Shown: piece by piece, positions 1 to 64,000 of the stretch
Numbering within the stretch: the first letter of the stretch is position 1
How the letters are laid out: each line of letters opens with the position of its first letter
Assembly: GCF_002113885.1 (NCBI RefSeq)
Contig: NW_018408465.1
Coordinates: 3,128,060-3,192,059 of the forward strand
Length of the DNA: 64,000 nucleotides
Origin: Mizuhopecten yessoensis
Taxonomy: Eukaryota
Direction: 5' to 3'
The notes under the pieces: generated by a model
The model's database searches: none
What the model was told of the DNA's origin: nothing
Seen by the model: the letters and a program-made list of their open reading frames with translations, nothing else
Program-made: the position numbers and the translations under genes

Positions 1-1059
1 ACTGCACCTTTTGGTAGGATATATAGCCAAATTCAGCACTTTGTCTCCCCCGGCCAAGTACAGACAGGGGAGATAACTGCATCAACAGAGCACCACATCC
101 CCTGTCGTACGCTGGGCAACACCCTGAAGCGCTGTTTGTTCTGTCAATTGGGGCAAGTTAAAACCAAGTCTGGCTGGAGCCCGCTCACCAGGTTCCAGTG
201 TGCTAAATGTGGTGTGGCACTGTGTCTGGGTCAGAGGAGCAGAAAAAACTGCTTTCTTAACTACCATCGATACATCAGCGCTATGCCTATACCTGACACC
301 AGGGCGATGTCCGATGCCATGAGTCATTCCTTGTCTGATTTCACAAGTCGTTCCTTGTCTGATGCCAGGGGGATGACGGATGCCATGAGTCATTCCTTGT
401 CTGATGTCACAAGTCGCTCCTTGTCTGATGCCAGGGGGATGACAGATGCCATGAGTCGTTCCTTGTCTGATGCCAGGGGGATGACGGATGCCATGAGTCA
501 TTCCTTGTCTGATGTCACAAGTCTCTCCTTGTCTGATGCCAGGGGGATGACGGATGCCATGATTTGTTCCTTGTCTGATGCCAGGGGGATGACGGATGCC
601 ATGAGTCATTCCTTATCTGATGTCACAAGTCGCTCCTTGTCCTTGTCTGATGTCACAAGTCTTGCCATGAGTCATTCCTTATCTGATGTCACAAGTCGCT
701 CCTTGTCTGATGCCAGGGGGATGACGGATGCCATGAGTCTGGCAGGGTCACAAGCTATGAGCTTATCCTTTTCTGATACCAGGGGTCAGCATGTTTCAGA
801 GGCCAGGAGTCGCAGCATGTACACCCATCAAACTTTGGGAATGGCTATGAGTCACAGAATAACTTCCCAACATGGAAATGCTACCAGTGACATTGTGTCT
901 GTACATGAAGGGTGTACAGATGCCACAAGTAGTGCCGACCTGAAGTCGTCTTCTGGTGACAGTGCAGGTCAGAGTATGCTCTCACTGGGTATTCCAGGAG
1001 ATGCTGCGAGTCACAATGTGTATCCAGATCCCGCTCTTAGAGACGGAACAGATCACTAG
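1..1059 (+). CDS. Alternative terminal exon E1 (5' edge outside window): piggyBac-type Cys-rich zinc domain plus a long Ser/Asp/Met-rich repeat tail
   Basis: Frame 1 is open from base 1: ...EHHIPCRTLGNTLKRCLFCQLGQVKTKSGWSPLTRFQCAKCGVALCLGQRSRKNCFLNYH..., then SLSDARGMTDAMSHSLSDVTSR repeats, stop TAG at 1057-1059. Acceptor not visible. Confidence 0.8.
   Translation, partial: TAPFGRIYSQIQHFVSPGQVQTGEITASTEHHIPCRTLGNTLKRCLFCQLGQVKTKSGWSPLTRFQCAKCGVALCLGQRSRKNCFLNYHRYISAMPIPDTRAMSDAMSHSLSDFTSRSLSDARGMTDAMSHSLSDVTSRSLSDARGMTDAMSRSLSDARGMTDAMSHSLSDVTSLSLSDARGMTDAMICSLSDARGMTDAMSHSLSDVTSRSLSLSDVTSLAMSHSLSDVTSRSLSDARGMTDAMSLAGSQAMSLSFSDTRGQHVSEARSRSMYTHQTLGMAMSHRITSQHGNATSDIVSVHEGCTDATSSADLKSSSGDSAGQSMLSLGIPGDAASHNVYPDPALRDGTDH
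290..785 (+). repeat. In-frame coding minisatellite in E1 (about 42- and 24-bp subunits, about 66-bp higher unit)
   Basis: Repeated tccttgtctgatgccagggggatgacggatgccatgagtcat and tccttgtctgatgtcacaagtcgc; reading frame preserved throughout. Confidence 0.85.
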
Positions 1060-2054
1060 AGAACTACTAGTGACACGATGTGTAGTATCATTTGTGTAGA
1101 AGTAGAACTGTTTGTTGACAAGAGGACATCAAGGAACTGGTGACCACACATTTAAGAGAATGCTATAAATACTGAGGATGAACATGATAAGTAACAAAAC
1201 GTGACACTGCCAGGCTTTGTGCTCAAGGAAATTTGAACAGAAGTATTATGAAATTAAAGTAACTTGCATGTACAGTATCATAACACTTATTACTGAAACA
1301 CATTGTTACTTATTATCAATAGAAACTTTTAGTTGACACACAATACTGAATCATGAGTGTTCCTGTTCTTCACCATGACCATGAAATGACTACAGAAAAG
1401 TGTTTATATTAAAATTATTTGTTCAAAAGGAAAGTGTAAACTTTTAATTTGGCTTGTTGGCTGCATTGTAATAAGGACTGGTAGCGGATCAGCTGACTCA
1501 GGGTTGTCATAGGTAAATAAGTGTCATAGGTAAATAAGTGGAAATTTGCTTTGTGCACCTGTAACTGTTTCACATATAAAACATGTTTATGTAGGCACAT
1601 AGTAGGCATTATGTCGGGTACCAAAATAGGATCACCTTTGACCTTGACCTAAGTACCAGAATTGGAATGCCATTGACTTTTGACCTTGACCTCTAGTACT
1701 GAAATATAGGGTTACAGGCCAAAATCAAATGTGGTATTCATAAATACAATGGTATAATGATATAAACAGATATTGTGCACTGAAACCTCTATTTAGTATG
1801 GTTTTCATGTAAATAGAATGTTGGGTGCGATGGTTGGTATCCAGGAAACCTTCAAGTAAGTTAGGTCTAGTTTATGTAGATTTTCATTGTCACTGCTTGG
1901 TTTTGATTACTGCCGATTCAGTTATCTTAAATATACACAATTATGGAAATATTAAAAAAACATCAACAATATTAAGGTGTAAAATTGAATATTGGATAAT
2001 GTTCAGAGCATATAAAAAAGAACATCACTAATTCTTTGATACATGTTCACCTAG

Positions 2055-2254
2055 GGTTGAAGACGGGAGGTACACCGAGAAAACCTGCTCAGTTGCATTG
2101 GCCAACCAAACTGAAAAAACGGATATGCAAAGAATGTAAAAAGTCTGGCGTGAGAAGGGAGCCAAGCTCTGGGTGTGAAAAGTGTCATGTAAATCTATGT
2201 TTACCATGCTTCAAGCCGTATCATCATGCAGCATATCCGGAGCTGTTCCAGTGA
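2055..2254 (+). CDS. Alternative terminal exon E2: divergent piggyBac/PGBD-type Cys-rich domain lacking TKSGW
   Basis: Acceptor gttcacctag|GG (phase 1); LHWPTKLKKRICKECKKSGVRREPSSGCEKCHVNLCLPCFKPYH; no ATG between upstream in-frame stop (1997) and the domain; stop TGA 2252-2254. Confidence 0.75.
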
Positions 2255-2320
2255 CACTATAAAATGTACTTCTACAGTGATTAACGTAAGCTGTAATTTG
2301 ATTCAGTGATTGTATTACAT

Positions 2321-2411
2321 TTAACTCGTTCACCCCTGAAGACGCATTTGAACTCTTCCAATTCAATGGTTGAAATAGTTCACTGTGAAATTTCAGGGGT
2401 GAATGAGTTGA
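2321..2411. mobile_element. About 90-bp MITE family A (TTAA-flanked, TIR CTCRTTCACCCCTGAA)
   Basis: ttaa-ctcgttcacccctgaa...ttcaggggtgaatgag-ttga; homologous copies at 26637-26727 and (inverted) 28787-28877. Confidence 0.75.
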
Positions 2412-3157
2412 GGAAAGGAATTGTACCAACCAAAAGGTTTACATATGTGTCATAACCACCTAAGGGAAATGGTATATCTCCTCATTGCTTTATGCTTACA
2501 GTTGGATGTCTTATGTGATGTTGAATTTGTCTTATGCCTTATATTGACTTCCTGTCAAAAACACTTACACGTGTATGACACACCAAGCTGGTGTCAAGGT
2601 CAGCTGTTTTAGTGCAGAAACTTTACACATGTATGACACACCAAGCTGGTGTCAAGGTCAGCTGATTAAGTGCAGAAACTATCTGTGTAAACTTTGACCT
2701 GTCTGCATTGTTGAGTATATCCAATTATACAACAAAGTTATCATCACACTAAGTTGTAAGCTGATGATTGAGGTGGTGTACATACAAATATATAAAACGG
2801 TCCCTTGGAGTGGTTACTTATTAGTTTCTTGCCTGTACAGATTCGTAAAATATCGGAGGGAAAAATGCTGTAGCCTGTCTGTTTTGGTTAAGTAAATACA
2901 ATTATGTACAATATTGTCACAACAGAGACACTTTCCTCAGAGTTTTAAAATATTTTTCCCTGTAATCTGTCTGCTTTTTTGAGTAAACACAGGTACATGA
3001 AATATTTAAGGAACACAAAACTGTTTGTTAGAGTAAATACAGGTATATGCAATGTTGTCACAACAGAAACACTTACCTGTATTTTAAGTGTTGTTTTTTT
3101 TACCTGTAACCTGTCTGCTTTGGTTGAGTATTACAGGTATTTTTTTGCTCTTTGCAG

Positions 3158-3468
3158 GTAGTCTGATGCCATTAAGTCAGTGCTCAGTTAAGCTCCTTCA
3201 TCAAACAATCAATTCAGAAGCTCCTGATTTTGGGGATCACACTCTAGTACGACTGGAGAACAACAAAAAGATTCGCTGTGCATTGTGTCTAGCTAATAAA
3301 CATACGACAAAGTCTGGCTGGGACCTGTTTACTAAGTTTAAATGTTCAAAATGCCAAATTCCCCTGTGTACTCTTGTTTATGGAGGCAAGAGAGATAAGA
3401 GGAACTGCTTCGATATTTACCATAGACAATTGATGGGCATGCCCGTTGCACCAGAAAAACCATGGTAA
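3158..3468 (+). CDS. Alternative terminal exon E3: piggyBac-type Cys-rich domain
   Basis: Acceptor ttttttgctctttgcag|GT (phase 1); DHTLVRLENNKKIRCALCLANKHTTKSGWDLFTKFKCSKCQIPLC...NCFDIYH; stop TAA; AATAAA at 3512. Confidence 0.85.
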
Positions 3469-3744
3469 CAAGATTTTAAACAGTTGCTTTTGTGTAATAG
3501 AGACAATCCTGAATAAATTATATTCACTGAATGAGAATGAGAATGAAAACATGCACAAATGAAGGTGTTGAAGCACCATGAACTACACAACATTACCAAT
3601 ACAAAAATGTCCTTGTTGCTTTTAGTTGGAAAGATAAAAAAAAATGTGGATAGTAATTTGTACAGCAGGAACACCGTCCAGATTGTTATCATGAGGATAG
3701 TTAAAACAATTTGTATGTATGGTATTCAATGTAGGTTCTGGTGG

Positions 3745-4500
3745 TAGGTTATCTATTGTGTACACCAGGCTTGGAGTACCCTTGCTGGTGGAATGCGCCT
3801 AGCACCTTATCATAGGTTATTGTTTGTGTAAACCAGGCTTGGGAGTACCCATACTGGTGGAATGCGCCTAGCAGCTTATCATAGGTTATTGTTTGTGTAC
3901 ACCAGGCTTGGAGTACCCTTGCTGGTGGAATGAGCCTAGCACCTTATCATAGGTTATTGTTTGTTTAAACCAGGCTTGGGAGGACCCGTGCGGGTGGAAT
4001 ACGCCTAGCTCCCTATCATTGGTTATTGTTGGTGTACATCCGGCTTGGGAGTACCCTTACTGGTGAAATGCGCCTAGCACCTTATCATAGGTTATTGTTT
4101 GTGTATACCAGGCTTGGAAGTACCCGTACTGGTGGAATACGCCTAGCACCCTATCATAGGTTATTGTTGGTGTACACCAGGCTTGGGAGTACCCTTACTG
4201 GTGGAATGCGCCTAGCACCTTATCATAGGTTATTGTTTGTGTATACCAGGCTTGGGAGTACCCGTACTGGTGGAATGCGCCTAGCACCCTATCATAGGTT
4301 ATTGTTTGTGTACACAAGGCTTGACTGGTGGAATGCCACTAGTGCCCTAACATAGTCGGGTTATTGATTGTGTACGCCAGGCTTGGAGTACCTTGACTGC
4401 TGGAATGACTTTAATGCCCTAACATAGTCAGGTTATTTAATGTGTACGTGGCTGGTGGAATGGTTCTAGTGCCCTTACATAGTCAGGTTATTGATTGGAG
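3745..4500. repeat. Minisatellite, about 62-63-bp unit
   Basis: Repeated tacaccaggcttgggagtacccgtactggtggaatgcgcctagcaccttatcataggttattgtttgtg. Confidence 0.9.
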
Positions 4501-5330
4501 GAGAAAATTGCCTTTATTCGTGGAAGGCCGCCAAGTCTGGGTGATAATGATTCATGGCATAGTAGAGACTGTACAGGTGAAAATTGAGTATTTATTACAC
4601 CACACAAATATAAGGCGATTGTTTTCAGCAGGCTTTATTGTCATTTCTTGCTAGCTAGGCTTATGGTTCTGTGGTCTATATAACAACTTAACTTTATATA
4701 TAGGTGCTTGTAGAGAAATCAATTTCAGGGTGCTCAATTTTTATATTTCGTTTGTCAGTTGATACAAGCAAATAAGGCTATTTATATAAAATCAATATCC
4801 TCCTATGTTATGAAATATATTCCATACTGGTACCGATTGCAGCAGATGTCTGGAATTGATCCTGAATGATAAACATGGATGAATTATTTTTTTTTCACTT
4901 CAGGGCATATTTTGAGGCCATTTATGGGTAAAATTTCAGCCCCATTTCTAATGGAAAATTGTGCAATTTTCCCCCAAAATCTTTTCAAAGTTTTCAAATA
5001 TGAAGTGTTATTTTTTAGCTTGTATTCAGATGACAGTCCAGCATTTTACATGAAAAATGAGATAAAATAAAAATCATTGTTTGGTATGCAATTTTCCCTG
5101 TTTAAAAGCCACAGGTGCCATTGCCTATTAAAGGGGGTGGGGATGTACTGGTCATGACCAGGTTCAGGGATAACAGCATGTCTGTCCTATTGATAATGAC
5201 AGATATGTTTGTGTCCTTGTGGATGACTACCTCCTATGTCTGTGTCCGTGTATATGTAGTTTCCTTACCGTTTTGGTGTCATAGTGGTTTTAGTACATAA
5301 TTTAACAGGTATTTTTTTGGTTCTTTGCAG

Positions 5331-5737
5331 GTAGAGAGATGGCGTTAGGTCAGTACTCCTTTCAGGCCCTTCATCAATCTATGTATTCAGAGGCTACCGA
5401 TTTTGGGGATCATACTATCATACGAACAGAGGGCAACAAAAACATACGCTGTGTGCTGTGTCAGGCTAATAAAAGTACCACAAAGTCCGGCTGGGACTCG
5501 TTCACCAAGTTCAAATGTTTGAAATGTCAGATTCCCTTGTGTACCACCGTATATGGAGGTAGGAAGAGAAAGAACTGTTTTGATATTTATCACCGACAGT
5601 TGATGGGGATGCCCCCTATGACCCCTGCTCCCAATGTGCCCCAGCAACCATGGCAACAATTGGCTTGGCAACAAGAATCCGGGCTAGATGTGTCGGCCTC
5701 TGTGGTGTATGATGCTAATAGACCTAACCCGAAATAG
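5331..5737 (+). CDS. Alternative terminal exon E4: piggyBac-type Cys-rich domain (close paralogue of E3)
   Basis: Acceptor tttttttggttctttgcag|GT (phase 1); DFGDHTIIRTEGNKNIRCVLCQANKSTTKSGWDSFTKFKCLKCQIPLC...NCFDIYHRQLMGMP; stop TAG. Confidence 0.85.
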
Positions 5738-6978
5738 TCATTTCATACTTTCGGAGTGTGTTGGTGTCTATATATGTTGTTCATTAAGTGTTTTTGTAGT
5801 TTGGACATGCCTGTATAACTTTTCTTATGTTTTTCTGTCCATTGATGATCTTCAGAAGTGTTTATTCAGGAGAGAGAGAGAATGCATGGTCTAGGGGAAT
5901 GCCCCCGAGATTCAGAAACTGACTGTAATTCTGATCGTTATCACATATTCCATGGTTACTTGATGTGCGAGGGATTTGTGACTGTATAATTGTAATTGAA
6001 GTGTAAATAGTGTCGCCACCTATAAACAGAGTGGTCATTTTGTTTTGTGGGATACAGAGGGTGTTGTTTGTATAGAAATAAAATGTAACTTCGACTTGTT
6101 CCAACACAATTGCAATCACTGGTGAAAAATGGCATGACTACCATCACTGTGTAACGCAAGTATATCCTGAAACAGTCGTAGATGTTGGATGTGTATTTGT
6201 ATACATGAACGTTACTGTCACATCCAAATGTTAATAAGATTACCAGGGCAATGTCACCTAGCTAACACCATGTAAATAACTAAAATTAACATGAGTAGTA
6301 TCTTGTTTTTGTCATAATTTCATAATTTCAATAAAATATTCATTGCTACAAAATGTTTGTTAGTATTTTTTTTTGTAGCATTTCAGAATATGAGAATTCT
6401 GTGTCTTTAAGTTATGTACTTGTTTTCTTGCTTAAAGGGGAATAACTCTTGTTCATTAACAAATAGTCTGCTCTGCTTTCTCATTACAAGGGGCATAACT
6501 CTTATTGATTCCCATGTTTCATTGAGAAACATCTCTCGAAGGTGTTTATATTTCGATAACCTTATTTTTACTGCACATAAGGTTCTTGTGGTTGAGTGTC
6601 TGAGGCATTAGGTTTTCATATTTAAATCCACTCAATTCCAATAAATCTTAAAGAAAGCCAATAAGGTGTTGTTTACAAGGATGTATCAAATTTACATGAA
6701 ATTATTAACTGCTATATAAACTAAACAAATGCATATACTCTACAAGCATGATCGCTATGGTGATGAAGGAGGTTGGAAGGTGCACATTTTTTCTGTTTAA
6801 TGATGTCTTTTAGGCCGTTTTGCAATAAATCAATCTGTTTTTTTAATCTTAAGAAATGAAGGCATATATTAGTCTGATACTTTAAGATTGAAATGGGTAG
6901 TCCAAACACGAAACAAAAGCTAGCCATGTTACACAGTTGTACAATACTGTACTGACTCTATTTTCTGGATTTTTGCAG

Positions 6979-7409
6979 GCCCCTTTACTCGTCTGGGTGT
7001 GCCTGAACGTATGTCCCTACCCGGGGAACTCCAGATGCTACCTGGGTTTGCTAGGGCCTTTCCAATCCTACCAGGGTTATCGGGGGATGTTCTAAAGCAG
7101 CCCGATTTTTCGGGTGAATTCCAGACCCCACACATGATTGGAGTCCGAGAGGAACATGTGCCGGTTCGTGTGGAGGACAATAAGAAAGTGCGCTGTGTTC
7201 TGTGTCAGCTCAATAACCGCACGACCCAAGCGGGATGGGCCATCTTCAGTAAATACAGATGTGCCAAATGCCATGCAGCACTGTGTATTCTCACACCCCG
7301 CAGTAAAAGGATGCGCAATTGTTTCGACACATATCATGACCAGTTATTCGGGACTGACCCTGATAGGAGCAGAAACACCTGTACCTATGGGGTTCTGGGT
7401 GATCAATAA
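6979..7409 (+). CDS. Alternative terminal exon E5: Pro-rich linker plus piggyBac-type Cys-rich domain
   Basis: Acceptor ttttctggatttttgcag|GC (phase 1); EHVPVRVEDNKKVRCVLCQLNNRTTQAGWAIFSKYRCAKCHAALC...NCFDTYH; stop TAA. Confidence 0.85.
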
Positions 7410-8965
7410 GTTTTACACTGAAACGGAAGTAGTCGTCAAGTTCGAGAAGAGTTGTCTATTTGCTATGAAGCACAAGGGCTGATTGGACATGTAAAGATTG
7501 ATGTTGGTCACAGCACATATCTCTTGATGTTGTGTGTCATGTTATTGTTGTGTGTTATTTGTTGAAGACAAATTATGATACAACAGCGCCAAATTGGACA
7601 TTTACAGAATCTTCTGTGAAAATGAACATGACTATTAGTAGAAAGTTTAAATGTGTGTCCTGGGTTTTGTAACGTGTTAATCCCAACTTATAATGTAGAT
7701 CTAGCTCAATGAAGATGGCTTCAGCTACATGGAAATGTTCCATGTGAATTGCTTGGGAACTGGCAGCAGAGCATAACCTTAAAAAATAAACTCATAACAA
7801 AAACATACAAAACTACAAATTGTTCACCATGTAGAGCAAAAACGTGTTTTAGGTTAACATAATTATTATTATATCAAGCAACATGACGTAAGATGGGGTT
7901 AACTGTTATTGGTTATTGTTACAAAGCCTTGTTGAACTCTGGGTTTACTTGGAAGTCTAAACAGAATCAGAACCTTGATGTACACTTTTTTCCCCCCCGA
8001 GAGTGACTGACAACCATACTTTTCAGTGATATGGCTGTACCAGTGGTACCCTAGGTATTTTGGTATGAGGTATACCTGTATGTATTGTACATTAGATAAT
8101 TTGTATTGGTCAGAGCCCATACTTACATTGCGTCTCTTCTAATCTTTTTACGTGTGCCGTATGTTTATTAGAATTTGATTTAAAGAAAGTTGTAGGAAAG
8201 GTTAGTAACATAAAAATTGTTCGCGCTCTTGAGTCGTCGAGGTGTAGTGGCAAAGTATGACTAGAGGCTACAGGTAAATCACAGGCTATTAATGCGTCAA
8301 GAAGCTATGTATGAATTTGACCATGGACTTGTGAAATGCTGTTTTGGAGCTTTATTACTACATGGGGGAAATTCGGATAACCGAAAAACCAAGCCTTTGT
8401 CAAAGGTTCGTAAATGACTGCCAAACACAATTGTATAGAAAATTTAAAAATAAAATAAAATGGTTATAAAAGCATTGAGCAGAGAGAACCCTGGGTGTAG
8501 CCAGCGTTTAAATGTATCCAGTGTCAAAAACCCACATCCACATCGCACATATACCTTGATTTTTACATGAAGAACATACTTTGACGCAGTATACAGATAC
8601 CTGGAGGCCATGTGAGGATACAAAGGCGTGATAGCTGATGAATAATGTATCGTGTTTGCTTATATATGTGTCCACTATCATTTGATCATGATTTTCCAAC
8701 TTTTCCATGCGGGAAAAGTGTCTATTACGATGACTATTTTTCAGAACTTCAGTTAGTGTTGGAAATTTTTCCAAATTGCTTAGCGCTGATTAGGTAAAAA
8801 CCAATAGACTGTTTTGGACAAAGATACTGAACACGTAGCTAGCTGGTCATGACACAACTGTAACGCACTTAAAGCATGTTCGTATGTGTAAGGGTTATTT
8901 ATATGTATATATGGGTGACGGATGTAGGATGTCTTAACTGACCGGCCATCTTTTTCCCATTTCAG

Positions 8966-9279
8966 ACTCTGGGTACATGCCTAACAGGGACCCTGACTAT
9001 CTAAACCTTATGCAATGTTACAGCAGTCTGGCCATGCAACACCGACCCATCCGCAACGAGGGCTACAAGTACAAATGTTGTGTCCTCTGTCAGATGAACA
9101 AGGTCAAAACAAGGTCGGGATGGCGCGTGTACACGCATTTCAAATGTGAACGATGCAATGTGCCCCTTTGTGTTCGGGAGAGGAACTGTTTCCTGGAATA
9201 TCATAACATGATGTTCAATGACAGGAAGCAGGAAAGTTCCCACATACCACTTCCTCCATGGAAAATCAACAACTCCTAG
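8966..9279 (+). CDS. Alternative terminal exon E6: piggyBac-type Cys-rich domain
   Basis: Acceptor ctttttcccatttcag|AC (phase 1); QHRPIRNEGYKYKCCVLCQMNKVKTRSGWRVYTHFKCERCNVPLCVRERNCFLEYH; stop TAG. Confidence 0.85.
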
Positions 9280-10632
9280 GCTGGTTCTAATACCAGGTCG
9301 TAACTCCTGGGCTGACTCTAGTTCCAGGGTCCTTGCCTCTGCTCCATTTTCAGTGGGACATCGAACTAACAATACCACCGTGTAGGTGACCTTTGTCTCC
9401 TGTGATTGAACTAAAAAAAAATACTGCCATTTAGGTGACCTTTGATCCCTATGACAATCAAGATATATTGCGGGAAACTTGGTATACAGATTCTTTATAT
9501 GTATAGTTATAGAATAGTTTTTGAATTGTCGGCATGCCAATGGAATATGCACCTACTGGTTGAGAAATTCTTTTGAAAAATGCATTATAAAGACTCTGAA
9601 TGTTTATTTCAAACCTTGGAGTTAAGTAACCAGATATGTGTGATGCTTGACCTGGTACCCGTATGGGTGATGATACTGTATCCATTTACAAGGCTACCGG
9701 CCTAGCTTTTGTATCCTTACCAACCCGTCTGTTCGAGCAGAAGTTTATGGTGAAGACACTGATGCCCAGGTGTTTACTGTCGTATTCAGCGGGAGATTGT
9801 TGGTGAAAGTACACTTGTATATGTTCGTAGCTGTTGGTGAAAGTACACTTGTATATGTTCGTAGCTGTTGGTGAACGTACACTTGTATATGTTCGTAGGA
9901 TCTATCTCTTGTTTACCAATTAATTTAGAAAGTTCCTACTTTTCACCATCTTAGATTTTACCACAGGTGATACCAGAGTATGGCTACATATGAAATAAGC
10001 ATTGTGTAAATATACTCCAGACATAATTCTTGACACCCAATGAGTTCCTACCTTGATTTCAAATTGATCAGATCACGATAGTACTACTGCGATACTGTCT
10101 TTACTCAAGATTTTTATGATTTTACCATTAAAAGTTTAATTTTTAGCTTTTTTTATTTCCCTTTTCTCCTTCATTTGTATTGATTCCTGCTCATGGTAAT
10201 TGAAAACGTCTCCTTAGCAACACTGTAGACTGTTTGGGACAATAACATGGAGAACAAGCTACCTTGACAAGGACATGTGTCACGTTTGTCTGGTACGAAA
10301 TGTTGTATATGGTTTTTATTCAATCAGGTGCTTGGATCAGCTTGACTTGATTTGTTTTCTATTATAATTGATGATTGTCTCATCACAAGTATAGTTTAGT
10401 TGTAAATAATTCTATTGGTTTTTCTGTAGAGTGGAGCCACGACCACACATCAATAAAACGCACACGGACAGCAAATGGTAGCATGCCGAATTACTTTGTA
10501 TTATATTCTCTTCTTACCTACAGTAAAATGAAAGATGTTGCACTCAAGTGTAAAACTATTTTAATTATTAAAAGGTATAGACAATCTTACAAATCCAAGC
10601 AACAAAAATAAAATGTGCTTGTTTATTTTCAG

Positions 10633-10904
10633 ACTGGACTGGTGACTGGCTTGGTAGGCCTGCCATGGACATAGATAGCATACCGGTATCGAATCACAGG
10701 CCGGTCAAAATAGAATCTAACAAAATTCGTCTGTGTATTTACTGCCGTCACAATAGAACGAAAACAAAGTCGGGGTGGAAGGTGTATACGTCATACCGGT
10801 GTGACACCTGTCAGCTCGCGCTGTGTACCACTAGAGAACGCGACTGCTTTCACATCTACCACAGAGCTTTACTTCAGTCTAAGAACAAACTGTTGCAGCA
10901 ATGA
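10633..10904 (+). CDS. Alternative terminal exon E7: piggyBac-type Cys-rich domain
   Basis: Acceptor cttgtttattttcag|AC (phase 1); NHRPVKIESNKIRLCIYCRHNRTKTKSGWKVYTSYRCDTCQLALCTTRERDCFHIYH; stop TGA; AATAAA at 11223. Confidence 0.85.
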
Positions 10905-13248
10905 AACCCGCAACCGTTAGTTTAGACAAGAACCTATGGCTAGGTTAGCGAATTCCTAATAACAAAAGGAAAAGTGACTGTTAAAAACCCCACTAGGAAA
11001 GGTTAATGTTAAAAACGCTATCATTGTCTAAATGGTCCAGAAACGGACGATAGCAATTGATATTTGAAATACCTATAGATTGGGGAAATCTTGTGCCAGA
11101 AAAGGGAACACGTTTATCTAAATGTAAATAAGAGTAATGTTGACTGTAAGTTAACAAACCTGGGTGAGTTAAAACTTCCTAGTTGGTTAAAACCATGAAA
11201 TGTCTTAAATATGGGAATTTTAAATAAAGTGTTCTGAATTTTTATTTTGTCAAAACATAAGCCTACATCTAACATGACATCAGTTATTCACGTCCATATT
11301 CGAGGTTATTGTATTTCATTCATTACAATGAAAATCTTTCTGACAGGTACGATTTCCTAAAACCTGAAAATATTGTGAATCTGGTTCGATTGTTTGATGA
11401 TTGGATAAAACCTGGATAGTTTTTATATGCGGGAGGAAATCCGTCGGCTACTGTTAGGTTGTAGAAAATACCTATTGTATTCAAGATCAAAGAAAGATAA
11501 CTCTTAATTGTTCACCATTTAAAATGACAACGTTAAGCAAGTGCGGGAAGTGATATATGGTGTCGCTCGGTGTTGACACTTTTGTGTCTATTGATATTTC
11601 ACAAAAGATTGAAATGTTGTATTACCCTTTGTATATATAAAAAAAAACTGTAAAAAGTCTGCTGTTGGCAGTGGATTTCATATTTTGATTCTGGTTTGGA
11701 AAGGCGGAGTGTGTTGCCTGGTGTCTATAGGATAGGCTGATGTCCACCGTAGCTTTTTATATATTTAACTGCATTCTGTTCATGTCTGGGCTTCCACATA
11801 TGTAAATATCCCATGTTCATGTTAAATGCCTTTCGCAGTATCTATCTTAAACCGCCTTTGTAATGCAATTGCTTTCTGATTTTATAATTAATTTGATTTC
11901 CTATTTTGGATATCGGACATCAAAAGATATAATCGGAAGAGGATTTTTTGCTTTGTTAAAGCGCTTCTCAGTTTGACTTGAGTTTTAATGTGTTCGTATA
12001 ACATTGTATATAAAAGTTCAAGTAGAACATGTAGATAGATATTGAAAGTAAAAATTGTGTGATTTATTAAAAAAAATATGTTAAAATGTATATATGTTGT
12101 AAATAGTTACAGAGTTTCATTAAAGGTATTAAACTTACCAAACGTGTTGTGATTTCTCCATTAATGATATTCAAATATGAATTATTGAGAGCTACAACAG
12201 TCGTATGGGTTGATGACCTATTGTGTCCAGCGGAAATCTATTTCTAACAAGATTCAATCTCCTGCTGGGCTAACTCCTGAGCCGTATTTCATACAGAAGG
12301 TCAACTTTGCTTACGTGGGGTGGTACATGGCAAGAGATGGTCTAAATACGGAGTATACACATAGTAACACTGTTTTGTGTTTAAGATCAATGTAATATAC
12401 AGATTTTAATATACACCTTTCAATTAACTGGTTTTATGTTAAACAAATGTGTCTAAATGGATGATACAAATACTTATGCAAAACATGGGATGGGCTTAAT
12501 ATGAGGCATACATATTTTCATGGATGAACTTAATCTTAAGCAAATACTTAAAAAAGAATGGTCCAAATATTAAGCATAAGCAAAACATGTGATGGAATTA
12601 ATATAAAACTGATATAATGAGGGATTTGCTTATACCAAGGTATAGGCTCATTGACGAGCACAGACGTCGTAAGGGATGGGTTTATTGGCGTAACAACGCC
12701 AGGACTTCATATTCGGCAAAGACGTTACAAAATGTCGGGAAGACATCTATCATATATTGAGAACATCTCGAACATGCATAACACGAAGTGGGCTTTAATA
12801 CCAAGTAAACACCTGCTACCAGTAACATATCGTTTTGACATCAGTGATACATATTTCCAACATCAATGATACTTCGTTCTGACACTAGTAATACTTTACT
12901 GAATTCTAACACCAGTGATGCACAGTTCCTGCGTCAGTGATACAGAGTTTTGAGAGTTGTAACATCAAATGTTTAAAAATGAAAGAAAAATCGTGCAATG
13001 TGCTGTGGAGTCTTTGCCCGAGTTAAGTGATACAGTTATTCACAGGATATAAATTGTCTGCTGTTTAAAGTAGACACGCTTTTAACAAAATCACAATAGA
13101 CGCCTAATTCCAATAACACTCGTAACTCTATGAAGCGAGTGTATATATTTGACTTGAGAAACTGAAAATTCATACAAGTTTAAAAGTTTTGTGTCTGGCC
13201 GATAAAATTTGAGCAGGCTTCTAATTCTTGTTCTTTGTCTGCTTTCAG

Positions 13249-13790
13249 ACGCTGCTCATCCCTATAACATTGACCTTCAGGGAGATAGGCAGACGGTAGT
13301 GGGTAGTGTAGTTAGCAGGCAGGGCATGTTTCAAGGTCAAACTCGAGGTCAAGCTTCTGACCACTGGGGAGTTCTGCCTCCTCATCCTGTGGGTGTACCA
13401 AGACTCCTTTCAGAAGTAAAGCATTCTTATGGTGTTGGCGCACAATTTCCTTACTCAGTTCAAACTCCTATGTTCTTTGCTGATGACAGTAATACTGGAG
13501 AAAAGAGGCAGTATATGAACCTTTCTGAGCCTGGTACTGGTCAAGGACAATGTTTAGATGGCTCTATAACCTCTTCCGGGAGCATGAGTGGACATCGGCT
13601 TGTAAGAAACACCGGGACGCGGTATAAACCCTGTGTCTTGTGTCAGTTAAAGAAAGTTCGCACCAAGTCGGGATGGTACGTGAACACGTACTTTAAATGT
13701 CTTGCTTGTGACGTGCCACTGTGTAAAAGTCCTTTAAGGGACTGTTTCCGGCAGTACCATAACTATATTGAACCACTTGACAAATCCTGA
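13249..13790 (+). CDS. Alternative terminal exon E8: long linker plus piggyBac-type Cys-rich domain
   Basis: Acceptor ttctttgtctgctttcag|AC (phase 1); GHRLVRNTGTRYKPCVLCQLKKVRTKSGWYVNTYFKCLACDVPLCKSPLRDCFRQYH; stop TGA; AATAAA at 13925. Confidence 0.85.
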
Positions 13791-15774
13791 TTCTGCTTGT
13801 GTTTTCTTCATAACAGAAACGTTTTCACAAGATCACAGCTGTTATGGAACCAATAGGTAAACCATATTTTGGACATTTCTTATTAATTCAGTTTCACACT
13901 ACCTAAAAAATTTCTTTCAACCTGAATAAACATTTTTAAAGATGATTACTAGTTGAAATGTATAAACAAATCTTAGCTGTTGTCCTGATATATGTTGAGA
14001 ATGATTTTGACGACTCAATCTGAATTCAAAGTGTTATGGATAAAATGTATTAATGTGGAAAGTCTTCATTAAAAATACATTGTTTATATATGTATATAGA
14101 CTAATAGTTAATAAGGAAGATACAGTTGACCTCGCTAACGCTCCTAAAGGCAACTGAAAATATAAACACGATGGGCCTTGATTCAGGTAGCTGTCTGTGT
14201 AGAATATGTTCAACCGAATTTTGGGTAATACAAATTTTGGGTAATCGTATGTTGCTGTTGGAATTGATAATTTGCGGAACCTCCAGAGATGAAATGGACT
14301 TGTCCACAATAATAATACTGGATTTGTACGCAATAATACTCCTGGATTTGTACGCAATAATATACTCCTGGATTCAGGTTTACTAGTTTTGAATCCACAG
14401 AACATACATTGTATAGAGATCATTTAATGCTATTCGGAGTGACCAATATCGACAATGCTCGGAGTTTGCTACGTCTGGCCTAGCTGGAATGTCCGTCATG
14501 TTTAGACATTGTGTAGCACGTCAGTGTGCTGTCTATGGTTTTCAAGGTCAACACTGTTTTGTGTTTAGGATCAATGTAATATAAATTCCTTTTAAAGCCG
14601 TTTATACAGATTTTGATATTTCATCTTGTAATATGTGTTTATTTCATTTTAACAAGGTATTCAAGTCGTTCTGGTGAAGGATTCACATATTTTCTCATTC
14701 TTTAAATCATTTGTAATAAATAATTTATTTCAATACACTGCCTTTTGTGTTTATTTCATGTTTCTCTCTCTTCTTTTTAAATGGTTATATTTAACACTAA
14801 TAACACAAATATCGGGGTAGGTAAATATATAAAGTCAGTAGTTTAATATTGATGGTCACATCTTGATCAAGATATGGTATACTTTAATTTATCAAGTGTT
14901 CGTGAAACATCTTTATCCCACAACCCATAGGGTAAACCTGCTAGAGTTTGTAAACATTTCAGAAGTTTATTTTAGGCTTGTGGATTATTGATATATACTA
15001 GCCCCGGGTTAGTATCTAAAACACTTATATTATACAGAGATGCAAAACATCGTTACACAAACAGATAATTTACACTACCTTATTCAGAGATGGGCAATAT
15101 CAATACAAAGATATACTGGCTTATATGGAGAAGTGGAAACATCTTGGTAAGATACGATATACCCTAACTACAGTTTTGATATCCTTTGCTTATAGAGATA
15201 CAAGACATTGTTATAAAGAGATAACATACACCAGCTGCAACCAAGATACGGTATATCCTTACTTCTATAGCGTCAGTCCAACATGTTTACAAATATATTA
15301 TGTATCGCACCTAACAAGGAAACATAGGAAATGTTAAGTCAAAGTCGATGAAAATAGACAACAGCTGAAAGACGCCATTAAAACTTCATCATTATATCGA
15401 AGTATGAAGTGAAATCGATTTTTGAAAGTACAATCTTATTTAATTTCTTTTGATGCCATTTTATAAATTCAGCTTTAAGAGTTTACGAAAGTGGATTGGC
15501 TAGAAGATCTAGATAAGTAGTGCCGGGCGGAAATATTGACAGTATTAAATATTTTACCAAATTTTACATGGTTGCCTATAAAAACACACGATGTGGGCAA
15601 TACCATCTTCTACGTATTTATTAAGTGTGACATCAAAAAAAAAGTATCTGTTGAAAACAATATATTTGTTCAAGTGTTGGACAGAAAAGATGTATATTCT
15701 TTAAGATATTATTTTTTCATCAGTTTATCGCGAAGAATATTGACAAAATAGCAAACGTTATTTTAGGTGATGAT

Positions 15775-15995
15775 GGAGATTCAGTGTGTGGCACCAGATT
15801 CAATGAGTGGCACCAGATTCAGTGTGTGACACTAGATTCAATGTGTGGCACCAGAATAAGTGTATGGCACCATTTTCAATGAGTGGCACCAGATTCAATG
15901 AGTGGCACCAGATTCAGTGTGTGGCACCAGGTTCATTATGTGACACTAGATTCAATGTGTGGTACCAGATTCAGTGTGTGGCACCAGATTCATTG
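15775..15995. repeat. Minisatellite, about 20-bp unit
   Basis: Repeated gtggcaccagattcagtgt / gtggcaccagattcaatga variants. Confidence 0.85.
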
Positions 15996-16311
15996 TTTTT
16001 GTACGTCTACATTTGGTGGATGCTGTTGTATCGGTATACCTTTGGTTAAGAAAGCTTAGAATATGCAGTTTACGTAATAGTTCCGTACAGCAAGCCTTTT
16101 GATTGACGGCCATCATTGACATGTTCACCACTGTACAGTACACTAGCTACCACAGAGGTCATAAACACATAACCGTGATGATGATGTCCCAGGTGCTGTA
16201 TATACCCTCACAAGGACACAGTAAACCTTGACGGAGAGGTGGTAAAGACATTCACCAAGATATAGTGTACTTCCGAGAGGAATGGTAGGCACTTTACCAA
16301 GGCAATAGAAT

Positions 16312-17602
16312 CTCCGGTATACAGAGGTGATTGTCCGGTATACAGAGGTGATTGTCTGATATACAGAGGAGATTGTCTGATATACAGAGGTGATTGTCCA
16401 GTATACAGAGGTTTTTGTCTGGTATACAGAGGTGATTGTCCGGTATAGAGAGGTGATTGTCCGGTATACAGAGGTGTTTGTCCGGTATACAGAGGTGATT
16501 GTCTGATATATAGAGGTGATTGTCTGGTATACAGAGGTGATTGTCCGGTATAGAGAGGTGATTGTCCGGTATACAGAGGTAATTGTCCAGTATACAGAGG
16601 TGATTGTCTGATATACGGAGTTGATTGTCCGGTTTACAGAGGTTATTGTCCGGTATACAGAGGGGATTGTCTGATATACAGAGGTGATTGTCCGGTATAC
16701 AGAGGGTATTGTCCGGTATACAGAGGGGATTGTCAGGTAAATAGAGGTGATTGTCCGGTATACAGAGGTAATATCCAGTATGCAGAGGTGATTGTCGGCT
16801 AAACAGAGGTAATTAAATGTCCAGTATACAGAGGTGATTGTCTGATAGACAGAGGTGTTTGTCTGGTATACAGAGGGGATTGTCCGGTAAACAGAGGGGA
16901 TTGTCCAGTATACAGAGGTTTTTGTCTGGTATACAGAGGGGATTGTCAGGTAAACAGAGGTGATTTTCCGGTATACAGAGGTGTTTGTCTGGTATACAGA
17001 GGTAATTGTCCGGTATACAGAGGTAATTGTCTGATATACAGAGGTGATTGTCCGGTAAACAGAGGTGATTGTCCGGCATACAGAGGTGATTGTCTGATAT
17101 ACAGAGGTAATCGTCCAGTATACAGAGGTGATTGTCCGGTATACAGAGGGTATTGTCCGGTATACAGAGGGGATTGTCAGGTAAACAGAGGGGATTGTCC
17201 GGTATACAGAGGGGATTGTCAGGTAAATAGAGGTGATTGTCCGGTATACAGAGGTAATTGTCTGAAATACAGAGGTGATTGTCTGATATACAGTGGTGAT
17301 TGTCCGGTAGACAGAGGTGATTGTCTGATATACGGAGTTGATTGTCCGGTTTACAGAGGTTATTGTCCGGTATACAGAAGTGATTGTCCGGTATACAGAG
17401 GTGATTGTCTGATATACGGAGGTGATTGTCCGGTATACAGAGGTGATTGTCCAGTATACAGAGGTGATTGTCCAGTATACAGAGGTGATTGTCTGATATA
17501 CAGAGGTGATTGTCTGATTGATATACAGAGGTGATTGTCTGATATACAGAGGTTATTGTCCGGTATACAGAAGTGATTGTCCGGTATACAGAGGTGATTG
17601 TC
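16312..17602. repeat. Minisatellite, 21-bp unit (ccggtatacagaggtgattgt), about 60 copies
   Basis: Directly visible tandem array ending about 215 bp upstream of the E9 acceptor. Confidence 0.95.
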
Positions 17603-17818
17603 GCCTTTAATCAAAACGCTTTATCCCTAAGTTGCTTTTGAAATAGTAGACGCCTTTACGAAGATCTTATATTATACAGAGTTGTACAGAGATGATACTG
17701 AAATGATATCTACTACACGAGAAATATCCCACATTGACCTTCTGCACCAAACTTGAGATTGTACCCGTATACTGTAACACTGGTGCGAGTGGTAACTGAA
17801 TCTTTGTTTGTGTTTCAG

Positions 17819-18084
17819 GCAATATGTCATCGATCCTGCATGGAAATAAGGTGCACTACGTGGTGAAGGGGACTAAGTATAAACGGTGTATGTACTGTCA
17901 GATTCACGGGGTGAAAACCAAGTCAGGGTGGTATTCCTACACCTTCTACAAGTGTGCGCAATGTGATGTTCACCTGTGCTGTGGAAAACGCACCTGTTTT
18001 ACAGACTTTCATAGCACGCAATATCCTCATTTCAATGCACGGAGATATATATCTGGCCCCGCCCAACCAGACTTTCCTCAATAG
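17819..18084 (+). CDS. Alternative terminal exon E9: piggyBac-type Cys-rich domain
   Basis: Acceptor tctttgtttgtgtttcag|GC (phase 1); VHYVVKGTKYKRCMYCQIHGVKTKSGWYSYTFYKCAQCDVHLCCGKRTCFTDFH; stop TAG. Confidence 0.85.
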
Positions 18085-18714
18085 AGTCAGCACTAAATGC
18101 TAAGTCGAGGAGAATATTCCATTTTTACGTGGGACAGTGGTCAGAAGCATGCTGTAATGGGCAAATATTTCAGGTCACCAGTTGGGAATGAGGAATGTGT
18201 ACTCAATATCGGCAGCGTCATTAACATTGCATTTGTATATACATGTACATACCACTGTCATCTAAAAAAAGTTTAAAAAAAAAATTCATTTATCAAAAAC
18301 GATATCATTGTGACAAGAAATATTCTTATGAACAGCCTTTACACTTGAGTGTTGATTTGTAGTAAAAGTAGAGATGCTTGGTTGGGTAAGAGTGTTTATT
18401 ATGTAGTGTTATCTCCTAGATTACATATATAGGAATTTATTAAAGCCTCCATTTTGATTCATTAATTTATGAAGTGTTTTCATTGGTTCCTAAAAATAGT
18501 AAAGTGTTCTCATTGGTCCATTTACTTGTCAAGCCTCTACATTGGCTCGTTAAATTGGGTTTACCTCGCAATAAGTCTTGTGTGTTCCATAAAAGAAAAA
18601 CAGTTATTTATAAACAATTATGTAAACACTTCGACATTTTACTGTTTTGTTGAAGAACAAACAATAATTCTGGTTTGTTGTGTAGGCTCTACTTAGAAGA
18701 AACAGTTTCCATAG

Positions 18715-21105
18715 ATTTTTGTGTTTTTTGGATTTTCCCCATCGTTCTTGTATTCATTGCAAGAAGATTCCCTTAAAAAATTTCCTTTAAACTTGATATT
18801 GCTGAAGATTGCCTAGGTTACCAATGCCCTGTACCTCTTGGTATCTCCCATTGGGTATATATGTATTGCTTAGTTTTAAGATTGCCTAAAAAACCTGTTT
18901 TGGCTCGAGTTTTTAAATAGGTTCTATTGCTTGATATTTCCCGTTTATCTTTTTCTGCTTCAACTTTGGGATTTCTTTATGCAATCGTTTAAGATGACAA
19001 ACTATCTCACAGTACCTACTTTGATATCTGTACATTGAATATATCTGCCCTCTTCCTTGCCACTGCTGTGTTATTTACCCGGAATACTTTTATATTGGAA
19101 CATTGAATCTGTCTGTCCACTTCCTTATTGCTTAGTTTTAAGATTGCCTTAAAAAACTGTTTTAGCTCGAGTTTTTAAATAGTTTCTATTGCTTGATATC
19201 TCCCGTTTATCTTTTTCTGCTTCAACTTTGGGATTTCTTTATGCAATCGTTTAAGATGACAAACTATCTCACAGTACCTACTTTGATATCTTTACATTGA
19301 ATAAATCTGTCATCTTCCTTGCCACCGCTATGTTATTTACCAGGAATACTTGGATAACGGTACATTGAATATTTCTGTCCCCTTCCTTGCCACCGCTGTT
19401 TTATTTACCAGGAATTCCTTGATATCGGTACATTGACTATGTCTGTCCTCTTCATTGCCAGCGCTTTGTTATTTACCCGGAATACTTTGATCTCGGTCAT
19501 TGAATATATCTGTCCTTGTGTTTTTTGGATTTTCCCCATCGTTCTTGTATTCATTGCAAGAAGATTCCCTTAAAAAATTTCCTTTAAACTTGATATTGCC
19601 GAAGATTGCCTAGGTTACCAATGCCCTGTACCTCTTGGTATCTCCCATTGGGTATATCTGTATTGCTTAGTTTTAAGATTGCCTAAAAAAACTGTTTTAG
19701 CTCGAGTTTTTAAATAGTTTCTATTGCTTGATATTTCCGGTTTATCTTTTTCTGCTTCAACTTTGGGATTTCTTTATGCAATCGTTTAAGATGACAAACT
19801 ATCTCACAGTACATACTTTGATATCTGTACATTGAATATATCTGTCCTGTTCCTTGCCACCGCTATGTTATTTACCAGGAGTAAAGAAATGTTTATGTGA
19901 TGCGTACATGTATAGTAATTTGGTGTCTGTTGTGATTATCTCAACCTCACAAAAGTTGTTCTTTGCGAAGTGCTCGCAATTATGTCTTTCAAAGTTTTTT
20001 GGCTCTATGGTGAAGTTATTTACCAGGAATACTTTTATATTGGAACATTGAATCTGTCTGTCCACTTCCCTGCCACCGCTTTGTTATTTACCCGGAATAC
20101 TTTGATAACGGCACATTGAATATATCTTTCCTCTTCCTTGCCACTGCTGTGTTATTTACCCGGAATACTTTGATATCGGTACATTGAATATGTCTGTCCC
20201 CTTCCTTAAAACCACTGTGTTATTAACCAGGAATACTTTGATAACGGCACATTGAATATATCTGTCCTTGTGTTTTTTGGATTTTCCCCATCGTTCTTGT
20301 ATTCATTGCAAGAAGATTCCCTTAAAAAATTTCCTTTAAACTTGATATTGCTGAAGATTGCCTAGGTTACCAATGCCCTGTACCCCTTGGTATCTCCCAT
20401 TGGGTATATATGTATTGCTTAGTTTTAAGATTGCCTAAAAAACCTGTTTTGGCTCGAGTTTTTAAATAGGTTCTATTGCCTGATATTTCCCGTTTATCTT
20501 TTTCTGCTTCAGCTTTGGGATTTCTTTAGGCAATCATTTAAGACGACAAACTATCTCACAGTACCTACTTTGATATCTTTACATTGAATAAATCTGTCCT
20601 TTCCCTTGCCACCGCTGTTTTATTTACCAGGAATTCTTTGATATCGGTACTTTGAATATGTCTGTCCACTTCCTTGCCACCTCTTTGTTATTTACCCGGA
20701 ATACTTTGATCTCGGTCATTGAATATATCTGCCCTCTTCCTTGCCACTGCTGTGTTATTTACCCGGAATACTTTTATATTGGAACATTGAATATGTCTGT
20801 ACACTTCCTTGCCACCGCTATGTTATTTACCAGGAATTCCTTGATATCGGTACATTGAATGTATCTTTCCTCTTCCTTGCCACTGCTGTGTTATTTACCC
20901 GGAATACTTTGATCTCGGTCATTGAATATATCTGTCCTATTCCTTGCCACCGCCGTGTTATTTACCAGGAGTAAAGAAATGTTTATGTGATGCGTACATG
21001 TATAGTAATTTGGTGTCTGTTGTGATTATCTCAACCTCACAAAAGTTGTTCTTTGCGAAGTGCTCGCCATTATGTCTTTCAAAGTTTTTTGGCTCTATGG
21101 TGAAT
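18715..21105. repeat. Complex tandem duplication: three copies of an about 330-bp block interleaved with about 62-bp repeat units
   Basis: tgtgttttttggattttccccatcgttcttg recurs at about 18720, 19517 and 20269; 62-bp unit cttccttgccaccgctgtgttatttaccaggaatactttgatatcggtacattgaatatatctgt; a second block is duplicated at about 19877 and 20967. Confidence 0.9.
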
Positions 21106-21680
21106 TGGTCCTGTTGTTCTATTAAATTTCCTTTTTAACAGTCTATGCGATTTAAAAAAAATACCTCATTGTTGAATTTGCATGAGATTATCAAACATCC
21201 ATCGAAGCATGGCTTTTGTTACAAAGAAAGTATCGCATATATGGTGATAAATAAAACTATTTCATGGTGTTTTTGGATTGACTTATATCTTGTAAACAAC
21301 TGTTACGTCAGCTTACTAAGTTAATTACAAGTATATTATTTGTCATTTCAGTATTGATAAATCTCCAGTGATGACTTTGAACATCAAACAGATGGTTTTG
21401 TACTAATTCATCATTATATTCATTAATATTTAGGATATTAATTACAAATGGAAGCAGGCATGAATATTTGTCAATTTTTTCTCAAGTGAAAACAATTGGA
21501 ATTTGGGAGCAAAATTTAAGTTCCGTTTTCAGTCTTTCTTGCCTACCGAATTTTAATGTCGCCTATATTTTACCATAAATGCTATTGTTGAATATATATT
21601 GGATTGAATAAAGCTAAGTAATACAATTCTTCATTCTTTATGTTTGTTCCATATACAGTAATCTATGATTTTACAGGGGC

Positions 21681-21896
21681 TTAAAGCTGACAGTGCAAGT
21701 TAAAAAGCTTTCAATTGAGATTAAAAAATAAAAAATTCAAAATATTTTTTTCTGGTTTTGAGATCTTCCCCATCTTTTCCGACTATCGTTTCTAAGGAAG
21801 TGCCGACATTTTAGTTTTATCTTGCTTGATAACGATATTTAAAAAAAAAAAAAAAATCTCGATTGAAAGCTTTTAAACTTCAACTATGAGCTTTAA
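21681..21896. mobile_element. TTAA-flanked MITE with about 40-bp imperfect TIRs (AG...CT termini, Kolobok-like)
   Basis: ttaa-agctgacagtgcaagttaaaaagctttcaattgagatt ... aatctcgattgaaagcttttaaacttcaactatgagct-ttaa. Confidence 0.6.
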
Positions 21897-22986
21897 GTAC
21901 CATTATGAATGAAAGTTTGGATATTTGATGACGTAGATAAATTCTGATGACGTAGTATAAGTCGTGAAGACAATATGTGATGACGTAAAAGCTGACGTAG
22001 ACGTATGACCTGCAGATATAAGGTGTAATAATGTGGAGGTATAACATCTGATGACCGTCAATGTAAGCTTTATGCAACGCAATCTTGTACGGGTTTACAC
22101 CCTAGGGCAGTTGGAAGTACTGTACTTGAAGAATTGATGAGCCAGTAACCACGTTATATAGTTAAAATGATGAAACACGTCCAGTGAACGATAGTCTGAA
22201 TTTGCGATCTAGGAGTATATTTGCACTGTTATATTTCATTTACTAATGGTCGACCCGGGGGTCCTAGACACTACAAAGACATATATGGTTTCAGACATTC
22301 TGGGGTTACTTATGAGTTGAGCCTCAACTTGTATGAGAGGTCTACCTTCAGAATAAATCTTAACAACAAATTGGATTCGTCTTTTCCTTGTTTTGCTTTT
22401 GTCATAGCAGATTTGTCTTATATATATACTTTTGAATGTTTCTTTAAACTATTTTTCTGGGAGTTTCTTTTTCAAATATCGAAACAATAGTTAAAATGGA
22501 GATTTAGAAAGGTTTTGTTCAAATAAAAAGTTCAAATGAAATGCGAGAGATGATACACTTAAAAATGTGCTTCACCTGTGAGTGAATCTCAGCTAGTTCT
22601 AAGTCAGTCATGAATAGTGACTCATATTTCACATTTTCACAATTGAAAAAGTAGCTCTGCATCTTCCACTCTACCACTGTTTTCATGGCAATGACTACTC
22701 CTAGGGGTATTGCACTGTTAACTGTACACACAATTGGATACAACTACCCTTTCTTTCAAAATGTTGAATTCAAAATCAATCCTGCTGTTCTCATCTGAGT
22801 TTTATATGACATACAATGATTTCAAAACATCGAGTAACTTTGTTCTCGACCGTTAGTCCTAATTCAGATGGAAACACAAGCTTGCTTGTACTTTTTTTCA
22901 TTGATGATCTACCCATCTCAAATATCTATCTGTCGCCAAACGTAAGGACCACCTATGATAATTGAAGCTGTTTTTTGTGCTTGCAG

Positions 22987-23435
22987 GATTGTCCAGTACA
23001 TTCCCCACCTACACCAGTGCCCTACACACAGAAGGTCAGCCAGTCACCGGCCAGTTTCCCTCCAGTGTCTTTTCTTCCTATCTCCAAACATCACTGTCTA
23101 ATCTCCCTCAGCCCACGTTTATGGGGCACCCAGCCAATATGCCTCACCAATTCCCCAATACATATCCCAAGGAAACTGGTGGTGATTATTCAAAACCTTT
23201 CCCTAAACTGGGAAAGGACGATCCCGGGAGCAGGGAGCATAAGATTGTCAGAAATACGGGTACTAAGTACAAGACGTGCGTATTCTGTCAGATGAGGGGC
23301 GTGAAGACAAAGTCTGGATGGTACTCCTATACCTACCACAAGTGTGAGGCGTGCGACGTGTCACTATGTAAAGGCAAACGGAACTGCTTTGAAGAGTATC
23401 ACCGAGCCTTTGGGATCAAACTCGACTGGTATTAG
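22987..23435 (+). CDS. Alternative terminal exon E10: Pro/Ser/Thr-rich linker plus piggyBac-type Cys-rich domain
   Basis: Acceptor ttttttgtgcttgcag|GA (phase 1); EHKIVRNTGTKYKTCVFCQMRGVKTKSGWYSYTYHKCEACDVSLCKGKRNCFEEYH; stop TAG. Confidence 0.85.
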
Positions 23436-24911
23436 TCATTTCACACTGAGAAGGGAAAGCATTACTGGTATATCATTCATTTATTAATGCTGATCACCAG
23501 ACTGAAGGCAGTGTTACTACAGATCACATGTCACTGGTTTTCACCGACCATACAAGTCGGCCTGCTGATTATTCCATCATTTTGCTGATCAAACATCGAC
23601 AGGGTTTTGTAGCAATTCCTTGTGTTGCTCATTAAAGAACAGCGTTGCAACAGGGATGTACCATTACTGGTTTAGTTATTGGTGATGTTGTGAAGAGATC
23701 GTATTAAGACTATCGTCCACATTGTGTCTCTTAACTAACACTAGACAAAATGTATTACATTGACCAGAACTAGGAATCAACATTGACCAATTAGTATGTT
23801 ACTTACATCTTACAACATGGTCAAAGTATTCGGGTGATATGACAGAGAAATGATGCAAGGCTTACCCTAACATGTGTTATAAATGTATCTCCGATGTCAA
23901 TTTAAACCACGAGAAAACAAGGATTATAAACCACGAGAATACATTGGTGATATGAATATAAATATTGAGAATACCTTGATGTATCATACATGAGTGTGTT
24001 AGACATGGGAGTTGTGACGAACACCTTTGTGTGGGTGATTTGTATACGTGTTGACTAATTTCTTGCCTCTGTGTGACAAGTTAAACGTGACAAACATTAA
24101 AATATATGAGTGCAATATTTACATCAGGTATTAAAATTTGAATTGTGATTACCTCTGTGAAAATGTACATTGACTTTCTGTAATTTGGACACAGTGTGCT
24201 TCAACGGGTCAGTTCCAAATGACCAAATGTTCTAGACGTAGCCTGCTAATGTCAGTCAGTTTAGTTTAGTACTTGCGTACCAATACCAATATCAGGCGAT
24301 ACACTACACCTGAATGCACTGTGTAACAGGTTCTGTATATATATATTAGTTGTCAATAAAAAAAAACATCACTGTAGTTCCGTTTTATCTTGTATTTAGA
24401 AAGGAAAGACGAGTATTTTAAATGTACAATATTGATTTTAAGATATGTTGAGCTTTTTTCAGAATAAGGATTAAAACCCGCGTAGTAAAGATGCTTACTA
24501 TGAACACATCAGGTTGTGTAACATTAAAAAAAATGTATAATGAATGTCAAACACCACATCCAATGTAGCTGAAACAATTTCCAAAGTCGAATAGGTTTGA
24601 TATAAAATGTTCTTGTGTATTGCACATTATAGAACACATTTGTGGGAATGCCAGGTGTAAATTTTCTGTTAATGAAACCACTATTTACAAAAAACATCTG
24701 TAATGACATCGTATCGGTGCCTCCAGAGGCCACAAGATGTGATGTTAGTACCCGCAATTTATATATACCAAGACCATATCTCATACACAGCAAAGTTAAA
24801 ATAAAAAAAATTGTCATGTTTGTATAGAATTGTGAGGCCATTTTTTATACCGCAACCTCTTTGGGGGAGAGTCACATGATCTGTTTTATTGATCTTATCA
24901 CATTTGATAGA

Positions 24912-25132
24912 GGCCACGGTGGCCGAGTGGTTAAGGTGTCTGTCCCTCTACAATCACTAGCCCTCCACTACTGGGTCGCAGGCTCGAGGCATACATAGGG
25001 CAGTCGCCAGGAAATGGTCGCTGACCGATGGTTTGTCTCCAGGTACTCTGGTTTTCCTCCGCACAAAAACTAGCTCGTCCTTAAATGACCATAGCTGTTT
25101 ATAGGACGCAAAACATAAGTAAACAAAACAAC
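24912..25132 (+). mobile_element. tRNA-derived SINE (V-domain-like body)
   Basis: Pol III box A ggtggccgagtggttaagg, degenerate box B ggctcgagg, body ggtttgtctccaggtactctggttttcctcc, 3' tail gtccttaaatgaccatagctgtt..ataggacg followed by an aaac-rich end. Confidence 0.7.
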
Positions 25133-25642
25133 ATTTGAAGGGTGTTGTACAATCACAGAACCTTTATAGGAAGTGTTTTGCTAAACAATGTGTTTTTTTA
25201 AAGGGCATTTTAAGTCTGATTAGATCATGTCTCCTTATTGTATTGTGCTTAAGATTGTTGTCGATAATGATATTGAATTCCTTCAATCTGTTTCTTTCCG
25301 TTAACCGTCTTTCTGTCTCCCTTTTTTTTCATATGTCAAAGCTACCAGGTAACCAATTTACAGCTAGTGTAGGTCCATTTTGAAACGGATGTAAACAATG
25401 TATAGTTATTCACACATTAACAGTTTATATTTTTCAAGATTGCATATGGAACAAAAAAAAGGGTTGCATTTTTCTACGAGAATGGTCATCTTAACATGTG
25501 TAAACATACAGCGCTTATCCTAAAAATGGACCCTCCGAGGTCACTTTTCCCGTCATCATAACTGCTGTATTAGTTAGTATTGTTTGACATATTTATGTGT
25601 AGCCTTATGGACTCTAATTACCATCTCGCTTTGTCCTTTCAG

Positions 25643-26049
25643 GCCCAGGTCGGGCTGATCCGCACCGCGATTTTGGCGCTCTGGGTATTGGCAGCGATCC
25701 AATGGGGATCGTACTCACGGGCAGTCTGATGTCTCCTCAAATAGGCGACGTATCGTCCGCACACCACAGTCTCTACCTTGCTGACCAGAAGGACAGTTTA
25801 CTTATGTACCACAGGCCAGTGACGGCGAAGGGATACAAGAAACCATGTTTGTTCTGTCAGATCAACAACGTCAAGACCAAGTCGGGATGGTACACCTACA
25901 CCTACTATAAGTGTGAAGCTTGTGATATCCCGCTCTGTCAACCTCAGGGCAAACGAGATTGTTTCGTGCGCTACCATGAATACTTGGCTGCCGGTCAGAG
26001 CAAATCTGAACCTGATGCGACTCATAAGCATTCGTCCGGATATCTGTGA
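25643..26049 (+). CDS. Alternative terminal exon E11: piggyBac-type Cys-rich domain
   Basis: Acceptor ctcgctttgtcctttcag|GC (phase 1), with ctctaat branch-like motif upstream; YHRPVTAKGYKKPCLFCQINNVKTKSGWYTYTYYKCEACDIPLCQPQGKRDCFVRYH; stop TGA. Confidence 0.85.
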
Positions 26050-26636
26050 CTGAAAAGCAGCAATACAGATTGGAGTGTTTAACGACTACACACAGTCTGA
26101 TCTGACCTGTATATGAATCCTTGCCGAGGCTACAAAGCCTTCATGGAGGTTGTGTTTGTCTAGGGATCACTTAATGTGACACTGCATGTCTTTATATCAC
26201 CAGTAATGTAATTATGTTCTTCGAGCAATAATCCCAATGGCTAGTCTTGAGAATGTGGTAAAATATGTACCTTTATTGAATTATACTAGTTGGGGTATTG
26301 TTTGTCATTGATCTACATACCTAGCGAGTGGAAGGTTCCGACACACGTAGTGACTTTATTTAAATGAAACCATGTCTTTTTTTGTAATGGTTAATAAGGA
26401 TTATATTTGAATTTTGCAGAAGGAACTTTTATACAAGTAGAAAAATATGTCTTAAGGTAAAGGGAACCGTACGATTTAAATGTAATATTACTGATGACAC
26501 TGTTATGAAATATTTGCCTCTTATTTTTCTGCTTTTCATTGTACAGATTGCAGTTATTCTAAAATTTGTTAATGTTTTTTTTGGAAAAAAAATGATTGAT
26601 AAACAAAAGAAATAGGGGAACATGCCATGAGTCAGA

Positions 26637-26727
26637 ATAACTCATTCACCCCTGAAGACACATTTGAACTCTTCCACTTCAAAGGTTGGAATAGTTCATT
26701 ATGAAATTTTGGGGGTGAATGAGTTAA
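26637..26727. mobile_element. MITE family A copy
   Basis: ataa-ctcattcacccctgaa...gggggtgaatgag-ttaa; homologous to 2321-2411. Confidence 0.75.
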
Positions 26728-28786
26728 AATATGTGCTGCCTCACTCCGTATTTCTGGTAATTGTTTTTTTCTTGGCATATCCACTACCAATCCCACATAT
26801 TACAAATGTTGCTGCAATCAACAGTTTGTAATTTCACTGTTTCAATATGAAATATGCTTACATTGCAAAGGGAAGTAACTCTTGCTTTATCTGGAACTCT
26901 TCTTTGCAATTAGAAGTGCTGAGGTGGTACCCTTAACCTTAGACACATGTTTCACCTATCTGTATATACCAGTTTGAGGGAGTTGGTCAAAGCAAAACAA
27001 AAATGAGCACAATTTTAACGAGATGTTCAGCGACAGGAAGTACAGATCTGATTATTGTATGTTGTTTATTAGAATCATTTGATTGAGGGTCGACTATGAC
27101 AGCAGATAGAATTTGCACAGAGTACGATGTGTTATAGAATGTGATCGAAAAAAGTTCTTCATCGCAGACATTTTCTGTTGTTTTGGAATTCCTTCAAACT
27201 ACTGGTGACATTTCCTGATACGTAGTTTTGGATGGGTTTTACCATTTACCATTTACCAAATGATTATCGGATAGACTATATATATCAGTGGCACACAGTT
27301 GGTATTTGAAGACCGTATATATATATTATAGTTTAGTTAAATATATATAGCATTTAGCTTTTTCAACATATTTATTTGTTGGGATCTATTGTCATCTGTC
27401 AACAAACGGCAAATCAAAGTATCACAGAATCCAAGCATTTATGACCATATAAGGTTGTTGACGTCCAGATTGACCAAGTATGTGAGTGTGTATTGTATGA
27501 CGATTATCATGTTGAATCCCAGGACACGTTTGTCCCGTTACCTGTTGTAATCACTATGTAAATATCACCAATTTAAAATATACCTTCAGATGTCATTGAA
27601 TGATTAAGTGGTATACTATTAGATACAACCACATCATACTGAGGCTATTTTAGCGGACCTTACTTGAAGAGCTAAATTTGCTTTGGTTATGAGAATGAGT
27701 CCATCGTCCGTCATCAATTTTTCTGTAGAATGCTTTAATTTAGTCCAGAATAGCTGGTCGGTATTACCTAAATCTAGTAAAGAGCATCCATTGGTGAAAA
27801 TGGATTCAATGTTAAATAAAAGGTAGGCTGTGACTTTCGCTTGTGACACGTGGGCAGAGGGGCGGGGTCGAATATTGGAAATAGTTTCAGTAAGCGATAA
27901 TTAATCAGACTTGGTGCCATACATTAAGGGCTGATTTGAGAGAGCTGCTGTGGTGTCTTATTTTCACTTCTCCATTTCCACAATGGTGACTTTACAAAAA
28001 TAATAGTTGTAAAGAGTGCCTTTCTGCTGATAAAGTGTTTTTTTCGGTCATTCAAAATTAAACATGAATACCTGCTCTCTGATTGGTTTAGAAATTTCAG
28101 CGTTTCAATTTCTAACTGTTGAATGAAAACCGGAATTGATAGGAATTACATTCCTGAGCAGGTGATGTTAATAACAGTATTAATTGGAAATCTGAAGATG
28201 GCCACCTTGTCTTAAAATAGGAGAAATAAAGCCTTTTCTTGTCTAATTCAGATAGAAACATGTTAGCAAATACTATGCCATAGACGTTTTGTTAACGGTA
28301 ATTGACGATGCTTTAGATAACAGTTTTATTCTTTATAGAAAATTATAATGATGTTTCCGAAGATACCTGTCTACATGTTATTACTCTCCCGGTTGTATAT
28401 ATTCATGAGTTTAATGTCAAAGATGTTTCTTGCTATTTTTTGTCACAAATGTACGCACATACTTATTGTAACAAATTTCATATAACATGATTCTTTTTAT
28501 ATCTAATTGCCATAGACACGTTTCACTGTTATAGTAGTGTTGTAAAATTGTTCATTCAAATATGTAACATTTAATTTTTCTTATGACCAAAAAAAGGAAT
28601 TTTCTGCCCAAATTTATCGGTGGTTTATCTTTCTGAATGTGTCACTGATGACTTTATGATTTTGTAGAGTTGAAAGTTTTACATATTATATGACACCAAA
28701 TTGGAGATTATATACATGCTTAATATGAAATATATATATGACACTAGACAGGTTACCAAAGCTATGTTTCACTTAGTAAACATGTT

Positions 28787-28877
28787 TTAACTTGCTCACC
28801 CCTGAAATTTCATAATGAACTATTCCAACCTATGAATTGGAAGAGCTTAAATGTGTCTTCGAGGGTGAATGAGTTAA
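28787..28877. mobile_element. MITE family A copy (inverted orientation)
   Basis: ttaa-cttgctcacccctgaaatttc...cttcgagggtgaatgag-ttaa; internal sequence is the reverse complement of the other two copies. Confidence 0.75.
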
Positions 28878-29675
28878 AAAGGAACATATTTTTTTTCAGG
28901 GACTTTTAAGGCATTAAGTATGTTTTAAGCGAAACCAATGTGTCTTGTACCTGATGATCTTTTTTATGAAATCTAAGTCATTGTTCCTGATGAAGATTCA
29001 AGTGAAATTCATTTCTCTTGTTTAATTAATTTTAATTGAAATTAAAATTGTTTTGCCAATTGAAAGTTTAATTGAAGTCAAAGTCTTTAGTGTCCTATAA
29101 CTTTGCATCTTTTCAAAGTCATTTACATGCCATCTTTTCAAGGATCAACATTGTTTCCTGGAAGGGGGTTCTGTTGTGCTGTGTTGCAAAATCTTACAGT
29201 TTTTAAGATCGTAAGAAGGACCCATGTTTTGATGAAATTCCATGGTTTAAGCTGTTCTATGCAATGAATGAATTTAACTTGGATTTTGATGAGGGGGACG
29301 TTGGAAGTTTCTATTCATTTGAAATTGATTTCTGTTTACAAAACCTTGTCATATATATCACTCGTGTTCCTACATGTGCAAACATTAAATGTGTTGTGAT
29401 TGTAATAAACTGTAGCTAGAGATAAACAAGGTGTTATGTGTTTTGTTTGCACATTAAGCGTGGTGGACCGGGAGGGACGCTTTAGGCTGAGGACAGCAGC
29501 CTGATTTTGAACATACAGTGTATTATAAGTTATACACGTAATCAGAAGTGCTTGTATGAAGAACCATGATTATCATTCTCATTACTGGTTATCACATTGG
29601 GTTGGAACTGATCATACACGTTTTAGTAGAAATTAAACTTTTGACCAGCAGTGTAAATCTAGCAGACGATACAGT

Positions 29676-29865
29676 TATTCCGTCTTTGCGTATTGCAGAG
29701 TTATCTTCTCTTGGGAGCAGGTATTGATTGTTACGTCACTTGTTTGTGAGAGAAACGTCATCAATTTTTGAGAAAACGACGTAATTTTCTCACACAGACC
29801 AATGACTTAACAATCAATACCTGCTCCCAAGAGAAGATAACTCTGCAATACGCAAAGACGGAATA
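29676..29865. mobile_element. Palindromic (hairpin) MITE, about 190 bp
   Basis: tattccgtctttgcgtattgcagagttatcttctcttgggagcaggtattgattgtta is exactly reverse-complemented at the right end (about 58 bp), with further imperfect pairing inside; TA at both termini. Confidence 0.85.
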
Positions 29866-30144
29866 GTAGGCAGAACACACAACCTAACATGCCGTCACCA
29901 GGTTATATACTTTGGACATCCTTGTACACGCATACAAACATACATTGTCTGTTTGCTTGACATGACGGCTTTTCTCTTGTCTGAATTTATCCTTTATTCG
30001 GTCGAGAATCCGAGTTTAAATCTGAAAATCATTAGCATATGTTAAGTTTTAAATAATATATTTTGCTCCGAATATCGGCAAAACAAAATAACACCATTGC
30101 TAATACGCAGTATTTGACAATTCAACTTCTGTTTTGGTTTTCAG

Positions 30145-30491
30145 GCAAGAATGCCCGCGGTCTGGAGCAGGTTGTTGAACAGTTGCGGGACAGACAGGGA
30201 CAGGTTCAAGGCTTACATCTGAGTTATGTCCCCGGAAGTTCCGTACAACACACCGCCCTGCCCTTAAAGCACGACGAATTTGATACAAAAATCCACCGGC
30301 CGGTAACCACCGCAGGATATAGAAAGCCATGTGTGTATTGTCAAATCAACAAAGTGAAGACCAAGTCTGGCTGGTATACCTACACCTACTTTAAATGTGA
30401 GGCATGTGACATCCCACTGTGTAAAGGCAAGAGAGACTGTTTCACTCAGTACCACAACTACCTAGAATGGGGCGGACACGATATCAAGTAA
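30145..30491 (+). CDS. Alternative terminal exon E12: piggyBac-type Cys-rich domain (close paralogue of E11)
   Basis: Acceptor cttctgttttggttttcag|GC (phase 1); IHRPVTTAGYRKPCVYCQINKVKTKSGWYTYTYFKCEACDIPLCKGKRDCFTQYH; no Met in the ORF; stop TAA. Confidence 0.85.
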
Positions 30492-32780
30492 CTTCACAAG
30501 TATGCTGCGAACATCCCGCCATTATTTTATCTTGAATGTTTGGATGGGGCGGCAATCCCACTGACCTCTCATGTTTGGATGGGGCAGCAATCCTAGTGGC
30601 CATACAAGTGTCGATGTGGCCGCACCCCAGTGACTTGACAAATGCTTATCGGAGGACATGCCGACACCACGTGACAACATTGGTATATCTATTGCAGCAG
30701 CATGTCACCAAGTGCCCTAACAAGTGCCTGAGCTGTTGGGTGGAAAATTATTTTTTGTTTTGCAAAAACAACACGGGGTATTTGAATGGATACTTGCAAT
30801 GTTCACAATACCGAAAAAGACCAGTTTCAAAACATAGATACGTGTATGAAGCTTTTATTCTTGTTGACGAAGATAGAGAGAACACTATTGAAAGTATGAA
30901 ATAAAACTGCAGTTTGGTTTAGAAAACAGCTTCAATATGTATTATAGTAGGAAGTGTGATTGAAAATAAGGACACTTGAACATACCACTAGGAAACCGAA
31001 AGTAGCATTTGCTCCTGATTTTCAGTATTCACTATTAACAATGTTGATGTTACAGTGTGTTTCATTGAAATAGAGTGTTGTTGGAATTTGAGTCCTGGTC
31101 GGAACAGAACACAGCCGTTTCTGTGCTGTATTACAGGACATATGTATAGGTTGTGTTATATTAAACGATGAAGCAGGAATGGTTTAGTTAGCAGTTGCAT
31201 TATAATCCGTTATTTTGATGACGCTAATGAATTGAATTACAAAGTTCCTATTGGAACATACGGCACTAATTAGTGCCATCGTGTAGAAATAAATATACCA
31301 GCACAAAAAGTACACAAGACGTTAGACATCAACACGACCATTAGACATGCTAGGAGACATTAGCACAAAGGGAAAGGCATCACAGACTCTACAAAAAGGA
31401 AAAAGAAGGTGAATACAGATAAAGTGGAAGGTTTAAATCTGAAGTGCACTGCATGCGGCACCCGTCATGATATCCATTGTCACCATTTGTGGTACCCATC
31501 ATGATGTTTCCTGTCACCACATTTGCCAACCGTCATGATGTCTCCCGTCATCACATATGGTATGGTCATGATGTCTCATGTCACATGTCACGGTCTCATG
31601 TCACATGTGACAACCCTCACGATGTCTCGTGGCAACCGTTGTGTATGATTTATTTCTTGCCAGGAGGATAAGTTTCCAGTCTATAGAAAAAAAGATTTTT
31701 AATTAAAAAAATGGATGAATTTCCACAAAACAGTTGCCGTCTTTGATAGGTATAACAAATAAAATAGTCCCTCGTTGTGAATGTATGATAGATAAATCTC
31801 AACCTGAGTTGGGGGTTGGGTTGGGAATGGGCTGGTGTTTGTGCATGTAGAGACACAACCTATTGCTAATATGTTCACTGACGATGTTTACCAACAGTTG
31901 TACCTTGTTTCTTCTCTGATTCGTGTATGTTCTCCCAATCAACCCTGAATATGTCGTCATATGTATTGTTTCCAATTATTATTTTCATTATTAAATTCTA
32001 TTGTGCTATGAAGTTATGTCAATGTGATGGCCATTATGACACATACCTGCATCAGATTTTTACCATGAAGGGTGCGGCTAGCTGATCATTTCCAGCTGTA
32101 ACAAGAGATAGGCTTGTGAGGAGTGTGAAAAGCTGATGTGTTTAGTGTGTAGATATGTTTCTTTAGACTTCAATCTATCCTGAACTGTTTGATGGGTCTG
32201 TTATTGTAAAATTTATTAATAATTTTCCGGAATTTGGGTTGAAGACAATCGTTCTGGGCCTGTGTGGACTGATATAACCCGAACTGCTTAAGGTCATGCA
32301 ATACCAAAGGTTAGAAAACACTTAATCGTTAGGTGTATGTAAGAGACGCATCATGTAATGCAATATAACAGTTGTGGAATGGCATACACTACATTCAGGA
32401 CATGGACCAAACATCTTGACACTGCATGGAATGTCGTACCATTTACCTCGTATAAACAGTGATAATTCCAAATCTGCTGGGGGATTACACCATTTGGTTT
32501 TTAACATTATACTGTCTGTCTGACAACGTTCTGTTAGATCAGGCCAAAGTCTGATATATATACATCACCACCCGGGTGTAAAGTGAGAAGATTCTGGAGC
32601 AAAAGCCACTGTGATGCGCGTCACTATTATGAAGCCATCATTTAGTTTGATTTACAGTACATACAGAAACAATCGGTGTATAATAGAGTGTATCTATATT
32701 TTGACCCAATGCTTATCGTAGTGACTTCTGTTCTGTTAGTATTGTGTACCCTAATGGTGTATGGTTTATTATGCTTGCAG

Positions 32781-33124
32781 GGTCGCACAGTCAAACAAAC
32801 GAAAGATCACGATATGGTACGGTCCGTCAAGGTGCCTACCCCCTCTCTGGTATTGATCATGGGATGGTTCAGCACTTACCAATCGTGATGGATGGACCGG
32901 GTGCGTACAAGAAGCCTTGCGTTTGGTGCGAGGTAACGAAGGCGCGGACCAAGTCCGGGTGGTACATCTACTCACGGTATAAGTGTAGCCAATGTGACGT
33001 ATCACTCTGTACCGGAAGTCGGGGCTGTTTCACCGCCTATCATAACAGCTACCTGGGCATGCAGCATGCTAGCCCCCACCATCCAAACCAACCCGCACCA
33101 ACAAACCAAGGACAGACCAAATGA
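32781..33124 (+). CDS. Alternative terminal exon E13: piggyBac-type Cys-rich domain
   Basis: Acceptor tttattatgcttgcag|GG (phase 1); QHLPIVMDGPGAYKKPCVWCEVTKARTKSGWYIYSRYKCSQCDVSLCTGSRGCFTAYH; stop TGA. Confidence 0.85.
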
Positions 33125-34007
33125 AAACTTTGTATATAACTGATGATCAATCCTTGTTTATCACATAATGTACTGTGTTATCTAGTGAATATACCCATGT
33201 CATATTTTTTTGCGTATTAACCCATGTAATATGACCTATCAGCCCTGTGATTGGTTGTAAGTTTCAATTGTTTCAATTGTGACGTCGGCCTAGGACAAGT
33301 ATATGACGTCACAGACTTAAGCACTAGAATCAAAATGGCGGCTTTTTACATCTTAAGGTTGCATAAGAACTCGTCAAGAATTTTTCATTTTAGCTCGCCA
33401 AAGGCTCGTTAAATTGAAAAATTCTTTAAGACTCCTTTCATAAATCTCATATGAAATGGAAACTCATGTAAGATCCTATTTATAGAGCGCTCACAGCATA
33501 AATGCTCCTTTAAGTTTCCCGATGTTTCCTCGAGGCAACGTATTATACCTTCATATCAGCGTGAAATAGTATTATATGATAAAAAATATGTTGTTCAAAA
33601 ACCTTTGATGATAGTTTTGATAAACTAGAATGAATATGAGAAGTCGCCTTTGATTTGAATGGAACACTGCATTTAATACCTGTCTGTAAGGTTTCAATAA
33701 AAAAAACTGTTTTTGCAATTACATATATGCACATCCTTAAACCTATTAATAATATTTTGTTGTTTACAGATTGATAATATTTATTGTAATTTGAAAACCA
33801 AATCTTAGTTAAATGTAGAATTTTGTTGAATGTAGAAAAAGTAGTACTGACAAAATTGATAATAAAATATATTAAGAAAATAAATTTGGAAAATTTCGTA
33901 TTTTTTTTTTATAAAACTTTGTATTTGCATATTATGCATTATATGGATGAAATGACACCATTTTATGTGTTGTTGTTTTACCTGGTGAAGAGGTGCTTCT
34001 CTTAATT

Positions 34008-35080
34008 GAGAGGAGTGGCTCTCGGTATTGTACATGCTCCTTATTATATTGATAGAGAGGAGTGGCTCTCTGTATTGTACATGCTCCTTATTATATTGAT
34101 AGAGAGGAGTGGCTCTCGGTATTGTACATACTCCTTATTATATTGATAGAGAGGAGTGGCTCTCGGTATTGTACATACTCCTTATTATATTGATAGAGAG
34201 GAGTTGCTCTCGGTATTATACATACTCCTTATTATATTGATAAAGAGGAATGGCTCTCTGTATTGTACATGTCCCTTATTATATTGATAGAGAGGAGTGG
34301 CTCTCTGTATTGTACATGTCCCTTATTATATTGATAGAGAGGAGTGGCTCTCTGTATTGTACATGCTCCTTATTATATTGATAGAGAGGAGTGGCTCTCT
34401 GTATTGTACATGCTCCTTATTATATTGATAGAGAGGAGTGGCTCTCGGTATTGTACATGCTCCTTATTATATTGATAGAGAGGAGTGGCTCTCGGTATTG
34501 TACATACTCCTTATTATATTGATAGAGAGGAGTGGCTCTCGGTATTGTACATACTCCTTATTATATTGATAGAGAGGAGTGGCTCTCGGTATTGTACATA
34601 CTCCTTATTATATTGATAGAGAGGAGTGGCTCTCGGTATTGTACATACTCCTTATTATATTGATAGAGAGGAGTGGCTCTCTGTATTGTACATGCTCCTT
34701 ATTATATTGATAGAGAGGAGTGGCTCTCGGTATTGTACATACTCCTTATTATATTGATAGAGAGGAGTGGCTCTCGGTATTGTACATACTCCTTATTATA
34801 TTGATAGAGAGGAGTGGCTCTCGGTATTGTACATACTCCTTATTATATTGATAGAGAGGAGTGGCTCTCGGTATTGTACATACTCCTTATTATATTGATA
34901 GAGAGGAGTGGCTCTCTGTATTGTACATACTCCTTATTATATTGATAGAGATGAGTGGCTCTCTGTATTGTACATGCTCCTTATTATATTGATAGAGAGG
35001 AGTGGCTCTCTGTATTGTACGTGCTCCTTATTATATTGATAGAGAGGAGTGGCTCTCTGTATTGTACATACTCCTTATTA
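34008..35080. repeat. Minisatellite, 47-bp unit, about 23 copies
   Basis: gagaggagtggctctcggtattgtacatactccttattatattgata repeated with few variants. Confidence 0.95.
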
Positions 35081-36000
35081 TTAGCTCACCTAGCACGAAG
35101 TGCCAAGTGAGCTTATGCCATGGCGCGGCGTCCAGCGTCAATATTTTACTTTAAACGACTTCTTCTTAATAACCGAAAGGCCTAGGTTGTCGATATTTGG
35201 CCAGAAGCAAACTTGGATGAAGGGCTACAAAGTTTGTTCAAATAAATGACCTTCACCCATATTCAAGGTCACAGGGGTCAAATATGTTAAAAAATTTAAA
35301 CAACTTCTTCTGAATAACCAAAATTCCCTGGGTGATGATATTTGGCCAGTAGCATGCTGGGGCAAAGGGCTATCAAGATTGTTCAAATGAATGACCTTCA
35401 CCTATATTCAAGGTCACAGGGGTCAAATATGTTAAAAACTTTAAACAACTTCTTCTGAATAACCAAAATGCCCAGGGTGATGATATTTAGTCAGTAGCAT
35501 ACTAGGACCAAGGGCTACCAAGTTTGTTTAAATGCATGACCTTGAATCATATTCAAGGTCACAAGGAGCAAATATGTTCAAAATATTTCAACAACTTGTT
35601 CTGAATAACCAAAAGGCTCAGGATGTTGATATTTAGTCAGTAGCATATGCTGGGATCAAGGACTACTATGTTTGTTAAAGTGAATGACTTTGACTTATAT
35701 TCAAGGTCACAGGGGTCAAATTTGTTTAAAATCTTTAAACAACCTCTTATGAATAACCATGGGTCCCAGGATGTTTATACTTTGCAAGTTGCATCCTGAG
35801 ATGAAAGGCTATACAATGTGTTCAACATAATGACTTTGTTCGACTTTCAATCACAGGGGTGAAATGTTTAAAAAAGAATTAACAGGGTCTTTTGAATGAA
35901 TTTTAATCATAAATACTGATATTTTGCCTGTAGCTGTATTTTAAGGTTACAAGTGTGAGTTTTATACCAGGTGAGCGATGCAGGCCCATTGGGCCTCTTG
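35081..36000 (+). mobile_element. Non-autonomous Helentron-associated element (HINE-like) with internal about 120-bp repeats
   Basis: 5' ttagctcacc.. subterminal IR, internal tgacctt..tcaaggtcacaggggtcaaa repeats, 3' caggtgagcgatgcaggcccattgggcctcttg (IR partner plus short palindrome); no TSD. Confidence 0.75.
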
Positions 36001-36015
36001 TATTGATAGAGAGGT

Positions 36016-36342
36016 AAGAAAGTAGTCAACGCTGGTAATTTGTAGGTGTAGGCACAGGTTAAAAAGTAGTCAACACTGACAATTTGTAGGTGAAGGCACA
36101 GGTTAAAAAGTAGTCAACACTGACAATTTGTCTGTGAAGGCACAGGTTAGAAAGTAGTCGTCAAAGCTGACAATTTGTCGGTGTAGACACGGGTTAGAAA
36201 GTAGTCAACGCTGACAATTTGTCGGTGTAGACACAGGTTAGAAAGTAGTCAACGCTGACAATTTGTTGGTGTAGACACAGGTTAGAAAGTAGTCAACGCT
36301 GACAATTTGTCGGTGTAGACACAGGTTAGAAAGTAGACAACG
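36016..36342. repeat. Minisatellite, about 44-bp unit
   Basis: ttagaaagtagtcaacgctgacaatttgtcggtgtagacacagg, about 7 copies. Confidence 0.9.
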
Positions 36343-36914
36343 CAATCACTTTCCAGATATTAGCACCCCTACCGTTATAGGTCACTTGTCTACGTCTTTA
36401 TGTGCGTAATACAAATATTGTTTTCCTTTGTGCAGATGTTTTACCGTAGAAAAAACAGCGCTGTTTATGAAACACATGTACGTGATAATTACTTAGGCGT
36501 GGGCTATTTGCCTCCAGGATTGATGATCTAGAATCAAAAAGAAATATTTCGAAAAAGTCTTTTTTAAAACCAGCTGGGATGATCTTTTTACAATCAGTCA
36601 TGTAATTATATACATCCAGCATATATCAACTACAATGTGCTTAAAGTACATAAAATAGCAGTCCTCGGAGTTCATAGATGATCAGCCTGGATGATCTACA
36701 ATCAGCGTAATTCTTTTGATCAATCAGGTTAGGGTAAGCTCCAATGAGCGTAAATACAATGTACATACGATAGGATTAGGTAATGTACAGTCAGTATAAC
36801 GACTAACTAGGATAATCTACAAATATATAGTGTAGATTATTGACGAAGACTATGGACAACTTCAGTCTTATGTTCGCCATCATGAACTCCAAGTATAAGA
36901 AGGTTGATGTTTTA

Positions 36915-37577
36915 AGATTCGTCTTCGTCCTTTGTCTGTCGTCCGTTAACAGTTAACATTTTCAACTTAAACTGACATCTCCCTTTCAACTTAAACTGAC
37001 ATCTCCCTGACCAAGTGTTGTTATTTTTCGGGACTATCAAAAATCAAAAATGGCCACCACGGCCGAGATCTGGAAAAACTGTTTTAAACTTAAAGTCCAG
37101 TTTTATTAAGCCGATTAACCTGAAACTTGGTAGGATTGATCGACTGATGGACCTTTCAAAGTGTTGTTATTTTTCTGGTCGATCAGAAATCCAATATGGC
37201 AACCACGGCCGCCATTTTGAAAAACTACCTTAAACTTAAAGTCAAGTTTTATTTGGCCGATTTAACTGAAATTTGGTAGGATTGATAGTCCATGGTCGTG
37301 ACAAAGTGTTGTTATTTTTTGGGTCGATCACAAATCCAATATGACCGCCTCGGCCGCCATTTTGAAAAAAAAAACCAACTTAAAATCAAGTTCTTGTAGG
37401 CTGATTAACTCTGTCTAGGAACGATCAACTCATGGTCCTGACAAACTTAACTTATCGTCATAGTTTATACTCAAATTGGTTGGGATGATTGACATCATTA
37501 TCTCCACTTCATATTTCAACAACAAAATATATACTGTAGGACTCCGGTGACCATTAAGGCCCATGGGCATCTTGTTA
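36915..37577 (+). mobile_element. Degenerate HINE-like element with internal repeats
   Basis: cgtc/tgtc microsatellite-like head, repeated aagtgttgttatttt..aatatggc..ggccgccattttgaaa units, 3' end ggtgaccattaaggcccatgggcatcttgtt. Confidence 0.55.
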
Positions 37578-37904
37578 TTAACTATGCTCATTAGAATGCC
37601 TTGTGGTTTGGTTCTTATGGTTAATGTCGTCGATGAAACAGAAGACTCTTATCCTACCGGAACACACTGTTTCATGTTTCTTTTCCATTTTATTGGCTTC
37701 TATGATCATCTTTCCTTTGTTTATATTTTCTCTAGATTGATCAATTTTGTTTATATTTTCTCTAGATTGATCAATTTTGTTTATATTTCCTGTAGATTTA
37801 TCGTTTTTGAGTTCCAATTATGGTTTTGTTGACTCGTTGGCACTTTGCTGTTATGATATATATAATATTAATGATAATGAATATGAATTCCACAGTGCTA
37901 TCAT

Positions 37905-39258
37905 TTTTAGCTCCCGAAGGGCAAGTAAGCTTATGTCATGGTGTGGCGTCCGTCGGCCGTCAACTTTACTTTAAACAATTTCTTCTAAAAAACTGACGGG
38001 CCTAAAGCCATGATATTTGGCTGAAAGCTTCATTGGTAGGATCCCGACAAAGTTTGAGAATAAAAATGACCTTGACCTACCTTCATGGTCACATGGGTCA
38101 AATGTGTCAAACATTTCAAACGACTTCTGAAGAAGAACAGAAAGGTATAGAATCTTCGTATTTGGCTGGTTGCCCTCTGGGATAGAACCTGACAAAGATT
38201 GAGAAAGAAAATGACCTTGACCTTCTTTCAAGGTCACAGGGGTCAAATGTGTCCAACACTTAAAACACCTTCTTCTGAAGAACTAAAGATTAAAGAATCT
38301 TCATATTTAGCTGATGGCTTCCTGGGATAGAGCCAGACAAAGTTTGAGAACGAAATGACCTTGACCTTCTTTCAGGTCTCAGGGGTCAAATGTGTCCAAC
38401 ACTTAAAACGACTTCTTCTGAAGAACTAAAAAATAAAGAATCTTCATATTTGGCTGATGGCTTTCTGGGATAGAGCCGGACAAAGTTTGAGAATGAAAAT
38501 GACCTTGACCTCACTTCAAACAACTTCTCCTGAAGAACTGAAAGATATAGAATCTTCATATTTTCGTGGTTGCTTCCTGGGATAGAGCCAGATAAAAAAT
38601 GAAAATGACCTTGACCCACTTTCAAGGTATCTGGGGTCAAATGTGTCCAACACTTCAAACAACTTCTTCTGAAGAACTGAAAGTTATAGAATCTTAATAT
38701 TTTGCAAGTTGCTTCCTGGGATAGAGCCCGACAAAGGTTTGAGAATGTAAATGACCTTGACCTACTTTCAAGGTCACATGGGTCAAATGTGTCAAACACT
38801 TTGAACTTCTTCTTCTGAATAATCTTAGAGCATTGATTTATAATAAAGAATAGATCTTTCGATCGATGTGCGACATGTGTATGAAAGTGACGATTTGTTT
38901 CTAAAATATCAGTTTGAAGAGCGACCCAGGCGTGTGTCCCTCATATTAAAGAGGGAGTTCGGACGTTAATCGACGACAGACCAATATGAAAAAAAGTCGA
39001 TAAAACGTCAGAATAATTCGGACTACTTCTTGAGATAGAGCCAACAAAGTTTGAGAAGGAAAATAACCTTGACCTTACAAGGTCACAGGGGAAAATATGT
39101 CAAACACAATCATATGATAATATTTGGCTGGAAGTTTCAACTGATGAGAGTCAACAAAGTTTGCAAGTGAAATATTTGTTTTACAGGATAATATTTGATG
39201 AGAATATTTTGCTATGACTGCTTAAAGGTGAGCGATGCAGGCCCTCTGGGCATCTTGA
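37905..39258 (+). mobile_element. HINE-like element with internal tandem repeats
   Basis: tttttagctc.. head, cgtccgtcggccgtc, repeated atgaccttgacc..tcaaggtcacaggggtcaaatgtgtc units, 3' aaggtgagcgatgcaggccctctgggcatcttg matching the 35081-36000 element end. Confidence 0.7.
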
Positions 39259-40031
39259 TATTACATTGAGCAGGGTTAGATTGCAATATAACCATAAGCT
39301 TTATCGGGACGGTCCATATGTTTTCTGTATGATCAATTCTTTGGTAAACATTTTTTGGGGGAAAGTCGTAGAAAAATAGTTGCATTTCAACAAATTATCA
39401 TCATTTCAACAAATTATCATTATTCCAACTGGGGCTGAGGTGTTACAAGGACCATTTATATAAGTCAGGAAAACAAATATTTTCAATGGCTAAGAGAATG
39501 ACCATTTAAGCGAAAAACTAACACGTTTGCATTTAACACATTCAGACATCGTGAGTGTATTGTACTACTATTTCATTATGTATTAAAATACAACGAATAA
39601 ACTGCTACAATTATACTTTCTTAGACATGTTAAAGTGGTATTTTAATGCTTTAAACACTGCTTTATAAGGTTTACAATGAATACTAGTTTAGTTTGTTAA
39701 ATGATGGTTAAACGTGGTAAATGTGAACACAGTTGTTTTTTCTGGGTTTTGACATGAACAGTCTCACTTAGTATTCAGTATCAAAGGGTCCAAGACAAAC
39801 TCGAGTTCTATGGATTGGTGTTTTCTATGTCTTTATTACAGCTTGTAAGTGTAAGGTATTATTAGACGGAAATGCATGTTTGTCTAGTGTTCTAGTAGTT
39901 TACCAAGTTCATTGTCTGTTTTTCAGTGTATAAAAAGAACTATTATTTACAGCTAATAATACACCAGTTTCAGTGTTTCTCATTTTATCTTGACGTTTGA
40001 ACTTAAAAAGTGTCATCTACGTGTTTTACAG

Positions 40032-40252
40032 TTGGCGGCATTTGGTACTTTGACGAGGCTAACCAAGGTAACTACCCGTGTCTGATGTGCCGGAAACGTT
40101 TTGCAACACCACAGCGCCTGCGCCAACATAGCCGACTGCACATGGAGCCAGCTTACAGCTGCTCTTTCTGTTGTAGGAGGTTCACGTGGAAACACTCATT
40201 CGACCGGCACATGAGGACGGTGCACAGTATCAGGTGTGTTCACAAGGGATAA
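40032..40252 (+). CDS. Alternative terminal exon E14: two C2H2 zinc fingers
   Basis: Acceptor gtgttttacag|TT (phase 1); YPCLMCRKRFATPQRLRQHSRLH-MEPAYSCSFCCRRFTWKHSFDRHMRTVH; no ATG before the first finger (in-frame stop at 40004); stop TAA. Confidence 0.8.
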
Positions 40253-41124
40253 GTTGTCTCCCCTCTACATTGAGATATTACTGGATTACTTCCCTTGTTT
40301 GATTTTTTTGTGTGTTTCTTGCGTTTGATTGAATTCCAAACGAGTCTGTTCTAAGGGATGTCCCAACATCGGGAAATGTCAATTGAAAATATATTATGAT
40401 TGATTAAACGACTACATCTGGATGATACGATGATGCAGTTTTGTTATGATGGCTTTTTGAAATAAGCATAAACAAAAAAAAATCAAAAAAATCTACTGAA
40501 AATATATGTACAGAATTACAAGTAGTAGTTATAAATATTGCAGTTTAACATTGGGCAGCATTTTGATTAAAGGAGACAGACAATCTGGTGATTCTTTATT
40601 TGAAACGTGAGTTTAAAAGATTGTGTTATGCATTGTAGGCAACTTTTCTTTGAGACTGATTTAATTTTTCACTGTTTGATAGGTTTCCGTTTTGGTATAA
40701 ATGTTCTGAGCATTTTATTCGCCGTTCTAAGTAATTTATCGAGCTGACGTTGTCGTAAAGTTAGTACAAAAAAGTTGGTATACTTACACTGTATATGACC
40801 AATAGGATAGATAGATAGCTTTGCTGACCTATTTGCATTCAGAATGCCAGTTGATAGTTGATTGCTCTGATACCCCTTATTGACTACGGTCCTTTGTATG
40901 TAATATTAGAGACATCGTTAACACGTTTTGTGTACCCAAAAAACTTGGGTAAAAAAGGTTTTCCTCCTGTTGTTTATTACTGACTTTAATTGACTTAACT
41001 AGAGGTCACTGCCACTCAGTTCTGCCTTATTAATATATCTTCAGATAACAAGTTGTTTTTCCATTGTAAATTAAACAATGTTTGCAAGATACTAGAAGGA
41101 CATTCAAAAAGGTTGTTAGTATTT

Positions 41125-41985
41125 TTTATAAGCCCGTCATTCGACGGGTCGTATTATGGTATGGGCGGTGTTTACTGATGTCTGTGTGACCAGATGTCCG
41201 TCCGTTAACTTTTCCTTGTCATCGCTCTCCTGCCTTTATGAACATATCTTGAGAAATCTTGGTGCACACATTGCATACGAATATAACTCGAACGAGTTGG
41301 CACTTCAGATGTTTACACACATTTTTTGGTGGAGTTATGCCCCTTTTATTGCCAAATAAGGGCATTGTGTAGTTAATGCACTAACTTTTTTTTAATCAAT
41401 TCCTTCACCATTTTGTACGGTAATGCTAGAAGAAATAATATTCAACACTTAAATTATGTGTTTTTTTGGCGAGTTTCAACTTTCCGTGTTTTGGCATATC
41501 ACACTTGACAAAGCAACACTGTTCATCGTTTTTGCCGTTAACTTTTGCTCGTTTACACGATAACTCAAACAATTGTTCTCTGATTTTTGTTAAACTACTT
41601 GGTTGTTTCATCACCTGAATGCATTGAATGAGTTCTTAAATCGTGAAATTCAAACGTTATTCGGCAGAGTTATGCCCCATATTCATTGCCAAATAAGGGC
41701 ATTCCGTCGAAAATGCAAGAACTTTTTGAGTATTTGTTCAAGACTCCTACCTCAAAGCCAAGGTTCTGGTTTTAGTAATAGTAACATTGACCGCAAAAGT
41801 GTAATTCTGAAACTCAAAAACAGCTTGCGCCATAAACAAAGTAAATGCATGGCAAGATCACAGTCACCAACAAGACGGTGGCAGTAAGCACATTAAATCA
41901 TATATCACTCAACCTGATCCAATTCATCAGTACCCTTCCGAGGGTCTGACAGGTGTATCATACTTCCGCTCACTGTGGTCTTGTT
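41125..41985 (+). mobile_element. Degenerate HINE-like element (second family)
   Basis: tttatagcccgtc..gacgggtcgtattatgg head hairpin, tgtccgtccgttaac, duplicated gagttatgcccc..attgccaaataagggcatt units, ends in ..tcttgtt. Confidence 0.45.
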
Positions 41986-42983
41986 CGTCACATGTTTTGT
42001 ATTTAGGATTGTAACAACAGGCCTTAAAGTTCAACCTTGAAGCTACTTATATACACAGTACCTTGAAGCTACTTATATACACAGTACCTTGAAGCATCAC
42101 CAGAAAGGTCCCAGGTTTGATACTTAAATGCTTTCATGGAAGTGTGGGTGTATTAAATAGGACGCAAGCTCATTTCGTATAAAAGTGCTCATGATCAGTA
42201 TAGTTTCAACTTTGCAGTTGAGAGGTTTTGTAATCAGTTTCTCAATGAGATGTTGGAATGGTATTTTATGTTGTTGAAATATCTCGTACATTTTAATGAA
42301 ATGTAGTTCATAGTTTGTGGTTATGGGAGGCACGTCACAGTATTTCATTTCTTGTTGAAAATATCAGCCGTTGGATCAGGTTTTTAAGTGAAGTACGTTT
42401 GATGTAACCGGTAATATGTAACGTTATTGTGATAATGGGATTTCCTATGGTGTGAACACTATAGACAGAGCACTTTGTCATGCTTCTGACTCTACTCTGA
42501 TGTCTTCTCCTGGATTTTATAGATATCTATATTCATTGTACATTGGAACTAGACTGTACAGCGGTACATTCAGGTGTACATGTGTATTGCCATCATTTGT
42601 TAAAATCAAAATGCTGCATCGTAAACTCTCATGTAATCCAGGTAAACATACGTACTATCCATTTCAATTTTTGTTGCATTTTCAATTTTTGATAATAAAT
42701 GGCACCCCAGACTATTACTGTAGGTTGATCGTTGTCAATGTTGATTGTAGAGGAGTATTTGAACTCCATCACTTTCTTTGAACGTACAAAAACCGGAAAT
42801 CAAATTTGACTGAAAACGCTTTATATTTAAATCAAAAACACACATTCATAGTACGCTTTTCACTCTTGTGTGCATGACATATACCGAAACCTTGCTACTA
42901 AATGATCGCCTTCCTCTGAAAATATGCTCTTAAGAATAATCTGAAATGTTTTATTAAATATATACTTATGTTTTAAATTGCAG

Positions 42984-43195
42984 AAATACGTCGCCAGTTG
43001 TTGAAGACGCACCAGATCCAATGCCCGGTATGTAAGAAGGTTTTTAACCGGACGTATATCCGCCAGCACCTGACGAAGCACGGGGAAGCAACGCACTCCT
43101 GTCCAATGTGTGGTCGTGTGTTTGTGTGGAAGAGCTCCTTCGACCGCCACAAGCGTACGTGCCAGTACAAGAAAGTCTACATGACTTTTAACTAG
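42984..43195 (+). CDS. Alternative terminal exon E15: C2H2 plus C2HC zinc fingers (last cassette seen)
   Basis: Acceptor tgttttaaattgcag|AA (phase 1); IQCPVCKKVFNRTYIRQHLTKH-GEATHSCPMCGRVFVWKSSFDRHKRTC; in-frame stop at 42974 upstream and no ATG before the fingers; stop TAG. Confidence 0.8.
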
Positions 43196-43894
43196 ACTGG
43201 ACTACAACAATTTACGTCAGTATGTTGTAAACATGGTGAATCAACAGAAACTGTGTCCATCACTATGCATCAACATCTACTCTAAATATACCTTATTCAT
43301 CAGCAGCCATACATTCTGCATCACCTGTACTGGAACATTTCATAATAATGCTGATTATTGAACAATGAACACATATACTTGCTTTAGTCAGAATGTATTT
43401 TCTTTCCCCTACATGAGTGGAAATTCTTTTTGAAACATCGCACGTACCTTTTGATAGGTGATGGATCTGGTAAGCAAAACACTTACGATTAGTTTTGTGC
43501 ATTTTCGAATGTTCTGTATTTTAAGGAATACTACCATAAGCTTACCTGTAGAGTCAAAAGAGTTCCCATAAATTGGAACATCTGTTCTAAACTTAGACTA
43601 TACTGTACATTGTATAGCCAGCCCGATTCACCATGTTATCTCCCTAGTACAAGGGGCAAACTGAACCTCCTTTTACTATCATTAGCCTACTGTCATTCGT
43701 TTCTTTAATTCACCAATCAATTATGCAAGTACTCCTGTCTCTTGGTACTTTTCAATTTGAATACATTATGGTCGATTAAGTAGTGCTTGACGTTTTTGAA
43801 AAAAAAAGATCTTGTCAAATTTATTATCAATCATAGTCCAATTTAGCAAACAAATATTTTTTCCTCTTGTCCCCGCCGTAATGATGATGAATTA

Positions 43895-44236
43895 GTAATT
43901 TGAGGTTCTTATATAACGCTTTATCACAACCTAGTTCCTAGGTCGTCTCAAAGCGGTTCGCAAATTATTATCCATGGTTATAGGGCCTTTGCAACCAGCC
44001 AATATCTTTCTCAACTTCCTGGGGAGCATACAGCCGGTGCTGCCATTTCGGCGCTAACAGCTATCATTCTAGAATTCTAGCACTGCTCAACCACGTACTC
44101 ATTTACAGCTGAGTAGACTGGAACAAGCAGAGTAAAGTATCTTGCTCAAAGATACAACACAGTGCTGTGCCGTGACTCGAACCCGCCACCCTTCGGTCAC
44201 GAGCCCGGCGCCCTACCACTAGACTACCGAGTCTCC
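43895..44236 (-). mobile_element. tRNA-derived SINE (CORE-like), full length
   Basis: Minus strand reads ggagactcggtagtctagtggtagggcgcc...gggttcgagtcacgg (boxes A and B), then ttgagcaagatacttt...ctcagctgtaaatgagtac; second copy at 57255-57530. Confidence 0.75.
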
Positions 44237-44703
44237 ATAGATAGTAGATAAGGTGTGTCATACAGGTCTATTTGATCTTATGTTCTCAACATTCAGCTTA
44301 CATTAGGTATGCCATACAGAGTAAATGTGTGTCTCCTGGTCTGGCCATACAAGGTATAGTATCTTCTCCTTGAAAGTGTACAGACTTATTCTATCTCTCT
44401 TTATCACCCTCTTTATCGCCCTCTTTATCTCTTTATGTACCATGTTGTTTGTACAGACCCTTTATGCCTCTCCCTCTTGCCATACCTGATAGATAATGTA
44501 AGCCTTACCATCAGGCCTTGTTCTCGAAACTATAAGCATGTAAGATAGGTGGTTATACAGGCCCGTCAATTTCCTTGTTCTCGTCAAGCATTGCATATCA
44601 GGTGTGCGATCAAGGCACACCGCAGATATTTAGAGTTTGTGTTTACCGACTGTACGTTTACCGACTGTACTGTCATTGTACAAGATCTTAGTGTCTGCGA
44701 TGC

Positions 44704-44797
44704 TTAACCCTTTCACCACTGTGGACCACAATAGACTCATCCAGATAAATGTATGTGGTAGAGTCTACTAAAGTTACCTAGGGATGAAAGGGTTTAA
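44704..44797. mobile_element. About 90-bp MITE family B (TTAA-CCC...GGG-TTAA, piggyBac-type ends)
   Basis: ttaa-ccctttcacc...ggatgaaaggg-t-ttaa; paralogue at 45424-45514. Confidence 0.7.
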
Positions 44798-45423
44798 AGT
44801 CTTTGCCACTACGTCATATAGCTTTATTCAATCTAAACACCTGGTTCCGCCTTTGGTTTTGCTTAAAGATTTTGAGTATTTCCTTTCTGTTAGATATCTC
44901 CGTCAGTTCCGGTTTTTCAATAACATTGAGTTTGGATTATTCCTGTATATTGATGAAATGTTTTTCATATAAGACTGCGAAAACAGCCGCAGTGGCTGTA
45001 TGACAGTTATAACTTAATGTTAATTAAACTTGTGGTCTGTATCGTCCCAGTGCTGTCCTTGTGTGCATCCTTTGTCGATCTAACAATATCGGAATTCACT
45101 ATTGATCCTACGACACACACCTAGTGTCCACCCCTCTCTGGCCAACTATGTGACCAGTGTCCACTGTCCTCACACACAGGATACCACACTAGAATGTATC
45201 ACAATAGTGGACACCAACAGTGAGGGCATTGGCCCAGGTGACATTGAGTCATTATCTAATTAGAGAGATCTAGAAGGATGTTCATGTGTCACCTCCTCAA
45301 CATTAGGTCTAATTAGGACACTGTGGGGGTGCAACCTACTTCTTTTAAATGGGACACACTATTTATATATAAGTACAGGATGTTCGGATTGTAAGTGGCA
45401 AGTATTTTACCAGCTTATTCCTA

Positions 45424-45514
45424 TTAACCCTTTCACCACTGTAGACCATAATGGCCTCATCCAGTTCAATGCATGGTAGAGTCTACTAAAGTTACATAGG
45501 GGTGCAAGGGTTAA
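45424..45514. mobile_element. MITE family B copy
   Basis: ttaa-ccctttcaccac...ggggtgcaaggg-ttaa. Confidence 0.7.
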
Positions 45515-46008
45515 ACAGGTCTAAGGAGTTTTCTGTTGAAACTGTCAGGTCCAGATCATTTGGATTGTTTCCTCATTAAGTATAGTATTGGATGATTTCA
45601 TGCGATTTATTCTAATGTCACATATTTCCTTTAACGAATTTATCGTAAGATAGTTTCTTTATACAGGTACATCTTTAAATTCCAACGAGTTGTGCTTTCT
45701 AGTTCTGTAGAGTATGATATAAAATTAAATACACATCTTCAATATTCGAGGACAAAATCTGAACTCTTAAGCCGAAACAAAAAGACAACAGGAACTGAAG
45801 AGACTGTAAAATAGAAAACGGAGGCGAAACTGCTTATTCTTTTTTGGAGCGAATTAATGGCCTTGTTTGGGTTCCCGTTAAGTAGATTCAGATGGTTCCT
45901 TGTTCCTTCATATCTATACAAACGAAAGACCAAGTTAGGGACCCCAGTTACAGCATGGTTAGATGGCTCAATTGTTGCTGGTACTGTACGTCTCAACGGG
46001 GAGGAGTA

Positions 46009-46044
46009 GGGCGGGGGATTTTTAACATCGACCAATTATAAATA
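46009..46044 (+). promoter_or_regulatory. Candidate Pol II core promoter (GC box, CCAAT, TATA)
   Basis: GGGCGGGGG 46009-46017, CCAAT 46032-46036 and TATAAATA 46037-46044 are clustered; no downstream coding exon identified. Confidence 0.3.
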
Positions 46045-48239
46045 CTGTAGTGTGACTCGGGGAAGATCTATACATTGAACAGTAACTGATACATTACGTC
46101 TAAACCGGTAGGGTGTAGAACATACAATACTTACTTCTCAACTGAGAGTATCTGTTGTATCGCAGTAGACGCCTAACTCAAAGGACGAACTTGTAAACAG
46201 ACGGGTTCGTTGACTGCATAAAAATAAACATTGTGTGTGGAAATTAAGGGAGGTCTTGTTATTAGGATGTTCACCCTAAGTATTAATTATAACTGTCCAC
46301 CTCATAATACCGTTCTGGGCACACTGGGGTTATCTTGTTAAAATAACTTAACACCATAAAACGTCATGGCTTTCAGCACGAAAACAACTGCAATACAGCT
46401 GACTCCATCGCCTCTTTGGTCTCCTCCTGGTGGTTATTAACGTACGTGCAGAGTAGAACTGGATGTGAAAAATAAATCTGATACACAAGAAATTCACTTA
46501 ATATTCTAATGTAAATATTGGCTAATGTATGGATGAACATGGGTATGAGCACTATGTTAGAATGGCATTTTAATGTATAGTGATTCAATTGATAATGTTG
46601 GTGTCATTTGAGGATATTAATTACATTCTTAATGAAAATGTACAGAGTTTATGTTGTAAATATTGATGTAAAGATTTATACTATGTTTTTGTCTCGTGCG
46701 CCTGTATGGGGGTCAGTGATTGTCAACGCTGGCGAAGTCACATTTAGGATTATAAGACTCTTTCATGTCCAGGGGTGTAGGATGGGGAAATTTCACCCTG
46801 CTTTTTTTCAAAATTTACCCTATCCTTCATCCTCGGGCATGAAAGAGTATTTTTCTCTCAATCCAACTACCAGAGTAAGCTCAGAAACCATATCATGAAA
46901 ATGTATTTGGACTGGCCACCATTTTGAAAACATCAAGTTTCCCCCTGAGCTTTTTTGACGAAAACGAATTTGTCAGCGAGATTTAACATACCCCATATTT
47001 GCAAACAGAGTTTGCCCAGAAAAAATCTCATCTTTCTTAAGAATGATTAATATAAGTTGAAATAACTTGTTTCATGATTGTTGTAAAATAAATAAAATTT
47101 CCAATTTAGTGTATTTCATTTTTTGGCATACCGTTTTTATTACCAAATCATTTAAAGGTACAATCGCCTGTGTGTGTTATATTTATCTTTAAAAAGTAAA
47201 CAAGTGTTGATAACAATACACAATACTATTCATAGTTCGTTTGTAACAATTACCTAAGATCTATAACAATACTATTGATCGAGTTTAATACAAATTTAAT
47301 TCAATTTTATCTACAAACAACCAGCTGAAAATCAACACAATCATGTTTATATATAGCATTATTGAAAGTGAACTCGCCATCCTCAGTTCAAGTCTTTTAG
47401 ATGAAAAGGTCCTAATCGCCCGAGGTGCAATTTGAGGGATGCTAGTGTGTGTAGATTTGGCATGTCATTTAATGTTACATTTGTATTGCTGTTAAATAAA
47501 TCCATGTATGTATATACATTTGTATTGCTGTCGATTAAATCAATGTATGTATACCGTGTGTAAATACATTTATATGCTTGTTTATTTCCTTTTAGGATTT
47601 GTTTTACAAGATCGTTTATATCATTTCATGACATTCTGTTGAAATAGTACAGTGCTTGCTGATTGGTTGAACAATCCAACGGACACTTTGTAATGATGTA
47701 CATTTAAAATGAATATTGTATTCTTTAAAATTTCATAAAAGAAAGATACTTTTGAAATATTTTTGTGTTCCAGTGTCCTTATTTACCCTTGGTTTGTTTC
47801 TTGTTTGTATTTCTAGCTGACCTGGCCCGAACTATTCAAACAGCTTCTCCTGAATAACCAGGATGAATGAATGCCTATTAAGTGTTTTTAGTCACTTTCA
47901 CAGTCAGCTGTGGGTCAAATGTGTTAAAACATTTGAAAACTTCCATGTACAAAGTACCCTTACATAGACCTATCTTGGTGATAAATGATTGACCAGTAGC
48001 ATGCAGAGATTACGAGCTATGAAATTTGTTAAGACAAATGACCATAAAACGCTTAAAGACCTGGACTGAGTTTTACTAAAGGTCGCAAGTCCAGACGCAA
48101 GCGTAGACGTAAACGTAAGTCGGGTAACGATTTTAGTTACGTGTGCGTAAGGCCCGTTTTATCAAAGGTCGTAACTCCGAACGTAAACGTAGGGTTAGAC
48201 GTACTCTTAAGTGTGAACTTACGACAATCTAAGCGACTT

Positions 48240-50100
48240 TTTAACTCACCTGGCACGAAGTCTGTCGTCCGGCGTCCGGCGTCAATATTTTACTTTAAAC
48301 GACTTCTTCTTAATAACCAAAAGGCCTAGGGTGATGATAGTTGGCCAGAAGCAAACTGGAATGAAGGGCTACAAAATTTGTTAAAATTAATGACCTTGAC
48401 ACACTCTTAAGTAAGGAGGAGGAAATGTGTTAAACCCAGATAACCCTATAGCCTTACTCCCTTTTAAGGTTACAAGTGTGAGATTTATAAAAGGTGAGCG
48501 ATGCAGACCGATTGGGCCTTTTGTTCTGAATAAGCGAGAGACCTTCTATGTTGATTTTAGCCCGTAACATTCTTGGATGGTGGGTTATCAGGTTTGCTCA
48601 AATGCATGACCTTCTTTCAAAGAAGCATTGGTCGAATATGATAAAGCATGCACCAACCTCTCGATAACCAATGGGCCATGGGTGGGGATATCTCCCCAAA
48701 AATGTATGTTCAAATTAATGACCTTGACACACTCTTAAGTAAGGAGGAGAAAATGTGTTAAACCCAGATAACCCTATAGCCTTACTCACTTTTAAGGTTA
48801 CAAGTGTGAGATTTATAAAAGGTGAGCGATGCAGACCGATTGGGCCTTTTGTTCTGAATAAGCGAGAGATCTTCTATGTTGATTTTAGCCCGTAACATTC
48901 TTGGATGGTGGGTTATCAGGTTTGCTCAAATGCATGACCTTCTTTCAAAGAAGCATTGGTCGAATATGATAAAACATGCACCAACCTCTCGAAAACCAAA
49001 GGGCCATGGGAGGAGATATCTCCCCAAAAATGTATGTTCAAATTAACGACCTTGACACACTTTTAAGAAAGGAAGAGGAAATGTGTTAAACCAACATAAC
49101 CCTATAGCCTTACTCACTTTTAAGGTTACAAGTGTGAGATTTATAAAAGGTGAGCGATGCAGGCCCATTGGGCCTTTTGGTCTGAATAAGCGAGAGACCT
49201 TCTATGTTGATTTTAGCCCGTAACATTCTTGGATGGTGTGTTATCGGGTTTGCTCAAATGCATGACCTTCTTTCAAAGAAGCATTGGTCGAATATGATAA
49301 AACATGCACCAACCTCTCGAAAACCAAAGGGCCATGGGAGGAGATATCTCCCCAAAAATGTATGTTAAAATTAATGACCTTGACACACTCTTAAGTAAGG
49401 AGGAGAAAATGTGTTAAACCCAGATAACCCTATAGCCTTACTCACTTTTAAGGTTACAAGTGGGAGATTTATACCAGGTGAGCGATGCACGCCCATTGGG
49501 CCTTTTGGTCTGAATAAGCGAGAGATCTTCTATGTTGATTTTAGCCCGTAACATTCTTGGATGGTGTGTTATCGGGTTTGCTCAAATGCATGACCTTCTT
49601 TCAAGGCAGCATTGGTCGAATATGATAAAACATGCACCAACCTCTCGATCACCAATGGGCCATGGGTGGGGATATCTCCCCAAAAATGTATGTTCAAATT
49701 AATGACGTTGACACACTTTTAAGAAAGGAAGAGGAAATGTGTTAAACCCACATAACCCTATAGCCTTACTCCCTTTTAAGGTTACAAGTGTGAGATTTAT
49801 AAAAGGTGAGCGATGCAGGCCCATTGGGCCTCTTGTTCTGAATAAGCGAGAGACCTTCTATGTTGATTTTAGCCCGTAACATTCTTGGATGGTGGGTTAT
49901 CAGGTTTGCTCAAATGCATGACCTTCTTTCAAGGCAGCATTGGTCGAATATGATAAAACATGCACCAACCTCTCGATAACCAACGGGCCATGGGTGGTGA
50001 TATCTCCCCAAAAATGTATGTTAAAATTAATGACCTTGACACACTCTTAAGTAAGGAGGAGGAAATGTGTTAAACCCACATAACCCTATAGCCTTACTCA
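48240..50100 (+). repeat. HINE 5' end followed by a 328-bp tandem array (about 5.2 copies), each unit carrying the HINE 3' terminus
   Basis: Head ttaactcacctggcacgaag at 48241; unit starts at 48387, 48715, 49043, 49371, 49699 and 50027; each full unit contains aggtgagcgatgcaggcccattgggcct or a close variant. Confidence 0.85.
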
Positions 50101-51741
50101 TATTTGTTTTGACTTACTTTTACTTTAAGGCCCCAATTAAGAGATACTAACATTGAATAACACGATACTAATACAGGTCCAGTGGGCCTTTTGCTATTTA
50201 GTATATTTAGTAATGCATGATGTCAGGGTGGAGACAGCCCAGGGTACCGGTCAACTTGATAGTGAGGTCTTCTGGCTGCCAGGAAAGGGACATCCGGAGC
50301 CAGATTCGTCAGACGGGATGAAAAAAAGGAGAGAACAAATGCCATTCCCAAAATGATGGACTGATAAAAATGCTGCAGGGCTTGCCACAAATACCCCAAA
50401 CCAGTAGGTCTGCACAACAATATATTATGTCCACCTAATAGAGCTATTCCGCCATATTTGTCCAGAACGAAACACGCATAACTAGAAAATGAGATACAGA
50501 TATGGGTGCGGTGTCTTACGGGAATAACGTAACTCGTGGGTACGGCCTCCTCTGTATACTACATAACTAAATGGGGACAAAGGGAGCTAATTGAGAATAA
50601 AAAGCATAGATAAAATGAACAGGAACGGGAAAGCAGTAGTGTATGTTTATTCATATCTTTAGTCCTGCATAATTGGAGAGTTAGATATGCATAATGAACA
50701 ACTAGTGAATTAGAAGATACATACTTGCACGAAAGAAATTAATGTGACAAAATAATAAAAGTAGAATTGATTCATTGACAATAAATGTGCTGCATATAAA
50801 GTTAATCTATCCTATACATTATGTGGTCTGAAGGTGTGTTCTATCATGGCCACCTACATCAGAATTATAGTACAATAGATGATGCCTCCCTGGTGAAATC
50901 AAGTGTTATTGAAAGCAATACTGAATAAAAGATGTTAATGATTTTTGGACGTTCAAGTATTGGACTTCATACGAGTCCTAGACGATTAGCAATTTTGAAA
51001 AAATCAAATGATATCCATGTTTTTTAACATTCTCAAAATAAAAGTGATGAACTCCTGTTCGTGTTATTTGCGAAATTATGATGATGGGTTGGGGCTCCGT
51101 ACAGTGGTAATTATAAAGGATGGTGCGCCGTACAGTGGTAATTATAAAGGATGGTGCGCCGTACAGTGGTAATTATAAAGGATGGTGCGCCGACGGTTCC
51201 AATTTGGTAGTTTGTGCATTAGCTTTAGCTCAGATTGGTTACATACTGCTATAGAAATGGTCACTGGCAGTGGGCTCTTTATATCTTTGACAAAAAAATA
51301 CCATACTGTCAAAATGTGTGTTCATATATGTTCATTGTTTGTCTTGGGCGTCCATTAGGTATTCAAACGAAACATTGCATTCAGATGTACTGTTGTAATG
51401 TGCATATAAAATATATACAAAGACACTACATTTTTACGATTGCATCCTGAACTTCACAAACTTCCTATAGAATATGCAGGTTAAGGGTAAGAATATATCT
51501 GCTCTGCTATATCCGACTGCATGTCATAAGAGACAAACATGGGGGCTACAGAATCGCGTTTTTCTTTTACTGTGGTCAGTTCAGAGGATACTGAAACGAA
51601 AATTGACCTGCTGCCCTCAAAGCAACACTCATAATATTTGTTTTCTTTCCTCACTGCCCGACCCTTCTTTCGATGGTGTTCTCTCGGCACTCGTCTTCAT
51701 ATTTACTCGGCTTTTGTAAAGATGTTTCACACCAAACAAGT

Positions 51742-52285
51742 CCCTGCAGGTAGGGCGTAAGAACTATACCTGCTGCCCCCATTGCATGATCGTAAGAGGC
51801 GACTTAATTTTGGATCTTATCTTTTCACTTCTTTCTAAACAACCTTCTTCTTACTAATGTCTCCCTTGACAATGCCCTACTTTTAGCCTTTAGTTGAGCG
51901 TTCGCCCCTGTGAGGAAGGCTTTGGGTTCTGTCCCCTGGCCGAGACATACCAGTCTGTAAAAATGGTAGTTTCTACTCCTGCTTAACGCTCAGCAATTTA
52001 GGAGTGGGACGACTGGTTCGCCCGTTGTCAGTATACTATGACCGGGTGGGGTGTCCTTCTGGGTGTCTTCGGCAGTATGCTTCAGTGAGGTAGCACTATA
52101 AAGTCGGCATCAGTTCCGCGCTATCACAATGACACGTACACGAATATATAGCAGCCTCCCAAAACACACACGCATACACTACACGCATGCATCTTCCACA
52201 CAGGGAAGACCGTCCTTAAATGACCATAGCTGTTGATAGGACGTTAAACAATACTAACCCAAACCACCACACCAAACAAACAAAC
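51742..52285 (+). mobile_element. Composite SINE-like element (Meta-like motif, tRNA-like segment, LINE-type tail)
   Basis: gcatgatcgtaagaggcgact motif, tRNA-like agttgagcgttcgcc..gggttctgtcccc, tail gtccttaaatgaccatagctgttgataggacgttaaac shared with the 24912-25132 SINE, (aaac)n end. Confidence 0.6.
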
Positions 52286-54689
52286 ATTACATAACTGTGT
52301 AGGGTTATTGGAAGGATGATACATTTTCTCCAGATTTCGAACATCAACAGACAGATTAAAATCCTTACGACAGTTGACGTGTTGATATAAACATTGATTC
52401 TCTCCACTATTTAATGTTGAACGACTACAAGTCACAGTCCTCATTCAATCGTTGTCTCAATTGACCCTTCATTTCACGAACATAAGTAAAACCTGGAATT
52501 GAACGTCTGGTATAATCTTGTAAGTCATGTCAGTAACAAGTAATCTTGAAGTCTTAAATTTCTGATAAACATTTCTGAAATGCTGCCACAGTATGAAGTG
52601 TCTAAAAGGTGAACCACATCGCTTAGATCAGTTTGACAGGGTTTCATACCTACAAAGGAGTCTTAATCTTTAAAGGAAAAAAATACCTTCAGAACTTTGG
52701 GCATGATACTTCTAAATTTAAAATGTAAAAATATCAACATATTTCATCTAGCAAGTTTTGCAGACTTCAAAACTCAAGAAAATATGTTTGAAAAAGTTAT
52801 AAGCATCGATTTGAATTTGTAATTGTATTTCATTAAACCATCTAGCTGGGTTTTTTCTAAGAAAACCAGTGACAACCTTGTTTTGAAAAGTTACCTGGCG
52901 TCCATGTTGCAGAAGATGAATATAGATGTTAATTTAGATTTAAAACGAGATTAACCAGGAATTCTAATATTGCATCATCGAACAAGGCCATGTTAGCAAG
53001 AAAACCCCAAAAGAGAGGGTCACCATTGGATACGGTCGGTCAGGGTGTACGTTAATAATACAGCGTCACCTCTTTCTGCCAATCAAACGGTGTTATACTC
53101 ACTAACATCTGGAACAAAAGAAAAACGAACGGGAGCTAATTTTAAATACTGGATGTTGAGAATGTACCATCTTTATTTACTGCTGATTTTGACACAATCG
53201 AAATAAGTTGATCCTTTTAATTATACCATGACCAAAATTTCAAATATTTCAAGCTAAGACACAGTTTTAGGCCTTTTTTTTCTTTCTTTAGCTTCATAAC
53301 CAATTAAAATTCTTGAAAAAGTTCAAAATAGGCGTTTAAGGTTTGTAAGTTAGCACTATATTTTGATTCCAGAGTTTCAAAGGTACCAACTAAAGCGTTT
53401 GTTTTTATCTAAAACATCAATATGAATATATGTCCGTGAAATGGTTTTTGTAGCATTATGCTGTCTCAGTGAGATAAACATATTTCGTCAGCTTAATATA
53501 ATACTAGGATACGTTCCTTAAGTACAGATTTACATTCCAAATATTTTCAAGTCAGAAAAAAATGTAACGTAAAATAATCAAACGAGAATCATTAGAATCG
53601 ATTTAGAATGGACCAAAGGAAATATTACATCTGGAGTAAATCATTTAATTGTTATATTTCTGTCTTGAACAAAACCCATGTGAGCACTACAGACAATTTA
53701 CCAAATGATCATAATATGTTACTCTAGTAATGTAATTGTTATTTTCATAATACTAAGTGGTGTGTGTGTTTAGATGGATTTCCTTATTGGATAATCTGTA
53801 CAAAATGGAATGTGAAATAATTTGGGTGAAGCAATATTGCATCCTGTTACATCATAACTAGTGACTACTCTCAGTGAGATTTTTTTTATTTCCATTTGGG
53901 AAGAAACAGGCCATGAAGGACGTTGGGTGAAGATAACGTAACCATGTAATCAATCATAGCAACGGAAAGAGAAGTAACCCAGCAACAGTCATCACTCTGT
54001 ATCACAAAAAAAGATGCCGCCTTTACTGCTTAGAAAGTGATTTGTCTCCCTTTGGTACCTACGTGTGGATTATTTGAGCGACAACTGTGCAATCATATCT
54101 TGCAATCTGAGAAAGCAAGGAATACTTTATTCTGTTGACTACAACATATCCTACCAAGCCTGTGGGTGATGTACGTAAGTGTACAATATTCTGACAATGA
54201 CGTCAGATGTAGCGGCAGTAACCATCAATTGATGAACTTCAGTTTATGAACTGACTGCGGTCGTATAATCTGCAATCATTGTAAATTTCATGTTTTTAGT
54301 GGGTTTTTTTTGGAATTTTGCCTTTAGGTTAAGTATAATGCCAATTTCTAAACTGCAGCGTTTTGTCCAAATGAGCACTTGATTAAAGTTGAAGTAAAAT
54401 TACAGTATTTGAATTGCTGAGTTACAAAACTTTTATTTCCCCCCCATAAATTCCTCATCGAAAAGATGTAAGAAAGGAAGCAGTGAAAATAAGAATGCAA
54501 CATTTTTTTCATAAAAATATAATCGATTTAAAAAATAAAATTATTTGTACATCGATTAATTTATTTACATTCCACAAACCGTAAGTCCAAGAAAAGAATT
54601 GATAACAACATGTGTGATAAATTATAGTTAAATGATATAACAACAACAACATTTCCAAATGTTTAATAAAAGTGGGCTAATAAGGATAC

Positions 54690-55590
54690 CAAACTCTACT
54701 CCCTTCACTTGTCGATAACACTAACTATAATCTTCGAAACGTTGAAAACTACAACCTACCTAACAACAGACTTGAATTATCTTACGTATCCTTTTTCCCT
54801 TCTACTGTTAGACTGTGGAACCAGTTACCTACTAGTATACGACGTAGTGCCACGTTCTCATCATTTAGAAACGCCATTCAAGACGTAAACTTGCCGCTTG
54901 TACCAAACCCCTTTTCCTGTGGTTAGGAAAAATAATATTTTGCATACAAAATTAAGAAACCGTTCTAGTACTTTGAAAAGTGACCTGTTTCGTGTTAACC
55001 TCATTGATTACCAACGTTGTATATGTGGCTTCCCTATTGAAGACACACACCATTTCTTTTTTACCTGTGATATATATAACGAACAAAGAATTAAGCTTTA
55101 TCGTGAACTGAATGAATACATGCCTCTTAATTTAAATCTACTTTTATTTGGAGATACATCTCTTTCGGAACAGGAAAACATAACGATATTCATGCATATT
55201 CAGCAATACATTCGTGACTCTAACAGATTCTAGTACCCCGCCCCCCTTGTCCCCTCTCTCTCCCTCTCTCTCTCAATTGAACCATAATATCCACTCTCTC
55301 TAAGAGGCAAATACTATATGTCATACATTAATAATGATGAGGATGTATGTATTATAATTACAGACTATTATCCCCCCCTCTCTCTTCCCCCTCCCATCTT
55401 TTCTCTCTCTGTCTCTCTCTTATAATTTCAATTTATAATTAAAGCATTTAAAAATTAAATAGTGTATATATGTATATTAATTCTGCCATCTTGTTGTAAT
55501 ATTGTAAATATATGCTTGTAATTTGCTAGGAAAGGGCTTAATATAAGTTTGATAACTTGTGCCCAATCCATTTGCTTGGCTAAACTAAAC
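54690..55590 (+). mobile_element. 5'-truncated CR1-like LINE remnant (ORF2 C-terminus with frameshift, plus 3' UTR)
   Basis: NYNLRN...SFFPSTVRLWNQLP..., frameshift near 54920, then NILHTKLR..S.LKSDLFRVNLI...CICG..IEDTHHFFFTC..Y...R...LLFG...LS...N..IF..IQQYIRDSNRF (stop 55233). Confidence 0.8.
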
Positions 55591-55958
55591 CAAATTGTGC
55601 CATTGTAATGTACAAAGTTCTTAAAACTGTACTACAATGTTTGCATAAACGTTTTAAAACCCATTACTTTTACAACTTTTACATAGTTTTTAACATGTCT
55701 TTCTCTACATGAACATTAAACCTTAAACCTGAGGTTAACCACTGCATACTTTCAGAAACATAAGAAGTTTCTGATTTTAACTATTGTTACTACAAAAAGA
55801 TTATCATTTTCATGTATACATTTTATATAATTTATCGCTTCAGAAAAATGTTTCCATATTACGTTTTGTTCATAAAATGAGGTTGTTTACGCATTTCCCC
55901 CGTTGTTTAGACAGTAGCTTTGGTACCAATGTGAATGTCCATCGTTTCGGCCCCTAGC

Positions 55959-55998
55959 ACCACTGATGAGTCCTAGAAGGACAAAACAGCTGTATGGT
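55959..55998 (+). ncRNA. Minimal type I hammerhead ribozyme motif with G12A core substitution (probably inactive)
   Basis: ACCA-CUGAUGA-GUCC-uagaa-GGAC-(A)AAA-CAG/CUG-UA-UGGU: stem I ACCA/UGGU, stem II GUCC/GGAC, palindromic stem III ACAGCUGU. Confidence 0.65.
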
Positions 55999-57254
55999 AA
56001 AATATGATCCGCTGTTAACATACTGTATCGTGCACTGACATGTTTGTGTCCTCTGTTCCTCTTTTACCTAAAAATAATATATTTCACGAGACAAAGTCAA
56101 ACACTCCTGGATTCATGGATTAGTCTTCCTTTGCTTTGCAAGTTAATTGCTTTGTGTCGTAGATAGGTTCGTTTCTCGAAAACGTAATTTCCATATCTTG
56201 AAGGAGACTTTCCTGTGTTTCAAAAATATAATTAATTCAACAAGAAACCGCCTGATCCAGGACTTTTCTTGTCATTCAATTTAATTGGAGTTTTTTCTAG
56301 TTCGTTTATATTAAATTGTTCCTCTTAAGCTTTAAACTGAAGGTATGTTGTTTTGTTTTCGATGTGTCTTTGCTGAACCGATTAGAAAATATTTTATTTC
56401 AGATTTGATATACCATCATTATATATCTAATCTCTTCAACATGTTATCCAAATTGCAGATCAGGGGTACACAATCATAACATGCGAGCCTTCCGTTATAT
56501 TCATTTCGGTCTGAACAAAATCTAATACAAAGATAACAATAGAATTGTATTGAATTTTTGGCGAACGTGTCAGTGTAATATTTTCTACGCACACGACCTG
56601 CTGCAGGATATTAGACTACTGTGTTCCATATCTGTACATTAAAGGCTTGGGTCGGGCAACCTAATCTATAATGATAGGATAGGGTGATTAGCAGATAGGA
56701 TCAGTACTGTATGGGTTCTGGTGAAGTACAGACGCTGTGACATTGACTCGGCGTCCCCCATACATATACTAAAGAACTCAGAGCATGGGCCTAGGCTCCC
56801 CAAACATCTATTTACATATTATACAAACTATGTGTAAATAAGAGATACAAATTCTTAACGGTCACTCTATTTCCACCAAGGTATAGATTAATGGTAAGTT
56901 TTTAAGTTTGCTGTAATTTGTTTACCAGCGTTGCACAGATTAGATCTTAACAGTGTCATAAACACAGACGACATCCATATAGCCTATTTAATCAATCGAT
57001 TAAGTAGTTACAGCTTCCACTTCCTGTTTACAATGGAATCACGGTTATCCGGATTCTGGCAAGATTTAATACTAGCACTCCCCAAATGGTTATATAAAGT
57101 AACAAGCACTTCTTTATATCTTCAAGCTAGTAGGGACAACATGAGGCGGTAACGTACATAATGATGTATTTTAACCGTGGTATCTCCATACTGGCTTGAA
57201 TATTTCAAAAATATATCGTTCAATACCTATATTCAAATTCTGAGTTGATAGTAC

Positions 57255-57530
57255 GGAAGCACGGTAGTCCAGTACTCCGCTTGTTCCAGTCTACTCAGCC
57301 GTTAATGAGTACGTGGTTGGGCAGTGCTAGAATTGTAGAATGCTAGCTGTGAACGCCTAAATGGCAGCACCGACTGTATGCTCCCCAGGGAGTTGAGAAA
57401 GATATTGGCTGGTTGCAAAGGCCCTTTAACCACGGATAATAATTTGTGAACCGCTTTGAGACGACCTACGAACTAGGTTGTGATAAAGCGGTATATAAAA
57501 ACATCGAATTATTGTTATTATTAGTTATAA
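57255..57530 (+). mobile_element. CORE-like SINE copy with internally deleted head
   Basis: Reverse-complement match to about 43905-44135; head reduced to ggaagcacggtagtccagt; (tta)n-like tail. Confidence 0.75.
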
Positions 57531-57704
57531 ATAATTATAATCTGAATGGACTTTATTTGATGATACCATGTATATTTCATTGCCCTATCTGTCATGTAAA
57601 ACATACAATCAAACCTTGTTACATATCAAACTATACCATCTGACCTGTAACAGAGACATTGTAGCACGCTGAACTGCTTAAACGTTAAAGATCAAATGGT
57701 ACCG

Positions 57705-59232
57705 TATGGTGACCGTGTTACGAGGTCTAAGGACACAGACTAAATGGTGGCCGTGTTACAAGGTCTAAGGACACAGACTAAATAGTGGCCGTGTTACAAG
57801 GTCTAAGGACACAGACTAAATGGTGGCCGTGTTACGAGGTCTAAGGACACAGACTAAATAGTGCCCGTGTTACGAGGTCTAAGGACACAGACTAAATAGT
57901 GACCGTGTTACGAGGTCTAAGGACACAGACTAAATAGTGGCCATGTTACGAGATCTAAGGACACAGACTAAATAGTGGCCGTGTTACAAGGTCTAAGGAC
58001 ACAGACTAAATAGTGGCCGTGTTACGAGGTCTAAGGACACAGACTAAATAGTGACCGTGTTACGAGATCTAAGGACACAGACTGAATGGTGGCCATGTTA
58101 CCAGGTCTAAGGACACAGACTAAATATTGGCCGTGTTACGAAGTCTAAGGACACATACTAAATAGTGGCCGTGTTACGAGGTCTAAGGACACAGACTAAA
58201 TAGTGGCCGTGTTACAAGGTCTAAGGACACAGACTAAATAGTGGCCGTGTTACAAGGTCTAAGGATACAGACTAAATAGTGGCCGTGTTACGAGGTCTAA
58301 GGACACAGACTAAATGGTGGCCGTGTTACGAGGTCTAAGGACACAGACTAAATGGCGGCCGTGTTACGAGATCTAAGGACACAGACTGAATGGTGGCCAT
58401 GTTACGAGGTCTAAGGACACAGACTAAATAGTGGCCGTGTTACGAGATCTAAGGACACAGACTAAATGGTGGCCGTGTTACGAGGTCTAAGGACACAGAC
58501 TAAATGGCGGCCGTGTTACGAGATCTAAGGACACAGACTGAATGGTGGCCATGTTACGAGGTCTAAGGACACAGACTAAATATTGGCCGTGTTACGAAGT
58601 CTAAGGACACATACTAAATAGTGGCTGTGTTACGAGGTCTAAGGACACAGACTAAATGGTGGCCGTGTTACAAGGTCTTAGGACACAGACCGAATTGTAC
58701 AAGGTCTAAGGGCACAGACCAAATGATGACAGAATTAGGAGGTCTTAGGACACATGACAAATAGTGGCCGTGTTACGAGGACCTAGGGCACATCCACATT
58801 TTTGTCGTGTTACGAGGACTAAGGACACAGAACAAATGCTTGCCGTGTTACTGGGACTGAGGACGCAGACCAAATGTTTTCCGTGTTACAAGGTCTCAGG
58901 ATATAGACCAAATGCTTGCCGTGTTACGAGGACTAAGGGCACATGACAAATGGTGGCCGTGCTACGGGGACTAAGGACACATGACAAATGGTGGCTGTGT
59001 TACGGGGACTAAGTACACATGACAAATGGTGGCCGTGCTACGGGGACTAACGACACAGACCAAATGTTTGCCGTGTTACGGGGACTAAGGACACATGACA
59101 AATGGTGGCCGTGCTACTGGGACTAACGACACAGACCAAATGTTTGCCGTGTTACGGGGACTAAGGACACATGACAAATGGTGGCCGTGTTACGAAGTCT
59201 AATGACACAGACTAAATGGTGGCCGTGTTACA
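57705..59232. repeat. Minisatellite, 38-bp unit
   Basis: ccgtgttacgaggtctaaggacacagactaaatagtgg repeated about 40 times, more diverged toward the 3' end. Confidence 0.95.
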
Positions 59233-60369
59233 AGTTAAAATGTACATTACATGCCAACTAATGACGAAAATCACGTTATGAATTAATACAAGATACTGCT
59301 ATAAAAGCTCAGTGGTATTGATGGGCTCGTCTCTGTGTATTGTCCGTCCACAATTAGCTTTCGTATAATGTCGAATATGAAGAAAAAGTTGAAAACTACC
59401 TCGCGTATGTATCTCAAACATGGTTATGTAGACGTTTGTCATCCAGTTGCAATGAACAGAATCGGAGTGAAGCGATAAAGGAGAAAAAAATAGCCTAACG
59501 TGAGGGGTGTAATGCAAACAAACACCTCAATCACCGACTATACCGCGCATTGACAGAGAGGTGAACGTGATTAGGCGCTCCTAAGTTATAGGGTTTAATC
59601 CCGAGGGGAGCCGAACAAGAGTGGCAGCACGTAACAGCCCATTGGTAGATTTTATACTAATGTTGGCGTATAGAGAGACAGCCGTCATATAGAAATGGTC
59701 ACAAAGGCTTAATAGCGTGGCTCAATGCAGCAGGCTAATTGTGTATCCCTCCCGAGACCATTCATCATTTCAAATCTCTTTGATTCGAGATTTTGAATGG
59801 TGAGATAACGAGATTTAATCCAATAGGTAGTGTGTATCTTTGACCTACAAAATAAGGTACGAGCGTGCTTACATTGAATTCGGAAATGACGTCGACAAAT
59901 GGCTGTCCTTTTACAGCTTCCGACAGTAATACAGAGCTTTTTGGCTCGTTCATGAACAGAAATGACCAGATATGTATGAATGTCCATTGATTATCACAAT
60001 AAAATCACCAAAAATATCAAACTGTTATGTCTGACCATACACGTACGCTAATAAACAACATTTCGTCCATGATGTTCCTATATATATTTATTTGCTACCG
60101 ACGTTAAGTGATCGGCATGTCCTGTTTTCTATACCTCTTGGGGAATCTGAATATGAAAGATTAATTTCCGTGTTAGAACTAATTGCAGACTGCTTTTATT
60201 GGTCAACGTTATATCGTCGCCCGGTCGAACATTTGTAGGCGTGCGTCCCATTACGAGGACATTACTCCACGCCATGTGTTGGTCAAGTGTAATAATATCC
60301 TTTCAGTATTTTAATCGAATGCAATATTACCAGAAATATCTGCTGTTTACTTGGTATCACATGTATCAA

Positions 60370-62100
60370 TGTAAAAACACTCCCTTTACGCCCCACAGGT
60401 TGTAATGCAAAAACACTCCCTGTAGGCCCCACATGTTTTAACGTTAAAACACTCCCTGTAGGCCCCACGTGTTTTAACGTTAAAACACTCGATCTAGGAA
60501 CCAACAGTTTTAATATAAAAACACTCCCTGTACGCCCCACAGGTTTTAATGCAAAAACACTCCCTGTACGCTCCACATGTTTTAATGTAAAACACTCCCT
60601 GTAGGCACTAAAAGTGTAAATGAAAAACACTCCTTGTACGCTCCACAGGTTTTAATGTAAAACACCCCTTGTAGGCACTAAAAGTTTAAATGGAAAACAC
60701 TCCCTGTAGGCCTCACAGGGTTTAACAATAAAACACTCCCTGTAGGCCCCACGTGTTTTAACGTTAAAACACTCGATGTAGGAACCAACAGTTTTAATAT
60801 AAAAACACTCCCTGTACGCCCCACAGGTTTTAATGCAAAAACACTCCCTGTAGGCACTAAAAGTGTAAATGAAAAACACTCCTTGTACGCTCCACAGGTT
60901 TAGATGCAAAAACACTCCCTGTAGGCACTAAAAGTGTAAATGAAAAACACTCCTTGTACGCTCCACAGGTTTTAATGTAAAACACCCCTTGTAGGCACTA
61001 AAAGTTTAAATGGAAAACACTCCCTGTAGGCCTCACAGGGTTTAACAATAAAACACTCCCTGTAGGCCCCACGTGTTTTAACGTTAAAACACTCGATGTA
61101 GGAACCAGCAGTTTTAATATAAAAAAACACTCACTGTACGCCCCACAGGTTTTAATGCAAAAACACTCCCTGTACGCTCCACATGTTTTAAAGTAAAAAC
61201 ACTCCCTGTACGCCCCACAGGTTGTAATGCAAAAACACTCCCTGTAGGCCCCACATGTTTTAACGTTAAAACACTCCCTGTAGGCCCCATGTGTTTTAAC
61301 GTTAAAACACTCGATGTAGGAACCAACAGTTTTAATATAAAAACACTCCCTGTACGCCCCACAGGTTTTAATGCAAAAACACTCCCTGTACGCTCCACAT
61401 GGTTTAATGTAAAACACTCCCTGTAGGCACTAAAAGTGTAAATGAAAAACACTCCTTGTACGCTCCACAGGTTTTAATGTAAAACACCCCTTGTAGGCAC
61501 TAAAAGTTTAAATGGAAAACACTCCCTGTAGGCCCCACAGGGTTTAACAATAAAACACTCCCTGTAGGCCCCACGTGTTTTAACGTTAAAACACTCGATG
61601 TAGGAACCAGCAGTTTTAATATAAAAAAAACACTTCCTGTACGCCCCACAGGTTTTAATGTAAAAACACCCCCTGTACGCTCCACATGTTTTAAAGTAAA
61701 AACACTCCCTGTAGGCCCCACGTGTTTTAACGTTAAAACACTCGATGTAGGAACCAACAGTTTTAATATAAAAACACTCCCTGTACGCCCCACAGGTTTT
61801 AATGCAAAAACACTCCCTGTACGCTCCACATGTTTTAATGTAAAACACTCCCTGTAGGCACTAAAAGTTTAAATGAAAAACACTCCTTGTACGCTCCACA
61901 GGTTTTAATGTTAAACACCCCTTGTAGGCACTAAAAGTTTAAATGGAAAACACTCCCTGTAGGCCTCACAGGGTTTAACAATAAAACGCCCCCTGTAGGT
62001 CCCACAGGGTTTAACGTTAAAACGCTCCTTGTAGGCTCCACAGGTTTTAATGTACAAACACTCCATATATGCTCTACAGATTTTAATGTAAAAACACTAC
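60370..62100. repeat. Minisatellite, about 35-36-bp unit with higher-order structure
   Basis: aaaacactccctgtaggccccacaggttttaatgt variants recurring in ordered blocks. Confidence 0.95.
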
Positions 62101-63830
62101 CTATATAACTGGTCAGTGGTAAAGATCACCCAACCTCCCCATCCCAGTATAGTCGTACAGTATATATAACTGTTCAGTGGTAAAGACTCCTCGCCCTAAT
62201 CCTCCCAGTATAGTCGTACAGTATATATAACTGTTCAGTGGTAAAGACTCCTCGCCCTACTCCTCCCAGTATAGTCGTACAGTATATATAACTGTTCAGT
62301 GGTAAAGACTCCTCGCCCTACTCCTCCCAGTATAGTCGTACAGTATATATAACTGTTCAGTGGTAAAGACTCCTCGCCCTACTCCTCCCAGTATAGTCGT
62401 ACAGTATATATAACTGTTCAGTGGTAAAGACTCCTCGCCCTACTCCTCCCAGTATAGTCGTACAGTATATATAACTGCTCAGTGGTAAAGACTCCTCGCC
62501 CTACTCCTCCCAGTATAGTCGTACAGTATATATAACTGCTCAGTGGTAAAGACTCCTCGCCCTACTCCTCCCAGTATAGTCGTACAGTATATATAACTGC
62601 TCAGTGGTAAAGACTCCTCGCCCTACTCCTCCCAGTATAGTCGTACAGTATATATAACTGCTCAGTGGTAAAGACTCCTCGCCCTACTCCTCCCAGTATA
62701 GTCGTACAGTATATATAACTGCTCAGTGGTAAAGACTCCTCGCCCTACTCCTCCCAGTATAGTCGTACAGTATATATAACTGCTCAGTGGTAAAGACTCC
62801 TCGCCCTACTCCTCCCAGTATAGTCGTACAGTATATATAACTGCTCAGTGGTAAAGACTCCTCGCCCTACTCCTCCCAGTATAGTCGTACAGTATATATA
62901 ACTGCTCAGTGGTAAAGACTCCTCGCCCTACTCCTCCCAGTATAGTCGTACAGTATATATAACTGCTCAGTGGTAAAGACTCCTCGCCCTACTCCTCCCA
63001 GTATAGTCGTACAGTATATATAACTGCTCAGTGGTAAAGACTCCTCGCCCTACTCCTCCCAGTATAGTCGTACAGTATATATAACTGCTCAGTGGTAAAG
63101 ACTCCTCGCCCTACTCCTCCCAGTATAGTCGTACAGTATATATAACTGCTCAGTGGTAAAGACTCCTCGCCCTACTCCTCCCAGTATAGTCGTACAGTAT
63201 ATATAACTGCTCAGTGGTAAAGACTCCTCGCCCTACTCCTCCCAGTATAGTCGTACAGTATATATAACTGCTCAGTGGTAAAGACTCCTCGCCCTACTCC
63301 TCCCAGTATAGTCGTACAGTATATATAACTGCTCAGTGGTAAAGACTCCTCGCCCTACTCCTCCCAGTATAGTCGTACAGTATATATAACTGCTCAGTGG
63401 TAAAGACTCCTCGCCCTACTCCTCCCAGTATAGTCGTACAGTATATATAACTGCTCAGTGGTAAAGACTCCTCGCCCTACTCCTCCCAGTATAGTCGTAC
63501 AGTATATATAACTGCTCAGTGGTAAAGACTCCTCGCCCTACTCCTCCCAGTATAGTCGTACAGTATATATAACTGCTCAGTGGTAAAGACTCCTCGCCCT
63601 ACTCCTCCCAGTATAGTCGTACAGTATATATAAATTCTCAGTGGTAAAGACTCCTCGCCCTACTCCTCCCAGTATAGTCGTACAGTATATATAAATTCTC
63701 AGTGGTAAAGACTCCTCGCCCTACTCCTCCCAGTATAGTCGTACAGTATATATAACTGTTCAGTGTTAAAGATCCCTCGCCCAACTCATCCAAGTTTAGA
63801 CGTACAGTAAATATAACTACTCAATGTTAA
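62101..63830. repeat. Highly homogeneous satellite, 61-bp unit, about 28 copies
   Basis: tatatataactgctcagtggtaaagactcctcgccctactcctcccagtatagtcgtacag; nearly identical copies. Confidence 0.95.
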
Positions 63831-64000
63831 AAATTCCGTGCTCTAATCTACTCTGAGTTTAGACGTACGGTATTAGTAACAATTGAATAACATGAACCCG
63901 CCATTTAATGAAGTTATCCTAAAATCTGCAGTATACCGATACAAAGATAATATCCGGCGATATACTTTGATGTATAGACCATCCAAATGGTTAATGTCTA

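Follow-up and report, generated by a model that had tools for sequence, protein, structure and literature searches.

Proteins in which one BTB front can carry any of a large number of alternative DNA-binding tails have previously been tied to the arthropod Tramtrack group (PMC11426971). In Drosophila mod(mdg4) the constant BTB exons end in one common donor that serves at least 30 alternative 3′ exons; every one of these codes for a single small zinc module, and the last common intron contains conserved elements (PMC11426971, PMC13490949, PMC4387717); the BTB is of the Tramtrack type (FxLRWN), the tails are FLYWCH domains, some of the exons lie on the opposite strand and all of the mRNAs are trans-spliced. 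Drosophila lola, and also broad, fruitless and tramtrack, join a constant BTB part to alternative C2H2 tails, with lola giving around 20 isoforms from a Tramtrack-type BTB, C2H2 tails only and no piggyBac-type domain. In host-transposase fusions such as CSB-PGBD3, a host domain has gained an alternative 3′ exon that derives from a transposase (10.1101/2020.05.07.082677; PMC12062965); these genes have one captured exon, often encoding the whole transposase. KIAA1958 has alternative exons with Crypton-derived DUF3504 domains (PMC3212892), but only two of them and no BTB.

The 64,000-nt stretch of DNA analysed here, which we call the window, is the 3′ part of LOC110459972 of the scallop Mizuhopecten yessoensis. 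It contains no N and is identical to NEDP02005138.1 over 53,195 nt. An earlier note on this DNA had proposed a mollusc gene with at least 15 same-phase 3′ exons, or cassettes, and a constant 5′ part upstream. Inspection of the upstream contig bears this out and extends the count: three exons encoding 577 amino acids, 35.8 kb upstream of the window, are closed by a single phase-1 donor, AAAAG|GTAGGT, and are followed by 36 cassettes, all on the sense strand and all with phase-1 acceptors. Twenty-eight of these encode cysteine-rich domains (CRDs) of the piggyBat type, six C2H2 fingers and two BEN-like domains, each cassette supplying a single zinc or BEN-like module together with a short linker. 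The first 21 lie upstream and the last 15 (22 to 36) in the window, where the features are as follows.

1–1059, + strand: E1 (cassette 22 of 36), CRD followed by a tandem-repeat tail; phase-1 acceptor 8 nt before the window
2055–2254, + strand: E2 (cassette 23), CRD, short and divergent and lacking the TKSGW loop; exact tail of isoform X36; acceptor used in RNA contig X17
2285–2286, + strand: donor in the E2 3′ UTR, joined to the E3 acceptor
3158–3468, + strand: E3 (cassette 24), CRD; exact tail of isoform X31; donor at 3464 in the last codon
4576–4577, + strand: spacer donor, phase 1, joined to the E4 acceptor in one RNA run
5331–5737, + strand: E4 (cassette 25), CRD; exact tail of isoform X21; acceptor used in RNA
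6979–7409, + strand: E5 (cassette 26), CRD; exact tail of isoform X17; acceptor used in three RNA runs
8966–9279, + strand: E6 (cassette 27), CRD; exact tail of isoform X30
10633–10904, + strand: E7 (cassette 28), CRD; absent from the retrieved M. yessoensis tails, orthologous tails annotated in Ylistrum and Argopecten
13249–13790, + strand: E8 (cassette 29), CRD; exact tail of isoform X7
17819–18084, + strand: E9 (cassette 30), CRD; exact tail of isoform X33
22987–23435, + strand: E10 (cassette 31), CRD; exact tail of isoform X14
25643–26049, + strand: E11 (cassette 32), CRD; exact tail of isoform X20
30145–30491, + strand: E12 (cassette 33), CRD, used for fold prediction; orthologous tail annotated in Ylistrum, core identical in Argopecten
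32781–33124, + strand: E13 (cassette 34), CRD; exact tail of isoform X27
40032–40252, + strand: E14 (cassette 35), two C2H2 fingers; conserved donor at 40236
42984–43195, + strand: E15 (cassette 36), two C2H2 fingers; last coding cassette, where the gene range ends; exact tail of isoform X35

Twelve of the window cassettes score above the Pfam cut-off for zf-Tnp_2 (PF13842). E2, which is related but shorter, falls under it, and no solved relative was found for it by sequence. The E1-type repeat is shorter in the 888-residue model P0304. A six-frame motif scan of both strands of the window gave no further cassette and none in antisense, no FLYWCH domain was matched among the tails, and no known RNA family reached threshold in the window.

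The constant protein begins with a BTB domain of the ZBTB/BACH type (PF00651, residues ~21–125) that is followed by a long linker. Its N-terminus reads YQKFYSNQ and the Tramtrack FxLRWN motif is absent. The best 60 solved relatives in the PDB are of the ZBTB, BACH and KLHL types, the closest being the vertebrate ZBTB/POK factors (ZBTB17, BCL6) and BACH1. While the ZBTB/POK factors carry one fixed C-terminal array, C2H2 tails are found in just 6 of the 36 scallop isoforms; we know of no large set of alternative last exons in the ZBTB/POK or BACH1 genes. The isoforms are already listed in RefSeq, as automatic models. All of the 32 isoform proteins retrieved share the 577-residue front and differ behind it, and the tails of 11 window cassettes are reproduced exactly, with the junction residue of each as predicted from the G of the donor and the first two bases of the exon. 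We found no published description of the system in the literature within reach of our search, which included the locus identifiers but only a minority of subscription papers.

Comparison with Argopecten shows how stable the arrangement is. All 36 cassettes are collinear reciprocal best matches between the two scallops with their frames intact, and the CRD cores show a dN of 0.046 against a dS of 1.6 (dN/dS 0.03), although paralogous cores are only 44% identical. Synteny is thus maintained, but the domains are not interchangeable in the evolutionary sense that had been suggested for them, since the same cassettes in the same order under such constraint indicate a fixed set. Independent RefSeq annotations of four scallops and of oysters likewise contain constant-plus-tail isoforms, and Crassostrea virginica and Pinctada have the same design with phase-1 donor and acceptors. 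These relatives were found by profile searches of representatives and with the full-length query; word-based searches with E1 and with the core alignment returned few matches. The scallops also have paralogous loci, with at least three such loci in tandem, and related loci exist in oysters; DUF3504 tails, as in KIAA1958, also occur in a paralogous scallop locus, and C2H2 tails dominate in one. In a tree of 86 CRD cores the scallop orthologues pair well, while orthology to the oyster cassettes is beyond the resolution of the tree.

The splice sites are also uniform. All of the 14 acceptors within the window follow a YAG and enter the zinc-domain frame after 2 nt, and each frame runs to its own stop, as the earlier note had stated. 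A single phase in 14 of 14 would have p ~6e-7 if the phases were independent, which tandem duplication means they are not; phase 1 is, however, also common to the unrelated C2H2 and BEN-like cassettes. Cassettes beginning with GT, which would regenerate a donor, number 3 of 36, about the level of chance. The claim that every cassette is terminal with its own stop stands for the stops but not always for the RNA. The joint 2285>3158 (GT..AG) leads from the E2 3′ UTR to E3 in RNA runs X17 and X20; there is no AATAAA or ATTAAA between E2 and the next acceptor, and no donor matching 2285 in Argopecten. Read-through of the E2 stop into E3 over this joint was rejected because a second stop follows. 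RNA contigs also contain 3464>5331, from the last codon of E3 to E4, which leaves the protein end unchanged, and 4576>5331, in one run. The donor of E14 (40236, CAG|GTGTGT) precedes the E14 stop and joins the E15 acceptor in two annotated proteins, from M. yessoensis and Argopecten, to give a product that reads 16 conserved residues of E15 in another frame; the first 50 nt of E15 are coding in two frames. None of the RNA joints links two domains into one protein.

Local joints of this sort might be taken to mean that each cassette is a small gene of its own with its own promoter, or the decayed end of a piggyBac, and that the shared constant exon is an artefact of annotation. A standalone Argopecten model of 101 residues and many short standalone ORF calls in the assemblies point the same way. 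Against this, the independent annotations in four scallops and oysters agree, the junction residues are those of splicing from the constant donor, and the dN/dS and the 36 intact frames are not those of decay. There is no transposase core, with no long open reading frame for one in the window, and no inverted repeat pair flanks a cassette. The four acceptors checked in RNA contigs (E2, E3, E4 and E5) are all used. Before E2 the contigs have 25 foreign letters at their start, and before E5 they have 24 (in three runs). These are exactly the lengths that a 31-letter assembly graph would give if a single upstream exon with AG at its end led both to E2/E13 and to E5/E11, so that the junctions match a shared upstream exon by length. 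In the four RNA runs no joint was seen from the constant part to E3 or E4, whose acceptors are there joined to local donors. The idea of separate genes is largely refuted and we give it hardly any credence. There is almost certainly one gene, in which three constant exons are spliced from one phase-1 donor to one of 36 acceptors, the set and its order being kept in two scallop genera under strong purifying selection. Overall, the best explanation is that one bivalve BTB gene produces a fixed set of about 36 nuclear proteins, for which we would estimate a probability of roughly 0.82.

The domain on most of these tails is, on the evidence of its model, a C-terminal cross-brace CRD of the piggyBat/PGBD4 type. 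The model of the E12 CRD (pLDDT 88) has one clear structural match, the CRD of piggyBat (PDB 9C0F), with a Foldseek probability of 1.0 and a TM of 0.66 but an E-value of only 0.016; VIA gives this match a Z of 6.5, which is under the safe level of the tool, at an rmsd of 2.5, with the next at a Z of 3.0. The ligand order, H-CxxC-CxxC-(C/H)-C-H, the predicted fold and the long loop before the third Cys are shared with piggyBat, the PGBD2/3/4 CRDs and PF13842, whereas the scallop CRDs lack a DDD core, are fused to a BTB and have a loop six residues longer that contains TKSGW. Bound as a dimer, the piggyBat CRD is specific for its DNA site, and R543 and E545 make contacts to bases (PMC11707139). 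The aligned cassette positions, 7 and 5 before the third Cys, have pair identities among paralogues of only 0.09 and 0.16, against 96% among orthologues. As other positions of the domain also vary among paralogues while staying constant among orthologues, the match of these two is suggestive rather than unique.

It would seem probable from this modelling that each CRD reads a different short DNA sequence, with the TKSGW loop and the two variable positions after it as the candidate reader. A BTB dimer would bring two CRDs together, much as the piggyBat transposase dimer is placed on a palindrome, and mixed dimers of different isoforms could widen the set of targets. The same architecture could instead carry CRDs that read chromatin or proteins, so that the partner to which the BTB hub is recruited would differ between isoforms, in the manner of Mod(mdg4)-67.2 and Su(Hw). 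The CRD of PiggyMac, with a similar ligand pattern, binds histone H3 tails and not DNA, and that of Tpb2 also binds H3 tails (PMC8086355), while C1 and HIT domains share the topology and do not bind DNA (PMC11707139); conservation among orthologues with variation among paralogues would suit protein partners equally well. The E12 model is, however, far nearer to the CRD of piggyBat than to that of PiggyMac (Z of 6.5 against 2.3), the long major-groove loop, rich in Lys, Arg, Tyr and Trp, is retained and the remaining tails, C2H2 pairs and BEN-like domains, are both of DNA-binding classes. We therefore regard protein reading as the function of the CRDs as rather unlikely, and recognition of DNA as the probable one.

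The isoforms contain BTB and zf-Tnp_2 as their only domains, and the transposase-derived domain lies on its own exon spliced to the host BTB part, as expected of a host-transposase fusion. Compared with fusions of the CSB-PGBD3 type, the scallop gene has the CRD alone, amplified to 28 separately conserved alternatives. The CRD exon of a piggyBac-like element may have been captured behind a host BTB gene in the ancestor of pteriomorph bivalves or earlier; the element would have lost its catalytic core, the CRD exon would have multiplied by tandem exon duplication, and the whole gene would have been duplicated as well.

[quoted passage not shown] It differs from mod(mdg4) in a BTB without FxLRWN, 28 piggyBat-type CRD tails, cassettes on the sense strand only and at least three loci in tandem. 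The Tramtrack motif has not been found in Mollusca (PMC11426971), and as the BTB lacks this arthropod motif the bivalve design looks, from its sequence, convergent with that of mod(mdg4) and lola, and apparently built separately.

Choice of tail may be a competition between splicing to a later acceptor and cleavage and polyadenylation after an earlier cassette, most simply in cis; with all cassettes on the sense strand, trans-splicing is not needed. A search for docking-site and selector pairs, in which the conserved sequence that follows the constant donor was set against the 300 nt upstream of every acceptor, gave no signal (mean z −0.2 and −0.1). The same proteins could also come from mRNAs that are partly or wholly trans-spliced as in mod(mdg4) and lola, with the constant transcript stopping in the last common intron and the cassettes transcribed from promoters inside the array. 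A cis route to cassette 36 is 79 kb long and has 35 other acceptors and many poly(A) signals on the way, some RNA contigs have cassettes joined to local donors, and a separate Argopecten model runs from a spacer to the E13 orthologue. The last constant intron has conserved non-coding blocks and a conserved stem (z −2.4), while no known RNA family reached threshold there. Among the blocks are a pyrimidine tract and TGCAG|GTAAGTGG (CAG|GTAAGT), the only YAG|GTRAG and the best U1 match of the intron, at the same place in both scallops. This resembles the TSA motif of mod(mdg4) and lola (PMC4387717), and the scallop site is also similar to a conserved CAG|GURAGU of lola, which lies in the last common intron. 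The AG|GT site is, however, also built like a recursive (ratchet) splice site, which would act in cis. By chance, an intron is expected to contain 0.3 sites of this kind; none was found in the two oyster and pearl-oyster loci examined, and in neither scallop does any of the 36 cassettes lie on the antisense strand, unlike in mod(mdg4). We consider trans-splicing an unlikely alternative to choice in cis.

A broader proposal, which we put forward tentatively and consider rather unlikely, is that bivalves evolved, independently of insects, both the design and its special splicing route, whether the transcripts are trans-spliced or have to go through a recursive step at the conserved AG|GT site. 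The tandem loci, at least three in number, might then form a combinatorial system of around 100 isoforms that recognise DNA, assembled from captured modules (piggyBac, Crypton, BEN and C2H2) and mixing through BTB dimers.

A second case of this design, with another type of BTB and another transposase-derived domain, suggests that it arises repeatedly, and the bivalve gene offers an outgroup for how one of at least 30 last exons is chosen and why trans-splicing evolved. The 28 separately conserved versions of a piggyBac CRD within one gene are a natural panel for the recognition code of piggyBat/PGBD-type domains, which is relevant to the engineering of transposases. For bivalve genomics, there is here a cluster of probable transcription or insulator factors whose automatic names (serine-rich adhesin-like, kelch-like, dentin sialophosphoprotein-like) are misleading, at loci that most analyses collapse to one isoform.

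The window is the 3′ part of LOC110459972, whose RefSeq isoform numbers reach X36. It contains no N and matches M. yessoensis scaffold NEDP02005138.1 (L005, from position 48,940) without a single difference over 53,195 nt. The earlier note had placed a constant 5′ part upstream of the window and suggested looking there for it and for more cassettes; both are present. Three constant coding exons (L005:10,701-13,093), which include the BTB domain, code for 577 residues with one base left over before their single donor, AAAAG/GTAGGT, 35.8 kb upstream of the window. Behind them lie 36 cassettes, every one on the sense strand and in phase 1, comprising 28 with a piggyBat-type cysteine-rich domain (CRD), six C2H2 and two multi-exon BEN-like cassettes. 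The same-phase cassettes first counted as at least 15 (E1 to E15) are numbers 22 to 36 of this array.

All 14 of the named acceptors are, as had been claimed, YAG, with the zinc-domain frame opened after two bases and a separate stop for each frame. A six-frame scan of either strand of the window gave no further cassettes. Twelve window cassettes reach the Pfam cut-off for zf-Tnp_2 (PF13842), E14 and E15 are C2H2 pairs, and E2 is a shorter PF13842 relative by language-model features only. The core alignment gives the common motif H-CxxC-(KTKSGW loop)-CxxC-LC-CF-YH. E2 (window:2055-2254), which is shorter, lacks the TKSGW loop, sits on a long branch and has lower core conservation (31/46 residues); it may have been captured separately, from a piggyBac-like element. 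E3 (3158) and E4 (5331) start with GTAG, so that joining them to the constant exon regenerates a donor-like sequence; the Argopecten E3 start, GTAGGT, is the same as the real donor. Annotated isoform tails match 11 window cassettes letter for letter, and the junction residue in those tails is as expected when G is put before the first two bases of the exon. For E1 and E14 the match holds apart from the repeat length in E1 and a splice from E14 to E15. While E7 and E12 are absent among the retrieved M. yessoensis tails, annotated orthologous tails exist for both in Ylistrum and for E7 also in Argopecten.

Repeats and remnants in the window (window coordinates)
299-739: tandem repeat in the E1 reading frame, units of 42, 66 and 108 nt; an 888-aa model has 44 residues fewer there, and the Argopecten tail is shorter
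2320-2409, 26638-26734, 28780-28878: MITE-like repeat of high copy number, a 90-nt element with terminal inverted repeats that is extremely abundant among RNA contigs
29676-29865: 80-nt inverted repeat, almost perfect, around a 30-nt loop; weak Argopecten match at a different array position
16313-17602, 34008-35081, 48379-50100, 57706-59231, 60368-63831: long arrays of minisatellites with periods of 21, 47, 328, 38, 36 and 61, which explain the spurious Cys-rich ORFs
51742-52247: 500-nt repeat, of which the Argopecten locus has two inverted copies
54670-55233: remnant that by eye looks like the 3′ end of a LINE reverse transcriptase

Contigs from four runs were aligned to window 1950-7900; two of the runs are RNA on record, and splices appear in run X17 but not in run X1, which may be DNA. 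On the E2 side one contig has 25 foreign letters before 2053, and on the E5 side contigs of three runs have 24 before 6977. In the 31-letter assembly graph contigs start at path branch points. E2 and E13 share their first three exon bases and E5 and E11 their first four, and if the constant exon, ending in AAAAG, is joined to these pairs the expected numbers of foreign letters are 25 and 24. From their number, we infer that these letters are the end of the constant exon. Local joints were also seen (2285 to 3158, 3464 to 5331 and 4576 to 5331). All four acceptors in 1950-7900 are used, but in the contigs of the four runs neither E3 nor E4 has a visible joint from the constant exon.

Among the window cassettes E2 alone has no poly(A) hexamer ahead of the acceptor that follows, which fits its splicing into E3. 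The E14 donor at 40236 is kept in Argopecten, and two annotated proteins run from it to the E15 acceptor, reading 16 conserved residues in another frame (window:40236-43033). The first 50 nt of E15 are coding in two frames in both scallops. Together with the local joints of E2 and E3, the E14 to E15 splice shows that some cassettes use the 3′ end of the next one. None of these joints chains two domains in one protein, in line with the earlier note, although the cassettes are not always terminal in the transcript.

In Argopecten irradians the locus (L006) keeps this donor and likewise has 36 cassettes. All 36 are collinear reciprocal best hits, a conserved order of the kind that the earlier note suggested looking for in other molluscs. 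Between the two species the CRD cores have a dN of 0.046 and a dS of 1.6 (ratio 0.03) and the linkers a ratio of 0.32, whereas the median identity of paralogous cores is 44%. Judged from these alignments the repertoire is therefore fixed, with every member under selection, and fast turnover is rejected.

A profile search with 12 cassette cores gave 263 representatives (E <= 1e-10), of which the long proteins are bivalve, with an N-terminal BTB, a C-terminal PF13842 and numbered isoforms, and a full-length query recovered the same kind of isoform sets in four scallops. Every hit with an organism name, a minority of all hits, is from a pteriomorph bivalve. The scaffold or chromosome of the gene also carries at least two paralogous loci with 20 to 30 or more isoforms and with tails that include CRD, C2H2, BEN and DUF3504. 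In M. yessoensis these include LOC110459952 and a third locus of that scaffold, BTB genes of the same many-tail design; in Argopecten one such gene ends 5.7 kb upstream (L006:1-4270). Their tails include BEN, Crypton-derived DUF3504 and many C2H2 arrays. The phase-1 design recurs in Crassostrea virginica (three CRD cassettes) and in Pinctada (at least six in one locus and one in another), and related proteins occur in Magallana, Saccostrea, Mytilus and Tegillarca. One Pinctada gene is preceded at 24 kb by a partial BTB-exon duplicate (L002:10001-10916, 34389-36184), another adjoins a head-to-head BTB paralog (L007:1406-7491), and the Pinctada model FSP39_000606 wrongly chains several cassettes. 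An ENA contig (L003:2053-2641, 9935-10522) carries two phase-1 cassettes, each with two tandem CRDs.

Since all cassettes are on the sense strand, cis splicing suffices for the choice of tail. No pairing of the intron start with the acceptors was found. The last constant intron, behind the constant donor, contains conserved blocks, unlike the spacers of the array, which hardly align from one scallop to the other.

Conserved blocks in the last constant intron, outside the window
L005:17190-17263, L006:20897-20973: pyrimidine tract followed by TGCAG/GTAAGTGG, conserved non-coding
L005:15974-16595, L006:19664-20262: 620-nt conserved block with a conserved stem (z -2.4)
L005:13111-13186, 13762, 14926, 15129, 15247, 18176, 18465: further short conserved blocks

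TGCAG/GTAAGTGG, with its AG/GT at L005:17224, is the sole such site in this intron in both scallops and may be a recursive splice site or a U1 site of the TSA kind. It is no more than a lead: chance alone would give 0.3 such sites, and none is present in the oyster loci. The 620-nt block has a long stem in both species, in which two similar 5′ arms could pair with one 3′ arm, and has no Rfam match.

The gene works like mod(mdg4) and lola, the Drosophila genes that join constant BTB exons to many alternative 3′ exons. It is not a member of that group, because its BTB is without the FxLRWN of the Tramtrack type, its tails are not the FLYWCH of mod(mdg4) and no cassette is antisense. The Tramtrack type was not found in molluscs (PMC11426971), and the closest solved relatives of the scallop BTB are ZBTB17, BCL6, BACH1 and KLHL3. 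As the term is used in 10.1101/2020.05.07.082677, the gene is also a host-transposase fusion, but has the DNA-binding domain alone, multiplied 28 times. In the literature searched, no paper names these loci or describes the design; the isoforms are already in RefSeq as automatic models with unrelated names.

The predicted fold of the E12 core (pLDDT 88) matches only the CRD of the piggyBat transposase (9C0F), with a Foldseek probability of 1.0, TM 0.66 and E 0.016; by VIA the same pair gives Z 6.5 and rmsd 2.5, the next match Z 3.0 and PiggyMac Z 2.3. Pfam and fold suggest that the CRDs descend from a piggyBac element. The PiggyMac CRD, whose ligand pattern is similar, binds histone H3 (PMC8086355), and the scallop CRDs may, less probably, read histones rather than DNA. 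As a dimer, the piggyBat CRD is reported to bind a palindrome, its long-loop residues R543 and E545 contacting bases (PMC11707139). They precede the third cysteine by 7 and 5 residues (numbering offset 6). The matching scallop positions rank with the most variable when paralogs are compared (pair identity 0.09 and 0.16), and orthologs are 96% conserved there; the loop has 26 different sequences in 27 cassettes. BTB domains of this kind form dimers, which would supply the CRD dimer. The best reading, on predicted DNA binding, is that the isoforms make up a family of BTB factors, transcriptional or architectural, each with its own DNA target.

Follow-up and report, generated by a model that had tools for sequence, protein, structure and literature searches.

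The scallop Mizuhopecten yessoensis carries a gene, LOC110459972, in which a constant N-terminus with a BTB domain is spliced to exactly one of about 36 alternative last exons, and about three quarters of these exons encode a predicted two-zinc finger homologous to the DNA-binding C-terminal domain of piggyBat/PGBD4-type transposases. Bivalves thus appear to have evolved independently the production of many transcription factors from one gene that is known from the fly genes lola and mod(mdg4). We analysed a window of 64,000 nucleotides (contig NW_018408465.1, positions 3,128,060 to 3,192,059), which holds the 3' part of the variable region of this gene. The original prediction described twelve cassettes in the window with a shared pattern of eight potential zinc ligands and a T[KRQ][SA]GW motif within an 18-residue segment, and this observation is confirmed. 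Its interpretation, that only the DNA-binding tip of a piggyBac transposase had been captured and amplified as host exons with T[KR]SGW as a family-specific signature, is partly supported.

Twelve C-x2-C-x18-C-x2-C-x4-C units were found on the forward strand (Table 1), whereas none occurred in 100 shuffles of the window. The two His and six Cys, together with T, G, W, L and F, are invariant across the twelve, and all match T[KRQ][SA]GW (ten TKSGW, one TRSGW and one TQAGW). The spacer between His and the first Cys runs from 10 to 14 residues, rather than the 10 to 12 originally proposed, because the last of the cassettes (E13) has 14. A further, different finger (E2) has a 12-residue loop and lacks TKSGW. 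All eleven complete TKSGW cassettes have a polypyrimidine-AG acceptor in phase 1 and end in a stop codon, but a systematic strong splice donor next to each stop codon was ruled out, as none was present except in exon Z14.

Table 1. Features identified in the 64,000-nucleotide window. P numbers are our handles for database proteins and X numbers are isoform numbers; percentages are amino acid identities.
Feature	Start	End	Strand	First Cys	Description	Support
E1	1	1059	+	133	Alternative last exon, acceptor about 8 nt before the window; finger at 94-267, then a coding tandem-repeat tail	Isoform P0305 starts three residues earlier, is 84% identical and has a shorter tail
E2	2055	2254	+		Outlier last exon; transposase-type finger, 12-residue loop, no TKSGW	Isoform X36 (P0286); RNA contig begins at the acceptor; no orthologue seen
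E3	3158	3468	+	3277	Last exon, phase 1	P0298 100%; RNA contigs
E4	5331	5737	+	5450	Last exon, phase 1	P0195 (X21) 100% from residue 579; RNA contigs
E5	6979	7409	+	7194	Last exon, phase 1; TQAGW	P0301 100%; RNA contigs
E6	8966	9279	+	9079	Last exon, phase 1; TRSGW	P0300 100%; orthologues 84-91%
E7	10633	10904	+	10734	Last exon, phase 1	Acceptor; orthologues in three scallops 74-92%
E8	13249	13790	+	13632	Last exon, phase 1	P0200 (X7) 100%
E9	17819	18084	+	17887	Last exon, phase 1	P0297 100%
E10	22987	23435	+	23277	Last exon, phase 1; the modelled finger	P0199 (X14) 100%; structure model; present in 14 probable RNA runs
E11	25643	26049	+	25846	Last exon, phase 1	P0303 100%
E12	30145	30491	+	30330	Last exon, phase 1	Acceptor; orthologues 85-88%
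E13	32781	33124	+	32918	Last exon, phase 1	P0290 100%
Z14	40032	40253	+		C2H2-pair last exon of the same gene	P0294; orthologues P0342 and P0359
Z15	42984	43195	+		C2H2-type last exon of the same gene	P0299 (X35); Argopecten P0323
MITE	2321	2411			91-bp TTAA-bounded MITE downstream of E2; high copy, encloses no cassette	Inverted-repeat search

The gene has at least 36 RefSeq isoforms, which share 577 amino acids encoded upstream of the window and diverge at a single phase-1 junction, as judged from the database isoforms from which the junction sequence was also taken. Of the 15 exons in the window, 13 are the C-termini of database isoforms, and RNA contigs from four studies start at the predicted acceptors. 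The constant part, which the original prediction did not identify, consists of a BTB domain and a low-complexity linker. The best 60 solved matches to the BTB domain are of BACH, BCL6, MIZ1, ZBTB and Kelch types, with BACH, BCL6 and MIZ1 dominating and no BACK domain reported. While gene models already hold these isoforms, we found no paper describing the system.

We also considered whether the cassettes are decayed transposon debris or separate small genes joined by annotation software, because many database hits are single-exon fragments and MITEs lie nearby. This explanation is effectively refuted by uniform phase-1 acceptors in three families of bivalves, by the RNA contigs, by one-to-one orthology and by purifying selection. 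Orthologues in four scallop genera are about 68-92% identical (55-81% for E1), as compared to roughly 35-67% between paralogues, and pN is far below pS between paralogues. Same-strand arrays were detected in the pearl oyster Pinctada (11 cassettes in 43 kb) and the ark clam Tegillarca (9 in 22 kb, all in phase 1), and oysters have isoforms combining a BTB domain with the finger.

Several lines of evidence place the finger among piggyBac-family C-terminal Cys-rich domains. All nine TKSGW cassettes tested passed the curated cut-off of Pfam PF13842 (zf-Tnp_2), scoring 24.3-38.4 bits against a threshold of 24, whereas E2 did not hit. An upstream His is followed by seven Cys/His ligands, a pattern defined in PMC8086355. 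A direct sequence search of PDB with one cassette found nothing and a profile search found piggyBat only weakly (E 0.17), but the predicted model of the E10 finger (pLDDT 85) has a C1-like two-zinc fold whose best solved match is the piggyBat domain (PDB 9c0f; Z 6.6, rmsd 1.4 over 51 residues, next hit 3.4). This VIA Z score is below the tool's level for a clear match and the Foldseek E value is 0.05. PGBD4-like transposase models matched at TM 0.87-0.90, aligning over 55-56 of 59 residues at 0.6-0.8 A, so that the long loop was probably inherited from a transposase. The finger shares with piggyBat and PGBD2/3/4-type domains a His-first ligand order, this fold and a long loop between the CxxC pairs. 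It differs from piggyBat in lacking a DDD core, in a loop that is six residues longer (18 versus 12), in the replacement of an internal His by Cys and in being present as dozens of diverged exons.

Two elements of the original prediction require correction at this point. [quoted passage not shown] Secondly, TKSGW is common but is neither universal nor shown to be family-specific. Only 88 of 147 hits are strict matches, other exons of the same gene read TDCGW, SKLGW, YRCGK or YPSGY at the same 18-residue spacing, and the comparison with transposases rests on structure models.

The claim that no catalytic core accompanies the fingers was upheld. None of 20 other open frames tested in the window (82 aa or more) hit any Pfam family, including the DDE core (PF13843), although heavily decayed remnants would be missed, and the isoforms carry a BTB domain instead. 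The only TTAA-bounded inverted repeats are those of three 91-93-bp MITEs, none of which encloses a cassette. The direction of capture is less secure, as an old host zinc finger of C1-like fold could merely resemble, or have been donated to, piggyBac transposases. In favour of this possibility, no transposase was among the long proteins of the top 150 profile hits, and PF13842 may itself include these mollusc sequences. No donor transposase sequence was retrieved: E2 gave no word matches, a profile search was swamped, no metagenome loci were found and alignments were too diverse for pattern scans. An unrooted tree of 71 domains resolved local duplications but not deep branches. We nevertheless regard a host origin as improbable because the closest structures are transposase tails, because TKSGW fingers were found only in bivalves among hits with a named organism whereas this domain type is widespread in piggyBac elements (PMC8086355, PMC11707139), and because E2 has piggyBat's 12-residue loop with R and E in register.

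Conservation within the loop suggests a different DNA target for each exon. Three positions just after TKSGW (loop positions 16, 18 and 20, which are 1, 3 and 5 places after its Trp) never vary among orthologues in the four scallop genera but differ between cassettes, with identities between cassettes of 0.08, 0.19 and 0.26, respectively, and 22 codes in 26 exons. Loop positions 10-20 vary in 0 of 231 orthologue-group cells, as compared to 80 of 567 elsewhere. Two of the three positions align with R543 and E545, through which the piggyBat loop reads the major groove (PMC11707139). This register rests on an ungapped anchor at the second CxxC; the HMM alignment keeps E545 at position 18 but puts R543 before a six-residue gap.

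DNA binding by these fingers is inferred, in the absence of binding data, with only indirect support from their charge and from the conservation pattern of the loop. The PiggyMac domain, with the same ligand order, binds histone H3 and not DNA, and its authors warn that the fold does not predict the substrate (PMC8086355). An alternative is that the fingers read proteins or histone tails, as PiggyMac and Tpb2 domains do, or act as substrate adaptors for a BTB-Cullin3 ligase, with the variable loop selecting protein partners; C1-like folds rank next in the fold search and the BTB domain also matches Kelch-like proteins. We consider this unlikely because all fingers are basic (+3 to +11), sister exons of the same gene encode C2H2 pairs and BEN-like domains, which are DNA readers, PiggyMac's domain scores Z 2.2 against 6.6 for piggyBat, and the variable positions fall in the base-reading loop. 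The dominance of BACH, BCL6 and MIZ1 among the BTB matches and the lack of a reported BACK domain also argue against this role.

Our favoured explanation, in which we have fairly high confidence, is that a transposase finger was captured without the catalytic core and multiplied by tandem exon duplication within a BTB transcription-factor gene. The splicing of constant exons to single last exons, each with its own stop codon, and the homology of the fingers to transposase domains are established by the analysis, whereas the direction of capture, DNA binding, the assignment of DNA targets by the three loop positions and the consequences of dimerization are inferences. In this view, TKSGW forms a constant hairpin turn, the three positions probably set the target of each exon, and BTB pairing would replace the transposase core in bringing two fingers together, giving a combinatorial set of homo- and heterodimeric DNA readers, as lola and mod(mdg4) do in insects.

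In these fly genes a constant N-terminal BTB domain is joined to one of 20-30+ alternative C-terminal zinc-binding modules, with at least 30 isoforms, mostly FLYWCH, for mod(mdg4) and 20, mostly C2H2, for lola (PMC11426971). Orthology to either gene was rejected. Their BTB domain is the arthropod-specific Tramtrack type, which is not found in Mollusca (PMC11426971), while the scallop domain resembles BCL6/BACH/MIZ1, the main module here is a piggyBac finger rather than FLYWCH, and there are three paralogous array genes in scallops. All 15 exons lie on one strand and cassette-to-cassette joints show co-transcription, observations which do not exclude trans-splicing. The original prediction drew a parallel with primate CSB-PGBD3, which is likewise a piggyBac-derived alternative 3' terminal exon fused to a host N-terminus (PMC2268245), but there one whole transposase was captured once whereas here only the finger was kept, amplified about 25 times and diversified, making lola and mod(mdg4) the closer analogy. 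Vertebrate ZBTB factors such as BCL6 and MIZ1 share the BTB type, a long linker and C-terminal zinc fingers, but carry fixed C2H2 arrays and are not known to have an exchangeable last-exon library.

BTB genes with large libraries of alternative last exons have been treated as an arthropod speciality tied to the Tramtrack-type BTB (PMC11426971), and an independent origin in bivalves, built on another BTB type and another transposon domain, would make this a recurrent solution. The approximately 25 orthologue-stable variants of one 55-residue transposase DNA-binding finger, differing at the predicted base-reading positions, are a natural experiment that could reveal the recognition code of piggyBat/PGBD-type domains, which matters for transposon engineering and for understanding human PGBD2-4. 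They may also show whether bivalves use such factors to read or silence transposon ends.

The two paralogous BTB genes use C2H2, BEN, DUF3504 and zf-C17orf113 last exons. A more tentative possibility is that this three-gene bivalve cluster is an independently evolved platform for capturing DNA-reading domains, in which over 100 BTB isoforms in one scallop (isoform numbers up to X36, X49 and, in Pecten, X26) carry interchangeable modules, several of them transposon-derived (piggyBac finger, DUF3504, zf-C17orf113, BEN), combined through BTB heterodimers. In this scenario the piggyBac fingers would form a natural recognition code at three loop positions and capture would still be going on, as exon E2 may indicate. 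A single-sequence model of E2 was poor (pLDDT 60) and was not used. The MITE downstream of E2 was rejected as E2's transposon end because it carries both of its own arms.

A six-frame scan identified twelve C-x2-C-x18-C-x2-C-x4-C units, all on one strand and each containing T[KRQ][SA]GW, whereas none appeared in 100 shuffles of the window. The original prediction of twelve such cassettes is therefore confirmed as an observation, with one small correction: the first spacer is 10-14 residues and not 10-12. Two His and six Cys are invariant, giving eight candidate ligands. A thirteenth finger (E2 in the series of last exons E1-E13) has a 12-residue loop and no TKSGW. Every complete cassette starts at a polypyrimidine-AG acceptor in phase 1 and ends in a stop codon, and two C2H2-type exons with the same phase (Z14 and Z15) follow the cassettes. 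Z14 has an internal donor 19 nt before its stop, and because isoforms in three scallops continue with a peptide encoded by Z15 in another frame, Z15 appears to be read in two frames. The tail of E1 contains coding tandem repeats with 24-, 42- and 66-bp units and is shorter in the database isoform, which suggests length polymorphism.

Coordinates of features in the window and of one Pinctada segment
Feature	Location	Strand	Detail
Twelve C-x2-C-x18-C-x2-C-x4-C units	window 133-33043	+
Tandem repeats in the E1 tail	window 299-739
E2 finger	window 2055-2254
Minor splice E2>E3	window 2285>3158		weak donor
Minor splice E3>E4	window 3464>5331		weak donor
Minor splice E4>E5	window 5558>6979		weak donor; one contig, depth 4
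Z14	window 40032-40253		C2H2
Z15	window 42984-43195		C2H2-type
First MITE	window 2321-2411		TTAA-bounded
Second MITE	window 44704-44796		TTAA-bounded
Third MITE	window 45424-45514		TTAA-bounded
LINE ORF2-like short frame	window 54889-55230		CxC..H..F.C pattern
Cassettes with a longer loop	L003 (Pinctada) 5000-17600		four cassettes

A profile search with the finger returned 576 hits at E up to 0.001. The long proteins examined among these consist of a BTB domain, a linker and a C-terminal zf-Tnp_2 domain and come from oysters, scallops and pearl oyster; one has two finger matches, while one Mytilus model is fused to an endonuclease domain instead. The window is Mizuhopecten yessoensis LOC110459972, as E4, E8 and E10 are 100% identical to the C-termini of isoforms X21, X7 and X14, all from residue 579. 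We retrieved 32 proteins of this gene (isoform numbers up to X36), which share 577 residues and then diverge at a residue whose codon starts with G, as a phase-1 junction requires. Of these 32, 24 carry the 18-residue-loop finger, one is E2, five are C2H2 and two look BEN-like. Thirteen of the 15 window exons were found as isoform ends, and the other two, E7 and E12, have orthologues at 74-92% in other scallops. In probable RNA runs from four studies, contigs begin at the acceptors of E2-E5, several with 24-27 further letters lying elsewhere, as expected of spliced exons. Minor GT..AG joints between neighbours in E2-E5 show that adjacent cassettes can lie on one pre-mRNA; the E4>E5 joint is in frame and would put a truncated E4 finger before a whole E5 finger. 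The BTB domain matches BACH, BCL6, MIZ1 and Kelch-like domains, with no Tramtrack-type structure among the best 60 matches, and the constant part is 45% identical to oyster LOC105323287.

We next examined whether the finger is a piggyBac domain. Nine of nine TKSGW cassettes tested passed the PF13842 cut-off. A confounder of this result was that the PF13842 model may include these proteins, and we therefore tested the structure independently. Among 48,161 chains, the AlphaFold model (pLDDT 85) best matched piggyBat transposase residues 515-570 (Z 6.6, rmsd 1.4 A, 51 residues); the next hits were C1 domains at Z 3.4, and PiggyMac scored 2.2. Foldseek agreed, though only at E 0.05. In the ESM Atlas, clusters of PGBD4-like transposases with DDE_Tnp_1_7 in 100% of members aligned over 55-56 of 59 residues at 0.6-0.8 A (TM 0.87-0.90), alongside a mollusc BTB + zf-Tnp_2 cluster of 97 members. 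The proposed interpretation, a piggyBac C-terminal Cys-rich domain with a family-specific T[KR]SGW signature, is thus partly supported: the assignment holds, but to the His-first piggyBat/PGBD2-4 class, which is not structurally related to the T. ni domain (PMC11707139). Intact transposase cores or terminal repeats around the cassettes would have contradicted this interpretation, and neither was found. The 20 other open frames analysed have no Pfam hit; a short frame resembling the C-terminal end of a LINE ORF2 likewise has none. The only TTAA-bounded inverted repeats belong to 91-93-bp MITEs that enclose no cassette. These MITEs have piggyBac-like ends, the first is extremely abundant in RNA contigs, and they are possible natural targets of the fingers.

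The status of TKSGW as a signature is less secure. The 18-residue spacing is fixed in the 89 such scallop fingers analysed, but the turn varies (TDCGW, SKLGW, YRCGK, YPSGY), and only 88 of 147 representative hits have a strict T[KRQ][SA]GW even though the profile was built on it. Longer loops occur in Pinctada, where four cassettes represent a lineage-specific expansion of a different loop type. In the predicted structure TKSGW lies between two bridged residues and so forms a hairpin turn. Near-complete alignment to transposase models suggests that the long loop predates capture, but this rests on structural models alone and family specificity is unproven.

Exons were grouped into orthologue sets across Mizuhopecten, Ylistrum, Pecten and Argopecten, with numbering from the first Cys. 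Positions 10-20 never vary within a set (0 of 231 cells, against 80 of 567 other non-ligand cells; Fisher p 5e-13, though cells are not independent). While positions 11-15 are conserved in nearly all cassettes anyway, positions 16, 18 and 20, alternate residues after the Trp, differ between cassettes (identity 0.08, 0.19 and 0.26), as does the residue before the first Cys. The 26 Mizuhopecten fingers show 22 different triplets, and all are basic. Anchored on the second CxxC, positions 16 and 18 correspond to piggyBat R543 and E545, which the cryo-EM study names as base contacts in the major groove (PMC11707139). The HMM alignment confirms E545 at 18 but places R543 before a gap, and hence the register of position 16 is less sure. 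Positions 16, 18 and 20 form a candidate recognition code. Paralogous cassettes show pN far below pS (E11/E12 0.06 vs 0.73; median 0.33 vs 0.75). Of 14 variants inside E3-E5 coding sequence, an incomplete set, only one, which is synonymous, falls in a finger.

Same-strand arrays were also detected in Pinctada imbricata (11 cassettes in 43 kb), Tegillarca granosa (9 in 22 kb, all with phase-1 acceptors) and two further contigs. Neighbouring cassettes are sisters (E3/E4/E5, E8/E9/E10, E11/E12), which indicates tandem exon duplication; some groups span species or paralogous genes, but deep branches are unresolved. Two paralogous BTB genes on the same scaffolds have their own libraries, one rich in these fingers and one (isoform numbers up to X49) mostly C2H2. 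Between them these neighbours also use BEN, DUF3504 and zf-C17orf113 domains as alternative last exons (proteins P0207, P0366, P0244, P0375 and P0372). DUF3504 derives from Crypton elements and C17orf113 from hAT elements. E2, which is expressed and annotated (X36), has piggyBat's loop length with Arg and Glu in register with R543 and E545, a very long branch and no orthologue among the scallop isoforms retrieved, an incomplete set. This pattern may have arisen through a separate, younger capture, for which E2 is at present only a candidate.

Our analysis shows a single BTB front end with one last exon per isoform, purifying selection on each finger, and homology to transposase tails. We infer beyond this that the finger was captured from a PGBD4-like element, helped by the exon-trap habit of piggyBacs (PMC2268245), although here a new acceptor just before the finger was needed; that BTB pairing takes the place of the transposase core; and that each exon has its own DNA target, DNA binding itself being an inference. 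Alternatively, and as the main rival to DNA recognition, the fingers may read proteins or histones, as in PiggyMac (PMC8086355). The gene works like mod(mdg4) and lola but does not share their type of BTB, which is reported to be absent from Mollusca (PMC11426971), so that convergence is the likely reading. Automated gene models already list the isoforms under misleading names. Literature searches found no description of the system, although most subscription journals lay outside their reach and prior description is not excluded; an oyster transcription-factor survey discusses other BTB clusters (PMC12111275). Relative to mod(mdg4) and lola, the gene combines a different BTB type with a piggyBac-derived finger. 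Octopus THAP and CENPB factors are reported to carry BTB domains (PMC10027918), which may reflect a related capture system in cephalopods.

What the first reader, a model, noticed from the sequence alone, without database searches (positions are those of the whole stretch)
25810..30422. Direct codon-level evidence of purifying selection between cassettes E11 and E12
Manual alignment of 43 codons (HRPVT...DIPLC; 25810-25938 vs 30294-30422): 36 amino acids are identical and 17 of those use different synonymous codons; only 7 are replacements, mostly conservative (K/R, L/V, F/Y, Y/F). The flanking linkers and introns show no obvious similarity. All 13 Cys-rich cassettes keep every ligand and have no stops or frameshifts. 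These therefore look like translated, functional exons rather than transposon debris.
Basis: seen in the sequence. Interest (0 to 1): 0.7.

Follow-up and report, generated by a model that had tools for sequence, protein, structure and literature searches.

The report
Scallop gene with transposon-derived swappable ends
These two stretches are alternative last exons of a scallop gene that splices one fixed front half onto any of about 36 endings, most of them a zinc-finger module taken from piggyBac jumping genes, so the gene likely makes a panel of regulators that read different DNA sequences, a design known from two fly genes but likely invented separately in bivalves.

Summary
E11 and E12 are alternative last exons of a BTB gene whose constant exons lie 36-38 kb left of the window. 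Assembled transcripts join the constant donor straight to E12 and E13 (66 and 69 kb), and RefSeq models E11 the same way. The gene has about 36 endings (28 piggyBac-type HC6H zinc fingers, 6 C2H2, 2 unassigned) and is one of four paralogues in 460 kb with 151 zinc-finger endings, 148 in the donor's splice phase. 31 of 34 endings have counterparts in other scallops; the family spans oysters, mussels and freshwater mussels. The domain folds like the piggyBat DNA-binding domain. Its predicted base-reading loop differs in all 26 cassettes tested yet is unchanged between species. The BTB is not of the insect Tramtrack type, so the lola/mod(mdg4) likeness is probably convergent. Low dN/dS alone does not prove host function: cassette E2 shows the same signature against a transposase. 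DNA binding and translation are untested. No paper on this locus was found. The scan noted similar layouts, mostly without BTB, in other invertebrates.

The parts
25643..26049 (+). E11: alternative last exon (134-aa tail; linker plus piggyBac-type HC6H zinc finger, ligand core 25810-25977), own stop codon
   Evidence: Phase-1 acceptor; Pfam zf-Tnp_2 E 1e-8; RefSeq isoform X20, XP_021368250 = P0140; Ylistrum counterpart 89% over 130 aa; RNA contig of X5 starts at 25641 with 24 unplaced letters, not shown
30145..30491 (+). E12: alternative last exon (114-aa tail; HC6H zinc finger 30294-30455)
   Evidence: Contig of run X9 joins the constant donor (G000:C5138:3092213) to this acceptor across 65,990 bases; Pecten 88% and Ylistrum 85% counterparts; AlphaFold model matches piggyBat CRD
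32781..33124 (+). E13: alternative last exon, HC6H zinc finger
   Evidence: Contig of run X7 joins the constant donor to this acceptor across 68,626 bases; RefSeq P0127; Pecten counterpart 70% over 92 aa
22987..23435 (+). E10: alternative last exon, HC6H zinc finger
   Evidence: RefSeq P0004; Pecten and Ylistrum 84%; X5 contig starts at 22985 with 27 unplaced letters
17819..18084 (+). E9: alternative last exon, HC6H zinc finger
   Evidence: RefSeq P0134; Pecten 78%
13249..13790 (+). E8: alternative last exon, HC6H zinc finger
   Evidence: RefSeq P0010; Pecten and Ylistrum 77%
10633..10904 (+). E7: alternative last exon, HC6H zinc finger
   Evidence: Phase-1 acceptor; Pecten 92%, Ylistrum 90%
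8966..9279 (+). E6: alternative last exon, HC6H zinc finger
   Evidence: RefSeq P0137; Pecten and Ylistrum 91%
6979..7409 (+). E5: alternative last exon, HC6H zinc finger
   Evidence: RefSeq P0138; Pecten 80%
5331..5737 (+). E4: alternative last exon, HC6H zinc finger (tandem sister of E3)
   Evidence: RefSeq P0005; Pecten 80%; tree
3158..3468 (+). E3: alternative last exon, HC6H zinc finger
   Evidence: RefSeq P0135; Pecten 75%, Ylistrum 68%
2055..2254 (+). E2: short HC6H exon of a different class, likely a separate and later capture of a piggyBac transposase C-terminus
   Evidence: RefSeq isoform X36 = P0123; 67% identical to the end of in-genome transposases L045-L047, no transposase core found upstream; no counterpart among the Pecten and Ylistrum isoforms fetched
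1..1059 (+). E1: alternative last exon (acceptor at G000:C5138:3128052, 8 bases left of the window), HC6H zinc finger 133-267 followed by a coding tandem repeat
   Evidence: (P0142); Pecten counterpart 81% over 85 aa
40032..40252 (+). Alternative last exon with two C2H2 fingers
   Evidence: Pfam; phase-1 acceptor; Pecten counterpart 88%
42984..43195 (+). Last ending found in the array, C2H2-type
   Evidence: Pfam; RefSeq P0136; no counterpart among fetched isoforms of other scallops

Best explanation
E11 and E12 are two of about 36 alternative last exons of one scallop BTB gene, each spliced onto the same 577-residue front half, and each likely gives the protein a different DNA-binding tip derived from the piggyBac transposase zinc finger. 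Shown: constant exons at G000:C5138:3089821-3092213 end in a phase-1 donor; every ending starts at a phase-1 acceptor and has its own stop; transcripts join that donor directly to E12 and E13; endings are kept one-to-one across scallop genera. Inferred: the BTB domain dimerises the protein and so presents two HC6H fingers together, as the piggyBat transposase dimer does on its palindromic site; the loop around TKSGW reads bases, and its cassette-specific residues set the target; mixing isoforms through a shared BTB would give combinatorial specificity. The array likely began with capture of a transposase 3' end behind a splice acceptor, grew by tandem exon duplication (E11 and E12 are sisters), and later took up another transposase end (E2). 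Exon choice is most simply cis-splicing in competition with polyadenylation on a read-through transcript; this step is untested.
For: Four BTB genes each with a same-strand array. Best acceptor in phase 1 for 148 of 151 zinc-finger frames, matching all four donors. Junction letters in contigs of X9 and X7 equal the end of gene D's constant exon and not that of genes A-C. 31 same-species isoforms share the 577-residue front, with tails mapping to the array. 31 of 34 zinc-finger endings have a clear best-hit counterpart among 29 Pecten and 28 Ylistrum isoforms. No broken CRD copy outside the 58 intact frames in 462 kb. Pfam zf-Tnp_2; model pLDDT 87.9, best match piggyBat CRD 9c0f, Z 6.5, rmsd 2.1 over 52 residues, next 3.2. 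In piggyBat two CRDs bind a palindrome through a loop holding R543 and E545 (PMC11707139, passages). The aligned loop shows 0 changes in 286 cassette-columns between species against 43 of 494 in the other variable columns (P 2e-9), while all 26 loop sequences differ. All 26 domains are basic, net charge +3 to +11, median pI 9.5.
Against: No binding, ChIP, ribosome or proteomic data. The same fold in PiggyMac does not bind DNA but histone H3, and fold does not predict substrate (PMC8086355, passages). The mapping to piggyBat residues rests on a weak alignment (E 0.09) and an inferred numbering offset of six. A Z of 6.5 is below the level the tool calls safe, and Foldseek E is only 0.026. E11 and E12 differ by one residue (Y/F) in the loop, so not every ending need have its own target. 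Only two junctions were read, each in one contig at depth 4-8, in 2 of 4 runs whose RNA status is a guess. Three raw-read runs covered these exons at 0-5x per direction and listed no junction among the rows shown. The CRD tree is a quick tree with few columns and is largely unresolved.
Confidence: 0.75

Rival explanations
1. Same exon architecture, but the HC6H tips bind proteins or histone tails and not DNA, making the isoforms chromatin or insulator adaptors like Mod(mdg4)-67.2.
For: The PiggyMac CRD has the same ligand pattern and binds histone H3, not DNA (PMC8086355, passages). The Mod(mdg4)-67.2 C-terminus binds Su(Hw) (PMC13490949, introduction). An invariant exposed loop could equally be a protein interface.
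Against: PiggyMac's domain is acidic, whereas all 26 tips tested are basic. The frozen, cassette-specific residues fall on the loop that reads bases in piggyBat. The neighbouring endings are C2H2, BEN and, in mussels, HTH_psq modules.
Confidence: 0.14
2. The endings are transcribed from their own promoters and joined to the constant exons by trans-splicing, as in mod(mdg4) and lola. This concerns the splicing step only and is compatible with the best explanation's protein function.
For: A cis transcript reaching E13 must pass about 31 upstream endings, all with AATAAA or ATTAAA within 2 kb of their stop. Trans-splicing of lola and mod(mdg4) is reported (PMC11426971 and PMC4667647, passages). 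Some RNA contigs begin upstream of acceptors.
Against: All 151 zinc-finger endings lie downstream of and on the same strand as a BTB gene. Both junctions read use the nearest upstream constant exon. Contigs cover intronic stretches, as read-through would give, and cannot show starts.
Confidence: 0.2
3. The tips are transposon-surveillance modules: each recognises the ends of a piggyBac family and recruits BTB co-repressors, in the manner of KRAB zinc fingers.
For: The donor domain recognises transposon ends. piggyBac transposases with HC6H fingers and a 90-base element with TTAA-like ends are present in this genome. E2 looks like a later capture.
Against: Loops are unchanged between three scallop genera and endings are kept one-to-one, unlike the fast turnover expected of an arms race. 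The main class is only 36-38% identical to present transposases.
Confidence: 0.08
4. The cassettes are remnants of related piggyBac families whose low dN/dS dates from their life as transposons, now occasionally spliced without function.
For: E2 against a transposase end shows the same codon signature; expression of single endings is low.
Against: No transposase core beside E2 and no transposase-like long frame beside the other cassettes; no broken copies; uniform splice phase; 85-89% identical counterparts of E11 and E12 in other genera, linkers included. It may hold for E2 alone.
Confidence: 0.02

Closest known systems
Drosophila mod(mdg4) (PMC4667647 passages; PMC11426971 passages; PMC13490949 abstract and introduction)
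   Same: Constant BTB front half plus about 30 alternative 3' exons that mostly encode one small zinc-binding module (FLYWCH; its link to Mutator transposases is recalled), expanded by tandem duplication.
   Different: The BTB here lacks the FxLRWN Tramtrack motif (0 of 315 family N-termini) and is nearest to ZBTB17, BCL6, BACH1 and KLHL3 types. Endings are piggyBac HC6H, C2H2, BEN, DUF3504 and zf-C17orf113. All are collinear on one strand. Four paralogous genes sit in one cluster with over 150 endings. Trans-splicing is not shown.
Drosophila lola (PMC11426971, passages)
   Same: BTB plus alternative C2H2 last exons in a same-strand array (20 isoforms, 17 with C2H2).
   Different: lola has a Tramtrack-type BTB, reported only in arthropods, and no piggyBac domain is described for it in the passages read.
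piggyBat transposase CRD and PGBD2/3/4 (HC6H fold; PMC11707139, PMC8086355, PMC13461360, passages)
   Same: Eight-ligand cross-brace pattern, predicted fold (Z 6.5 to 9c0f), basic surface.
   Different: No transposase core and no catalytic DDD domain; a six-residue TKSGW insertion in the recognition loop; present as 58 exons on BTB genes.
CSB-PGBD3 fusion of primates (named in PMC12062965, passage; its structure as an alternative last exon is recalled)
   Same: piggyBac sequence used as an alternative 3' end of a host gene.
   Different: One whole transposase added to one gene, against dozens of isolated CRD exons amplified in tandem.
RefSeq automatic models LOC110459972 (Mizuhopecten), LOC117336857 (Pecten), LOC132565634 (Ylistrum)
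   Same: The same gene and isoforms: 100% identity for the first, at least 36, 33 and 30 numbered isoforms.
   Different: Names are 'uncharacterized' or 'ZBTB32-like'; the models give no account of origin, layout or function.

Membership tests
Tramtrack-group BTB loci (mod(mdg4), lola) | Constant BTB exons joined to one of many alternative last exons | tested here: met
Tramtrack-group BTB loci (mod(mdg4), lola) | TTK-type BTB with N-terminal FxLRWN motif | tested here: not met
   0 of 315 family N-termini carry the motif; the 60 best PDB matches shown are ZBTB, BACH and Kelch types; TTK type reported absent from Mollusca (PMC11426971, passages)
Tramtrack-group BTB loci (mod(mdg4), lola) | FLYWCH endings (mod(mdg4)) | tested here: not met
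   No FLYWCH match in Pfam scans of 17, 70 and 17 proteins; not every unassigned frame of the cluster was scanned
Tramtrack-group BTB loci (mod(mdg4), lola) | Trans-splicing from separate promoters | tested here: inconclusive
   Not required by the layout; both junctions are cis-compatible; inter-allelic joining cannot be seen in contigs
piggyBac HC6H cysteine-rich domain (Pfam PF13842; piggyBat, PiggyMac, PGBD2-4 type) | Upstream His plus CxxC, CxxC, C, C, His | tested here: met
   Invariant in 12 of 12 aligned cassettes; 57 of 58 in the cluster; PF13842 above its cut-off for 11 of 13 window cassettes, E1 below it, E2 no match
piggyBac HC6H cysteine-rich domain (Pfam PF13842; piggyBat, PiggyMac, PGBD2-4 type) | C1-like cross-brace fold | tested here: met
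   Predicted model only: best match 9c0f Z 6.5, rmsd 2.1, 52 aligned; C1 domains follow at Z 2-3
piggyBac HC6H cysteine-rich domain (Pfam PF13842; piggyBat, PiggyMac, PGBD2-4 type) | Sequence-specific binding of a DNA palindrome as a dimer | not testable with these tools
   Indirect only: charge and loop conservation
piggyBac transposon or whole domesticated PGBD gene | DDE_Tnp_1_7 catalytic core upstream of the CRD | tested here: not met
   Window cassette frames match only the zinc finger; transposases L041, L042, L045-L047 match the first 4 kb of the window only over the E2 finger
piggyBac transposon or whole domesticated PGBD gene | Terminal inverted repeats and TTAA duplication around the coding region | tested here: inconclusive
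   None frames E11 (24800-30100); other cassettes were not scanned
ZBTB-type (BTB-zinc finger) transcription factors | N-terminal dimerising BTB with C-terminal zinc fingers | tested here: met
   Pfam BTB at residues 21-123; C2H2 isoforms exist; dimer formation itself not tested
Dscam-type docking-site/selector exon choice | A shared intronic motif before each variable exon, complementary to one docking site | tested here: inconclusive
   No 7-9-mer complementary to the first 1.5 kb of the own common intron stood above the other genes' introns used as controls; G-U pairs and distant sites were not covered

The most novel reading that the evidence does not exclude
Bivalves independently built a transcription-factor 'library' locus: ZBTB-type BTB genes that trap transposon DNA-binding domains (piggyBac HC6H, Crypton-like DUF3504, Psq helix-turn-helix, hAT-like zinc finger) as swappable last exons. 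The piggyBac finger, known so far on transposases and single domesticated genes, has been amplified into a family of about 60 sequence readers per genome with a short, evolvable recognition loop, and capture is still going on (E2). The array would be a natural code book linking loop sequence to DNA target for a compact programmable fold.
Probability: 0.5. Interest if true: 0.85.

Novelty: new variant of a known kind. Interest (0 to 1): 0.7.

Why it matters
It extends the lola/mod(mdg4) design, treated in the papers read as an arthropod speciality of Tramtrack-type BTB genes, to a different BTB class in molluscs and at larger scale (four genes, over 150 endings). It turns a transposase end-recognition domain into a large host family. 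The 26 distinct loops that are frozen between species make the recognition code of the HC6H fold directly testable, which bears on PGBD2-4 function and on piggyBac engineering. It also offers a new system for asking how a cell picks one of dozens of last exons over 80 kb. Against a higher score: the isoforms are already in automatic annotation, the design has a known precedent, and function is inferred.

Tried and rejected
Trans-splicing between strands: suspected when one search showed cassettes on both strands, dropped when four BTB genes were found, each heading its own array. Docking-site/selector pairing: no signal above controls. Two-copy structure prediction of the E12 finger with zinc: no answer, score 0.00, no evidence either way. 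Search for relatives of the E2 tail in the large protein collection: 1 candidate, none scored; it did not find the genome's own transposases either, so it is uninformative. ESM Atlas: only generic BTB and zf-Tnp_2 clusters. Raw reads of X21, X22 and X24: swamped by three interspersed repeats, no junction among the rows shown, 467 loose-end rows hidden; X1 and X2 showed no junction. CRD tree: careful search not finished, quick tree only. The first two endings of gene D look BEN-like by eye (recalled motif) but match no Pfam family at E 0.01, so they are left unassigned. codeml and DNA-level dN/dS between species could not be run: no orthologous DNA was available, so orthologues were compared as proteins. 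Literature: ten searches listed no paper on this locus or on BTB-HC6H isoform arrays. The library lacks most subscription papers. The supplement of PMC12062965, whose table S1 lists domain co-occurrences and might contain this pair, could not be read; supplements of PMC12111275 and PMC13461360 were not opened. Earlier scan notes: none on this locus.
Full report
Observation. dN/dS is about 0.05 with dS near saturation; no neutral simulation of 20,000 came close. Flanks do not align. The window holds 13 open Cys-rich frames on the + strand. Twelve share a TKSGW-type loop and match Pfam zf-Tnp_2, the piggyBac C-terminal zinc finger (11 above the curated cut-off). E2 is shorter and of another class.

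What the cassettes are. A search of the genome with E12 gave 65 matches, most on the window's own contig and on both strands. I read 462 kb of that contig. It holds 58 intact CRD frames and 93 C2H2 frames, and no broken CRD copy outside them. Four paralogous BTB genes, A and B on the minus strand and C and D on the plus strand, each consist of two BTB exons, a linker exon and a downstream same-strand array. The window lies in the array of gene D, whose last constant exon ends at G000:C5138:3092213. All four donors are phase 1, and the best-scoring acceptor upstream of the domain is phase 1 in 148 of 151 zinc-finger frames (A 51 of 53, B 17 of 18, C 46 of 46, D 34 of 34). Other endings in the cluster match BEN, zf-C17orf113 and DUF3504 (several below the curated cut-offs).

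Splicing. Protein records identical to gene D are RefSeq isoforms of LOC110459972 in Mizuhopecten yessoensis, numbered up to X36. All 31 that I held share a 577-residue front, and their tails map to the array; 11 of the 13 window cassettes, E11 among them, are represented, while E7 and E12 were not among those listed (4 of 19 members of one cluster were not shown). In assembled reads, a contig of run X9 carries 23 loose letters before the E12 acceptor and a contig of X7 carries 27 before the E13 acceptor. Both equal the end of gene D's constant exon and none of the other three, so the introns are 65,990 and 68,626 bases. X1 and X2 showed no junction. For E10 and E11, contigs of X5 start two bases before the acceptor with 27 and 24 unplaced letters that the tool did not print. 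Three raw-read runs had little depth here and listed no junction.

Conservation. Among 29 Pecten maximus and 28 Ylistrum balloti isoforms, 31 of gene D's 34 zinc-finger endings have a clear best-hit counterpart; E11 is 89% identical over 130 residues, E12 85-88% over 115, linkers included (one-way best hits, incomplete isoform sets). The search of 50% representatives gave 73 proteins at E below 1e-30. I looked up 20 of the 144 new ones; every named record was a bivalve: Saccostrea, Magallana, Ostrea, Pinctada, Mytilus, Argopecten, Ylistrum, Sinanodonta, Potamilus, many as numbered isoforms (to X50 in Mytilus californianus). BTB plus CRD was seen in scallops, Saccostrea, Magallana and Pinctada; the Mytilus isoforms scanned carry HTH_psq, C2H2 or BEN, and relatives grouped with the freshwater mussels carry BEN or DUF3504. 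Presence in clams, snails or cephalopods was not established.

E2 is 63-67% identical to dispersed copies elsewhere in the genome that are the C-termini of piggyBac transposases. It ends at the same position, the match covers only the finger, and it groups with them in the tree (support 92). Against them it shows 34 of 51 identical residues, 16 synonymous, pN/pS 0.28. So this codon pattern can also come from selection on transposons. For E11 and E12 the junctions and cross-species conservation settle the matter. E2 is best read as a separate, later capture; its function is open.

Likely mechanism. The ligand pattern H-CxxC-CxxC-C-C-H is invariant. It is the variant CRD described for PiggyMac, piggyBat and PGBD2-4 (PMC8086355, passages) and called HC6H in PMC13461360 (passages). 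The AlphaFold model of E12 (pLDDT 87.9) matches the piggyBat CRD best in both searches (Z 6.5, rmsd 2.1, 52 residues, next row 3.2; Foldseek E 0.026). In piggyBat, two CRDs together bind an imperfect palindrome, and a loop with R543 and E545 reads the major groove (PMC11707139, passages). By the weak alignment, these residues flank the TKSGW insertion. Across 26 gene D cassettes and 43 cross-species comparisons, the twelve loop positions never change, though several are only 10-27% identical between cassettes: 0 of 286 cassette-columns against 43 of 494 elsewhere, P 2e-9, and 26 of 26 loop sequences are distinct. All are basic. This is the pattern expected of specificity residues. I infer DNA binding by BTB-dimerised tips; it is not shown, and the PiggyMac CRD is a counter-example of this fold binding histone. 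E11 and E12 are sisters (support 96) with loops differing by one residue, so they likely share a target class. How one ending is chosen is unknown; no docking-site signal was found.

Comparison. The layout is that of Drosophila mod(mdg4) and lola (PMC11426971 and PMC4667647, passages; PMC13490949, abstract and introduction). Those have Tramtrack-type BTB domains, reported only in arthropods and searched for without success in Mollusca. The BTB here lacks the motif and resembles ZBTB, BACH and Kelch types. It works like these loci but is not a member; independent origin is likely but was not tested with a BTB tree. A survey of transposon-derived factors that includes molluscs has no occurrence of piggyBac or PGBD in its main text (PMC10027918, passages). 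The oyster factor catalogue covers BTB gene clusters and splicing types and states that nothing was published on oyster BTB genes (PMC12111275, passages and section 3.2). Ten searches found no description of this locus (listed under Tried and rejected). Earlier notes of this scan describe similar layouts in an annelid, snails and a brachiopod on non-BTB fronts; I did not check them.

Verdict. Observation confirmed; conclusion supported, though for reasons beyond the codon count. Exon architecture is near certain (about 0.97), DNA-binding function likely (about 0.75). New variant of a known kind, interest 0.7.

Noticed in passing
window 2055-2254 (E2); L045-L047: An ending that is 67% identical to the C-terminus of a piggyBac family in the same genome and unlike its neighbours: likely a second, later capture into the array.
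   Followed up: partly
G000:C5138:2989699-2990085: A lone CRD-like ending among the C2H2 endings of gene C; it lacks the TKSGW loop, has a long branch and failed the HC6H pattern test. Possibly another separate capture.
   Followed up: no
G000:C5138:2756540-2781233 and 2883002-2906222: Seven related long frames at the far ends of the arrays of genes A and B; the four scanned match DUF3504, and BTB-DUF3504 isoforms are annotated. The link of DUF3504 to Crypton elements is recalled.
   Followed up: partly
G000:C5138:2955440 and 2960781: Genes B and C start head to head about 5.3 kb apart, which suggests a shared promoter region.
   Followed up: no
G000:C845:259872-271597: Two further divergent BTB exons (44% and 35% identity) on opposite strands; possibly another locus of this design.
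   Followed up: no
L041, L042 (G000:C5245, C4518): piggyBac transposase frames of 479 and 569 aa whose HC6H finger has a long loop like the TKSGW class (36-38% identity to E12); a possible relative of the donor lineage.
   Followed up: partly
window 2322-2409, 26637-26730, 28785-28876: A 90-base element with 15-base inverted ends and TTAA-like borders, 17 copies in 462 kb; likely a miniature transposon. It draws very deep read cover.
   Followed up: partly
window 29676-29865: A 190-base hairpin element with 80-base arms, 94% complementary.
   Followed up: no
window 24913-25110: A repeat whose start looks tRNA-like by eye, probably a SINE; 3 copies in 462 kb.
   Followed up: no
window 270-610: The tail of E1 holds an in-frame tandem repeat that lengthens the ending to about 350 residues; the match to the Pecten counterpart covers only the first 85 residues.
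   Followed up: no
window 54684-55230: Fragments resembling the end of a LINE reverse transcriptase (weak zf-RVT match, E 0.017).
   Followed up: no
P0292, P0300, P0311, P0312, P0325: More distant BTB proteins with the BTB in the C-terminal half and differing N-termini; P0311 and P0312 share their C-terminus. Possibly a mirror design with alternative first exons.
   Followed up: no

What the first reader, a model, noticed from the sequence alone, without database searches (positions are those of the whole stretch)
40032..43195. Domain-class switch at the array end: two C2H2-pair cassettes use the same phase-1 acceptor
After 13 Cys-rich cassettes, E14 and E15 encode paired classical fingers sharing F.WK.SFDRH.RT in finger 2. 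E15 has an 11-residue C-to-H spacing in finger 1 and a C2HC second finger, reminiscent of the paired atypical fingers in lola variable exons. Inference: the constant region accepts unrelated DNA-binding modules. No further cassette was recognised between 43.2 and 64 kb, so this is probably the 3' end of the locus.
Basis: partly seen in the sequence, partly recalled or inferred. Interest (0 to 1): 0.75.

Follow-up and report, generated by a model that had tools for sequence, protein, structure and literature searches.

The report
Scallop BTB gene's last two exons
The last two alternative end-exons of a many-isoform scallop BTB transcription-factor gene encode pairs of ordinary C2H2 zinc fingers instead of the transposon-derived fingers of their neighbours, and the first is spliced onto the second, so the second is read in two frames.

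Summary
Window 40032-40252 (E14) and 42984-43195 (E15) are open frames behind AG acceptors in phase 1. Each encodes two C2H2-type fingers, and they are paralogues (23/47 identical).

They belong to the gene that public records call Mizuhopecten yessoensis LOC110459972. Its BTB constant exons lie 36-38 kb upstream of the window and end in a phase-1 donor. RefSeq isoform X35 is constant + E15. The model OWF43301.1 and Pecten maximus isoform X33 are constant + E14.

New here:
- RNA reads and contigs from three of the four runs laid show E14 spliced from an internal donor (40233) to the E15 acceptor. That isoform ends in 16 residues read from E15 out of the finger frame.
- All 7 scallop-to-scallop replacements in that tail are silent in the finger frame, so E15's fingers are themselves under selection.
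- The class switch is not confined to the end. The array (about 36 cassettes) starts with two weakly BEN-like and four multi-C2H2 cassettes.
- Nothing cassette-like follows for 60 kb.

The BTB lacks the FxLRWN motif, so this is a lola/mod(mdg4)-like design, not a family member. No constant-to-E14/E15 junction read was shown to me.

The parts
1..33124 (+). Window part of the cassette array: 13 alternative 3' exons with piggyBac-type Cys-rich fingers (context for E14/E15)
   Evidence: RefSeq isoform tails map to acceptors at -7, 2055, 3158, 5331, 6979, 8966, 13249, 17819, 22987, 25643 and 32781.
40030..40031 (+). E14 acceptor AG (phase 1)
   Evidence: The tail of P0129 starts at 40032. The X14 contig aligns from 40030, with 27 further letters that do not lie on the stretch.
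40032..40233 (+). E14 as used in RNA: codes GGIWYF...HSI(R), with two C2H2 fingers (40079-40141, 40160-40225)
40234..42983 (+). Intron removed between E14 and E15 (GT..AG, 2750 nt). It holds E14's own in-frame stop (40250-40252) and ATTAAA at 40403 and 40566.
   Evidence: Joint 40230->42981 'cut +3': 3 reads in X19, one contig in X14 and one in X4. for ATTAAA.
42982..42983 (+). E15 acceptor AG, used by the constant donor (phase 1) and by the E14 donor (phase 2)
42984..43195 (+). E15 finger frame: (E)IRRQ...MTFN, stop 43193-43195. Finger 1 lies at 43022-43081 (11-residue spacing) and finger 2 at 43100-43162 (C2HC).
   Evidence: P0134 (isoform X35) tail maps here. Finger-frame constraint.
42984..43035 (+). 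E15 read in the other frame after E14: 16 residues, stop TAA 43033-43035
   Evidence: P0129 and P0170 tails. RNA joint.
43196..43937 (+). 3' untranslated part of E15, as far as the contigs reach
   Evidence: Contigs run 42981-43931 (X14) and 42981-43937 (X4). No AATAAA or ATTAAA lies in 43195-44000.
43740..45512 (.). High-copy dispersed repeats just beyond the locus (43740-44330, 44528-44921, 45316-45512)
   Evidence: Summed word depths of 10^3-10^5, with many unlike loose ends.

Best explanation
E14 and E15 are the last two of about 36 alternative 3' cassettes of one scallop gene, named Mizuhopecten yessoensis LOC110459972 in public records.

The gene's 577-residue constant part carries an N-terminal BTB pairing domain. 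It ends in a phase-1 donor about 76 kb upstream of E14. Splicing that donor to one cassette acceptor gives a transcription-factor isoform whose DNA-reading tip is set by the cassette.

Most cassettes carry a piggyBac-derived Cys-rich finger. E14 and E15 each carry two C2H2-type fingers. They arose from each other by local duplication before Mizuhopecten and Pecten split.

E14 has kept or gained an internal donor just behind its second finger. In RNA it is joined to the E15 acceptor. The E14 isoform therefore ends with 16 residues read from E15 in a shifted frame and uses E15's untranslated tail.

Joined directly to the constant donor, E15 is read in its finger frame and gives a second two-finger isoform.

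Shown:
- the exons, their phases and the E14-to-E15 joint;
- the annotated constant-to-cassette models in two species;
- the constraint on the E15 finger frame.

Inferred:
- DNA binding by the finger pairs;
- cis-splicing over 76 kb;
- the abundance of the E15-only isoform.
For: Gene and constant region:
- Constant exons and the phase-1 donor were read in L005.
- The BTB domain is present: PF00651, E about 3e-15 in all 8 isoforms scanned.
- The ten best of 341 hits are 100% identical M. yessoensis isoforms with BTB plus PF13842 or C2H2 tails.

Links from the constant part to E14 and E15:
- P0134 (isoform X35, 647 aa) is constant + E15.
- P0129 is constant + E14 + the shifted E15 tail.
- P0170 (Pecten maximus isoform X33) has the same build, with E14 60/68 identical and the donor at the same residue.
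- 31 of 31 mapped tails begin behind AG in phase 1.

RNA:
- The joint 40233|42984 (GT..AG) is seen in 3 of 4 runs: 3 reads with 2 starts in X19, a 1179-nt contig in X14 and a 1256-nt contig in X4.
- The X14 contig stops matching at 40030, which is the acceptor plus 'AG' (also the last two letters of constant exon C). It has 27 more letters from elsewhere.

The exons cannot stand alone. Neither has an in-frame ATG ahead of its first finger; the first Met lies inside a finger.

Constraint on the E15 finger frame:
- All 7 residue changes between the two species' 16-residue shifted tails fit single base changes that are silent in the finger frame.
- Only 30 of 108 possible replacement changes are silent there, so P is about 1.3e-4.

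Paralogy: in the whole genome E15's best non-self match is E14. E14's second-best non-self match is E15.
Against: - No read or contig that shows the constant exon joined to E14 or E15 was displayed. That link therefore rests on gene models (RefSeq Gnomon, and the genome project's own model) plus the indirect X14 contig.
- One X4 contig keeps 100 nt of genomic sequence upstream of the E14 acceptor (39932-40031) although the E14-E15 intron is out.
- An E15-only isoform is annotated in M. yessoensis only. None of the 33 P. maximus isoforms and none of the 28 Ylistrum balloti isoforms that I saw (of 30) has it. Y. balloti shows no E14 type either.
- Expression is low, at 1-3x depth in the raw reads of X19. 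In the poly(A) run X24, E14 has depth 0 and E15 0.8-1.8.
- The codon argument uses parsimony on protein sequences. Changes silent in the shifted frame are invisible to it.
- The AlphaFold2 single-sequence model of E15 is weak (mean pLDDT 67.7). Finger 1 comes out as beta-beta-alpha but finger 2 does not.
Confidence: 0.8

Rival explanations
1. E14 plus E15 are one two-exon terminal cassette. E15's finger frame is a relic of a duplicated cassette that now serves only as E14's last exon and untranslated tail. RefSeq isoform X35 would then be a minor or spurious model.
For: - The only joint shown at the E15 acceptor comes from E14.
- P. maximus has the E14-to-E15 isoform but no E15-only isoform among its 33.
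- E15 finger 1 has a shortened spacing and finger 2 is C2HC.
- Finger 2 did not fold in the single-sequence model.
Against: - The 69-codon finger frame is open, with all eight zinc ligands present.
- It passes the Pfam cut-off.
- 7 of 7 inferred substitutions against P. maximus are silent in that frame while changing the frame that E14 reads.
- Gnomon built isoform X35.
- X24 covers E15 but not E14, though on few reads.
Confidence: 0.15
2. E14/E15 are transcribed from a start of their own inside the 33-40 kb interval. Either they form a separate gene, or they form a precursor that is trans-spliced to the constant exons as in Drosophila mod(mdg4) and lola.
For: - The X4 contig begins 100 nt upstream of the E14 acceptor and already lacks the E14-E15 intron.
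- The constant donor is about 76 kb away.
- Trans-splicing is how the fly loci work (PMC11426971, passages read; abstracts of PMC13490949 and PMC6237743 in the listing).
Against: - There is no in-frame ATG before the fingers, so a separate protein-coding gene is unlikely.
- All cassettes lie on the same strand and in order, so cis-splicing is enough.
- The other three runs have no depth at 39800-39996.
- A partly spliced pre-mRNA explains the contig equally well.
Confidence: 0.1
3. The two frames are unexpressed chance or decayed zinc-finger relics, and the models are annotation artefacts.
For: Read depth is low.
Against: - Spliced RNA is seen in 3 of the 4 runs laid.
- The E14 orthologue is 88% identical and is built into a P. 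maximus isoform.
- Pfam and PDB matches support real fingers.
Confidence: 0.02

Closest known systems
Drosophila longitudinals lacking (lola)
   Same: An N-terminal BTB constant region is joined to one of many alternative 3' exons. Most of those exons encode a pair of C2H2-type fingers: 17 of 20 isoforms (PMC11426971, passage read).
   Different: - lola has a TTK-type BTB with the FxLRWN motif, found only in arthropods. The scallop constant region lacks the motif.
- lola isoforms are partly made by trans-splicing.
- In the scallop the two-finger cassettes are 2 of about 36, and the rest are other domain classes.
- Similarity of the fingers themselves to lola's was not tested.
Drosophila mod(mdg4)
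   Same: It has 30 or more isoforms from a common BTB part plus alternative 3' exons that carry a finger of transposon-related ancestry (FLYWCH) (abstracts).
   Different: - All mod(mdg4) mRNAs arise by trans-splicing from separate promoters (abstract of PMC13490949).
- Its BTB is TTK-type.
- Its variable domain is FLYWCH, not the piggyBac CRD or C2H2.
- In the scallop all cassettes lie on one strand downstream of the donor.
The public annotation of this very gene (RefSeq LOC110459972 isoforms X1-X36; GenBank OWF43301.1) and its orthologue in Pecten maximus (LOC117336857)
   Same: Isoform X35 is constant + E15. OWF43301.1 and P. maximus isoform X33 are constant + E14 + the shifted E15 tail.
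   Different: These are automatic models under misleading names ('ZBTB32-like', 'Ring canal kelch-like'). Five paper searches and a sixth found no paper that describes the locus.
Shared exon read in two frames depending on the upstream exon (the CDKN2A p16/ARF arrangement; recalled, not looked up here)
   Same: One acceptor receives two different upstream exons in different phases. The downstream exon is therefore translated in two frames.
   Different: Here the second reading is only 16 codons and appears unconstrained (9/16 identical between two scallops, against 60/68 for E14).

Membership tests
C2H2 zinc finger (Pfam PF00096 / PF13894) | Profile score above the curated cut-off | tested here: met
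   E14 scores 31.8 bits on PF13894 (cut-off 27). E15 scores 27.8 bits on PF00096 (cut-off 25.2).
C2H2 zinc finger (Pfam PF00096 / PF13894) | Ligand spacing C-x2-4-C-x12-H-x3-5-H in every finger | tested here: not met
   Met by both E14 fingers. E15 finger 1 has x11. E15 finger 2 ends in Cys (C2HC) (gap in the alignment). E15 is therefore a variant pair.
C2H2 zinc finger (Pfam PF00096 / PF13894) | Beta-beta-alpha fold | tested here: inconclusive
   The single-sequence AlphaFold2 model of E15 has mean pLDDT 67.7. Finger 1 is beta-beta-alpha and finger 2 is not.
Tramtrack-group BTB multi-isoform loci (lola, mod(mdg4)) | BTB constant part joined to alternative 3' exons with different DNA-binding tips | tested here: met
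Tramtrack-group BTB multi-isoform loci (lola, mod(mdg4)) | FxLRWN motif in the N-terminal strand of the BTB domain (definition from PMC11426971) | tested here: not met
   There is no F.LRWN in the 577-residue constant region. The paper also reports that it found no TTK motif in Mollusca.
Tramtrack-group BTB multi-isoform loci (lola, mod(mdg4)) | Isoforms made by trans-splicing of separately transcribed 3' exons | not testable with these tools
   The only hint is one contig that keeps 100 nt upstream of the E14 acceptor. Testing needs 5'-end data or haplotype phasing.
Gene LOC110459972 (same transcription unit as the CRD cassettes) | An mRNA or protein model joins the constant exons to the exon in frame | tested here: met
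   P0134 for E15. P0129 and the orthologue P0170 for E14.
Gene LOC110459972 (same transcription unit as the CRD cassettes) | Junction reads from constant exon C to 40032 or 42984 | tested here: inconclusive
   The X14 contig ends its match at 40030 with 27 unplaced letters.

The most novel reading that the evidence does not exclude
E15 is a truly dual-use exon. It is a free-standing two-finger cassette when it takes the constant donor. It is also the terminal exon, read in another frame, of its own duplicate E14.

Neighbouring cassettes of such an array can thus be 'stacked' by an internal donor. The partly spliced X4 RNA might further mean that distal cassettes are transcribed on their own and trans-spliced. 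That would make the scallop locus a second, independent invention of the mod(mdg4) mechanism outside arthropods.
Probability: 0.12. Interest if true: 0.8.

Novelty: new variant of a known kind. Interest (0 to 1): 0.5.

Why it matters
Flies make dozens of transcription factors from one gene by joining a BTB front end to alternative DNA-reading tips. That design has been tied to the arthropod-only TTK type of BTB domain (PMC11426971).

This scallop gene does the same with a non-TTK BTB. E14/E15 show that one donor serves at least three or four unrelated tip classes:
- the piggyBac Cys-rich finger;
- multi-C2H2 arrays;
- C2H2 pairs;
- weakly BEN-like tails.

That points to convergent evolution. 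It also shows how a cassette array grows, by local duplication, and how it rewires, because a duplicate became its neighbour's last exon.

The gene offers a natural set of isoforms with defined tips for DNA-binding assays. The gene models are already in RefSeq, so the value lies in the interpretation rather than in a new gene.

Tried and rejected
1. I searched all protein-cluster representatives with E15. There were 17045 hits at E<=0.001. The best 150 are all long multi-finger proteins (477-5807 aa, 6-43 matched stretches), because scores add up over fingers. Nothing could be learned about orthologues.

2. I ran the search for homologous proteins on the tail of P0129, residues 578-661. It gave 2 hits among 14 candidates, both other isoforms of the same gene. 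Isoforms sit inside 90% clusters whose representative has another tail, so orthologous tails are hidden.

3. I ran the search for homologous proteins with E15 alone. No candidate shared three words. Given the length limits, this says nothing.

5. AlphaFold2 on E15 without an alignment gave a weak model. I made no fold search on it.

6. I rejected the reading of E14 as a terminal exon ending at its own stop.
- Raw reads have depth 0 at 40391-40587 in X19 and X24.
- The depth in 40194-40390 of X14 and X4 equals what the spliced contig alone gives.
- An isolated contig piece at 40391-40587 in X14 (depth 18.8) stays unexplained.

7. BEN identity of the first two cassettes: Pfam BEN reaches only E 0.012 (below the cut-off) for one and finds nothing for the other. 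I call them 'BEN-like, weak'.

8. RefSeq isoform X34 was not seen. It is one of the 4 unlisted members among the 19 in its cluster. By elimination of lengths it should be the E14 isoform. That is inference only.

9. I opened no supplementary files. They may hold isoform tables for the oyster BTB paper PMC12111275.

The only joined sequences used are database proteins.
Full report
**What is in the sequence.**
- E14 sits behind tttacAG at 40030-31 and is open from 40032 to the stop at 40250-52. E15 sits behind attgcAG at 42982-83 and is open from 42984 to the stop at 43193-95. Both frames need one base from an upstream exon, so both are phase 1.
- E14 has two fingers with classical spacing.
- E15 has a first finger with 11 instead of 12 residues between Cys and His, and a second finger of C2HC type.
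- Pfam places both above the C2H2 cut-offs. Solved tandem C2H2 proteins are the best PDB matches, at E 3.8e-14 and 5.1e-18.
- The two exons are paralogues: 23/47 identical, E 2e-12.
- In the whole 988-Mb assembly E15's best non-self match is E14. E14's non-self matches are a poly-finger frame on another contig (40.5 bits) and then E15 (38.8 bits). There is no close third copy.
- Neither exon has an in-frame ATG before its first finger, so neither can code for a two-finger protein on its own.

**Which gene.**
- The window is G000:C5138:3128060-3192059. I fetched 60 kb upstream.
- About 36-38 kb upstream of the window lie three constant exons:
  - an ATG exon;
  - a 447-codon exon beginning inside a BTB domain;
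  - a third exon ending ...GGAK with the donor AAAAG|GTAGGT in phase 1.
- A search with the large exon gave 341 hits. The ten best are 100% identical proteins that the sources name Mizuhopecten yessoensis LOC110459972, isoforms X5-X21 and others, with Pfam BTB plus either PF13842 or C2H2.
- Cluster listings added more isoforms, up to X36.
- Mapping the tails of 31 M. yessoensis proteins back to the DNA gave 31 distinct acceptors. All lie behind AG and all are in phase 1. They run from 30.3 kb upstream of the window to 42984.
- The last two are E14 (P0129, GenBank OWF43301.1) and E15 (P0134, RefSeq isoform X35). The junction codons are G+TT = Val and G+AA = Glu, as the phases predict.

**The array as a whole.** My motif scan and the mapped tails give, in order:
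- two multi-exon cassettes with weakly BEN-like tails (Pfam BEN E 0.012 for one, nothing for the other);
- four cassettes with four or five C2H2 fingers;
- 28 cassettes of the piggyBac Cys-rich type, of which 15 lie upstream and 13 in the window (PF13842 above its cut-off in 4 of the 6 ORFs tested);
- then E14 and E15.

That makes about 36, which matches the 36 RefSeq isoforms. The 'class switch' is therefore real but occurs at both ends of the array.

An earlier follow-up of this scan on the Cys-rich part (s1-528034) reached the same whole-locus reading. I rebuilt it here from my own calls.

**RNA.** I laid two raw-read RNA runs and two contig runs on 39800-45700.
- Depth over E14 and E15 is low, at 1-3x in X19.
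- One clean joint appears. The tool reports 40230 to 42981, GT..AG with the cut 3 further right, which means 40233|42984.
- It has 3 reads with 2 starts in X19. One 1179-nt contig in X14 covers 40030-40230 plus 42981-43931. One 1256-nt contig in X4 covers 39932-40230 plus 42981-43937. The poly(A) run X24 shows none.
- So E14 has an internal donor right after its second finger and is spliced to the E15 acceptor. Its own stop at 40250 lies in the removed intron.
- This is exactly the model OWF43301.1. After ...HSIR it continues with 16 residues read from E15 one base out of the finger frame, to the stop TAA at 43033-35.
- The Pecten maximus orthologue LOC117336857 isoform X33 (P0170) has the same build, with the donor at the same residue.
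- I saw no sign that E14's own stop and tail are used. Depth is 0 at 40391-40587 in the raw reads. The depth of the bin 40194-40390 in X14 and X4 is just what the spliced contig gives.

**Is the link to the constant exons shown?** Not by a displayed read.
- The X14 contig stops matching at 40030 and has 27 further letters that lie nowhere on the stretch. The two extra matched letters, AG, are also the last two letters of constant exon C. This fits a junction with that exon but does not prove it.
- Against a simple picture, the X4 contig keeps 100 nt upstream of the acceptor. That is either a partly spliced pre-mRNA or a transcript started nearby.
- The link therefore rests on three gene models from two species and two annotation pipelines, on the phases, and on the lack of a usable ATG.

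**Is E15 a cassette in its own right?**
- Only M. yessoensis has an annotated E15-only isoform. None of the 33 P. maximus isoforms has one. The 28 of 30 Y. balloti isoforms that I saw have neither type.
- A comparison of the two shifted tails is telling. They differ at 7 of 16 residues, while E14 is 60/68 identical and the constant part 530/574.
- Each of the 7 replacements is explained by one base change. With those changes the finger frame reads the same 16 residues in both species, including the first Cys-x2-Cys.
- Only 30 of the 108 possible single-base replacement changes in this stretch are silent in the finger frame. Seven of seven therefore has P about 1.3e-4.
- Selection thus keeps the finger frame and ignores the frame that the E14 isoform reads.
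- Caveat: this is parsimony from protein sequences. Changes silent in the shifted frame cannot be seen, and I had no P. maximus DNA.

**End of the locus.**
- From 43.2 kb to 40 kb beyond the window there is no frame with the Cys-rich or paired C2H2 pattern.
- The contigs of E15 run to 43931-43937. High-copy repeats begin there, with word depths of 10^3-10^5.
- Further on lie satellites at 48379-50100, 57706-59231 and 60368-63831, and a weak reverse-transcriptase finger remnant.
- No AATAAA or ATTAAA lies within 800 nt of the E15 stop, so the poly(A) site is unknown.

**How it most likely works.**
- The BTB domain pairs the proteins, and the chosen last exon supplies the DNA-reading tip.
- With two fingers, E14 and E15 should each read a short site. 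This follows from the established behaviour of C2H2 pairs and was not tested.
- By the recalled numbering of helix positions -1, 2, 3 and 6, the second fingers carry W, H, S, R in E14 and W, S, S, R in E15. They differ at one of the four positions, while the first fingers differ.
- Cassette choice is a competition among about 36 acceptors for one donor.
- E14 differs from its neighbours in borrowing the next cassette as its terminal exon.

**Comparison with what is known.**
- The design is that of lola and mod(mdg4). Passages of PMC11426971 report 17 of 20 lola isoforms with C2H2 tips and at least 30 mod(mdg4) isoforms, mostly FLYWCH. They also report that the TTK-type BTB is defined by FxLRWN and was not found outside arthropods, Mollusca included.
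- The scallop constant region has no FxLRWN. It works like those loci without being a member of their family.
- Six paper searches found no description of such a locus in molluscs. I read passages of PMC12111275 (oyster BTB clusters) and PMC10027918 (transposon-derived factors). Neither mentions it.
- The library lacks most subscription journals, and I opened no supplements.

**Verdict.**
- The gene models are already public, so this is not a new gene.
- The new points are the interpretation, the E14-to-E15 stacking with two reading frames, and the evidence that E15's fingers are kept by selection.
Exons were searched singly, and joined forms were taken only from database proteins.

Noticed in passing
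L004:5758-9869 (20-24 kb upstream of the window): Four alternative cassettes with four or five classical C2H2 fingers each, used by RefSeq isoforms X9-X12 of the same gene. The array therefore opens as well as closes with C2H2 tips.
   Followed up: partly
L004:572-949 and L004:4228-4893, with acceptors 30.3 and 27.0 kb upstream of the window: Two multi-exon cassettes (isoforms X6 and X2). Their tails resemble a BEN domain only weakly: Pfam BEN gives E 0.012 for one and nothing for the other. Some isoforms of the paralogous genes carry a precomputed BEN hit.
   Followed up: partly
Same contig C5138, about 2.80-2.84 Mb (minus strand) and 2.98-3.06 Mb (plus strand): Runs of short C2H2 frames lie on the same contig as two further multi-isoform BTB genes named. 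These are LOC110459976, with at least 49 isoforms, mostly C2H2, and LOC110459952, with PF13842 tails. I did not map which gene lies where. Scallops appear to keep a cluster of three such loci, also annotated in Pecten, Ylistrum and Argopecten.
   Followed up: no
window 39932-40031: One RNA contig (run X4) keeps 100 nt of intron upstream of the E14 acceptor although the downstream intron is spliced out. A TATAAAAAG lies at about 39930. This could be a partly spliced pre-mRNA or an internal start.
   Followed up: partly
window 40222: A G>A difference appears in 4 of 6 reads of X19 and in both contigs. It is the third base of a Val codon in E14, so it is a silent polymorphism and usable for haplotype phasing.
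   Followed up: no
window 41179-41375 and 41640-41710: Two copies of a short dispersed element lie inside the E14-E15 intron. The first is covered at 200-600x summed word depth in the contig runs, so it is a repeat transcribed elsewhere.
   Followed up: no
window 48379-50100, 57706-59231, 60368-62102, 62102-63831: Four satellite arrays (periods 328, 38, 36/320 and 61) fill much of the DNA downstream of the locus. The long 'ORFs' at 60-62 kb on the minus strand are these repeats.
   Followed up: partly
L003:718-3636 (16-19 kb upstream of the window): The first four Cys-rich cassettes form a divergent subgroup (C.YCDLVGNKY.CG...) that does not reach PF13842 in the isoform scanned (P0006).
   Followed up: no
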